64,000 nucleotides of DNA, taken from assembly GCA_051294375.1 (NCBI GenBank), contig CM119267.1:9325709-9389708 (forward strand), written 5' to 3'. The DNA is from Paraspadella gotoi (Eukaryota; Animalia; Chaetognatha). A program made the translations under genes and the position numbers. Below are positions 1-64,000 of this stretch, piece by piece. The notes below the pieces were generated by a model. It ran no database searches. It was not told the origin of the DNA and saw nothing but the letters and a program-made list of their open reading frames with translations. Numbering within the stretch: position 1 is the stretch's first letter; each line of letters begins with the position of its first letter.

Positions 1-709
1 CAACGAAAAATGGGGAGGGGAGAGGTTTATTTGTACAAAATGATAAATGGTTTAAAGGTTAAGCAAAGTTTTCAACTGCTTCAACTTTTTATTTATTATG
101 TAGTTACTATTAGATAATAAAGTGTTTCCTTTCGAAAAATACTTAATCGAATTTTTTTATTTTATGTTTTCATGATTCAAATTTCATAATTGATATGAAC
201 AGCGCGATTATTACGATTATTTTGACATTATCATCTCGTTGCTCCATACTGCGATTGCTCAGAATTTTGAAGTCTTATTTTAGTCGATATGGTCTCTGTA
301 CCTCAATGCAACCACCCACCCTAAAATTTTGGAGCTGTGGACGTTTTTTCTAATTATTATTTTAGTCCAGTTTATTGGTTAGTGGAAATCGAGGTAGATT
401 TCGTAGTTAACTTCGTAATTTTGCTACTTGTGGATGAATTTGATTTTAATCTTTCTCATTTCTTTATACTCTTATCAAACAGAAACCTGTGATAATCCCG
501 CACGTTCGTTGTGGATCTTCGAGATTTTGCTGTTTGATTGAATCTAAATTTTCAATCGTATTTTTAAACAATGTCAATGCGCATCGTTCGTACCAAAACT
601 ATACAAACTATTGTTCAATGATCTTTTCTACGCCAAAGATTGTCGCTTCTATCGAACAAAAAAAAAAAAAAAACAGCGACGAACAACATCTCATTTTTAA
701 AGCTAAACC

Positions 710-3289
710 ATGGCAGCAACTCCTCTCTGTGTCCTTCCCCCCACGTCACCCACCAAGAGCTTGCCTTCTCCTGTTCCCAAAATGAACCTCGACACCAACG
801 TCTCCTCCGCTGCCTCCTTGACCCAAAACTCCGGATCGCTCTCCTGTCTGGACGCGCCATCTTCGCCGGGTCGCGATTTCGCCTCGCCCCACCCAATGAA
901 TCTGGACACTCCCCACCTCTTTCTTACTTGCGGCATTTGCCGCGAATATTTTAAGGACGACCCAAAGCTTCTTTCGTGCCTCCACTCGTTCTGCGAGTCT
1001 TGCCTCCAATCTACGATGCTCGAGGGATCCCTGTCGCTGTCGTGCGCAACCTGTAAGGTTCAGTCCATTATACCGCCATCGGGCATTTCCGGTTTGCAGA
1101 CAAATTTTTACGCCGTTGATCTTCGGCGCATCCTCGACGAGGCCCGTCATTGCGCCGGGTGCGTCGTGGGCAGCGCTACTCCCGCATCTTACCGTTGCAC
1201 GGAATGCGGCCAGTCGCTTTGCAGCACCTGCTCTAAAACACATGCCTTGAAAGTTTCTGAGAATCAAGAGACTGGAGAATCGAAATCTCACAACGCCGTT
1301 GCTATTTGCAAATTGGCTATCGAGGAAGTCGTATCCAAGTTGGATGAAGAAACCGCGGTTTTTGCGACAAACTCAGATGCTCCGAGCGACATAGAAGACC
1401 CTCGGACGAATCGTCTCAAATGCCCGAGTCATAACTACGAAGAACTTTCCCTTTATTGCTCGACTTGCGAAACAGGAATATGTAGCGTGTGCGCTGACCG
1501 AGTGCACTTTGAACATGCGACAGAGACGATGAGTGACGCAATTGAGAAAGAGCGGGCAATGATGCGCGAAATGGCGAAGGCGGTGGACGCTCAGGTACCC
1601 CTCATCCGTGACACTATTGATCAAGTGAACCAGATGAAGAGTTCCCTCGCCGCCAATCTCTCCGAAGCCGAGAATAAGATTGAAGAAGCCTTCGACTCTG
1701 TTGTAAAATCCCTCAAAGAGAGACGCGACAAACTGCTGCGCGAAGCCACCGAAGCCCACGAGGCAAAGGAAAAAGTGCTTAAAGCTCAACGCGACGCTTT
1801 AGAAGCTAAATTGGCTCGCATGCTGAGTTGCTGCGAACTGACGATGTTCACACTTGAGAACGGATCCGACGCGGAAATTCTGTTGCTCCACAAACAGCTT
1901 GCCGATACCATGGACGAGTTGGCCTCTTTGGACGTCAATTTCACGCCAGAAGAGAATTACTTTCTCGGTTTTTCCCCAGGAGATTTGCCAAAGATGCGCC
2001 ATAAGTTGTCGAAAGCCGGCTGCGTCGTGAGTAATTCGTGCATCGCCCACGAGACAGTCGCAACTGGCGAGGGGCTCAAACAGTGCGTCCGCGGCAAGGT
2101 ATCGGTCGTCATCGTCACCACAAAGAACCATCAGGGCGAACTGGTTACTAGTGGGAACGCCCAATTTGAAACCTACCTCCAAAACTCCATGGGAAAAAGA
2201 ATAATCCCGGAAATATGCGACAACCAAAACGGAACTTATGATTTAGGCTATTTGGTCAATGAAGCCGGGAGCTATGTCTTTGTCATTAAACTCTACGGAC
2301 ACCATATTAAAGGTTCCCCCTTTAAACTACGAGCCTTATCCTCCGATCAACCAAAGCCCCCGGCGTCGCCCTCGCCTATTAAGTCGGCGGTGAGACAGCG
2401 GGCCATACGACGACCCCTGAGCGCTGCCTTCGTCGACCAACGAAAGAGCGACCCGGTAGAGGACGATCTCATCTTTCGCGTCGGCGTCAAGGGACGCAAC
2501 AAATCTGAGTTTACTAGCCCCCAGGGTCTTTGTGCCGCGCCCAACTCGCGGATTCTGGTTTCCGATGCCACTAATCAAAACGTGCAAGTGTTTACGAACT
2601 CTGGCGACTACAGACTAAAGTTTGGAATTCGCGGCCGTCAACCGGGTCAGTTCCAGCGACCCACGGACGTTGCTGTGACCCTTCAAGGGAATTTTTTAGT
2701 ATCAGATCACGACAACAAGTGGATAAGCATTCACGCCCCAGACGGAAAGTTCCTCAATCGGATCGGCGTCGGCAAGCTTCTCGGACCCAAGGGCATCGCC
2801 GTCGACTCCAATGGCCACGTCATTGTCGTCGATAACAAAGCCAACTCCATATTTGTCTTTCAGTCCAACGGGAAAATGCTATTAAAGTTCGGAAGTCGAG
2901 GAACTGCCGACGAGCAGCTGAACGGCCCTTATTTTGTCACCGTGAACGCACAGGACGAGATCGTAGTCTCGGATTTTCACAACCACCGCGTCAAAGTGTT
3001 CGACTCCCAAGGAGCCTTTCGCTTCGCTTTTGGATCACAGGGCGAAGGCAACGGTCAATTCAACGCCCCGACGGGCGTCGCGGTCGACGCCGTCGGCAAC
3101 ATCGTTGTGGCGGATTGGGGTAACAGCAGAATCCAATTATTCGACAAGACCGGGTCATTTTTGAGCTTCGTCAACACGGAGGGAGATCCTTTGTACGGAC
3201 CACAGGCTCTTTGTATGACCACGGACGGCCACATTGTCGTGGCCGATACAGGAAACCATTGCTTTAAAGTTTATCGATATTTACAATAG
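710..3289 (+). CDS. TRIM2/3: Tripartite motif TRIM2/TRIM3-like protein (RING, two B-boxes, coiled coil, filamin, NHL repeats), intronless
   Basis: 859-aa ORF with RING CGIC...LSCLHSFCESC...CATC, B-boxes, filamin repeat DNQNGTY...HIKGSPF and NHL repeats ending GNHCFKVYRYLQ, as in TRIM2/3. The start could be Met 710 or 782. Confidence 0.93.
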   Translation: MAATPLCVLPPTSPTKSLPSPVPKMNLDTNVSSAASLTQNSGSLSCLDAPSSPGRDFASPHPMNLDTPHLFLTCGICREYFKDDPKLLSCLHSFCESCLQSTMLEGSLSLSCATCKVQSIIPPSGISGLQTNFYAVDLRRILDEARHCAGCVVGSATPASYRCTECGQSLCSTCSKTHALKVSENQETGESKSHNAVAICKLAIEEVVSKLDEETAVFATNSDAPSDIEDPRTNRLKCPSHNYEELSLYCSTCETGICSVCADRVHFEHATETMSDAIEKERAMMREMAKAVDAQVPLIRDTIDQVNQMKSSLAANLSEAENKIEEAFDSVVKSLKERRDKLLREATEAHEAKEKVLKAQRDALEAKLARMLSCCELTMFTLENGSDAEILLLHKQLADTMDELASLDVNFTPEENYFLGFSPGDLPKMRHKLSKAGCVVSNSCIAHETVATGEGLKQCVRGKVSVVIVTTKNHQGELVTSGNAQFETYLQNSMGKRIIPEICDNQNGTYDLGYLVNEAGSYVFVIKLYGHHIKGSPFKLRALSSDQPKPPASPSPIKSAVRQRAIRRPLSAAFVDQRKSDPVEDDLIFRVGVKGRNKSEFTSPQGLCAAPNSRILVSDATNQNVQVFTNSGDYRLKFGIRGRQPGQFQRPTDVAVTLQGNFLVSDHDNKWISIHAPDGKFLNRIGVGKLLGPKGIAVDSNGHVIVVDNKANSIFVFQSNGKMLLKFGSRGTADEQLNGPYFVTVNAQDEIVVSDFHNHRVKVFDSQGAFRFAFGSQGEGNGQFNAPTGVAVDAVGNIVVADWGNSRIQLFDKTGSFLSFVNTEGDPLYGPQALCMTTDGHIVVADTGNHCFKVYRYLQ

Positions 3290-3573
3290 TCACCAAAGCA
3301 GAAATTCTTTCAATTTTCGTATTTCAGAAATAATTTGATTCTCGTTTACTAAGAATAACAGCCATTAGTTTTAACTGAAGATGTAACAGAATATTATATT
3401 AGTACTTAATGGGGTTTGATAACCGCTAGGTCTAAAATCTCTTGAGCGTTTAAGAATTTTTGTGTGAAATTTAGAAATTTTATTTTTAAACTTTAATTTT
3501 GACCCATTATGGCTTTAAGCTGGTTTGGAAACTTGCTACATACGGGGGGTTACCATAAAAAACCTAGGTTTAT

Positions 3574-3918
3574 TAGTTGCGCCGCGATTACTCGCGGATC
3601 AACTTTATAAGTCACTTTTCGGTCGGTCGTTCGGTCTGTCTGTCGTTCGGTATGGCTGTCGTTCGGTATGGCTGTCCCTCGGTATGTCCCACTTACGTTA
3701 AAAAATGCATATAATTGGTTGGTTGCTCATTTGTTAAGACGGGGGGAAAAAACCTCAAATCTAACTTATAAGGGACTGGAATCACCATTCTTGTGTTTGT
3801 TTTTCGTTTTACGTAAACTTGTATTTTTAATTAACGCATTGAAACTTACTGTCTAATTGTATTCATTTCTACCGACATAAGTATGGCATAAGTATGGCAC
3901 TTCATTCTGATGCGACTA
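3574..3918 (-). mobile_element. Non-autonomous Helentron-associated (HINE/DINE-1-like) element
   Basis: Terminal hairpin agttgcgccgcgattactcgcggatcaact, internal cggt/ctgt microsatellite (3620-3690), and a short inverted copy gatgcgacta at the other end. Confidence 0.55.
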
Positions 3919-4599
3919 AACCTAAAAACAATACTTGATTGAGCGATTTTGTTCAATTATCATTTTATTGACATTTCTTCGTATAGCTTTTTTTTCTCTT
4001 TAGTTTAATTTTTCGAGGTTAGATGTTTTTGTTTTTCTAGTCATTTAATTGGTGAATGTATTTTTATTTCCTTTCGGGATTTTCTGTCTCGACAATTACT
4101 GCTGGCTTTGTATTCTCGCTGTTTTTCGTATATTTTAGTTCTATTTACTGGCGTATTTTCCTGCCAACCCCCATCAAAAAATATACTTTCATACCAAATA
4201 TTTAAGTTAGAATAAACTGATTCTATGTTATATAATGGTTTGAAGTTACTACCCAAAAGATTGGAGTCTTTATCTCTCGACGGGGAATTTTTCGAGAATT
4301 TTTTTCTTTAAATTGGTTATCTGGTTTTGCTTTTTTTTCTGTTAGTCGATCTATGACGCATGGTCAGTGGCATTGTTATTAAATTTTATATTTGAATTGA
4401 GCTTACGTAATGCTAATGCCTATTTTGTTATTTGTATAAGTGATTAAAGAATGAATAACCTTATATAATATTATGCTATTTTTATTTCGAAAAACACAGG
4501 AAACTGAGCAGTGAGCAACCAGCTTGTAATGAAAATGCACCTCGCAGAATAATGCCAAAGGTCTTCCTGAGTTACAATTTTTTGTAGAAAAAACCAAAA

Positions 4600-6220
4600 A
4601 TGGCAACAATTTTGATCTCTAAATATTTGGGTCCATCGCATTTGTGTGGATTCGACAAGTACAAATACAGTTCGATTGACAATTCGCCTATTTCGGTATA
4701 CATCACTCACCCGTTTTGGAACCGTTGCGTTGAGGTACAACCAATTTAATTTTTCTGTCTCGATTAAACTTTTGTGACATGAAATCTTTTGAATGTATTT
4801 CTTAGCTATGTCCGCGCTGGTTGGCCCCCAATCTGATGACGTTTTTGGGCTTTTTGCTTTTGGTGGCGAATTTTGTCATCCTATCTTTTTACGATCCTCA
4901 TTTCTATGCGTCTTCCGGAGCCAAAGCTAACGCATACTCAATTCCGACCTGGGTTTGGTGGTTTTGTGCTGCCAGTCAGTTTCTCGCCCACACCCTCGAC
5001 GGATGTGACGGCAAACAGGTAAAACAAAACAAAAAGTTACTTCATTTTTTCCTAAAACAACTTACCAGCTTAAAGACGCCATAACTCACATTACCATTCA
5101 CCAGGCTCGCCGCACGGGATCGTCTACTCCATTGGGGGAGTTGTTTGACCACGGTTTGGACTCGTGGGCGGCGCTCTTTATGCCCATCGCACTTTACTCG
5201 GTTTTTGGTCGCGCGACCGACGTCTCCGTTTCGCCGCTTCGATTTTACTTCGTCGTCCTCGGCGTATTCCTCCAGTTTTTCATATCTCATTGGGAAAAGT
5301 TAGTTCGTTTAAAGATCGTTATATAATTTATATAATGTATTATTTATAAGATTTTGTGATTATTTGCTGGAAGGATATGGCATGAGATTGTAGTAAATAT
5401 TTTATACAATACGGACGTTTTTGTATTAATTTAGGTACAACACCGGTGTTCTTTTTCTACCTTGGGGCTACGACGCCAGTCAGATCGCCTTGACACTCGT
5501 CTATGTAGGAACGGCCTGGTTCGGGGTCGATACCTTCCTTCGCCCCACACCTGTTGGTGGTTTATCCTTCCCTCACTTGGCCGAGTTTTTTTTTCACTTT
5601 TCTGCTTTCGGCATGACCGTACCGATGAGTCTTTACAATCTGTACTGGTCTTGGCGACGCGGCCAAATTGAGAACTCCTTCTGGCGAGCTAACATTCCGT
5701 GGTTTCCCATTTTCTGGCTATTTTTTTTGACAACCGTCTGGGTCATTCACTCTCCTACAGATATACTCAATTCCCAGCCGAGGTAAAATTTTAACCGGCG
5801 TTCTACGAAGGCCAAACAATTGCAAGACAGATTTCGTCGCTTTATTCAGATTGGTTTACTGGATGGTGGGAACCGTGTTTTCGAACATCACTTGCCGATT
5901 GATCGTCGCCCAGATGTCGAGCACTGATGCTCCGTGGTTCAACACTATGCTTATTCCTCTCACTGTTTTGGTCGTCTCTATTTTTTTCCCCAATGGCAAG
6001 GTAAAAAGAGACATCAATTTTTTATTGGTTTAGTTATTTAATTAATTTTTTTTAACCTGCAATTATGCAGACTATGGAACCATACTACTTAATTGGATAC
6101 ACTGTCATCGCAACTTTGGCACATATTCACTACGGCGTCATGATTGTTGTGCAAATGAGTGATCACTTAAATATTCATACGTTTTCATTAAAAATTAGGG
6201 CAAAAGAGAAATCTAATTGA
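4600..6220 (+). CDS. SELENOI: Ethanolaminephosphotransferase 1 (EPT1/SELENOI, CDP-alcohol phosphotransferase), 6 exons
   Basis: Spliced reading gives GFDKYKYSSID..., APNLMTFLG, HTLDGCDGKQ|ARRTGSSTPLGELFDHGLDSW, SHWEK|YNTGVLFLPWGYDASQ and HIHYGV...FSL. Five GT-AG introns. Confidence 0.92.
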
Positions 6221-7247
6221 GATTACGTATTTTACAACTCATTTCATATTCTTGGGATCATCAACTGAGCGAGTTTAAATTAGCTTGGGAGGGATTACAT
6301 GTTATTACTGTCCTTTTTAAAAGTATTCAATTAATGTTTGTCATTATTACATCACACTAGATTTTATATTTCTTTTAAAAAGTATAAGTACTTAATATAT
6401 AAGTACAGTTGATCCTGTGTATTTTTACTGACATTTTTCATACCCTATAGTGTTAGTCATAATTTATTCCAATCTTCTCAGTTTTTACAATAATAACCTT
6501 ATCATTTCGTTTTTATTAGGTTTATAGCGAGTTTCCAATTATTTTTATGGATTATTCTGTATCTGTCATTGTCCTTTAATTTTGGTCAGTATTTTAATTA
6601 AGTTTACTAAAATATTTTATGGTGAAAACTTTTAACTGATGTCTGAAAATTTTGATTTTGTTTCTTTTACGTACAACTGAAGTAGGCCGCAATTAAATTC
6701 ATAAACAATGAATTTTATTAACCAACAATGAAATGAATTGTTAGAATTAAGTTTGTGTTTGCTTCGATACAGATGATCAATTTATTTATCTACATTATCT
6801 TTGTTAGATTCGATTAACACATTTTTTTATCAGAATGGGTTTCTAAAGACGTTTACCAAAGTAGCCCTTTTTAATTTCAAAAATGGTAAAAGCGGTAGTT
6901 TTATTTCAATTTTTTTCAGTTTGCGAGTTAATTGCTAGTATTATTTTTTCTTCGGTCAGCGTTTATATTTTTTTAACGTGATTTGAAGCATGACTATTTA
7001 AATCATTTTTATTACTTTTATTTATACTATACTAGTTGTCTGATTTTTTTTTTCAGATTCGTAAAACTTAAGAATGAGTGGTAAAATTTATCGCCCTACC
7101 AACATTAGGTTGGCAACCAACTTTCGATATTTTTTTCAGTAATAAATTGGAAATTTGTATTCCGTTTACTACTATTTTAATTTTTTCCTATTACCAAGTT
7201 TCAAGCGACATGCTTATTTATAAGTTTAAAAGTTCTGCTCGTTAGCT

Positions 7248-8342
7248 ATGGAGAAGTACGTAATTCTTGGGCGGATTGGGGAAGGAGCCCACGGGATAGT
7301 CTTCAAAGCGAAGAACATCGAAACCGGATCCCTCGTCGCTCTAAAAAAAGTAGCTTTGCGTCGTTTGGAAGATGGCATTCCTAACACGGCGTTGCGGGAG
7401 ATCAAGGCTCTTCAAGAAATTGCCGAAAACCCTTACATCGTCCACCTGCACGAGGTGTTTCCCCATGGTACGGGCTTCGTTCTCGCTTTCGACTACATGT
7501 TGTCCGATCTTTCCGAGGTCATACGCAATTCTGAGCGACCTCTTACCGAGGCACAGATTAAGTCGTACATGCTCATGCTTCTGAAAGGGGTAGCCTATTG
7601 CCACGAAATCGGCATCATGCACCGTGACCTGAAGCCGGCGAATTTGTTAATTTCTTCCACGGGCCACCTCAAGATCGCAGACTTCGGACTCGCCCGAGTA
7701 TTTTCCAACGACAAAGAGCGGCTCTACTCCCATCAGGTAGCCACGCGCTGGTACCGTTCCCCTGAACTTCTCTACGGCGCTCGCAAGTATGACGAGGGAG
7801 TCGATCTCTGGGCAATCGGCTGCATCTTTGCGGAACTTCTCAACAATTCTCCCCTTTTTCCCGGCGAGAATGACATCGAACAGTTGTGCTGCGTCCTGCG
7901 GATGCTCGGCACGCCCACCGAACAGACGTGGCCAGGGATGAACGAACTGCCCGATTACAACAAAATTACCTTTCCGGAAAATCCACCCGTTCCTTTTGAG
8001 GAGATACTCCCGGACGCCTCCCACGAGGCCATTGACCTATTGGAACGGTTTTTGGTCTACGCCTCCGAACGTCGCGTCTCGGCGAAAAAGGCGCTGCTTC
8101 ATCCCTATTTTTTCACGGAACCCCTACCGGCGCATCATTCGGATTTGCCCATCCCGCAGAGGAACCGCACTGAACGTCAACGGGCGGAACGTGGTTGCAG
8201 GCGATTTTATGCCGAATCCCTCGACTCTGTGCTTGTCAACCCGGAGCTTATTGCTCCACACGTGCCTTACGCGGCTACAAGCGCCAAGGATACGACGCGG
8301 CGTCCTCTCTACGACGAAGTAGAGGGAGAAAAGAAGAAATGA
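7248..8342 (+). CDS. CDK20: Cyclin-dependent kinase 20 (CCRK), intronless
   Basis: GEGAHGIV, IPNTALREIKALQE, HRDLKPANLL, DFGLARVF, YSHQVATRWYRSPELLYGA. Confidence 0.95.
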   Translation: MEKYVILGRIGEGAHGIVFKAKNIETGSLVALKKVALRRLEDGIPNTALREIKALQEIAENPYIVHLHEVFPHGTGFVLAFDYMLSDLSEVIRNSERPLTEAQIKSYMLMLLKGVAYCHEIGIMHRDLKPANLLISSTGHLKIADFGLARVFSNDKERLYSHQVATRWYRSPELLYGARKYDEGVDLWAIGCIFAELLNNSPLFPGENDIEQLCCVLRMLGTPTEQTWPGMNELPDYNKITFPENPPVPFEEILPDASHEAIDLLERFLVYASERRVSAKKALLHPYFFTEPLPAHHSDLPIPQRNRTERQRAERGCRRFYAESLDSVLVNPELIAPHVPYAATSAKDTTRRPLYDEVEGEKKK

Positions 8343-8526
8343 GCCAATTCAGCCTTCAGGGGCAACAGATGTCGCTCCACATTGACTAAATACCCAGTTT
8401 TATGCTCATGTATTTATATTCTAGTCTATTTATTCGGAAACCCAATCTGTGCTACCATGCCTTATGTTAATCACTTCACTTCGCTTGCATTCCTATATTT
8501 TTGTATTTTCAGTCTTAAAATTCGGG

Positions 8527-9202
8527 ATGGAAAGCTCGAACTCGACGATTGTAAGTCAGAAAGATGAAGAGACCGAAGTTTTGCCCAAGAAGCGCAGATC
8601 CGCCTTCGCGCCGGGCAGGAAATCATTGATCGAGGGCGTCGGTAAGGATCATGGGGTTGTGGGAAATAACGCGCTGAATACGGAGTGAGTCTTTTCTTCC
8701 TCCAGATGAAGACGAAAGTTCCAGCGATTCCAACGAAGAAGAAACCCGCGAGAAGTTGACCCTTCTTTACCAAGTCATTTCCGAACACAAAAAGGAGCAA
8801 GCCGACTGGCTCTCACTTATGGACGCGGAGAAGAGGCTCACAGACGAGAAAGTCACCTCCGAGGAAGACAACGTCGTCATTTTTAAAAAAGATGACGAAC
8901 CTGAAGGACTTCCGGTTAAATATTACAAGGCCATATTAAAGAGTAAAAATTTTCGAAGGGAGCACTGGGCGGCCTTGGAAACCACGCGGGCAGAACTAGC
9001 CGATCTTAAAAAAAACGTGGAAAATGATTTGATTCTTTTCGAAGATATTGTCGATAGATATGGAAACTATGTCGACCAACAGTGTGCTGAAGCTGCCCAT
9101 CGATTGGCTGGCGCGTACGACGCCGTTGCCGACGTTCTTACTGTTCAAAACGATTCCGGAATTAACATTGATTCGAATATCGATCCCGAGTGTCCTGCAT
9201 AG
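8527..9202 (+). CDS. Divergent coiled-coil protein resembling kinetochore Mis12-complex subunit DSN1, 2 exons (intron 8642-8705)
   Basis: The GT-AG intron joins two ORFs in frame. KKRRSAFAPGRKSL resembles the DSN1 RRxS...RKSL basic motif and EHKKEQADWLSLM resembles the DSN1 E-x-x-x-W motif, followed by helical heptads. Confidence 0.45.
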
Positions 9203-9487
9203 TGGCGTCGATATTTACAATAGTCACCAAAGGAAGAAAATCTTTCAATTTTCGTATTATTAGGTTTTCAATTATTAAGTTTTCAATTATTTTTATGGAT
9301 TATTCCTTTCGGTCAGGAATTTAAGTTTACTGAAATATTTGGTGAAAACTATTAACTGGTATCTGAAAATATTTAATTTTGTTTCTTTTACTTACAACTG
9401 TGCCTTTTTATTTTAGAACAAGCATCTTGTGTCAAATATCGTCAGCTTTTATAACTGTTTGTGCTGAATTACTAATAAACTAAAAAC

Positions 9488-12400
9488 ATGTCTTTTAATC
9501 TTCTGCCCCACGAAAGGAGCCAATTCGCTTCTAAAGAATATTGGGATGAATTTTTCAAAAAGCGTGGCGACGAAGCATTCGAATGGTACGGTAGTTTGTA
9601 CTATGTATTTTGTCGAGTTATGTCTCCTTCACATTTCCCCATTACTTTTCCCCAGGTACGGCGAATACCCTCAACTCTGTGGCATTCTCCATAAATACAT
9701 GAAGCCAACCGATGCCATTCTGAATATAGGGTGCGGGAACTCGCGCCTCTCCGCCGAGATTTACGATCTAGGGATCGAAAACATTGTCAACGTCGACATC
9801 AGCGAAGTTGTCGTCGCCAGGATGCGCGAGGTAAACAAGAATCGCGTCAATATGAAATGGGAGGTTGGCGATGCCACTCGTCTCGACGCCCACATCGACG
9901 AATCTTTCGGCGTCGTCGTAGACAAAGGGACCCTCGACGCGCTTTTCGCCGATGAGGAAGCCGCCACCCTTGAAGCGGTGGATCGAATGCTCGGCGAAGT
10001 CTCTCGACTGCTCAAGTTCGGCGGCCGATATATTTGCCTCACGCTGGCGCAAGACTTTATCGTTAATCGGTTGCTGAGCTGGTTTGAACGGGACGGCGGC
10101 TGGATCATCCGAGTTCACAGAGTATTCGACATGGATGCTGGTTAGCGATTCTCTGCTCTTCTTTTTTTTTGCGGGGGGCCTCTTTTTAAAAGTTTTTGCC
10201 GGTGGGCAGACGAAGCGTCTCACCACATGCCGCTCTTTGCCGTCGTATGCACCAAATTCAAAAAAGGAGGAAACTGCCTCACACTCGTCGAAATCTCGGT
10301 CTCCTCGACGAAGCTGGAACGCGTCGAGTCTGTCGAGGTGGCTAAAAATGCCATCGCGTCTGCTCAGGTGCGGAAGAGAGAAATTGGTACAACCGATTAT
10401 AAATATTATCCTGTGGCGGTATACTCACACCGCCTCACGTCCACCATCGTTCAGCCAAATCCATTGGCTCAGAGGGGGAACACACCATCCCAGGCGTAGT
10501 GTTCCATCCACAGTCCTAATGACTTCCCTCTGCGTTGGCAAAGCGAGACCGTCCTAGGGTAACCGCGCCAGTGACTGGAGGCGTCACTGAGGGTCGGAAG
10601 CCCCCAAAGCCAACAGTGAGATGCCCCATCCCAATGGGCATCACAGGCAACCCGGCTGTTGCCATAAGTGGTGAGCCCTACTATCGAACACGCAACCTTC
10701 TCAGGGTACGCTACGACAAACGCCTATGCCCTGCCGACTTTGGGTACGCTACAACAAATGCCTATGCCCCTGGGGTACGCTATGACAAACGCCTATGCCC
10801 CCACAACTCGCGCTCTCTCTCTCCCACTATGGTGACAGTTTTGTCAGACACTTCTCAGGCTTGAGGAACCTGAGTAATGTCTTGGTCCGGGGATCCTGTG
10901 GCGGTATACTCACACCGCCTCACGTCCACCATCGTTCAGCCAAATCCATTGGCTCAGAGGGGGAACACACCATCCCAGGCGTAGTGTTCCATCCACAGTC
11001 CTAACGACTTCCCTCTGCGTTGGCAAAGCGAGACCGTCCTAGGGTAACCGCGCCAGTGACTGGAGGCGTCACTGAGGGTCGGAAGCCCCCAAAGCCAATG
11101 GGCATCACAGGCAACCCGGCTGTTGCCATAATCCATTCATTTAATAAATAAGTTATCTTTCCTCTGACTTTGGACAGGCTTTGATGGTTTAAGGCCTTAC
11201 AAGATGATCACATAGCAGGTCCCTGCCAGCTTTTTATCAACTCTCTCTGTCTCGTTATTCACTCCAAAAGAATCTGGCTAGTGGCTATATAACAGAAATA
11301 GAGATAGAATTGTTATCACTCACTAATTACTACTTATATAAATTTGATGTCTTTTTAGGAATTTGCCGTCGTTCGTCATCGCCTATCGACGAAGGAACAC
11401 CGGGGTGACGAGATCCCGATATACCTCTACGATGAGGTCAATCTAACGTCCCCTCGATACGAGATATTCGTCGTCGATGTCGACGAAACAAAGATTGCGA
11501 TGAAGAAATCCTTTGCTGTCTTCATCGTTCCCGACGGGAGAGAAACCGAATGGCTCTTTAACTGCAAAGAGGTGACTGACTATATATTATATAATTTTGT
11601 TATGTCCGTCCGGTATTCATCAATAATAGGGTGGCCAATTCTTGCTCGGGACGAATCATATATATAATTCGTTTTAATCGAAAATGCTCCAATTATCAAG
11701 GGTCGAAGTCAGTTGGCGTCGTCTGCGGGATTCTCTCGACTTCTCGTCGTCTTGTTAAACCGAAACCACGTTTATGGCGACATGGAACAAGTCAAGTCTG
11801 ACTTGTCATCCAAGGTTTTAGAACTCGCACCTCCAAATAAGAGCAATGAAGAAGTGCCTTTTCTCAGGTTGTAACATTTTTCTGTCATTTTTATCGGACT
11901 TTATTCAACTATTGTTCAATATTTTTTTTTAGTATCGGTGATGATATTGGCAAGAGAACAGTCTTGCAGACTGGAGAGAGCGAATTGTCTGGACCGTTTG
12001 TTGTCGAAGAGGTGGAAGTAGCGGACGGTTCGATCTTAAGGTATGCTGCTGATTCTCGGTATGAAATACAACCGCTACACTACCGTAAAATCGATACTTT
12101 AACTAGAACGATATCTATGATTTGTCTTTTCTAAATTTCCAGGCGACTAATATTCTTAAGGAATCCAAATGTTATTCAGTCCGAGGTTAATGTTGTCACC
12201 GAAACCGTGACCAAGAAGAAAAAGAAAAAGACGATTTCAAAGACAAAGAAAGTCGTTTCGAACTCTTTATCTTTCGAATATTCTCGGTTTATGATGGCTT
12301 CCTTGTCGTTCCTCCCGCGATTCGAAGAACTCCTAAAGACAAAGATGGAGGTCAACAAAAAAAAAAACACACCCAAAAAAGTTTTGAAAATGAAATAAAA

Positions 12401-13211
12401 AATTACGACCAATTCCGATCCCGACTTATCTAAACCAATTATTTTCATGACGAAAAACATTTTTCAGACTTTGATCCTCGGCCTCGGCGGAGGTTGCCTC
12501 ACCTCTTTCTTACATCGTCGCTTTCCGAGAATGTACCTGGACGCCGTGGAGATCGACCCGGCGGTCGTCGACGTCGCCATCAAACACTTCGGCCTTCAGA
12601 CTGATGAACGTCTTCGTACTCACGTCGCCGACGGGTGAATAATGCAGGAATTCATCTTTTGCGATGCTTTTCATTTTTTTCCTTCGATATGTATGGTTTG
12701 TCTCGTTTTCAGGTTCCAGTTTTTAAACGACCTTGCAGAGGAAAAGCGCTACCACGTTATCGTACTCGACTGCGACAACAAAGACCTTTCATGTGGAATA
12801 AGTTGCCCTCCGCCTGGTAATTTGTTTTGGATTTTATCTTTTTTCCCCCCATTTTTTTTCTTATCTTCTCTTTGTTCATTTATTTTTCCGTTCTTTTTTC
12901 ACTGGGTAGAACTTATAACCCCCGATTGGCTCGACCTCGTCCTCTCACGACTTTACGAGGACGGTCTTTTCATGGTCAACCTGGTCTGCCGCGACGCCAA
13001 ACTGAGAAGTGAACTTATAAACAAACTCCAGAGCTTTTTTGGAAACCGTATGTGGATCAAAAAGGTGGAAGATCAGGTTAACGAAGTTTTGATCTGCTAC
13101 AAGTCGGCGGAGGGCGACGACCGCGATTACGACGATTACGACGCTGAAAGGAGAAAGTACCTTGACTCGCTTCCCACCGAAGAGCTCAAAGCTTTTATGA
13201 TGGGCCCTTGA
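9488..13211 (+). CDS. METTL13: eEF1A lysine and N-terminal methyltransferase METTL13, about 10 exons
   Basis: MSFNLLP...KEYWDEFF...FEWYGEY, ILNIGCGNSRLS, DKGTLDAL, FIVPDGRETEWLF, and C-terminal LILGLGGG...VEIDP...HVADG. GT-AG introns. Confidence 0.93.
10412..11130 (+). mobile_element. Miniature non-autonomous LTR retrotransposon (TRIM-type) in METTL13 intron 3
   Basis: Near-identical direct repeats at 10412-10666 and 10897-11130 (second has a 21-nt deletion), termini tgtggc...gccata, PBS-like TGGTGAGCCC 2 nt after the first LTR, and ATCC on both outer flanks. Confidence 0.8.
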
Positions 13212-13333
13212 TTTCATTGTTTTCAGCGTTTTTGTTATGCTCTCATTGACCATGTTATGTATTTGCAAATAAAACGACGATTGTTATTTTTATTTGTGAG
13301 TGATTAAAAAACTGAAAGCTCCTTGTCATTGTC

Positions 13334-16300
13334 ATGGAGATATTCCAGAAATCCCCCGAAGGAGGATGGGGATGGCTGGTTGTCGCTGGGGCTGTGGTGA
13401 TGCAGGTTAGCTTGGAAATAATGCTATTGGCTGATCTACTATTAAAATAAAGATTAATGGTTTCCGAGTTCGATAGATCTGGCTGGCCGGACTTGATCGG
13501 TCGTTCGGTCTCCTCTTCGAGAGGCTTTTGGACTCCTTTCCCGAAGCTTCAGCGACTTCGGTTGCTGGCTTGCTGCCAGTTCTTAACAGTATCAAGCTTC
13601 TTATGGCGCCGTTTGCCATCTACCTTTGTGAACGTACCTCCTACCGTGTCGTCTGCTTTCTCGGAGGGCTGGGATTCGCATTGGGAATCATTTTTGCGTC
13701 GCAGGTTAAAAGCTCGGAAAAGAAATAAAAACCTCTTCCCATTATATTGTTTTTTTTCCCCTTTCACATCAAGGTTCGTTCTTTCGTTGCCTTTTACATT
13801 TTCATCGGGATTTCGGGCATCAGTGTTGGCTTCATTTATTGTCCCAGCCTTTTTCTTGTTCTGAAATATTTCGACGCCCGTCGTTCGTTGGCCAACGGGA
13901 TCGCCATGAGCGGCCCTTATTTTCTCGTCCCTCTTCTTTTTGAGTTATTGCTCGAGACTTACGATCTCAGGGGTTGTTTGCTTATCTACGGCGGCATTTG
14001 TCTTCACATCGCCGCCTCGGGATTAGTGATGAAGAACATTCGCATTTCAGGTAGACGTAGTTATTTACAAGAAAAATACTCCGCTCTGCTTTTGATCCCA
14101 TCCCTCTTTTGCCTTTAGAAGTCAAAGATGCCCGCGAAATATCTCAGCCATTTTTAAAATCGGATTTGGAACATATTTGTGACGAATCGACCGCCGTATC
14201 ACGGATACGTAGTCTTTTTCGCCCGACGTTGTTGGTCATTTGCCTTTCAATATTCACCAATAACTTGGTACATGCCAACGTAATTCGACATTTTTTTATC
14301 GTCTCCCTGAAAAATATCGTGTTCTTGGTTCAGGGTATATGGTCGGTATTTACCTTCTTGCCACAAGTGATGTTGGCTTCTGGATCTTTCGACGAACTCG
14401 ATGCAGCAGTTGTTTTGACTACCATAGCCCTTGCCGAGGTTTTCGCGCGACCCTTGTCGGGATTCTTGTTCGATCTCAAATTTCTGCGCACAAGGCTTCA
14501 TATTTGCCTAGTTTTATCTTTAAGCATATCTGGTAATATTGGGCTGATGGTTTAAAATATTAAAAAATCATGGCATAAAACTAAACGGCTAAAATTTACT
14601 TTCGCCGACCGCGGTTTTGGCGTTTTTTGAAAAACTACTTAAAAATATTTATTTTAAAAAACCCTTAAACCCTTTTAACCCTAACTACTAGGCCGGAACA
14701 GGTTGAAAACTAGAAGTTCTCTCAAATGAATAATGGTTAAGTGACTGTTAGAGAATATGAAAATAAAAATAATTTTGAAAATTTATTTTATTCATTAGCG
14801 CACGGAAGCATTTAAAGATTATTTTATTACTATGTCGCGGTGCACAGTCTCGTGGAAAAATTTATTCACGCTATTCTCATGCAAAATTTTTTACCGTGTG
14901 ACCAAAATTTTTACTCTGTCTGATTACTAACATATGCCTTATATTCGAACAAACATGGGCTCTTTTTACCATGACTGTTTTTTATCAGTAAGATCGCAAA
15001 GATAATCAAAATATGTAAAAAATCAGGCTAAAAGTAGCTTAAAACGGTGACAAAATTTCTTACCATCGTTATTGTAATTGATCTGGGTTAAACTTGTTCA
15101 TTAAAAAAAATTATATTCAAACTCAATTTACTACTAGAGATCAAGAGCTATCTTTTAAACCTATTATTTTTTCATTTAAAGGAAATTTAAGGCATAACAA
15201 TCAACCAAATATCTCTAAATCAGAATGACAAAACAATATTGCTTTTTTCTAGTTTTTGTATTCATTTTGTGGCTGTGACTTGTTTGGCGTTTTAAGAAAG
15301 ATCTAAGAGACATTTTTGGGAAAAGCATCTTCTTAGAACTTTAGGTATAAATTTTTATAAAAATATTTTAAAGTTTAGTATACTAAAATGATTTTTAATT
15401 AATTAAAAAGTTGAAATATTTAAATTTTTGAAAAAAACATTTGTCTCATGGAGAATTATAAATAAGGAACTTGAGAAATAATTTTGCATTTTGAAAAAAA
15501 TCAGATTTTTCCCAATCGATTTTGTCACAATCTGATGTTTTATTTTTTTGATTTATTTATTTTTTATGCAAAATTATAATTCTTCGTGAGCATGGTCTGA
15601 AAAAGTTTTTTTTTAAATTTTTCATTTTTTATTCTTTTATGTTTTCCATAAGTATTTAAGAGGGATATGGAGGACAGTTTTTCTTATCTTATGTTATTGT
15701 GATCATTTGCTATTAATTTTTATGAATCATTACTTTTAATGATAATACTGTAATGTTTTTTATATTAAAAAAAATTAATAAGTTTTCTTTCCTCCTTATA
15801 ACATTGATAGGAATTATTTTTTAATGTATCAAATACTATAATTATAGAAATGCAAATGATAATTATTGTCAATATTAACAAAAGAAATGGAAAGGTGAAT
15901 TTGGACATGTTTATGACATAACAAGGCTGAGTAAGTGAGTAAAAGTTATGAAATTGATGCAGAAACAAAGAAAAAGTGACAGAAAGAGAGTGAGGCAAAG
16001 AGTGAGAGCTAAAGAGGCAAAGCAAAAGTAAGAGAGAGAATTCTGATTGTTGTTTAAGATGCGAAGGTTGCACGTTCGAGGCTACCACAAATATTTTTTT
16101 TTGTAACCAGGAGACATCAGATAAGAAAGATATTGAATGTGACTTGATTGATTGATTAAATAATTAATTAATAGATAAATAAATTGATTCATTGAACAAT
16201 AAATTAAATAATTGACTGATTAATTAATTATTGATTAATTAATTGATTAATTAACTGATTAATTATTTAATTAATTAATACATCTTGTATTTCAAGTCGG

Positions 16301-18897
16301 ATCTGCCCACAGTCATTTTCAGTAATTAATTAATTAATTAGTTAATTATTTAATTAATTAATAATTAATTTTTTAAGTTAATTATTTAATTAATTAGTCA
16401 AATAATTAATTTTACCCGATTTCAAGGACCTCGATGATGAGAAGCTGTATAAATACAACAACAACGACGACGACGCCATTTATGTGCGAAACCACAGCAA
16501 AATCATTGCAAACGCAGAGCGATAAAAATATAAATTAAATTGATAAACTAAAATTGATCTTTACTTTTTTTAATTAAACCTACTTCCACTAGCCTGATTC
16601 CGTTGAAACTTGAATTCCAGCTCAATGAACTAGTTTTTTAATCACGGACAAAATTTCAACTCAATTGATTTATCCAAACATAAGTAATAAGACTTTAAAG
16701 GTACGGGAGAAAAGATGGACAGACAGACAGATGGACAGACAAATATTTAAAGTTTTTGATATCAAACGACAGCTTAAACAAAGGAGATTCTGACTGCATT
16801 GTTTTTTAAGAGATATGTTGTTCACACATTATAGAATAAACCAATCTTCTTTTTAGTTTGAATTCTGACGGCATTTATGTATTTAACTGTATCTTGAGAG
16901 CATTAAAAGATTTTGCATTAATTTTTATACATAACATTCACGGAGTAATGACCTAAGATGAGAAACAGTAAAAAATGAAAAAATCAATAATGAAATTTTT
17001 TTTTAACTGCATAGTTTATTCTACGAGACTGTACATCGCGTCCTATATAAAATTAAAATTTTTTTTAACAAATTTTCATTTTTTTAAATAGATTCTGGTA
17101 GAGCTTTAAAAGTTAGATAAAGGTTATTAATACAACTTTTTAAAATTTTTTGGTTTTATTGTTAAAAATTTTAAAAAATTATAAAATTCAGTCAATGATG
17201 ATGATGATGATGAAGATTTTTTAATATTTTTTCTATTTTTAACCAATTTATTGTCAAAATTTTAAAAAAATGTTGTACTAACTTTAACTTTCCAAGCTCT
17301 ATATATAGGAATCCGTTCTTAAAAAATAAATTTTTTTAAAAAAATTTTGTTAATTTTATTAATATATAATTCATAAATATTTAAAAGCTTCAGTGCAACA
17401 ACCCAATGAACTAATTCAAAAAGTTGCATTAAAAATCGATTTAGTAATAGAAAGAAAAAATAATTTTTTTTGAGAGAACTAGAATTTATAACAAGTTTGA
17501 GCAAACAATGTCGGATCTGCCCACGATCATTATAGGTAATTAATTAATTAATTAATTAATAAATAATTAATTATTTAATTAATAATTAATTTATTCAAGT
17601 TATTTATTTAATCAATTATGTAATTATGCAATTAATTTGATCCAAAATGTTTGTTTTGATTGATTAATTAACTGATTAATTAAATATTGATTAATTGACT
17701 CATTGATTAGTTAACTAATTAATTATTTGATTAATCTTGCATTTACATTTAAAATATAAAGAAAAAGAAGCATAATCAATTAGTGAAACAGGTTCTTTTT
17801 TTTCATTTAAACTCATTTCCACTCAAACGATTCCATCGAAACTTGATTTCCAGTTTAATCACACACTTTTCCACCAAAATACAAAATTTCAAGTCAATCG
17901 CCCCATCCACTCATGAGTAATTGGTGTTCAAATAGTAAAATATATTTTTTTGTTTTTTCCATTTAAACTCATTTCCACTCAGACGATTCCATTGAAACTT
18001 CATATCCAGCTCAATCACACACTTCCCTACCCACACACAAAATTTCATTCCAATCCATCCATCCAATCACGAGTAATTGGTGTTTTTTGCTAAGGTGGGA
18101 CGGACGGACAGACGGACGGACGGACATCTTTTTTTGCATAATTTATCATAATTCGATGTTCTGACATGATATAAGTGAATGCCCGACAAGATTTAGGGGG
18201 TGGACCGACGGAATGACAAAGTGAATTATAGAGTCGGGATCTGCTGAAAGCAGATCCGACTAAAAAGTGATCAATTTTGGCCCACCTTACTCACCACCCT
18301 TAACCCTAAACCACTCTTAACCCTGAGCCCTCCTTAACCCCGGTCGGCGAAAGTAAAATTAACCCAACTAGGCCTTGATCTTAGGTATATATACAATTAT
18401 ACATACTAGAAACTAGAAAATGTGTCTAGTCGACAGTATTCACTAAATATACTCAAAAATGCCTAAAATAACTTTATTCTCGATTTCTAGGAACATTGAC
18501 TGTAGTCGTTGGAACAATGCCACTATTAGTCGTTAAATTGGTATATTCTGCCTGGGTAGCGTTTGGCGTCTTATTCGGAAGTTTTTACTCATTATTGACG
18601 GTACATGGTATGGTCCTCATTGCTGACACTTTTAAAACTTGTCAAGTTCCCGCTGCAGTTGGGACATTCCAGGTTAAACACAAAAAAATTAGTTAAAATG
18701 AAATTTTTGCCATCTCGTTCTTGTATTAGTTTTTTAAGGGCATGGGTGGTATTCTCGGACCCCTTTTGGCGGCATTTATATACGAAGCAACCTCTTCCGT
18801 CCATTTTTGCTTCATTTTCTCAGGGACAACCTTTTTGCTAGCAGCGTTTGTTATGTTGTTTTTCTGCTGGTTTTCTGATTCATCGAAAAATGGCTGA
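13334..18897 (+). CDS. SLC16 / monocarboxylate transporter family MFS protein, 7 exons
   Basis: PPEGGWGWLVVAG, KYFDARRSLANGIAMSG, YDLRGCLLIYGGICLH and GMGGILGPLLA. One intron is about 4 kb (14534-18490). Confidence 0.88.
14586..18365. mobile_element. TIR-bounded non-autonomous DNA element with nested MITE/HINE copies
   Basis: Inverted repeats aatttactttcgccgaccg (~14593-14611) and cggtcggcgaaagtaaaatt (18341-18360), inner inverted pair at ~14836 and ~17020-17040, AT-rich palindrome ~17050-17345, and taaccc-like motifs near both ends. Confidence 0.6.
17510..18262 (+). mobile_element. HINE/DINE-1-like Helentron derivative
   Basis: 5' gtcggatctgc, 3' hairpin gtcgggatctgc-tgaaa-gcagatccgac, ggac/agac microsatellite (~18098-18126) and an internal ~150-bp tandem duplication. 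A second degraded copy starts at 16296. Confidence 0.75.
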
Positions 18898-19366
18898 CCA
18901 CTCTAAAAAAATAAAACGTGAAATCGTGAATTGAAAAATCTAATACCGTGATAGTGACAATTCATTATCGACGGCTTGATGTGTCTGATAAGAGGAAACA
19001 ATCGTTAGTGGGCGGATTCTGCGTTTCGCTCCTACACAATGGAAACATGTTATTGAGCATTATCGGAAAATAATACTGCAGTTTTATCTCAGCAGATATT
19101 CTTTCTCATTTTAAACACGATTAATTATATTTTGAGGAGTTAATCTCACTGGGAATTTCATTCTTATATTTCTTGTACCAGAAATTATCGACGAAAGTTA
19201 TTCGGTTTAGAATGAAGTTATATATTTTTATATTACGATTGACACGATACATATGTTTATGTCACGAAAGCTGTAAGAAAATGTTTGCAATGTGCATTTA
19301 TTTCAGATTTATACCTATGTATGTATATGAAATTATTATTTACTGAAAACGAATTTTAATTTTGAT

Positions 19367-22265
19367 ATGGTTTGGTATCAGTCCAAGATACTCTTTGGTA
19401 GCTGTTGCGTTATTACTTTTTGTGGTGCCGCATCTTTAACTAAGGGTTTATTATTTGGTGGTCCTGAGTATGAAGGGAAAGAACTGCTGTTGGGGCGCAC
19501 ATACATAGTCACCGGTGCAAGCTCGGGAATAGGGCGAGCCACTGCTTCAGACTTGGCCTCCCGCGGAGCGAGGGTAATCCTTGCATGTCGCAATGAGAAA
19601 GAGGGCGTTAAAGTTTGCGAGGACATAATTTTTAACACGTTCAACAGGTAAGATTTTGTAATTGTATCTATTCGTCCTTCTCAGGCCTTTTCAACCTTTA
19701 TCATAATTAGACAGGTTGTATACAAGCATCTTGACCTGGCTTCATTGAGTTCGGTTCGCTCGTTTGCTGCTGATATTCTAACATCAGAAAAGCGCCTTGA
19801 CGGATTGGTGAATAACGCTGGAGTTAAGGAGCCGAAAAAAAGACGCCTAACGAAGGAGGGAATTGAGGAGCAACTTGGAGTCAATCATTTGGGACATTTC
19901 CTACTTACGAATTTGTTGATTGGTGAGAATAGGAATTAATAATGATATCAGTTTGAATCACTTAAACGATGGGTTTTTATCGTCGCAATCGCTTTGCGTT
20001 TGCGACGATCTCGTAACGCTTTTGCGCATAACTTATGCCATATGTCCTATGGGACTTTTAACCACCTTAGTCTTTAGAGACTATTATAATTTGGGACTTA
20101 GACGTTTTTAGTCTCTTCTGGACTTGAACGTTTTTTATCTTTCTCGGACTTAGACGTTTTCAGTCTCTCCTGGACTTGAACGTTTTTTAAGAACCTTTTC
20201 CAGTCGGACAGAGTTTCACCTTACACACCAGAGGGTCTCAGCAGACTCTCCCAGAAGTCTGCAGTGCTCCTCCTTATATAGACACCTTCTGGGTAACATG
20301 ATCAGCCCTTGGGTCTAGCTCTTGCATTTTGGAGGGCTAAATCAACTATCTTGTTGGTTTTTACTAATGCTATTCTTTGGCTTTTGCCAGTGCTAACCTA
20401 CAAGTTTAGGGCCATTAAAATTATAACTGCTTTTGCTTTTGTTAAAGCTACTTAAATTAGAGAAGCTCATTAGAATTCCCTCTGCTTTTGCTTTTGCCTT
20501 AGCCAATTCAATTAGATAAGCCTATTATAATTCTGTCTGCTTTTGCTCTTGCTTTAGCTAAAGTTTAGTCTCATTGTTAATTACTTTTCTTTAGGAAGAA
20601 GCTATTGCTTATTAGTTAAATTATCAGTTATTCTATGAAACTATAAAATATATAAACTACTAATAAAAAATTACCCACCTCATTTTTTATTACACCATAA
20701 CTTATGGCATAAGTGGCGTAGTCGTCGTCGTCGGCGTTCCAACTTATCGATCGCCTTTTTGATGATTAAATTTGGGTGTATGAAGCTGAAAATTTATATA
20801 CAGCTTCTCATCATCGAGGTTTATTGAAATTGGGTGAGGACAGTTATTAAATATGTTTTGTTTACGTTTTATCAAAACAAATAAATTTCCTCCTATTTTT
20901 ATGTCTCCTTTTCTCTCTCTTTTCTCTTTTAATTATATGTAGCTCTCTCTCTTTTTTCTACTACTCTGCAGGGCCTTTTCTTTTTCTCTCTTTCCTCCTG
21001 CTGCTTCTGCTGATTCGTCCGCTGATTCGTCTGCTGATTCTCTCTCTCTCTCTCTCTCTGCGTTTTTATTAAAAAAAAATTGAATTAGGATTGAATTCGT
21101 AAAATTAGGCATCGCATTTGTGCTTTCTTCTCGTCACTTTCTTTATTTTTATTTTTCTTTCTATTCTTCCTTTTCTTTCTATTCTTCCTTTTCTTTCTAT
21201 TCTTTCTTTCCTTTCTATTCTTTCTTTCCTTTCTTTCCTTTCTATTCTTTCTTTCCTTTCTATTCTTTCTTTCCTTTCTATTCTTTCTTTCCTTTCTATT
21301 CTTTCTTTCCTTTCTATTCTTTCTTTCCTTTCTATTCTTTCTTTCCTTTCTATGCTTTCTTTCCTTTCTATTCTTTCTTTCTATTCTTTCTTTCCTTTCT
21401 ATTCTTTCTTTCCTTTCTATTCTTTCTTTCCTTTCTATGCTTTCTTTCCTTTCTATTCTTTCTTTCCTTTCTATTCTTTCTTTCCTTTCTATTCTTTCTT
21501 TCCTTTCTATTCTTTCCTTTCTATTCTTTCTTCCTTCTATTCTTTCTTTCCTTTCTATTCTTTCTTTATATTTATTCTTTTCTTTTTCTTTCTGTTTATA
21601 AATTAATTTTCTTTTCTCAAATTTTTTTTAGTATCAAAATTTGTCGTCAATCCAGATTTTTCTCATGCGATTACGACGATCCTTATGCTTTTACGATTTT
21701 TTTTTATATTTTTCTAGGGAAACTGGATCAATCTTCGCCAAGTCGTATTATTAACTTGACGGACATTTCTCATCGGCATGGAAGATTAAACTTTGAGGAC
21801 TTCAACAGCGATCAACAATATGACCCTTCAGTCGCCTACAATCAGAGCAAATTAGCAGTTTCTATATTTACTCGCGAATTGGGGCGACGTTTGTCAGGAA
21901 CCGGTGTTTCGGCCTTTGCTGTTCATCCTGGATTTGTCCGAACGAAAATTAATCGTCACCTCAGTGTCGAGCAAAGTTTTTTGGCCAAAATCTTCATCCG
22001 ACCGATCTTCTGGCTGCTTCACAAGACGCCAGAGCAGGGAGCCAGGACTGTTGTCTATTGTCTTCTAAGTTCCGAAGTAGAGGGAAAAAGTGGAAGTTAC
22101 TTTAAAGACTGCGCCGAAAAGCCAGATTGTGATGCTGTCAAGAACGAACAATTAGCCAAGCGTCTTTGGATGCTCAGTGAAGTGTGGTGTGGTCAAAGAA
22201 TTTTATCGAACATGAGTCGGTCAGATGTTACATGTACATCTAATATTTCCGCTGACAAAATATGA
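19367..22265 (+). CDS. Retinol dehydrogenase 13-like short-chain dehydrogenase/reductase, 3 exons
   Basis: [69 protein letters not shown]. Confidence 0.9.
20043..20694 (-). mobile_element. Solo LTR
   Basis: TG...CA termini (tgtcc...ttaca), exact 5-bp target duplication CCATA (20038-20042 and 20695-20699), and a TATA box on the minus strand (~20272-20282). Confidence 0.85.
21155..21575. repeat. 18-bp pyrimidine-rich tandem repeat (ttctttctttcctttcta)n
   Basis: About 20 or more near-perfect copies are directly visible. Confidence 0.95.
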
Positions 22266-22305
22266 CCATTTTTGTTTTGTTTTTTATTTTTTAGCTATTT
22301 TAAAC

Positions 22306-25233
22306 ATGGCATATAATTATACCAATGCCACATTCGGGCCTTTAAACTTTCAAGCTCCTCAGGGGATTACTTACCCACCTCCAGTTAATCACTCGGTAGC
22401 TCAAACGTTTCAAACTGAGGATGTCTCAACAATTCCAGTTTTGAGTCATGCTGTCACCGTTTCGCCCGATCCTGCTAGAGTGTCTACATACAACTATAAC
22501 AATTGGTTTCAGACGAGTGCAGAACCTGCCTTTTCGGCTACTCGGTCAATGTCAATTGATCAAAGCAAAACTTATAATGATGCCCCGAGCACACCCTATG
22601 AATACACAGACCCTTGGGGAGAGTATGTTGCGCAAAATGATTCTTTTGTCTCCATTCAAGAAAAAGCTTTGAATGAAAACCAAGCAAACTTAAGTGAACA
22701 GCAATCTGTTAGCAGTGAATATAATGGAGATTACCGACAAAGTTTCTGGTGTGATCCTTGCAAGATCGATTTGATTTCTAAAAAACAATTCGATATGCAT
22801 ATTGCGGGCAAGAATCATGCCAAAAAGTTAAAGGCTTTGGAGGCAACCTCATTTGCTTTGGGACATTTCGTATCAGGCTTAGAAAAAAAAATTTTCACCT
22901 GCGAACTTTGTAAAATTACTATGAATGGGGCGGATGTTTTTCAGAATCATCTGAAGGGTCTAAAACACGAGAAAAAGCTACAGCAGCGTTCTCAAAATGA
23001 ACTAGGTCAAATAAATTATTATTGTGAGATTTGCTATATGGAACTTGGGGTTAGTCGATTAGCGTTTGACGCTCATCTTGACGGGAAATCGCATGCAAAA
23101 CGATTAGAGCTCGGAAAGATTCAGTATGAAATTCTCGATCCAGGGAAAATAGCCTATTATTGTGAAATCTGTCACTTACCGCACGGAGATCCAGGGTCCT
23201 ATCTGGAACATTTACGATCAGAACGTCATGCAAAAAGACTTCAATTGCAAGAGAAAGGCTACAATTTAAATCCACCCGGGTCTGGCGCAATAGCCACTCC
23301 TGGCTTGTATGAAAAAAATCTTTTTTGGTGCGATGTTTGCAAGGTGATGACTACAGGATTCCCGCAATATGATAATCATATTATATCTCAAAAACACCAA
23401 AATAAAATTAAGCTTGTTCTTGAAAAGTTGAATTTAGATGAAAAAAAGGCACAGAAACAGGAAGAAAAACTAGACAGTCACCGCTTACAAACTCTGGTTC
23501 CCATGTCATTTATTTTTGAAGAGGATAAGATCTTGAAAAAAAATTTGTTTAAAGACCCCGAGGAACTAGAAGAAACACCGAAAATTTTAGACGACTCGTT
23601 TAAAAAAAAGACGATAAGAGCTGCTAGTTCTCGAGTTAAAACTCAGTCTCATTTTAGTCGGAAACAGTTACAATCTGATTCTGATATTGGTCAGCATCAT
23701 TGTGATACTTGCCACGCAAACTTGTCTTCGGAAAAAATGTTAGAGGCTCATTTGAATGGGCAGCCGCATTTAAAAAAGGAAAAAATAAGATTATTAAGTG
23801 AAGAAAAGAAAAAGGAAGAATTGGGAAACGGCTATGAAAGTTTAGAAAGCAAAATTTTATCGACAGGGCCACGGGTTCTCGAAGGGGAAATCTTTTGTCC
23901 TCTTTGTAATTTGAAAATGATGCAAGTCCATGAAGCTGAAGCACATTTTGCTAGTCCCAAGCATAGAAACAAAATCAAACATGTGATTGTAGAGCACAAA
24001 AAAAATGACCAAACGAATGATTCAATTGGAATTCCATTCATTACGGGACATGATGTAAATCCTCAACAGAATTTGTATACATTATGTGAAACCCAGTTTA
24101 TATGCGACGTTTGCTTCATAAGTGCGTCCTCAGAGGCTCAGTTTGAGACGCATATTGTAGCTAGCAAGCATTTAAAAATGGTTATTAAAGTTGCCGCGTT
24201 TGCGGGTAATAACTTGATAGTTAAAATGGAGACAGATGAAGATATTCCTCCGGAACCAGTGACAGATCAGACCGTTTATAATCTGTTTTTCGAAATTTTG
24301 AAAAAATACGAAAATGATACAGAATTTCAGAAAGGCTTTACTAAAGTTATGAATAAGTTTAAGGAAGAAGATCGAGAGAAGAAAAGGCTTGAATATTCTC
24401 GGTACGGATTTTATGATGAAGAAGGATATTATATTCAAGAAGACTCTCACGGGGATAATCCCTATTCACTTTGGTATGAAGATAAGGGCCTTAATTTGAC
24501 GGGACCTGGATTACTCTCACTTCCTCCAGGTCTGCAACCTGTTCATCCATTTAGCCATCAAAATGTTTCTTTGGCAAATTTTTCACCTTTTCGTCGACCT
24601 TATGTTTCTCCTTTTAACATGTCTGCTACCCATATGCCCAGAAATAGATTTGAAGAAAGACATTATTTTATGCAAGGGTATATGCAAAACTCACCCGCGG
24701 ATGGTCCCAAACGCAAAAGAAAAAAACGAAATAACGAGCCCCCGAAATTTGATGCTGATCAGCAAGAGTATGATCCGTCCTTTTCAATCGGTTCCCATCG
24801 TTATCGAAATCCTGATCAAAAAAATGTCCCTAAACCTAAACCACAGCCAAAAATCAATGCCAGCCGGCTTGTAGAAAACAAATCGTCTAAAAACTCAAAT
24901 AACATGGAACATGTTTTGGAAGGAACTCTGGATTGGAGTCAATTTAAAGATCCTTCCTCTACAATCGCTTCTAATCGTCAAGATATCTCTATTTCAAAAC
25001 TCCAGCCAGTTAAAGAATGTCAAGAGATTGAAAACTCGAATGAAGTTGAATATGTTATGGATATGACTCTGAATTGGGATCAATTTAAAGATCCATCAAG
25101 TTCTTTTGGTAAATGGAAAAAAACTCTCCCTTCACCAAAATCCCCTGAGAAAGTGCTCATGAGCGAGAAGGGAACATCAAAAGCGAAAGAGAAGAATAAT
25201 TTTGAGAAGGTGAACACTAGCGAAAACTGTTGA
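22306..25233 (+). CDS. Multi U1/matrin-type (C2H2-Jaz) zinc-finger protein, ZNF385/ZFR-like fingers, intronless
   Basis: Eight CxxC...HxxGxxH-type fingers (e.g. WCDPCKIDL...HIAGKNHAKKL). ATG 22306 follows a T-tract and AG. Confidence 0.85.
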   Translation: MAYNYTNATFGPLNFQAPQGITYPPPVNHSVAQTFQTEDVSTIPVLSHAVTVSPDPARVSTYNYNNWFQTSAEPAFSATRSMSIDQSKTYNDAPSTPYEYTDPWGEYVAQNDSFVSIQEKALNENQANLSEQQSVSSEYNGDYRQSFWCDPCKIDLISKKQFDMHIAGKNHAKKLKALEATSFALGHFVSGLEKKIFTCELCKITMNGADVFQNHLKGLKHEKKLQQRSQNELGQINYYCEICYMELGVSRLAFDAHLDGKSHAKRLELGKIQYEILDPGKIAYYCEICHLPHGDPGSYLEHLRSERHAKRLQLQEKGYNLNPPGSGAIATPGLYEKNLFWCDVCKVMTTGFPQYDNHIISQKHQNKIKLVLEKLNLDEKKAQKQEEKLDSHRLQTLVPMSFIFEEDKILKKNLFKDPEELEETPKILDDSFKKKTIRAASSRVKTQSHFSRKQLQSDSDIGQHHCDTCHANLSSEKMLEAHLNGQPHLKKEKIRLLSEEKKKEELGNGYESLESKILSTGPRVLEGEIFCPLCNLKMMQVHEAEAHFASPKHRNKIKHVIVEHKKNDQTNDSIGIPFITGHDVNPQQNLYTLCETQFICDVCFISASSEAQFETHIVASKHLKMVIKVAAFAGNNLIVKMETDEDIPPEPVTDQTVYNLFFEILKKYENDTEFQKGFTKVMNKFKEEDREKKRLEYSRYGFYDEEGYYIQEDSHGDNPYSLWYEDKGLNLTGPGLLSLPPGLQPVHPFSHQNVSLANFSPFRRPYVSPFNMSATHMPRNRFEERHYFMQGYMQNSPADGPKRKRKKRNNEPPKFDADQQEYDPSFSIGSHRYRNPDQKNVPKPKPQPKINASRLVENKSSKNSNNMEHVLEGTLDWSQFKDPSSTIASNRQDISISKLQPVKECQEIENSNEVEYVMDMTLNWDQFKDPSSSFGKWKKTLPSPKSPEKVLMSEKGTSKAKEKNNFEKVNTSENC

Positions 25234-25541
25234 ATATGTAATGGACGAGTCTTTGGATTGGGAGAATTTTAAAGATTTCTCTACCGCATTTCATTCTTAA
25301 AAGTAAAAAATAATTTTTTTCCTACCGCTTATTTGTGTGTTGTAGTTAATTAGTCGAATTTTGATAAAATATAGGTTTTATTAGATATACGTATATACTA
25401 TATACATATCCATTTATTTCTCATTATCTTTTCAGTTTATTATACCTTGAGCTGTCAAAAAACGAAATTCATTTTTGTGCAACTGCTCTGTTATTTCTTG
25501 TTATCGACGTTCGACTAGGTTTGATCATTTAAAGTCCCAAA

Positions 25542-27609
25542 ATGTCGGTTTCGAAAATTCGAAAACGCCTGGGTAAGCTTAAGCACTTGGCCAATCAACG
25601 AGACGGCGTAATCGCTACAGAGAAGCCGTCGTCTCAACTTGTGGTCGGAAACATAGGGTTGGACAACGCGGTTCCGCGAAGCCAAATAGAGGCGCTCTTC
25701 GCTCCTTTCGGCCCCGTCGTGCTTGCCCTCGGACGTAACCGCTCCTATGCATACGTAACCTTCCTTGACACCGACAAAGCTGCGGAGGCTAAATTCGCTT
25801 TGCAAGGGACCTCTTTCTCTCATGCGTCAACCGGTCGAGAGATTTTGATGGTGATGTTGTTCGTAGATCGAGTTCCTGACTTCAAGGAAGATATCTCTGG
25901 TGTCGAAGCCCGCTCGTTGCCGGAAGGCTTAGTTCTGTTGAAGGAATTCGTTTCCGAGGACTATGAACGGGAATTGATTCAAATCTTCACGGAAATTGAA
26001 GAAGATAAAGATTGCCTCGGTAGGTTATATGTTTAAAAAAGTTACTCTACTACTTGGTTGTGGTCGGGATAGATAAGTTTTATCTCACAACACAATATCG
26101 CCTAGCTTTTGTGAAAATTTATGGTAATTTCGTTCTCTCAGAATCCGATCCTGTTTTATCCCAAACTCTAAAGCATCGACGCGTCCATCACTTTGGTTAC
26201 GAGTTTCGTTACGACACGAACGACGTCGACCCCACCTGTCCGCTGGTTGAGCGACCGATTCCCCCCGCCTGCCGACCTTTCATTGAGAAGCTCCTTTTGA
26301 CGGGCAACGCGGTCCTGGCTCCCGATCAATTGACCGTCAACCGCTACGCCCCTGGTCACGGAATCCCTCCCCACGTCGACACCCATTTCGCCTTCGAAGA
26401 CGAAATCTTTTCGCTCTCCCTTGGCTCCGGCGTCCTCATGGATTTTCGGAGTCTCGTGGACGGCCGCACGGTCTCCGTTTTCCTGCCACCCCGCAGCCTC
26501 TTGATTCTTCGCGACGCGTCCCGTTACGCCTGGACCCACGGCATTGCCCCTCGAAAGAGCGACGTCCTCTGTGGCGTCGACGGCGCCATCGATGTAGTTC
26601 ACCGCTCCGCTCGAACCTCGCTTACGTTCCGCCGAGTGTTGGCTTCCCGGAGCTGTGTCTGCCGATTTCCCGATCAATGCGAATCGAGACGAGAGGAAAA
26701 GGTGTCGCCCTGGCAGTTGGAATCAACGCACGTGCACCGCGTCTACGAGGAGATTGCTTCCCACTTTAGCGGAACGCGTCACACTCCCTGGCCCAAGGTC
26801 AAGCGATTCGTCGAGGAATTGCAGGAAGGCTCAATCGTTTTAGACGTCGGTTGCGGAAACGGAAAATATTTCGGGATTCGGGTAAATTTATTTTCTTGAG
26901 TTTTGTTTTTGAACCTCGCTCTCTTTGTATAATCAATTTTTTCATTCAGCCGCTTCATTCATCTTTCGAGATCGGATGCGACCGAAGTCTCAATCTCTCC
27001 TCTATATGCTCGTCGCGCGGATTTGCGTCTGTCGGAGCTGACGCCCTTTCTCTTCCTTTTCGCGAAGCCTGTTTCGACGCCGTCATTTCCATCGCCGTTA
27101 TTCACCATTTGGCGACCCCTCAACGGCGCGCCGCGGCCATTCGCGAAATGCTGCGTGTGGCGCGTCATCGGGCCAAGATTCTCGTCACCGTCTGGGCTTT
27201 CGAGCAAAGACATGACAACGTCGATTCTAAATACGTTTCTTCCAAAAGTGGAGTCGTCGGAGAAGTTAAAGAAAATGTGACGACCGAAAAAAATTCCGAT
27301 CTTTATGGAGAGTCAGAATTGACCAGGGGTATGACCTCGTTAATGGCGTCAGACTGTGTTGATGTTAAGCAGCTTCTCGTCCACGAAAACCGCACGTCCT
27401 TCAAGCAGCAGGATGTTCTCGTGCCTTGGCACCTGAAATCATCAAAAAACGCCGAGGACGATTCAAAACGCGTTTTCCACAGATTTTATCACATTTTCAA
27501 AGAGGGAGAATTGTTGCAACTCGTTACATCTTTACAGGATTACCACGTTAACGTTATCGACAGTTATTACGACCAAGGAAACTGGTGTTTGATTTTTCAA
27601 AAATTGTAA
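25542..27609 (+). CDS. ALKBH8: tRNA (carboxymethyluridine) methyltransferase / AlkB homolog 8, 3 exons
   Basis: RRM, AlkB domain (LKHRRVHHFGYEF, PDQLTVNRYAPGHGIPPHVDTH, RTSLTFR) and methyltransferase (HVHRVYEEIASHFS, DVGCGNGKY, SIAVIHH, YYDQGNWC). Confidence 0.95.
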
Positions 27610-28100
27610 CTTTTTGTGTTGCCTTTTGTGTGTCATAATTAGTGTTGAAGTTGTTTTCGTTGATGTGTGTGAGCATTGTATTTGTTAGAAGTTTCTGAAT
27701 TTTTGACTGCTTGTTTTAAAATCGTGTGAAATTGTTGGTTTATTTATTAGAAAATTATATTTTCTAAAAAAAATACATCCGTTGTTATTTTCTCTCGCTG
27801 AGAAATGTCATTTGTCGTTTTTGAGCATTCATGGAATTAAAAAATATAATTTATTGCATTCGTTTTCTAGTTTTGTTTGTTTTTCCTTTTTAAAATGTTA
27901 TTGTCAGTTGTAGAAATATGTTATTGTCAGTTACTAAAATTGTATTGTCTGTTGCCTTGAAAATTGGCTTTTTGTTAAACTTGTTTTTTTTTGCCAGTTT
28001 GGAATCTTGTTTTAAATTGTTTCTTGTTCTTACTTCCGACACAAAGACATACTATTAAGAAAACACGACTCACTTTTGAAGATTCGTTACAATCTCTGCA

Positions 28101-29216
28101 ATGGCGTATCCATCGATGATGAGTCACGTTTCCGCCTCCATCTCTCAATTGATGATCGAGCACCTCCTCAAGCTTGGCTCGCTCACTGACAACAAGTATT
28201 TCCTAATGGTGGAGGACGCGGACGGTCACCGCTGTATCCTGGGCGATAATTCCACCGTTCGATCATTCGCTTCGGGAGCGCTTCGCCCAAAGGACGACGA
28301 TCGCCGACTCGAACTCGATCCCAACGCCGTCAGCGGAGTTTTTGAGAAGCCCCTTAATTCTATCTTTGAGGACGAGGAGGTTCCGAGCGGCAACAAACGG
28401 GCAGCCAACTACATGGAGAACGAATTTAGCGCCAAGCGGGCCAAGACTGACGAGAACGGCCGCTCGGGCACCAATGATGCCGATAGCTTCGACGACGAGT
28501 GTAACATCTTCGTCGACAAGTTACCCGCCTCCTTCGAGGAAGAGCAGTTCCGGGAAACCTTCAGTCAATTCGGCATCATTCAGCGTATTAAGCTGCTGGT
28601 CGACAAACGCACCGGCCAATCGAAGTGTAACGGCTTCGTACTCTACCAGAGTTCGGCCTCGGCGGACGCCGCCATTTCCGAGATGAACGGCAAGGTGCTC
28701 GACGCCAATGGGCCACCGCTTTACGTTCGCAAGGCGAAGGAGAACAAGAAAAATCTGCTGCAGTTTTGGCCCGGCCTTCAAGCGATGGCCAATCCCGCGA
28801 TCATGGCTATGGCCACCGGACGACGTTCCGGCGCAGCATCCGCTATGCCACCCATGCCTCCGATGGGGGCCATGCCGGGAATGACTGGCATGCACGGAAT
28901 GTCTTCCAACCCTTACGCCGGTTACACCGCGCAAGGTACGCAGGCCGTGGAGGGCGTCACGAAGCACACGCTCTTTGTGTACAATCTGAGTTCTGATTCT
29001 ACGGAGTTGGATTTGTACAACCTCTTTGGAAAGTTTGGCGCCATTATCGATGTCCACCTGCAACGAGATTTGCAGACTGGCGCTGCCAAAGGTTTTGGAT
29101 TCGTGGCTTATGCGGAGTACCAGCAGGCCACGGCGGCTATCCAAGCCATGGACGGCTATCTGTACGAGAAGAATAACTACAAGCCGCTGCAAGTCTCCTT
29201 TAAGAACAGAAAATAA
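28101..29216 (+). CDS. Two-RRM ELAV/Sex-lethal-like RNA-binding protein with an extra N-terminal domain, intronless
   Basis: RRM1 NIFVDKLP...SKCNGFV and RRM2 TLFVYNL...AKGFGFV...LQVSFK. Confidence 0.85.
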   Translation: MAYPSMMSHVSASISQLMIEHLLKLGSLTDNKYFLMVEDADGHRCILGDNSTVRSFASGALRPKDDDRRLELDPNAVSGVFEKPLNSIFEDEEVPSGNKRAANYMENEFSAKRAKTDENGRSGTNDADSFDDECNIFVDKLPASFEEEQFRETFSQFGIIQRIKLLVDKRTGQSKCNGFVLYQSSASADAAISEMNGKVLDANGPPLYVRKAKENKKNLLQFWPGLQAMANPAIMAMATGRRSGAASAMPPMPPMGAMPGMTGMHGMSSNPYAGYTAQGTQAVEGVTKHTLFVYNLSSDSTELDLYNLFGKFGAIIDVHLQRDLQTGAAKGFGFVAYAEYQQATAAIQAMDGYLYEKNNYKPLQVSFKNRK

Positions 29217-29717
29217 GTCATGGCGACGAACTTCTTAATTAATTTTCGTAGAAATCAGTATGTAATAGAAGTCCCTTCATTAGGTTTTGCGATTTTTCTA
29301 GTTTTATGAACTTTAAGTTTTAACGATAGATTTGTATCGTTAGTGTATGCCTTTTCACCTTCAACTCGCGAATAAATGAACTTTTTATATATTAATTAAG
29401 CCAATCACCTTTGATTTGATAGACCTTCTTATAGAATTATCAAGTTTGTCAGTTTCGCAGGTTTTTTTGTATAACTTGTATTATTCGTAGAAATAGTGTT
29501 ATTGTCTTCATGTTTGTAATTTATCGAGTTTTCTCTGGTCCTTTCTCTGTCGTCCTCAGGCTTAGTTAAAGATTATGACAGAGACTTCTTAAATGCACAT
29601 CGTATCATTGGTCGATCTTCTTCTGTCTCTAACTCTTCTTCCTTCCGCTTTGTCCTGGGTCGTGGAACTGGTGGTAATTCTCTCGACGCTCTTGGCAGCG
29701 GCTTCGTTGCCTTGGTC

Positions 29718-30661
29718 ATGGGTGGCCGCGGGCGTGGCGGCCGTGGTGGCGCTCGTGCCGCCATGAGCTTCAATGTGGAAGAGTTGGGATTTCGACGCGG
29801 GGACCCGTTGCCTGGGTCACAGTTGGTGCCTCCGCCTCTCTTTCCGCAGCTCTTGGCCAGACCAGCCCCGTTTAACAATACGGAAGAGTTGGAATATTTG
29901 CAGGTTTGTAACTTGTAAAACAGAATGAGCTAAAAATAAGTTCACTTTTTTAATTCGGTGCCATGGGATTGTTGATTAAATGTAACGACATCACTGTATC
30001 GAAATTGATTTATTTAATTATCCCCCTTTAGAGCTCAACTGAATTTTTATTTTTGCGTGGTACCGTGGGTTACTGTGTCGGTGATGGTGTAATTTATGTT
30101 AAAAACGAATTAATTGTATGTCTGCGTTCTTAAATAATTTTCTTTACTCAGGCGCTTAAGGAAGACTATCGGACGACGATGTCAAAGAGTCCCCACTTCA
30201 TCAGGGCGGAGGAAGCCAAACATTCTATCGAGCGCTACTCGGATAAATTCAAGACTGCCAAGCCCGAAGATGAAGACCGCCATCTGTGGGAGATGGATGC
30301 CGCCTTCTTTCCACCCGAACTGAACACTTCCGGGAAAAAAAAAAAGAAGAAAGGCGTGAAGGGCGCCGGGTCAAAATCGAAGGGCCTCGTCGAAGAAAAG
30401 GACATCGCCTCCAGACTCGACGAACTCGAAAAGGGAGAGGTCAACGACGACGACGACGACGACGAACAACCTCGAACGAAAAAACCCAAGAACGCCACCG
30501 ACGATGACGACGACGAAGACGAGGAAGGCGATGAGGGAGACGAAGAAGAGGAAGACGTCGAAGACATCGGCGGGAACGACTACGAGCAAAACTATTTCGA
30601 CAACGGCGAGGACGAGGCCAACACCTCCGAGGACAATTTGGACGAAGGGGGAACTTACTGA
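29718..30661 (+). CDS. POLR3G: RNA polymerase III subunit RPC7/RPC32, 2 exons
   Basis: MGGRGRGGRG...SFNVEELG...PPPLFP, IERYSDKF, FPPEL, and acidic tail NDYEQNYFDNGE...DEGGTY. Confidence 0.9.
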
Positions 30662-31041
30662 AGAGAAAGAAAGAAATTCGATTGCCCGGTTCGGAATAGT
30701 TTTACTCCCGGATTTTTCGTATTTTACTCTCGGATTTCGCAACCGCCCCGCCACTGATTATCAACTTCGTTTCCCTTTTGTTTTATGTTCCTTATTTCCT
30801 CTTCCTCCTCCTCCTCCTCGTTTTCCTGCTCTTCCTGCCACATTCGGTTGACCTTTACTCGACCAGTTTTCCTCATCCTTCAAATGACATTCTCTTCAAT
30901 TTGTTTCGCATTCTTTTCGGATTCGATTCTCTCTCCGATTTTGTTTTTCTTTTCCTGTTATATTATGTCTAGTATCAATTTATTCCGGTTATTTTTATTA
31001 TTCTAGCGTCAACCTTTCACCGTTTTCGAACTCTCGCTACA

Positions 31042-32706
31042 ATGCCTCACGGATTGAACGATGAGCAGAAGAAGGAGTTGATAACGATCGCCAATGGCAT
31101 CGTGGCGCCCGGCAAAGGCATTCTGGCCGCAGACGAGTCCACCGGTAAGGTTTAATGAAAACTAAGTATTTTAAAATTTAAATACAATATGGAACCACAT
31201 CACTCCAGTAAATAAATATTACATCGTAAAAATGATTGTTACAAAATATTTTTATAAATATGTATTTTTTTGGGCTTTATTGCTATTTAAGGCACTATCG
31301 GGAAACGTTTTTCCACCATCGGGGTCGACAATGAAGAGGAAAACCGCCGCAAATACCGTCAGCTTCTTTTCACTTCCGGTTGGTTTTCAATTGATTTGTC
31401 AAATTTTAAATACAAATAATAATAATCAATAATCGTCTTTATTTTCTAACCTTTCTTTACTCCCACAAAAGGAAAGGAAGCGTGGGCACATATAGGCGGC
31501 GTTATTCTTTTTCACGAGACCATGTACCAGAAGGCAGACGACGGGACCCCGTTCACCAAGATCATTCGCGATAACGGAGCTTACGTGAGTGGCTCCTTGC
31601 CGCCATTTCGACCTCCGATGAGCGATACTTATTTTCTTCCTTCCATTTCCTTTTCTTCAGGTTGGAATAAAGCTCGACAAGGGAGTCGTTCCCCTGGCTG
31701 GCACCGTGACCGAATGCACAACCCAGGGTCTCGATTCCCTCGCCGACCGCTGCAAGCAGTACAAGCTGGATGGCGCCGATTTCGCTAAGTGGCGCTGCGT
31801 CCTCAAGATAGGCGGAGGCAGGCCGTCGCAATTGGCCATCATCGAAAACGCCAACGTTCTGGCCAGGTTCGGGTTTTCCCACCTCGGAATTTTTTTCCTT
31901 GTACCTTAAATGACTTTTGCTCTCTTTCTCCAAGGTATGCGTCCATCTGCCAGCAGGCAGGGCTGGTTCCTATCGTCGAACCAGAGATTTTGCCCGACGG
32001 GGATCACGATCTGGAAGCCTGCGTTGAAGCAACAGAGAGAGTCCTGTCCTACGTGTACCGAGCTCTGAACGAGCACAATGTTTTTCTCGAGGGTAGGTGG
32101 CCCAATGGCTGTTATTTCGGTACATTGCGAACTAGTTACCTTTAGTGATGAGCGGGGTGTCCAACATTAGTTCCATTCTTTTTATGTATTTAAATCCCGT
32201 TTCCTCGACCCGAAGGTACTCTCCTTAAGCCGAACATGGTCACTGCGGGTTTCGACTGCCCGAAAAAATACGATGCTGTTCAAATCGCTAGCGCGACCGT
32301 AACCGCCCTGCAGCGCACCGTGCCGGCAGCCGTACCGGGCATCACTTTCTTGTCGGGAGGCCAAACGGAGGAGGACGCCACCCTCAATCTTGACGCCATT
32401 AACAAGTATCCCGGAAGGAAACCGTGGGCGCTTACTTTTTCATATGGAAGGGCGTTGCAGGCGAGTTTGAGGGATCCGACTTTTTATTTTTACTCGAACT
32501 ATGGATTTTAAAACTTCCTCCTTTTCTTTCCACAGGCTTCGGTTCTGGACGCTTGGAAGGGCAAGGACGAGAACGTCCAGGCGGCGGGCGCGGAGTTCGT
32601 CAAACGCGCCAGGGCCAATGGCCTCGCTAGTCTCGGCGAATACAAGGGCGACCTCGTCGGTGGCGCCGGCGGGAAATCTCTCTTCGTCGCCAATCATCAA
32701 TACTGA
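31042..32706 (+). CDS. ALDO: Fructose-bisphosphate aldolase class I, 7 exons (one GC-AG intron, 32461-32535)
   Basis: [63 protein letters not shown]-terminal Tyr. Confidence 0.97.
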
Positions 32707-33260
32707 GGAAAAGCTTGTACCGATGACGGTTACGCGTATTCAAAGTTGAGTAAAAATCGGTGAAAAGTTTTTTTAAAAAAAAGGTGACGTTTGAAAACAA
32801 GCTGCTAGTCTTTCGCAAGTGTAGACCGGCTATGTATGAAGTTTTCGGGCTAAGAACAAACTCTTGGTGTCTTTTGTTGCGTGAACCATATTTTAAACGT
32901 CGGACTAATTTGTGGAATCAATAGTTTTCACCATATTTACCGTTCCAATTTACGTTTTTATTTCGTTTCTACATGGCTTCGTTTTTAAGGCATTCCAAGT
33001 TACTTTTTTTATTTTTTAGGGTATTACGATAGATTCGTTCGTCTGACAGTCGTTTTTTATTTACTCTTAGAATTATTGTAAAAGTAATCGTGTAATGTGA
33101 TTTGAAATAGAAATCGAATTATAACCAGAATATATGTTCTATTATGTCTTCTTGATTCTTCCAACAAGCAGACGTGTTTATAAGCTTAAAATAGATTAGC
33201 GTCAGTTTTCCACGTGGGAAAAAAAAATTGTTTCTCAATCCCGAGGTTGAGATAGAGACG

Positions 33261-46732: not shown

Positions 46733-47150
46733 AAATGAGGACAACCTCAATTTTTTCTTATTTATAACTTATATTTTTTCGCTATTTTTTTCCCTTCCTC
46801 ATGGGCGTTGAGTTTACCAACGCTACTAGGAGATTTATTTTTTTCAAAGCGAATCTCTATACAGTTCGCTCGATTATTCCGGGATGTTAGATAGCTTTAG
46901 ATAATTTTTTTTTTCCAGAATACTTTCTCTTTCATATTGTTGATTTATCTTTTTACGATTTCTATAAGAAAAGCCAGTTTCGTTTTTTTGGGGGGTAGGG
47001 ACTTTTTTCCCCCGCATTTCTGGCGCCGAAACTTTGCTCTTTGTCCAAGTCGTAATTTTCTATCAATTCAAAAAAAAAAAAAATAAATAAAATACTAAAT
47101 CATTCGGTCGAAATTTTTTTGTTTTCAGTTTTTAAAAATTTATTACCGAG

Positions 47151-48832
47151 ATGCCTTTTATCGCCGAAGGCGAAGGTGCCGAGTCTCAAAGTGTTAAAGG
47201 CGATGTTGATGGAGAAGTCGCCGGCCCGCGTGACGATGAAGCGACAGACCCGGACGCCTGGGATCAGGCATCTGACGGCCATTTCCGCTCCAACGACGAC
47301 GATTTTATTACCGGTCCCGGAAGGCAGTTTCTTGACGAGAGGACGAGGTCTCAACTTTCCCGTCCTCAAATTACCATACAGGTGTCTGATCAAGAGGTGT
47401 TTTGATCAAGAGGTGTTTTGACCCTTGTTTCGACGTTTGTCTCGTCTTACAGGAAATACCTCTTCAATGCGATCGGCGCGCCTTCCGTCAAACCTGCGAA
47501 GGCTTTGGCAGAGTTCTCGATTTCAAAATGATGAATAGTCACAATGAGAAATTTCAACACGCCTTTGTCACCTATGATACCATGGACTCGGCCCACGCTG
47601 CTGCCAAGGAATTGCGAATGGTCGTGCTGGGAGAAACCCCCCTGAAAGTCGGCATCCCGAAGACTAAGGAGCAGAGAGATAAAGAGCGAGAAGAAAGGCG
47701 AAAGGAAAACGAGCTTTACCGGGATTGTGGCTTCTCGAACGTGTTGGACGCCCCCAGCGCCAACGTTAAGAGATGCGATCACTGCGGACGCGACGAGGCC
47801 AACTTGAAAAGGTTACCCATAAGGTATTGCACCGGATGCTGGGTGGCCGCTTATTGCTCCGTCGAGTGTCAGAGGGAGGAGTTTTCCAAGCACAAGCGAA
47901 CCTGCACGGCCATGGTTGAAAAAAGGAAGAAAAAGAAATTGGCGAAGAAAGCGGCGGCTGCGGCCCAAGAGTCAGAGGCGGCGGCTGCTGCTGGTGCTTT
48001 CGATAAAGTGAATAAGCCAGTGACTTCTGAGGCGAAACCTTTAGAAACTCCAGACGTTTCTAAGTTGTTCATTTCGGAGGCGAAAATCGTCTTCAAGGAT
48101 CTGCTTGCCAACGAAGTTAATTTTGGCATGATTTTGTCCGTGGTCGACCCGGGAGACTTTTGCGTGGCACCCGACGATGACGATCCTCTGGCTTACCAAC
48201 TTCTCAATTCCTACTTGGCAGCTTTCATGGAGCAGCAGCAAATCACCCAGTTATTGGAGAATCCAAAAGTTGGGGACGCGGTGGTGGCAAAGATCCCGAG
48301 GGTGGACAACGACGAAGACGAAGATTCTTACCAACGCGCCGTCGTGGTGCATGTCTACGAATCTCCGACGGAGCCCGAACCGGCGGCCCTGTTAGAGTTG
48401 TGGTTTTGCGACGCCGGAGTAGCGGCGAGCGACGTTCCCGTCTCTTCCGTCGTTTCTTTGTCTGACTTTCGCCACTTTCTGCGTCGCAACAACGTCGACG
48501 TCTCTTCGGCGACCCTGCCCGCTCGTTTGATTCGCTGCCATCTTTGCGCCATTTGTCCCGACGACGGAGAGTCGCGTCCCATCGTGCCCGGACGCGAAGG
48601 GCTGTTCGAAGAGGACCAAGAAGACCACCACGAAGACCCTGATGCGACTCCCGAATGGGACGAAGTCGCCGTCGCCTTTTTGAAGAAGTTGATCTTCACG
48701 AGAATGGAGGTTCGGGTGATCAGCAAGGATGAAAACGTCGTACCCAAGTTCGGAGTCACGATGAGTAAGAAGGAAATTGGAGTCGGAGATTCTCTTGTCG
48801 ACGTCGGGTTGGCCGATTTTGACAACCATTGA
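47151..48832 (+). CDS. RRM + MYND + extended Tudor protein (Vreteno/Veneno-like architecture), 2 exons
   Basis: RRM across intron 47382-47452 (HAFVTY...LKVG), MYND CDHC...CTGC..AAYCSVECQ...HKRTC, and extended Tudor VVDPGDFCV...PKVGDAVVAK...YQRAVV...FCDAG...LPARLIRCHL...LVDVGLA. Confidence 0.8.
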
Positions 48833-49135
48833 ATTTTTATAGTCCATTATTTTTTGTATTCTTATCAACTTTTTTTATACATCTGAATAAATTGGCTTAA
48901 TCCTTCGTATTCGAAATAAATATATTATTTCTTATTAATGTTATTGTTATTAAATGGTTCGTTTGCTTGAACAATCGTTTGTTTTTATCGTTTTTTTTTT
49001 ATTCGCGTGTTCCCATTTTACTATTTTTTACAGAGACAGTTCAGTTTTTTCGTTATTGCTCATTTATATTTATATTGCTCTTTTACGGAGCTACACAAAC
49101 AGTCCATTGATTAAGCGATTTAACTTAAGTATATT

Positions 49136-50338
49136 ATGGGCACTGAAATCGATGTCTATGACCAAGATGGATTTGAGTATGGGGGATCCGAAGAATCATA
49201 TTCAGAAGCTAACGAACTCAATTACCTTGTAACGACTTCCCGCCACGAGTTTTTCGGAGAAGGAGATTCGTCGCCAAAACCCAGGACGATGTCGGTTGCA
49301 AATGTTGATTCAGAAAAAGAATCGACGGTGGTAGACGTTTCGCCTGTTTGGCTCGATCAAGTTAGTTCTTTAGTAGGCGGTGCTGAAAAATTCAATTTCA
49401 ATAATTGTCATAATAACAATCATGATGATGACAGTAATAATAATATTGTCTTAGCTGGTGAAGGTTTGCAAAGCCGTTGTTGTAAAGCCCCTGTCCGTCG
49501 ACCAATTTTGGTTCAAACTCGATTAAAGTTCTCGGACAATGAGCTTAAATTCGTACGCGACGATACGCACAAAACTTTTGGCAGACGTTTTTCCGCTGAA
49601 GAGGATGCGACGTTGGTGCAAGCAGTTCAGTTTTTTGGTATTAATTTTCAACGCATTTGTGAGACTTACTCGTCCGTCTTTAAACCTCGGGGCAGAGACG
49701 CTGTATCTTTGAAAAATCGATGGTATAAACTTAGAAGAGAAGAATCGGAAAAGACGCAACAAGAAGAGGAAATTCCTTGGTCAGAAAAGGAAGAGTTGGC
49801 TCTCTTAAATAGTTTGAAGAAACTGAAAAGTCTTGGATTAAGGTCTGTAAGTTGGATATGGATACGCGCCGATAATCCCGAGGATTTTAAACACCGATCG
49901 CCCAAATCTATTCATGATCATTGGAAAGAAATGTTGCTCAAAAACAAATATTCGAGATCGCAAAAACATGGCTTACCCAATTATCAGACATCGAAAAAGA
50001 ATTTGGAGATTGATTTTTCTCAAAACATGAAAGCCGTTGAAACCGCGCCGAAACTAAACTCTGATGTGAAGACAAACAAGTCAGAAAATCAAAGAAAGAA
50101 ACTTGACGAAAAGGCTCTTAATCCTCAGAGTCGAGGAGTTTTGAAAGCTTGGAAAGAAGAGGAAGAGGATGCTCTTTTCCAGGGTGTCAAGTCCCAAAAG
50201 AAAATTGGCTGTTATAAAGTCAGTTGGAACAAGATCCTTGCTGATAATCCGGTTGTTTTTCGACATAGAACAGCTACTTCCCTTAAGCTTCACTGGTTGT
50301 ATACGCGTAAAAGGCGCCAAATGGAAGCCACGTTTTGA
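49136..50338 (+). CDS. Protein with three Myb/SANT (telobox-like) repeats, intronless
   Basis: FSAEEDATL...SLKNRW, WSEKEELAL...RSPKSIHDHW, WKEEEEDALFQGV...RTATSLKLHW. Confidence 0.8.
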   Translation: MGTEIDVYDQDGFEYGGSEESYSEANELNYLVTTSRHEFFGEGDSSPKPRTMSVANVDSEKESTVVDVSPVWLDQVSSLVGGAEKFNFNNCHNNNHDDDSNNNIVLAGEGLQSRCCKAPVRRPILVQTRLKFSDNELKFVRDDTHKTFGRRFSAEEDATLVQAVQFFGINFQRICETYSSVFKPRGRDAVSLKNRWYKLRREESEKTQQEEEIPWSEKEELALLNSLKKLKSLGLRSVSWIWIRADNPEDFKHRSPKSIHDHWKEMLLKNKYSRSQKHGLPNYQTSKKNLEIDFSQNMKAVETAPKLNSDVKTNKSENQRKKLDEKALNPQSRGVLKAWKEEEEDALFQGVKSQKKIGCYKVSWNKILADNPVVFRHRTATSLKLHWLYTRKRRQMEATF

Positions 50339-50496
50339 TTTGTGACTTTAAGATTTCCTGTCGGATTACGACGAGAGTTTATATCCAACGTTTCGTGTCT
50401 TTTACAACACAGCTTCTTTGTTTACACTGCCATTGTTTTCAAAATTTAAAAAAATCATGTCCAAATGACTTTCATTTTACAACAACTTTTTTTCAG

Positions 50497-52830
50497 ATGA
50501 CCCGAATTTCGGTTATACAAATCGCTTTTAATTTCGGAAAACTTTTAAAAAATCGCTTTGGAATTGTGACTCGAGCAAATCTTCATTCTACTCATTACTT
50601 CCTTCGGAATGTCGGCACATCCACGGTTCCAGCCCCGACAGAAGATGCACCGCGGGTCGACGAGCAGTTTTCCTTCCACCTCAACCGCTACACAAATCGC
50701 ACTCACACTTGCGCCCAGTTGCGAATAGATCATGTCGGCGTCCGCGTTCGCATTTGCGGCTGGTTGCAGTACAAACGTCTCAACAAATTCCTTGTGCTCA
50801 AAGACGCTTACGGTGCCGTGCAAGTGCTCCTCAAAGAAGGTGACGTCTCCGAAGAACTGCCTTTGGAGTCGGTCCTCGAAGTCGAGGGAGTGGTGCGAGC
50901 TCGACCCGCGACGATGCGCAACCCCGAGATGGCCACGGGGGATGTGGAAATCGAGGTTGTGCGTCTCCACATACTCAACGCCTGTCGACAAAAACTTCCT
51001 TTTTTCTCGACGTCGCCACTGAAGCACGGCGAGGCGTTCGAGAGACTCCGCCTGGAGCATCGATACCTTGATCTGCGAAACGACCGTCTGCAGGTAGACC
51101 TTCTGACGTCAACGAATGACGCGAATCGATTCTGTCACGTGTCTTCGTTAACAGGAAAATCTTCGTTTTCGTTCCAGTCTCGTGATGCGCATGCGTCAGT
51201 TTCTACACGATCATAGTGGATTCGTCGAGGTCGAAACCCCAACTCTTTTTCGACGAACACCTGGTAAACGGCGTTTTTAAATTTTACGACAACAGTTATA
51301 AAATATCATTCTCTTATTGTAAGTTCCTTCCTTATATTATCTGTTATCAGGAGGTGCGCGCGAGTTTATTGTGCCCACGGAAGTTCCAGGTCACTTTTTC
51401 TGTTTACCTCAAAGTCCTCAACAATTCAAGCAACTTCTCATGGTCGGATCGATCGATCGATATTTTCAAATAGCACGTTGCTACAGGGACGAAGGTAATG
51501 TAAGGCACTATAATGGTTGTAGTACTGTTAAGCATTTTTAACTATTTTTGAATCGAGCTTTGAAGATAAATGCAACCTCATTCTGAACTTTCTGAACTTT
51601 CCTAAGGAACAATGAGACATCGACAACCGGAATTCACTCAACTCGACCTTGAAATGTCGTTTACTGATCGTGAAGGCGTCAAGTCTTTGGTGGAAGAGCT
51701 CCTCGCTCATTCTTTGCCCCCTTCCATCTCCCCGCCCTCGCTACCTTTTCCCACCATGACCTACGGCGAAGCCATGAGTCGCTATGGCGTCGATAAACCT
51801 GACCTCCGTTTCCATATTGAGATTCGCGACGTGACTGAGATTCTCGGCCGATCCGGTGCCGACGTCTTGACGACGGGTCTTGATATGGGTTTTAGGATCA
51901 AGTGCCTCCGTATAGAGAATGGCGCCACGTCTTTGTCTAAGTCGGAATGGAAGGAGCTTTTGAAAGAAGAGGATGGGGAGAACGAGAACTTGGTGACTAT
52001 TCGGATTAAAAATGACGGAAGTTGGAAAACAAACTCTTACGCGAGATTCATTCACGAAAACAATCGCGAGATGTTGACGAAGCATTTGGCTCTAGTCCCC
52101 GGCGACGTCGTCGTCTTGGGCTTTGGCGAAAACATTTCTCTTTGCAAAACTCTTGGCAAGTTGCGTCTTAGGATCGCCGAGGCGATGAGAGTCAAAGGTC
52201 GGCCTCTTTATGGGGACAGGGATTTTCGCTGGCTATGGGTCGAAGATTTTCCCCTCTTCCAGCCCATCAACGACGATGATGATCACCTATGCTTAGACTC
52301 CCGGCGTCGTGGTCTCAAGTCCGCCCATCATCCTTTCTCGGCGCCGCATCCCGACGACGAGCGGCTCCTCTTTTCGGAACCGCTCCTTTGTCGCGGCCTC
52401 CACTACGATCTCGTCCTAAACGGAACCGAAGTTGGTGGAGGATCGATTCGTATTCACGACGCGGATGTGCAGCGACGCGTGCTGGAGGAGATCCTGGGCG
52501 TTGAATGCGAGAAACTCGACCATCTGCTAAAGGCTCTTGATTCGGGTTGTCCGCCGCACGGAGGAATAGCTCTTGGTAAAAAGATCCATGATGTTCTCTC
52601 ACGTTTTGATATTCCTAAGTTTGTAGTTTTGTAATTTTAATGTTTATATGTGCCTCTTGACACCAGGCTTGGATCGCCTTGTCGCCGTCTTGGTTGGCGC
52701 AAACTCTGTGCGAGACGTCATCGCCTTTCCAAAATCCAATGACGTTAAAGATTTAATGTCAAAGTCGCCGGCAGTGGTTGACGAGGAGGAACTCAAATAT
52801 TACAATATCCAAATAATTAATGACGGCTGA
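50497..52830 (+). CDS. DARS2: Mitochondrial aspartyl-tRNA synthetase, 5 exons
   Basis: [27 protein letters not shown]...[59 protein letters not shown]. Confidence 0.95.
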
Positions 52831-52950
52831 AGCTGACAGCTGAGCTTTCTTGTTTTGTTTGACTGTTCAGTGTTCACTTTTTCTTTAGTTCGAGGCTACC
52901 ACAATTACAAGATTATGTTAAAAAGACAGCGAATTTAAAGACGATGGACG

Positions 52951-54333
52951 ATGTTACCATTAGCCTCCAAATCGACAACTGTATTGTCGAAGCTGTCCTC
53001 CGCGTCGCGTGCTATCCCCTCTTGCCCTCCGAGGACGTCCCTTTCGTCCTCCGTTCCAGTCAAAACAACCCTGGCGGACGTTTTTCAGACGAGCGGCTCG
53101 TTGACGAGTCTCGACGACTCCAACCTGCTGGCGGACGAGGGGGGAGACGTCGACGCCGCGCTGCTCTGCGACTCGGTCGGCGGTCGACTTACCTTTCAGC
53201 CTTTCGAAACTTTCCGCGACTTTGACGCGCTCTCTAACGAGGACGTGAAAAAAGATGAGCGTGAGGAGGTTTCGCCGAAGACGGCGTTGGAATCTTGGGA
53301 AGAAACGTGTCACGGTTTTTCGATCGGAGAATCTTCGTCCGGGGGTCGAACGCCGACGAATTCGAATCAATCTTCTCTTTTGGATGGCTCCGATTCGAGT
53401 AATCTCTCTCGGCCCAATCGGCTATCCCCAGGGCCATCTCGGGTGCTCCCCGATTCCCGTCTGCCTCATCCCGTGGCCTTCGATTTGGTCGACGCTCGGA
53501 TTTTTCGTGAGGGACCGACCAACCACCGCTTCGTGCTCTACACCATCGCCGTCCGCCCGCTTTTGCCCGCAAAATCTCACGATCGCGGTGCCCTAACACT
53601 GGAAAAACGTTTTTCAGACTTTGATAGACTCCACGCGGCCCTTAAGCGGCGCGTGCCTGTCGCAGTTGCTGACGTCAACCTTCCACCCAAGCGCCTCTTC
53701 AAAAACTTTGATGCCCGCACCATCGCCGAGCGAAGTCGAGCCTTCGAGCAATATCTCGGCCATGTGTGCGCCATCGACGCCGTTCGCGCCACCTCCGAAT
53801 ATTCGAACTTCTTCTACGGCGCCGATCTCTTTGGTGGAATGGACTTTTTGTCGCGCGGTCTCCTCGTGGAGGCTCTTCCGTCCCTTCACCGCTCCTTCAC
53901 CATGGCGTCGCTCGTGGTCGGCGCCGGACACCGCCACGCCTTTCTCATTCTTTGCTGCTTGACGGCGTGTTACGACGCTCTCGACGAAGACGCTGCCGCC
54001 CTCGAACACGCCCTCGCCGCCGTCGAGTGGCTGCGAGGCTTCGGAGACGAAACCGCCGTCGACGGCGAAATCTCGCCTTGGGAACGACGGAAGCGAAAAG
54101 GGAAAAACGACCCCGAGAGGGAAGACGATTCTTGCGTCTTCCACGACGGATTTACTTACAACATTCTCACTGTCCCCCTGATCGAAAATGCTATCAGCCT
54201 CAGCTGGAAAATGGGAAGGGACAAGAGAGACTTGGAAAAATCGTTGAAAAAAATTCGAGAGCTCATCGGTTTCGTCAATGACAAGAAGACGCTGATCGAA
54301 GCCTTGAGGAATTTAAGGGATGAATTCCACTAA
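52951..54333 (+). CDS. SNX21: Sorting nexin 20/21-like (PX + PXB), intronless
   Basis: FVLYTIAV...EKRFSDFDRLH...LPPKRLFKNFDARTIAERSRAFEQYL, then a helical PXB-like region with WKMGRDK. Confidence 0.8.
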   Translation: MLPLASKSTTVLSKLSSASRAIPSCPPRTSLSSSVPVKTTLADVFQTSGSLTSLDDSNLLADEGGDVDAALLCDSVGGRLTFQPFETFRDFDALSNEDVKKDEREEVSPKTALESWEETCHGFSIGESSSGGRTPTNSNQSSLLDGSDSSNLSRPNRLSPGPSRVLPDSRLPHPVAFDLVDARIFREGPTNHRFVLYTIAVRPLLPAKSHDRGALTLEKRFSDFDRLHAALKRRVPVAVADVNLPPKRLFKNFDARTIAERSRAFEQYLGHVCAIDAVRATSEYSNFFYGADLFGGMDFLSRGLLVEALPSLHRSFTMASLVVGAGHRHAFLILCCLTACYDALDEDAAALEHALAAVEWLRGFGDETAVDGEISPWERRKRKGKNDPEREDDSCVFHDGFTYNILTVPLIENAISLSWKMGRDKRDLEKSLKKIRELIGFVNDKKTLIEALRNLRDEFH

Positions 54334-54644
54334 CTTCTTTTTTTTTTTTCTAAAGCCAACGCATCAACTCTTAGATTTTTCCTTATCAAAAAAATTTACA
54401 TTGAAATTATTATTATTTATCATTTCTATATAAATGTTTTCGTGACCAATATTTTTGATAACACTTTGATCTTTTTACATCTTTTTAGCAACAAACATCG
54501 CGTTTCTTGGTGTTTTTTAATTTTTGGTATGCTTATATAATTACCGTTTACTAAAGCACAAATTTCGACTACATAACCAGCGTTTTATTTATTGAATCGT
54601 CGATTCTGAGATCTTTTTAACCGTGAATCCTATTCTTTTAGATA

Positions 54645-56574
54645 ATGAGCGAGGTCTCTTCCAGTGGAGATGGGTTGAACGACGTCCTTAACGGCGTCGC
54701 CGCCGCCGCCGCCGCCGAATCCGATATTTCCAAGCCTCCTACTGAAGAACTTCCCAAACTGCTTGTGCACAAAAGCCTCGGCGACACCCTCTCCGTCGTC
54801 GACGAGCAGATTAAAAAGATTCCGTCTCCAATCTCCAGCGAGATTTCCTCGTCTTCCTCTCCCACGGTCGTCCCTCGCAACGCAGACTTCGACTCGATCG
54901 CCGAGGAGACGCACCAAGCCTCAGAATACTTCCCCGGCACGGTGGACGAGTCCGACACCGACGACGATTCTGACCAAGAGGACGATGTTACGCTACCCGA
55001 AGAAATCCCTTTCGACTACGACGCCCTCGAACGACGGATGGAATATTTAAACTCTCTCGACTCTATCGAGCTGCCTAAGACTGTCGCTCGGCTAAAGACA
55101 AAGAGAGGAACGAGAATATTTCTAGTCGGGACCGGTGAGCGACTTTGTTTGAGAAAAACGTCTCGCCTTTTTCTAATTTCTTTTTCACATTCTCTTCACT
55201 CTCCTCCAGCCCATTTCAGCGAAGAGTCTCAAGAGGATGTTTCGACGACGATCCGGGCCGTCCGCCCGGATGTCATCATGGTGGAGCTCTGCTCTCAGCG
55301 GGAGCACGTTCTTAACCTGGACGAAGAGACGGTTCTGCGTGAGTCACAGAATCTCAACGCGGAGAAAGTCTTCGAATTCATCCAATCCTCGGGACTCGTT
55401 CGAGTGAGAAACGAAGCGTCGTCGGGTTTGTTTTTAAAAAACGAATTATTTATTGACGGTATTGTGTTTTTAAGGGGTTGACGTACGTCCTCCTCCTCAG
55501 TCTCTCCGCTCACGTCACGAAACAGTTAGGAATGGCTCCCGGAGGTAAGTCGCGACCATTTAAATTACTTTTCCCTTACCCAAATTTTTATTTAAAATTA
55601 TTTTTTTGAAACATTTTTCAGGAGAATTCCGTCGAGCTTTTCGCGAACTTAAAGAATTGAGACGGACGAAGAAGACAAATCTGTACTTAGGCGATCGCCC
55701 TGTGCAAGTCACCCTCAAAAGAGCTTTGAGCGCGCTATCATTTTTTCAGGTTCGTGTTTATCTTTTAGCCCTTTAGCATCATTAGTCCTGGCAGTCAATG
55801 GGAAAATGACTTATTTTTTTACTATTTGCTTCGCAATCCGAGAATCACGGGCGATACTTTCATTACCAAATGATCCTTCTTTCTTCGAACTCGCAGAAAA
55901 TTCGCCTCGCTTGGTCTATCATGATGGACGGCTTCAAGGTGACGAAAGAAGACGTGGAAAACATGAAAGAAAAGGACATGCTCCATGCCTTGATGTCGGA
56001 AATGGCGGCCGAATATCCTTTGCTTACCAAGGTTAGCTCGCTTCAAATCAATTGTTATATATATATATATAATATTAAATGTTCTGAGTAGATGATAAAA
56101 ATGGAAAAATGAGACAACTCGCTAAATCCTCCTTTTAGAGAAATTAACAATTTTTCCCCCCGACTACCTCAAGGTGTTCGTAAAAGAGCGCGACCTTTGG
56201 CTCGTCCAGTCGCTCGTCCACACTGAGTTGTTGGCAGCAAAAACGTTGGAAAGTCCTCTTCCCGGAGTCGTTGTCGCCGTGGTGGGAATCGGCCATCAGC
56301 AAGGGATCGTCGATGAGTGGAACAAGATTCAAGATGAAAACCAAACTGTACGAAGATGACTGGATCATTGATAATAAAGTTATTATGGTTTAGTCTTAAC
56401 AAAATGTTTTTAATTCTTTGATCGCAGCTCGAAGAGGGCGCGCGTATTATCACCGAACTTCTCGTGATCCCCGAAACCTCGATGACTTCGAAGATTGTCA
56501 AGCTGGGATTCAAGGCAGCCTTCGTCACCCTAGCCCTCTGGGGTTGCGTTAGGATTGTCAAGGCCTTCGCTTGA
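54645..56574 (+). CDS. TRABD: TraB domain-containing protein, 7 exons
   Basis: IFLVGTAHFSEESQEDV...RPDVIMVELC, LGMAPGGEFRRAF, LGDRPVQVTLKRAL, FVKERD, VVAVVGIGHQQGI, C-terminal hydrophobic tail. Confidence 0.93.
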
Positions 56575-57173
56575 GAACTTTAACGGGGTGTGAGATAAAA
56601 GCTGATACTAGTCCGCCGTTATAATACAAACAATTGTTATGAAGTCGTTATTTTATAGAATATATGTAATTCTTGTTACGGCGAAGATTTTATGAAAATA
56701 AAGGAACTTTTCTACATGGAATTTTTTTTTCATCATTTAGGATTATGAATTGTGTCGAAGCTAGTCAAAATTTATAGGAGGTGAACTAACAAGGAATTCA
56801 ATAGGAAGTCCAAAACAAAAGGGATCTACGGCTACAATCCGATAGCTCTAAAACGGCTTCTATTCCAAGTGATTGAATGAAATGGAATCATTATAAAGTC
56901 TCGAAATTAATTCTAAGAAACTTTCGATAAAATTGATAGCTGACTAGTAAAAATGATAATAACCTAGTATGCTAAGTTACGTAACGAATCTTAATCCTCG
57001 TGCATCTTGAACGCACGCGCTTGCTGGCTTTCCTTCCTTCGCTCACTTACGCTTCCTCCTCTTCCTCGTCTCGCCTCCATATGGAGACGCAAAACATTGC
57101 GTCGTCGAGAAAACCCAGACGGAATCGTAATTATTGTCTCTTGTCAAGTTTCCGACGAGATCCGGCCCTCAAG

Positions 57174-58631
57174 ATGACCGCTTCGAAGGCTTTCGTGCTG
57201 CTATTGTCGTTGTTGTCGACGTCCTTTGCGAATTTTTACCCGAGATTGGGCGATGACTTTTCCTATGAAAGCCCTGACTACGGCGGGGACTCTAATGGTC
57301 GTGACGACGAGCTTTTCCAGGACATCGTGGCCAGGTTTGCTCTTCTGTATGATTTAATTCTTTATTGAATTTGGGAATTCTTGGTCTTTAAATATATATA
57401 TAATTATATATGGATAGCACAAAACTCATGTCTGATGAATAAAAACTAAAAACTAAAATAAAAACTACTAAGCGGTTAAGTTAAGAACCATTGTCAAATG
57501 TCCATTCACTCAACTCCACTCGCAGAAAAAAATTCAAATTGGTTCACAGAATCGTTAGATGTTGAGACAGTAAATGCTAAATTAGACCTTAAGGTGACTC
57601 ATATTAATGAGTCCTTTTTCCTATAGTTAACCGCTGGTTCAATCGGAAATGTATTGGAAAGTATTGAAGTATTGAAAAGTATTGGAAATAACCCAACGTA
57701 AGTTTGAGGGACGTAAGAAAAAACGTTTCCACTGCCGACAGGATGGCCGACTACATCGACATGGAGAGCCTCTTGGCTCAGCCATCTGCCGGCGATCCCG
57801 TCATCCCCGACGCCACCCTGCGAGACACCGAGGACATCCACCACGCCCACCTCTTTGGACCCTCGGAAAACGACGGCTTCCAGTACATGCAGGGCGGTGC
57901 GGGAGAAGGGGTTCAGTGGCTCAAACCCGAAGGATCGATTCTTAACAAGCAGGTCCAAACTCCAAAGGGAAATTATTGGATGGACAGTGGGCACACACAA
58001 AAAAAATATAGTTTTGTTCGAGATGAAATCGTAAATCTAATCTTTGGCTTTGCTTCCGCCGGACGCAGGAAGTAAAAACGGACAAGTTTTTGCCCGCTTA
58101 TTGCGATCCCCCGAATCCTTGCCCAATTGGCTTCACTTCCGATGACGGCTGCGATCCGGCACCGGGATCGAAGTTCACGGCCGAATACAGCAAAGTTTAT
58201 CAAGCGTCGCAAGTACGAAAATCTTTCTCGGCTCCTTTTATTTTAAACTGAGTTTAAACTTTCCCTTTCGCCAATAACTTTCTGATTTTTCCGCCAGGAG
58301 TGTCAATGCGACTCAGAACACAACTACGGTTGCGCCGATGGAGAGCGACGCGACGACGACGTCGGAAACTTGAAAGAAAATCTCAAAAATTTGGCAAAGA
58401 TGATGACCGAAGCGGAAAAAGAGCCCAAGGACACGAAGACGGGTCGGTGAAAAACAACTTTATTACTTAAAACGCTGAGGCGTTTTTGCTCCAGAGAATG
58501 ACAGAAACACAAATCATTATCCCACAGATGCTAACGAAACTGGTCACAATGGAAGTCGCCCTCCAAATCCTTATCTTGTGGGGGAACCTCTGAAGCGAGT
58601 CGCCAAAAAGGCTCCCATTTACAATATGTGA
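57174..58631 (+). CDS. SCG5: Neuroendocrine protein 7B2 (secretogranin V), 5 exons
   Basis: Signal peptide, YMQGGAGEGVQWLKPEG, VKTDKFLPAYCDPPNPCPIG, NTAKF...CQCDSEH, NPYLVGEPLKRVAKKAP. AATAAA at ~58663. Confidence 0.93.
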
Positions 58632-59514
58632 AAATTGATTTTTAGGTTTTTATTAGATTTTGAATAAAAGTTAAAACGTAATCTTTGTGTTCTTTTTAAA
58701 GTTTCCATCGCTTTTTGAAGTCAGAGGGAAAATTGAACCGTCAAAATCTTTTAAAGAAAACGAAACTGTGTCAGTGAAGTTAAGCATAGTCATTGAAAAC
58801 TTTTTTTACATACGTATAACTAAACTATAAGAGACCAACAATTCCGTACTCTTGCTTTGTAACTAAGCTTAAAAATTAGGTCGTTTCCCTTTTGCTTTTA
58901 TTAAAACTGAATTGAAAGGCTATAAAAATGCTCCATCTAACTTGGACCATAAAGACACCCAAGAACTAAAACGTTCGGTTAAACTTGACCGTCCATTTGA
59001 ACGTAATACTTTTATAAAAATTACTCGGTACTCGAGGAGAAGAAAAATGAGAGCATTTATTTTTTAGGTTAAAAGTTTAAGAGAATCCTAGGTTATTTAA
59101 CACTTGTTTTTCCGATTTTGCTTTGGATCTCTTGACCTTGGCTAAAAAGTGCCATTTGGGAGCTTCTGATGGACAATGCCTCTTTTCGCGGCAGCGGACA
59201 TTCCTGCATGATCGTTTTTCGCGTAAAATCGTCATTTTCCGTAAAGCATTGAGACCATTATTTTTTATAAATATTATAAATATCTGCCCGATTTAAAAAG
59301 TAAAGATTTTGCATCTGTCTTTGCTTCTCCCTCTTAAAAAAATATTTACAATGAATTTTGTTTCCAGAAGCGTGTATTAAAACTTAAAAACATGAGGAAT
59401 AAAAGAAATTAAAAACAGAAAAAAATGTGTAAAAGTTGTTTTTCGGTTAAAAATCAACTAGTCAGTTTTTCAACGTATAAAAAATCCTGGAACAGTTTGT
59501 AATTGTAAGTTTGT

Positions 59515-60956
59515 TCAATCGGGAAGGAGGGTTTTGTAGGCGGTGTTTTGCAGATGTCCTTCCATGTAGTGAACGATGTCGCGGACAGCGTCTCGACCCG
59601 CGCGTCGTTTAGAGATGTAGCAGCATCGCTGTTAAAAACAATGACACTTCATGACATGAGGAAGTAGATACTTTTACGGTTAGAGCGTCGGAATTTTAAC
59701 GAAGGTCTTAGCTACCTACTCATCGAACTAAGAGCTTAATTAGGAACTTAATTTTAAAATATCATTGATTGCGACAAACATCTTTTTTTAGGCCCACCCA
59801 TGTTATGCCAGAGGTCAATTAAACTACTATGATTTTGACAATTTTTGACACATGTTCACTGAACATTGTTTAGTGTACATTAGGGCGTTGAAAAATAACG
59901 AAATATAACAAATCAAGTGAGGTACATAGCTATTTTAGTGTAATAAAGTCCATAGAATTCGATGATGATAACCATTTTTTTGTATAGTCTCATCTTCTTT
60001 GTCGGAAATGGCGATTTTTGCAGCATATAAGGTGCTATTAAAATGGAGCAAACATTGTAGAGTATAAGAAACTCAAATTATTAAGATTTTATAAAAGCCA
60101 TATTTAACTTACATAATATGAAAATAAAGACCTATATAAATATTTTGGTAAGTTTATTTACAAATTTTAGATTTTATTAATAGTTTGTTAGCTATATTTA
60201 TTAATAAATAATAATAAAAAATAAGCTAAAGTGAAAAAATAAAAAAATAAAATTTTAAAACCGGATTTGAATTTCTTACAAAAAGTTGATATAAGAAAGT
60301 ATAATCCATTTTAAAAAATTCTTTCATTAAGTAGGTTAAAAATATTAAAAACTATTATTTTTGTTTAATTTTTCAATTTTTGGCTTAAAATTATAGTTTT
60401 TCTGAATTTTGACCAACTTAATGACATAATTTTGATATAAAAATTATATTTTCTTATATCAACTTTTTGCAAAGAATGCAAATCCATGAAAAAAATTTTA
60501 TAATTATTATTTTTTAACTTTAACCTAATTTTTACTCATAATTATTAATAAATATAGTTAACTAACTTTTTATAAACATAAAATTTAGAAATAAACTTAC
60601 CAAAATATTTTTATAAGTCTTTATTTTTATATTTCAAAAGCTCATATAAATTTTTAAAAATTTTAATAATTTGATTTATCATAACTTATAATGGTTTTGT
60701 ATTTTATAACAATTTTATATACTTTAAAAACCGTCATTTCCGACAAGAAAGATAAAATTATATAAAAAATGGTCATCACCATCGAATTCTACAGACTACA
60801 TTACACTAAAATAGCTATGTACCTCACTTGATTTGTTATATTTTGTTATTTTTCAACGCTCTAGTGTACATGCCTGAGTGCAAAGGAAATCAGCGTCTTC
60901 GCATCCAAAAGGGTATCCACATTTGCTCAGAGCAGGAACGTCGATCAGATCACCAC
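59515..60956 (-). CDS. Last two exons (60956-60874, 59628-59515) of a CMAS C-terminal / KdsC-like HAD phosphatase domain; upstream exons not found in the window
   Basis: Spliced through a GC-AG intron it reads GGDLIDVPALSKCGYPFGCEDADFLCTQRCCYISKRRAGRDAVRDIVHYM, matching the KdsC/CMAS GDDxxD...GGRGAVRE pattern. Confidence 0.7.
59878..60866. mobile_element. About 1-kb fold-back MITE with TA target duplication (Tc1/mariner-pogo type)
   Basis: Long inverted arms (cattagggcgttgaaaaataac...aaatcaagtgaggtacatagc / gctatgtacctcacttgattt...ttcaacgctctagtg), flanked by TA. Confidence 0.85.
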
Positions 60957-63900
60957 CTAAAATTAAAAAATATTTACTGTTTTTGTTTTAAGACAGAATC
61001 TAATGTTTAAACAATATTAGATTATTCGTACGGGTCGACTAGTCTTTGCAACCCCGGAGAGTTTTGATAATCATTACCCCTTTGACACTTTCAGCCCCTT
61101 TTCTGCGAGGGAACATCTGTTTGGATTGAAGCGTCTCGCGCATCGGCATTTACAAGGAATAATGGTTAGCCCTCCGTTGCCCCTTCAGAGAAGGAAAGAA
61201 AAAAATATTCAAAAAAAGAAAAGAAGGGAGATCCGAGGAAGAGGGGACGTGGAGACTCGGAGGATGTGGCAAAAAGAAGAGCAGATTTCCGAATCTGGTC
61301 CACAGGGAATCGGGGGAATGATTGGGGCCGAGGAGCTTTGAAAAAGGATTAGTGAGTGAGAGAGAGACACCCGGATGTCAAAGGATTCGGGAGCACGGAT
61401 GTCGATATACGGAGACGGGCGCTCAAAAGGCTTTTCTCTGGATGAGTTCAAGACAGAAACAGATGTTGTAAGCTAGTATTTGGAAATACATTACAGTTTC
61501 TTTTCAAAATTTTATATTTTAATCGCGAACTTTTTTCAACTTTTTCTCTCTTTAGCCAGGTTATACTTATCGGTCCTCATTCTTCAATTTTCGCGGCCGC
61601 GATAGCTAATTTTATTTTAAATTTTTGCATAGCTGATTATATACTAAACATACAAAATTCGTTCTTTTCGTATGAAGCCGAAACTACATTCCACTTTGAA
61701 TGACACAACCCAAAACCTTTTTCTCCTCAACCTTCCTTTAACGTCTCTACTCCCCCCCCCTCCCCCTTCGAAAACCCTTTTCGGACGGCGCCGCGATCGA
61801 GGGTCGAGGCGCCGAAAAAAAAAAGAGCATCGAGCGAATCTTTTTATCAGTCGCTCCCAGAACTGTAATGAATGATCTCTCGTCGTCAGCGTCGTCGTCT
61901 TGATCATCGTCATCATCTTTTTTCTTCTCATTCACGTCTCACCTCTTCAAGGGCGTTCCTATACAAAATCCTCCGCCGTTCACTCTTTTCACAGGAGCTC
62001 GTCTTCTTTTCAAGTTGCTCCATGTGCAAGATCGGCCAAATCGAGAACGGAATCATATCGAGATCTCACGTGAATAGTGAATACATTTCGTCCGAGGTGA
62101 AATTTTCTCATTTTTTTTTAGCGAGCGAAAAATCTTAGTATGAAAGTTTTCCTAAAAGCCTAAGATTTTTGTCTCGATTAAAAAATAGAAAAAAAGAGAA
62201 AATTTATAGACTGAAATTATTTTTTGTTTTGATTGAGCGTATATTTAATTATGTGGCCACCTTTCGCAAAAAGCGGCACTTTCGAAGCGACGATGCTCTT
62301 TTCTTTTGACGCAAAACGAGAGCGCCGTTTCTCGGCCTCATTTTCGAGTATCTATTGTCCATTGTTTGCCCATAAACTCAGAAGCGAGACGGATATCCCT
62401 CTCCCCATTTTCATTTCTCTTTCTCGCGAAAACACCATTCCCCACGAATATAAAAGAAAAAAAAAATCGGCGTCTTCCATTAGATTTCACTTCTGACATT
62501 TTCGCCTTCCCATCGCCTTCCCATATGGTCTCGAGTTATTACGCGCGCAAACGCCTTTCCGCTCGCGTGCAACGCGATTGTAAACTCGGGAGAAGAGAAT
62601 CTTTGAGCGAGGAGGGAGGGGGAGAGAGAAAGAGAGGGACAGAGTGGATAAGAAGTTAGGATGAGTGGGAGTATTTCGGCTTTGAACGAATGAATGGCGC
62701 CACAAAAGTAGAAGTAGAGAATAGTAACCGAAGAGGAAAAATTGCAAAGTGCTTTGAAGTTAGACTCAAACCGAGCTAAATGGAATCAACGAAATACAAA
62801 ACTTGTTCGCAATTTAAAACTTATTCACCAGAACTGGCAGAAGAAAAAGCCTAACTTTCCTCCCACAACCTCCCTCCATTACCGCCCCCTCCCCCCACCG
62901 CGAGTCTATGATCTACGAGGGTCTCGAGAGTAAACTCTCTCGCTCTATCTTTCTCTCTCTCACTGAACCCGCGCGTGAATCTTAATGAGCCGCTCGATCC
63001 TAGATGGCGCGGAAACAAACGGGGAGACGCGAAGAACGCAAAAAAACAAAAGGGGGTCGCGATGGGGCGAAACCCATTTATATTCGGATTCGATATAAAG
63101 AAAAAAATAGGACCATTTTGCCTTTCTTGACGGAACGGTTTCAAAATTAATTGTATAGACTAAATAGTGTAAATATTTCAAAGCCCTTTGAAAACATACT
63201 AAAATGAACAGCGGGTGATTGCTAAAAAGTCTCGTTTTTCCAGGCGAACAAAGTTGAAAATTATGAAGCAGGGAGAAGACTAAAGCTGGGACCCAGTAGA
63301 GTAGACAAAAACAGAGAAGACAGACAGACCCAAGTGAGACAGACAAGAGGACTCGACGTATCAACATCTGCTTTTTTTTTCTCCTCTTATTTTTTCTTTC
63401 GTTTCTATCCGTTTTCTTTCCAAGCCCGAGGCAAGAGTTTGTCTCCGAAGCATCTGGTCCCCAAAATGGAAAACCACCGGCAAATGAAGAAGAAGAAAGG
63501 GAGGAAAGGGGAATAAAAAGGGAAGCGGGGATGTGCGATGGGGATTAAAAAAAAATAGGCTCACGCGGGAAAACGGCAGAATGGAAACTAGTCGAGAGAA
63601 TCGAAAAGATGAAAAAGAAGATAACGCAAGTATCAAAATAAAAAAGATAAAATACCTTAGGAGCGTTTTTCTTTTTTTTAAATTCACACAGAGAAAAAAA
63701 ATCGTTCTATCGAATTCTGATTAAAAGTAAAAGCTCTTCTCAACTTCCTTTCACCCATCGCCTAATCCATCGCCCACCGCCACTCCTACCTAAAACTACC
63801 TCCCTCAATATTCCCACCCCAGCGACGCCCGAAGGAGGAGTGATCATGGTAATTGCTAACAGAGAAACTCGATTTATTTATATCCGCAAGGTGTAACCGC

Positions 63901-64000
63901 GCGAGAGGCGGATTCGATTTTCATTTGCATATGCGAGAAAAATTCTCCTTCGGCTAGAGAGAGAGAGAGAATGTGGATTGCGAGCGAAGGAAATAAACGC

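Follow-up and report, generated by a model that had tools for sequence, protein, structure and literature searches.

A same-strand cluster of 22 genes in the chaetognath Paraspadella gotoi and its reading as a chain of leader-resolved operons

Leader-resolved gene clusters and the layout of the locus

In kinetoplastids, directional gene clusters extend genome-wide, their genes are almost free of cis introns, and, as far as is known, every mRNA bears a leader. Trans-splicing and operons are already known in chaetognaths too, the longest reported operon comprising nine genes under the rule that gene models lie less than 250 bp apart (PMC12460157). In the RPS14-PCNA operon of Spadella cephaloptera only 3 nt separate the upstream 3' end from the acceptor, and the same 2008 study recorded more genes of like orientation lying close together on a single BAC (PMC2481426). 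Chaetognath leaders are not position-specific (PMC2481426, PMC12460157). In P. gotoi about half of the genes are trans-spliced, 18% are called operonic, and the mean is one gene per 11.6 kb (PMC12460157). Operons of Ciona intestinalis mostly have two genes and up to 6-7 (PMC7986045), may lack intercistronic DNA, and have upstream cistrons without AAUAAA in 16/18 cases (PMC1488885). For Oikopleura dioica a nine-gene operon is cited and free insertion of genes into operons is assumed (PMC11067885), with intercistronic spacers of 23-30 nt given in PMC1488885.

The window analysed here is a stretch of 64,000 nucleotides of the P. gotoi genome. According to our exon models and gene ends, all of its protein-coding genes between 710 and 58631 (22/22), with unrelated functions, lie head-to-tail on the + strand, as the sequence-only reading had claimed. 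Open-frame exon models were made for 21 genes, PHRF1 being defined by its ends only. The gene labels of that reading have Pfam backing for 18/22 at E<1e-5; the CEPT1 and TRABD fragments gave weak matches only (E 0.01 and 0.007), the SLC16 fragments (two exons) gave no Pfam match, and the DSN1-like label is an Atlas lead only (0.91; MIS13 in 66% of members). The features are as follows.

710..3289, +, TRIM2/3-like RING-Bbox-filamin-NHL gene; no introns; leftmost gene of the window, and the run may extend beyond it
4600..6220, +, CEPT1-like CDP-alcohol phosphatidyltransferase; 6 exons; weak Pfam match; candidate AG 4587
7248..8342, +, CDK20; intronless; best predicted acceptor AG 7056
8527..9202, +, DSN1-like (lead only); 2 exons; predicted AG 8512
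9488..13211, +, METTL13; 10 exons; predicted AG 9416
13334..18897, +, presumed SLC16/MCT-like transporter (label from the earlier reader); 7 exons, including one 3958-nt intron
19367..22265, +, RDH-like short-chain dehydrogenase; 3 exons; predicted AG 19306; candidate promoter gap upstream
22306..25233, +, C2H2/matrin-type zinc-finger gene (ZNF); intronless; AG 22294, 29 nt past the RDH stop
25542..27609, +, ALKBH8; 3 exons, RNA confirming the two introns; AG 25435
28101..29216, +, two-RRM protein; intronless; AATAAA at 29371
29558..29560, +, trans-splice acceptor, observed
29718..30661, +, POLR3G/Rpc31; 2 exons
31042..32706, +, fructose-bisphosphate aldolase; 7 exons, with a GC-AG final intron; AG 31006
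33261..42444, +, PHRF1/SCAF11-like, with RING and SCAF11-like C domains in Pfam; multi-exon, ATG 33261, TAA 42444; AG 33019
35281..35354, +, tRNA-Cys(GCA), within a PHRF1 intron
42683..44046, +, TFG (PB1 domain); 2 exons; AG 42570, a higher-scoring AG ending at 42681
44589..45723, +, Nudix-type (DUF4743); 3 exons; without a good acceptor upstream; candidate promoter gap
45872..46732, +, MYND-finger gene; intronless; AG 45839
47151..48832, +, RRM-MYND gene, its C-terminal part presumably Tudor-like; 2 exons; AG 47128
49136..50338, +, Myb-domain gene; intronless; AG 49033
50497..52830, +, DARS2 (mitochondrial aspartyl-tRNA synthetase); 5 exons; AG 50496 immediately in front of the ATG
52951..54333, +, PX-domain sorting nexin (SNX); intronless; AG 52888 with two upstream ATGs
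54640..54642, +, trans-splice acceptor, observed
54645..56574, +, TRABD (TraB domain); 7 exons, six introns visible in RNA
57174..58631, +, neuroendocrine protein 7B2; 5 exons; candidate AG 56740, 43 nt past the TRABD AATAAA

Seven of the 22 genes are intronless, and cis introns number 50 in the 21 gene models and more than 50 over the cluster. A candidate minus-strand gene to the right of the run had no Pfam or PDB match. The orientation probability of 2^-21 given for the run is correct as arithmetic, and its null disregards the operons known in the phylum; computed from the published P. gotoi operon counts, runs of 22 genes are expected about 0.03-0.06 times per genome, and the run is still unusual against these counts.

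The cluster shares with described chaetognath operons the leader family, co-oriented housekeeping-rich genes and a very short distance from 3' end to acceptor, suggested here at SNX-TRABD and RDH-ZNF; it differs from them in its length (22 vs nine genes), in its density (one gene per 2.6 vs 11.6 kb), in including 7B2 and TRIM2/3, and in a leader identical to none of the printed forms. With Ciona it may have in common one leader pool for all positions, frequent absence of AAUAAA upstream (12/21 gaps here vs 16/18) and, in one suggestive case, an upstream 3' end at the acceptor, whereas the leader is different and several gaps here keep AAUAAA 43-190 nt before the AG. Dense head-to-tail housekeeping and germline genes of unrelated functions recall Oikopleura, which belongs to another phylum and has another leader. 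Like kinetoplastid clusters, the locus strings many functionally unrelated genes along one strand, apparently to be separated by a leader, and its 3' ends are probably formed in connection with the acceptor downstream; unlike them, it is rich in cis introns and belongs to a phylum that trans-splices only about half of its genes (PMC12460157). The suggestion that the locus resembles kinetoplastid clusters more than animal operons is not supported, in view of the chaetognath-type leader, the operons published in the phylum and the cis-intron-rich genes.

The spliced leader and its acceptors

RNA evidence comes from contigs of one run (X1), whose intron joints mark it as RNA, 21 of them being GT..AG among the 29 joints listed (of 33). 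The comparison covers the 12 predicted AGs from 22294 to 54641 and lies to the right of the first five gaps (710-13334). A 26-nt leader, TATTGAGTACATTCAATTTGTTTAAA, is joined before 54642, and another contig starts with the last 9 leader letters directly before 29560. The trans-splicing predicted at these AGs was thus found in the RNA contigs, with a non-genomic leader behind at least two of the 12 (54641 and 29559). At the other 10 the leader was not visible among the loose ends listed; nine AGs lie inside continuous contig pieces, which would have lost any short leader tip, judging from how such assemblies are cleaned. No cis joint ended at any of the 12 among the 29 joints listed (of 33). 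Within the window the leader was absent at up to 3 mismatches, and no SL RNA gene was found there.

Compared with Table 3 of PMC2481426, the leader is identical to SL2.0 at 23/26 letters, including the last 15, and to SL4.2 at 22/26; it is identical to none of the forms printed in that table, and judged by its letters it is a member of the chaetognath SL family. The assignment to this phylum in our analysis is based on the leader, as none of the named hits was a chaetognath protein. No match was obtained by a literature search with a 14-letter part of it or by a metagenome contig search with a 24-letter part, and a second data set (X2; 7 records, depth <4) gave nothing further on it. An acoel leader (PMC9911081) was considered and is by eye unlike that of the cluster.

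All 16 AGs proposed as acceptors are present (16/16). Fifteen are YAG, and their median AG-free zone is 50 nt vs 14 nt for 315 other gap AGs, a comparison that is no test because the listed AGs had been picked by the earlier reader for such a look. Acceptors were scored with a smoothed matrix, an earlier matrix with a +1 position having ranked sites poorly. The summed best score before the 22 ATGs is 64.1, against 37.8 +/- 7.1 and a maximum of 55.2 in 300 dinucleotide shuffles; taken singly, 5/22 genes reach p<=0.05 and the other 17 lie above it, Nudix with a best score of -0.1 (p=0.6). That the AGs have no evident partner donor was too strong a statement from sequence, as a GT with a score of 7.6-10.4 is present in six gaps (median of true donors 8.3); what stands is the RNA result, with no listed cis joint at the 12 AGs.

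Gaps between the genes and RNA contigs across them

Stop-to-ATG gaps (n=21) range from 40 to 1310 nt, with a median of 311. The seven short ones have the lengths claimed for them (40, 120, 122, 148, 158, 184 and 238 nt), and the argument that gaps are too short for a promoter applies to this third only, the remaining 14/21 (285-1310 nt) exceeding 250 nt. Measured from stop to ATG and not between mRNA ends, 7/21 gaps fall below the 250 bp of the published rule, which applied in this way would split the run into 15 pieces of 1-3 genes each; over 20 consecutive genes every gap is below 600 nt. From the stop to the chosen AG no AATAAA or ATTAAA occurs in 12/21 gaps and one is present in 9/21, a result that depends on AG choice. 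The excess of T over A is lost in the candidate border gaps, significantly in 2/3 (p<=0.0001) after correction for 21 tests, and promoter motifs and CpG ratio gave no separation among gaps.

Fifteen gaps were compared with RNA: nine lie within one spliced contig, two are joined by 30-nt contig overlaps and one is covered up to the AG, where it should be kept in mind that a contig across two genes does not equal a single transcript. In the compared parts the contig chain from SLC16 to 7B2 has no hole longer than ~150 nt; the middle part of PHRF1, between two compared stretches, is on one 8958-nt contig seen in both. Among the candidate borders, SLC16-RDH is covered by the extent of a 9441-nt contig, which from its length also reaches ~900 nt into SLC16, TFG-Nudix by a 30-nt overlap, and TRABD-7B2 with a hole of at most ~55 nt. 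No listed contig covers 29483-29559 and ~50400-50547. Depth bins show no cover of the 122- and 248-nt introns. The bin of a 407-nt intron has a small unexplained depth (76.9 vs 73.4) and the 7B2 contig continues at least 330 nt beyond its AATAAA, and therefore contigs may cross gaps through a low level of read-through, through pre-mRNA or through DNA. From binned depth, 7B2 RNA would extend back to ~56746 or further. The upstream DARS2-SNX contig stops at AG+1 (54642), which makes SNX-TRABD the one suggestive case of an upstream 3' end at the acceptor; the two-RRM contig stops 77 nt before AG 29559, with AATAAA 188 nt upstream of that AG.

Readings of the cluster

The mechanism, arrow-worm trans-splicing with operons, is already known, and it is the size that is in question. 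We lean, at somewhat better than even chances, towards a 22-gene same-strand cluster made of a chain of few long leader-resolved polycistronic units and not transcribed gene by gene, the likely blocks being CDK20-SLC16, RDH-TFG and Nudix-TRABD. RNA polymerase II would transcribe through several genes, leader RNA would be trans-spliced to the unpaired AG ahead of each downstream gene and give it a cap, the upstream 3' end would form at or near the same AG, often without AAUAAA, and any promoters inside the run would be located in the five roomiest gaps (those before RDH, Nudix and 7B2, and two >1 kb). These could divide the run into blocks of 1, 1, 4, 8, 7 and 1 genes, with putative borders placed by AATAAA, by free room and by the lost T-over-A skew. 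The earlier proposal of a single very long polycistronic unit, or a few of them, is compatible with the contigs, and the split at five gaps keeps blocks at or below 8 genes, within the known range. The chain starts from direct observations, namely co-orientation, cis splicing, the leader at two AGs and RNA contigs through most gaps; against it count the leader being seen at at least 2/12 compared AGs in contigs of a single run only, and the fact that trans-splicing serves single genes too, as in P. gotoi (PMC12460157).

A single giant operon of 20-22 genes (CDK20 or earlier to 7B2), with one promoter region and every gene resolved by the leader, seems to us unlikely. The almost unbroken contig chain, RNA over all three candidate borders, gaps below 600 nt through 20 consecutive genes and the rarity expected of a 22-gene run all speak for it; it has to cope with the poor acceptor of Nudix, with the two gaps that lose the skew seen in others, with the neuroendocrine 7B2, genes of this class being reported as under-represented in chaetognath operons (PMC12460157), and with a maximum of 6-9 genes in the animal operons found in the literature. 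Its boldest version, also improbable, would have at least 20 intron-containing genes over ~50 kb served by one promoter region, many such chaetognath clusters being split by the 250-bp rule and the intronless genes being late insertions that needed only an acceptor. Mostly single genes with compact promoters and outron trans-splicing, plus 2-3-gene operons at gaps below 250 nt, make a similarly doubtful account, in which co-orientation would have another cause, e.g. selection against antisense overlap where genes are dense. The 15 small pieces under the 250-nt rule favour it, as does the finding that most trans-spliced P. gotoi genes are not called operonic (PMC12460157), and read-through reaching the outron of the next gene can yield contig bridging; however, the 3' UTR counts within the gaps and leaves free room far below the stop-to-ATG distance, a canonical poly(A) signal is missing before the AG in 12/21 gaps, the SNX contig extends to the TRABD acceptor, and 22 genes on one strand are left unexplained. 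Very improbable, finally, is an absence of trans-splicing, with AGs as 5' UTR intron ends or chance T-rich 3' UTR and loose ends as assembly artefacts: 17/22 best acceptors singly fail to beat shuffles and strong GT sites occur in six gaps, but the same non-genomic letters, matching a published leader, stand at two predicted AGs 25 kb apart, and no cis joint is found at the 12 AGs among the joints listed.

Even the cautious split of the preferred chain gives adjacent 8- and 7-gene blocks, near the published maximum of nine, which would be exceeded only if the links between blocks prove co-transcribed. Should the blocks form one unit, it would raise the size limit of animal operons to more than double the longest that we found reported, and would make it testable how an animal polymerase passes 20 poly(A) sites without terminating and how disparate cistrons (aldolase, CDK20, 7B2) are regulated without promoters of their own. 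For such work the locus supplies exact acceptors and five candidate borders.

Xenoturbella bocki was set aside as a candidate source, its 7B2 (PMC11521371) being unlike that of the window. A scan with CDK20 returned 18 loci, one of them (L006) from the close-relative clade; 0/18 carried homologues of any of the other 20 modelled genes, most being too short for a gene-order test. A quick tree of CDK20 goes no further than placing the gene in Bilateria, apart from the deuterostome and lophotrochozoan clades that were sampled.

The gene run and its gaps

According to our reading of the whole window, all 22 genes lie on the + strand, from a first ATG at 710 to a final stop at 58631, at a density of one per 2.6 kb. 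The common orientation, claimed in the sequence-only reading, is borne out by open-frame exon models for 21 genes, with PHRF1 fixed only at the two ends of its coding region; Pfam backs the labels of 18 of the 22 genes at E<1e-5. The lengths of seven short stop-to-ATG gaps listed there, from 40 nt (RDH-ZNF) to 238 nt (PHRF1-TFG), were exactly reproduced, and the other 14 of the 21 gaps measure 285-1310 nt. The run may continue to the left of the window, and on the right it seems to be closed by these exons:

about 59500-62050, - strand: candidate minus-strand exons, converging on 7B2, right of the run

A search of them in Pfam and PDB gave no match; two of them have what we take to be a likeness to the C-terminus of KdsC/CMAS-type HAD proteins.

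A spliced leader at candidate acceptors

All 16 AGs that had been picked before start codons as candidate trans-splice acceptors are present. With a smoothed acceptor model, for which the 50 cis introns of our gene models served as training set, the best scores before the 22 ATGs sum to 64.1, versus 37.8 +/- 7.1 with a maximum of 55.2 in 300 shuffles; only 5 of the 22 best sites are significant individually, and Nudix lacks a good acceptor in front. Six gaps contain a strong GT, and therefore the claim that the AGs are unpaired needed RNA.

The public run X1, whose assembled contigs contain 0.75 of the words of 28000-33000, is RNA, since 21 of its 29 splice junctions shown are GT..AG introns agreeing with the exon models; the rest are repeat artefacts apart from a single GC-AG intron, and the aldolase GC-AG intron (32461-32535) is spliced out. 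Contigs were placed on 21800-33700 and, together with the low-depth second run X2, on 41900-59000, which covers 29 kb of the 58 kb, 15 of the 21 gaps and 12 of the 16 AGs. A TRABD contig carries 26 unaligned letters, TATTGAGTACATTCAATTTGTTTAAA, immediately before 54642, behind the AG at 54641, and the POLR3G contig starts with the final 9 letters of TATTGAGTACATTCAATTTGTTTAAA immediately before 29560, behind the AG at 29559. A leader joined at the picked AGs, the very thing proposed as a check, is found at no fewer than two of the 12 covered, a count to be taken as a floor; TATTGAGTACATTCAATTTGTTTAAA is absent from the 64-kb window. None of the junctions shown (14 of 14 in 21800-33700, 15 of 19 in 41900-59000) ends at a covered AG, which supports the unpaired status at these 12. 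Nine of the 12 sit inside continuous contig pieces, and AG 50496 lies outside the pieces listed.

The leader agrees with chaetognath SL2.0 in 23 of 26 letters, the last 15 being identical, and with SL4.2 in 22 of 26 (Table 3 of PMC2481426); that paper saw no resemblance between such leaders and the ones of other phyla. On this ground a chaetognath origin of the window is the most likely. Set beside the two joined acceptors, a run free of trans-splicing, in which strong GTs in the gaps would serve cis splicing, is very improbable. Behind the candidate acceptors two upstream ATGs precede the SNX frame (52889-52950) and six precede 7B2 (56741-57173); either translation could be reduced by them, or splicing could use other acceptors.

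Neither CDK20 nor TRIM2/3 has a close named relative, the best standing at 79% and 58%, respectively; other relatives stand at 85% and 77%. In a quick CDK20 tree the gene is bilaterian and falls in none of the ambulacrarian, chordate and lophotrochozoan clades that were sampled. Xenoturbella bocki identity was ruled out by its 7B2.

Proposed operon blocks and rival readings

A single 9441-nt contig carries RDH-ZNF-ALKBH8-RRM and, judging by its own size, would reach about 900 nt into SLC16. One contig each holds POLR3G-aldolase, PHRF1-TFG, Nudix-MYND-Tudor-Myb and DARS2-SNX, and 30-nt contig overlaps join aldolase-PHRF1 and TFG-Nudix. The contig of DARS2-SNX stops at 54642, a single base beyond the acceptor. 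This one case may be a fork at which some RNA is polyadenylated and some reads through, so that the upstream 3' end would lie at the acceptor. Binned depth, which two solutions fit, puts the 7B2 RNA start at or before about 56746, adjoining AG 56740. The chain should not be over-read, because contigs are not transcripts and one spanning several genes proves no single molecule, because the 7B2 contig continues at least 330 nt beyond its AATAAA, and because small unexplained depth remains in the bin of a 407-nt intron, with none in 122- and 248-nt introns. That most genes are trans-spliced singly, each from its own promoter, is a reading that we consider improbable.

In 12 of the 21 gaps no AATAAA/ATTAAA lies ahead of the chosen AG (METTL13-SLC16, among the 12, has one just behind it), and the RDH stop is separated from the ZNF AG by 29 nt that are almost entirely T-tract. 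Promoters could sit in five gaps: two at the left end of the run are longer than 1 kb, and SLC16-RDH, TFG-Nudix and TRABD-7B2 combine free room with an AATAAA close behind the stop and an absence of T-over-A skew (uncorrected P 0.007 for the first and <=0.0001 for each of the others). Cuts at these five give blocks of 1, 1, 4, 8, 7 and 1 genes. One giant transcription unit, which the contig overlap across TFG-Nudix would suit and such promoters would not, we hold to be unlikely. We somewhat favour a chain of leader-resolved operon blocks, in which several genes would be transcribed polycistronically, the leader would cap every downstream cistron, and 3' ends would form at or close to the acceptor.

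The run is real. Its mechanism is that of chaetognath-type operon regions resolved by a leader, which are already known; it stands out by its length, whose significance depends on the number of promoters. Kinetoplastid directional clusters, to which the sequence-only reading had likened it, consist of genes nearly free of cis introns; the 50 cis introns here speak against that likeness. As far as the available parts of the sources go, leaders, one operon and further clustered co-oriented genes are known in chaetognaths (PMC2481426, PMC2566580); in P. gotoi about half of the genes are trans-spliced, 18% lie in operons by a 250-bp rule, and the largest operon has nine genes (PMC12460157), compared with 6-7 in Ciona (PMC7986045) and a nine-gene operon in Oikopleura (PMC11067885). 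The AATAAA-poor gaps and the 29-nt distance fit what is reported of the Spadella operon, with its 3-nt spacing, and of Ciona operons (PMC1488885). Neither a longer animal operon nor this cluster turned up among the open-licence papers listed. From published counts, 0.03-0.06 runs of 22 genes would be expected per genome if operons were placed independently.

Possible local rearrangements and other elements

The gap between the DSN1-like gene and METTL13 (9208-9400) is a mosaic: 51 nt match the TRIM stop region (3274-3323) at 94% identity and about 150 nt the CEPT1 3' flank (6505-6679) at 72%, a pattern suggestive of recent shuffling within the locus and of gene insertion into the run. Seven of the 22 genes are intronless (TRIM, CDK20, ZNF, RRM, MYND, Myb, SNX). 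At the CDK20 locus of a close relative (L006:596-1051) the frame is interrupted, intron-like, after about 70 residues, and some 85 nt ahead of the ATG there is a T/C-rich AG; intron loss or retro-insertion is possible for the intronless state. Further elements are:

8527-9202: candidate DSN1-like kinetochore gene, a high-scoring Atlas lead
10408-10613 and 10893-11098: perfect 206-nt direct duplication within the 991-nt METTL13 intron
14533-18490: SLC16 intron, 3958 nt, AT-rich, with duplicated ATTA-rich blocks
21055-21600: T/C-rich microsatellite in the 1795-nt RDH intron
35281-35354, + strand: tRNA-Cys(GCA) gene inside a PHRF1 intron, same strand
59874-60870: foldback element of about 1 kb, 107-nt arms 92% complementary, nested inner inverted repeats

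The foldback element is presumably MITE-like. The candidate DSN1-like gene is of note because gnathiferans are reported, in the available part of PMC12460157, to have lost CenH3 and CENP-T.

Follow-up and report, generated by a model that had tools for sequence, protein, structure and literature searches.

A fused relic of TRIM2/3 and EPT1-family sequence in the 3' UTR of a DSN1-like gene within a chaetognath operon

Gene content and mRNA ends of the locus

The window, that is, the whole 64,000-nucleotide stretch of Paraspadella gotoi DNA analysed here (GCA_051294375.1, contig CM119267.1, positions 9,325,709 to 9,389,708 of the forward strand), carries near its left end five genes, whose present order is TRIM2/3 (with source A), EPT1 family (with source B), CDK20, DSN1-like, the relic A'B' and METTL13. 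The genes, and the splice site that closes the DSN1-like mRNA, are the following.

710..3289, plus strand: TRIM2/3 gene, intronless, with RING, B-box, filamin and NHL
4600..6220, plus strand: EPT1/CEPT1-family CDP-alcohol phosphatidyltransferase gene, 5 introns; mRNA about 4500-7056
7248..8342, plus strand: CDK20 gene, intronless; mRNA about 7057-8512
8527..9202, plus strand: DSN1-like gene, with a single intron (about 8641-8704); its mRNA spans 8513 to about 9416 and bears a spliced leader and poly(A)
9401..9416, plus strand: pyrimidine tract and AG, putative METTL13 trans-splice acceptor and DSN1-like poly(A) site, from the poly(A) behind 9418 and the leader overlap
9488..13211, plus strand: METTL13-like methyltransferase gene, the next gene of the operon

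The EPT1/CEPT1-family gene is labelled at the level of the family, not of the paralogue. Pfam-matched open reading frames are all located on the plus strand, none of the 62 minus-strand frames of at least 100 amino acids being matched. CDK20 and several other genes of the window are intronless like TRIM2/3, suggesting intron loss in these genes; in the close relative P0134, TRIM2/3 includes an in-frame insert of 37 residues that resembles a read-through intron.

At least 90% of the sampled words were present in nine of the 11 sequencing runs listed, which come from three studies. Contigs of four of these nine runs were compared with the window, X5 and X6 being near-identical and counted once. 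X5, X6 and X9 were read as RNA because nine GT-AG introns are skipped and X9 shows a leader and poly(A). One spliced contig of 10,772 bases (X5/X6) covers all five genes, a contig not being equal to a single molecule. In X9, the 22 extra letters before 8513 are the 3' part of the chaetognath spliced leader SL2.0, as given in Table 3 of PMC2481426, and 25 unaligned contig letters precede 4500. Leaders are probably also present at 7057 and 9417, where overlay of the last ten letters of the leader places the expected contig starts at 7047 and 9407; both fit, and the predicted METTL13 start at 9407 agrees with 178 covered bases. Poly(A) was read behind 9418 in one run (X9), and the X9 contigs ending at 4503, 7055 and 8511, with unaligned tails of 16, 17 and 0 letters, adjoin the acceptors 4499, 7056 and 8512. 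Four successive mRNA 3' ends meet the trans-splice acceptor of the next gene in this run (4499, 7056, 8512 and 9416). No hexamer of the AATAAA type is found within 80 bases of three of the four gene ends. The locus appears to be an operon devoid of intercistronic DNA, of the chaetognath spliced-leader type.

The 3' UTR of the EPT1-family gene reaches about 840 bases, against 170 and 214 for its neighbours, and the longest one about 1210. Three consecutive acceptor-like pyrimidine-AG motifs can be recognized by eye in the EPT1-family 3' UTR (6833, 6919 and 7056), with leader support at 7056 alone; those at 6833 and 6919 could be due to chance or be remnants of lost genes. In the 3' UTR of TRIM2/3, the X9 contigs diverge at about 3367, shortly after an AATAAC hexamer at 3354 (region 3338-3367), which hints at a proximal poly(A) site, located outside the segment whose duplication is described below.

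The fourth gene is likely a kinetochore (DSN1-like) gene. An Atlas feature match returned 'DSN1 homolog' with a score of 0.90 and 195 shared features, at low recognition, and an RRS/RKS motif of the protein may resemble that of DSN1. It is short (about 200 amino acids) and divergent; three unnamed relatives were found at 26-31%, and Pfam MIS13 matched neither the protein nor these three. Such a protein is of interest because chaetognaths are reported to lack CENP-A and CENP-T across the phylum (PMC12460157).

A fused copy behind the DSN1-like stop codon

The region between the DSN1-like stop codon and the METTL13 acceptor is occupied by a relic (9208-9400) made of two pieces, each of which recurs upstream in the window.

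3274..3323, plus strand: source A, TRIM2/3 end and proximal 3' UTR
6505..6679, plus strand: source B, internal part of the EPT1-family 3' UTR (stop 6218-6220; mRNA end about 7055)
9208..9258, plus strand: relic piece A', covering the final TRIM2/3 codons (YRYLQ*), the stop and the 34 bases of 3' UTR that follow it, from self-BLASTN, shuffles and alignment
9250..9400, plus strand: relic piece B', which copies 6505-6679 in diverged form and with small deletions, from self-BLASTN, shuffles, alignment and pair-HMM
9250..9258, plus strand: A/B fusion junction, microhomology with 6 exact bases and 9 of 10 bases common to the sources

Self-BLASTN of the window, the comparison proposed in an earlier note on this DNA, recovered both copies on the plus strand and colinear with their sources: 3274-3323 recurs at 9208-9258 (94%, E 9e-14) and 6505-6679 at 9250-9400 (E 2e-22). 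Local scores are 85 for piece A and 126 for piece B, with 200 dinucleotide shuffles each peaking at 31 and 39. Global alignment of piece A gives 48 matches, 2 mismatches and 1 gap, and that of piece B (6515-6679 versus 9259-9400) gives 124 matches and 13 mismatches over 137 aligned columns, about 90% of the aligned bases matching, with 28 bases missing from the copy and 5 added relative to the source. Overall, 15 substitutions and several indels set the relic apart from its sources, which corresponds to a divergence of 4% for piece A, 9.5% for piece B and 8% for both combined. The second source had been described in the earlier note as spacer between EPT1 and CDK20; the copying is borne out, with a start refined to about 6505, whereas the label has to be abandoned, since the segment is located inside the transcribed EPT1-family 3' UTR (X9 contig 6069-7055). 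Source A encodes YRYLQ*, which is the C-terminus of human TRIM2; because this terminus is conserved, A is the source and A' the copy, a direction settled for piece A alone, B and B' being unpolarised.

Both sources are separated by 3.18 kb and stand in the same order and orientation as in the relic. At the point of fusion, the shared TTTCGT already pointed out is exact in both sources and extends to 9 of 10 common bases; among 200,000 random position pairs drawn from the two UTRs, at least 6 exact bases arise by chance in 0.5% of cases and at least 9 of 10 bases in 0.17%. Piece A' begins 5 bases past the DSN1-like stop, and piece B' stops 16 bases short of the METTL13 acceptor. Homology was detected by pair-HMM tests neither left of 9208 nor right of 9400, nor into the METTL13 acceptor or 5' UTR (p 0.5-0.99).

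The relic represents 193 of the 214 bases of the DSN1-like 3' UTR, and transcription passes through it, as X9 displays the leader before 8513 and poly(A) behind 9418. Thus, the proposal that the DSN1-like gene uses recycled 3' sequence is upheld. The TRIM codons are in frame past the DSN1-like stop, for which the chance is 1 in 3, and the relatives of the DSN1-like protein terminate at a similar place; a DSN1-TRIM fusion protein was rejected on these grounds.

Misassembly, or fragments of a dispersed repeat, had been named in the earlier note as what might lie behind such a relic. Both origins are very unlikely, and we give them hardly any credence. The relic is regarded as real DNA because contigs of other samples are identical there and no pile-up is seen: the X5/X6 contig equals 8705-9584 and the X9 contig equals 8705-9418, each with 0 differences and with the relic included. 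A DNA contig covers 3687-10437, also with 0 differences, although this best DNA run is possibly the window's own source, which speaks for an artefact to that extent. The substitutions and indels that separate the relic from its sources argue against one, and so does the summed DNA contig depth, a rough measure, which is 108 for the bin with A, 134 for that with B and 125 for that with the relic, near the 103-111 of long contigs, true repeats (near 3570-3745 and 10400-11200) reaching 90,000-700,000. The relic segments have two copies within the window (self-BLASTN and masked self-search). No repeat-like contig pile-up was present on the relic at 88% likeness, a threshold under which a more diverged copy elsewhere would go unseen, and this is the point that a repeat origin retains.

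Histories compatible with the relic

The reading that we tentatively prefer, giving it a little less than an even chance, is that the relic is what remains of a tandem duplicate extending from the TRIM2/3 end to just beyond the DSN1-like stop; every gene of the second copy would have been lost, and gene order left unchanged. About 5.9 kb (3274 to about 9207) would first have been duplicated. A 3.2 kb deletion between microhomologies would then have dropped the spare EPT1-family gene and joined A' to B', and a second deletion would have taken the spare CDK20 and DSN1-like copies, halting before the METTL13 acceptor. Each of these steps is a reconstruction, the observed elements being the copies, the junction, transcription through the relic, the leader and the poly(A). 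Several features argue for this whole-copy collapse. Both pieces keep the order and strand of their sources and break off sharply on the outside, and the microhomology at their junction has a chance rate of 0.2-0.5%. Divergence is of comparable magnitude in A and B (4% and 9.5%). The relic is the sole one of its kind in the masked window, without a mirror relic in 1-709, which is what collapse of one entire copy would predict. In RNA contigs, a leader precedes 8513 and poly(A) follows 9418, X9 having 0 differences over 8705-9418, and three of the four gene ends are devoid of an AATAAA-type hexamer within 80 bases. Besides, PMC12460157 reports a chaetognath genome in which tandem duplication is prevalent. 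Against the collapse, the spare CDK20 and DSN1-like copies, whose duplication is only postulated, left no trace, and the native DSN1-like 3' UTR must be gone save for at most 21 bases. A mirror relic may also lie beyond the 709 bases upstream of TRIM2/3.

The earlier note had interpreted the relic as duplication-random loss with a change in gene order. Its duplication-then-deletion origin is supported by the colinear same-strand pieces and the junction microhomology, whereas the change in gene order does not follow, since loss of all genes from the second copy gives the same relic more simply, and the reciprocal relic upstream of TRIM2/3 was not found within 709 bases. Under such reordering, an ancestral CDK20-DSN1-TRIM-EPT1-METTL13 block would have been duplicated, copy 1 losing CDK20 and DSN1 and copy 2 losing TRIM and EPT1 (two deletions), so that B' would be the native EPT1 3' end adjoining the METTL13 acceptor. 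In tandem-duplication histories, CDK20 and DSN1 sit either at the end of copy 1, which gives whole-copy collapse, or at the start of copy 2, which gives reordering. Every aligned base of 9208-9400 fits this history equally well, and the identified genes of the window are all on one strand. Two softer points go in the same direction: homology breaks off 16 bases short of the METTL13 acceptor, as if the other copy missed the acceptor alone, and the EPT1-family 3' UTR, long in comparison with those of its neighbours, looks like a composite. The latter point is countered by the EPT1 contig of a relative, which also has a long 3' end of about 690 bases. Reordering further requires four events, compared with three for whole-copy collapse, a one-event margin that is a weak argument of parsimony. 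Relics would be expected in both copies, but 1-709 holds no remnant of CDK20, DSN1 or 6680-7250: none of 11 region pairs tested for mirror relics rose above shuffles, and the masked self-search returned no other relic of this kind in the window. Homology also fails to continue into the METTL13 acceptor or 5' UTR. Altogether, reordering is a possible history, if an unlikely one. A branch-point argument for either history was dropped, as no consistent motif emerged from nine introns and four acceptors.

A wider proposal goes with reordering, namely that the relic records a nuclear duplication-random-loss event within an animal operon, where acceptor-to-stop cassettes let chaetognaths permute operon genes cheaply with strand kept. 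Permutation would be nearly free because each gene would be a portable cassette running from acceptor to stop, its 3' end being set by the next acceptor. This proposal is unlikely as it stands. If true, it would connect operon building with the tandem-duplication burst of chaetognaths, and operon permutation would be recorded genome-wide in fused 3' UTR scars.

Whole-copy collapse, the preferred reading, calls on a property of such operons. As mRNAs here end at the acceptor of the next gene, any sequence from a stop codon to that acceptor would become 3' UTR; no new poly(A) signal would then be needed and the scar would be tolerated. Acceptor-defined 3' ends would in this way make UTR swaps cheap, and a live gene can exchange its 3' UTR for scrap where the next acceptor sets the mRNA end.

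The relic may also have formed without duplication of a whole block. In a templated insertion, a break in the DSN1-like 3' UTR would have been patched from two nearby templates by a microhomology-guided template switch; in a proximal copy, the segment from the TRIM2/3 end to EPT1 alone would have been copied 2.5 kb downstream, then collapsed. One or two events suffice for these routes, which account for the missing CDK20 and DSN1 relics, and templated insertion has a precedent in human tumours, in which local n-jumps and templated-insertion bridges leaving a gap are described (PMC7025897). By our estimate, two free switches would give the same orientation and a colinear order about 1 time in 8, whereas tandem duplication yields both automatically. 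A reverse-transcribed version is disfavoured by flanks holding neither a poly(A) tract nor a target-site duplication, marks that 8% divergence could have erased. Taken together, these routes are quite unlikely.

Another scheme supposes that A and B were formerly contiguous, a third and older A-like copy standing just upstream of B, with more than one round of duplication. A match of 13 of 15 bases at 6484-6498 lies at a plausible position for it, and 0 of 3000 spacer draws reach 13 of 15 ungapped (p=0.006 by local score). This match was found post hoc, and an anchored pair-HMM assigns it -4.3 to +0.5 bits (p about 0.02), compared with 13-49 bits for true copies. As its pair-HMM score falls far under that of true copies, the candidate was rejected, and the scheme is highly improbable; 6484-6498 is better read as imperfect homology that may have favoured deletion, or as chance. 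To all readings other than collapse, reordering and templated or proximal copying, we jointly assign a small share of probability.

Gene order in other organisms was approached through metagenome loci and contigs of relatives. Among 80 CDK-type loci obtained from a CDK20 alignment scan, 0 have TRIM, EPT1, DSN1-like or METTL13 matches, and none matches the relic. The best full-length CDK20 matches are 65-79% identical. Contigs of two other organisms aligned at 80% carry one gene each. No credible contig is shared between relatives of CDK20 and those of TRIM, DSN1-like or METTL13, the one candidate, of length 1397, being too short for both genes. A HiFi assembly of the chaetognath Spadella cephaloptera, with an N50 of 170 kb, is described in bioRxiv 10.1101/2025.01.31.635879.

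Relation to known systems and other features of the window

The relic is a genuine, modest further instance of a known process, and as a scar it is of an ordinary type. In animal mitogenomes, tandem duplication-random loss (TDRL) likewise leaves same-strand colinear residues in a non-coding gap after the loss of redundant genes (PMC5122201). In contrast, the relic described here is nuclear and operonic, and its residue is a 3' UTR, not a pseudogene. The hallmark of TDRL is reciprocal loss with a changed order, whereas what the relic offers is same-strand, colinear remnants; it is therefore not classed as TDRL. The nuclear gene relics of yeast presented in PMC4937564 are likewise short degenerate remnants marking a past duplication or rearrangement. 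The remnant here comprises five TRIM codons, a stop and UTR; unlike those of yeast, it combines sequence from two loci and is transcribed with an unrelated live gene, for which it serves as 3' UTR.

The junction has short homology at both breakpoints, kept once, as in microhomology-mediated deletion. Such deletions and the local templated insertions of PMC7025897 likewise display short shared junction sequences and templates kilobases apart; the relic differs in being germline, apparently fixed in the samples compared and about 8% diverged, and a single junction does not reveal the repair route.

Spliced-leader operons devoid of intercistronic DNA are reported in Ciona (PMC1488885), which also cites the SL1-type operons of C. 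elegans, and the RPS14-PCNA operon of Spadella cephaloptera has 3 bases from poly(A) site to acceptor (PMC2481426). In all these operons, as in the present one, the poly(A) site coincides with the acceptor of the gene downstream, and AATAAA is mostly lacking. The present locus differs by its four successive boundaries and its two long 3' UTRs (about 840 and about 1210 bases). The operon calls in PMC12460157 use a 250-bp gene-distance rule, which could, given these two long 3' UTRs, miss such links, depending on the annotation of gene ends. The same source reports for a chaetognath genome a tandem-duplication burst, nearly half of the genes trans-spliced and 18% of them in operons, so a local duplication scar is to be expected in such a genome.

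A search of titles and abstract openings in the open-licence literature returned no account of such a fused relic from an animal operon, a weak indication that none has been described. As it stands, the relic is one well-preserved duplication scar. If gene order proved to have changed relative to an outgroup, it would provide a direct nuclear and operonic example of a mechanism argued mostly from mitochondrial genomes, together with a testable route for operon reshuffling.

Elsewhere in the window, every identified gene from 710 to 58600 is on the plus strand (17 Pfam-matched, plus the EPT1-family and DSN1-like genes), and a tRNA-Cys stands on the same strand at 35281-35354. This same-strand run exceeds the nine-gene operon quoted in PMC12460157, co-transcription having been checked within 1-11500. 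Two very high-copy repeats are located in the 3' UTR of TRIM2/3 (3573-3745) and in an intron of METTL13 (10400-11200), the latter being partly duplicated (10408-10667 versus 10893-11131). Two adjoining MYND-finger genes (45839-48832), between which the masked self-search gave no DNA-level match, are possibly an old tandem pair. At the end of a zinc-finger gene, 24890-25276 contains three diverged copies of a unit of about 70 bases, the last of which spans the stop codon.
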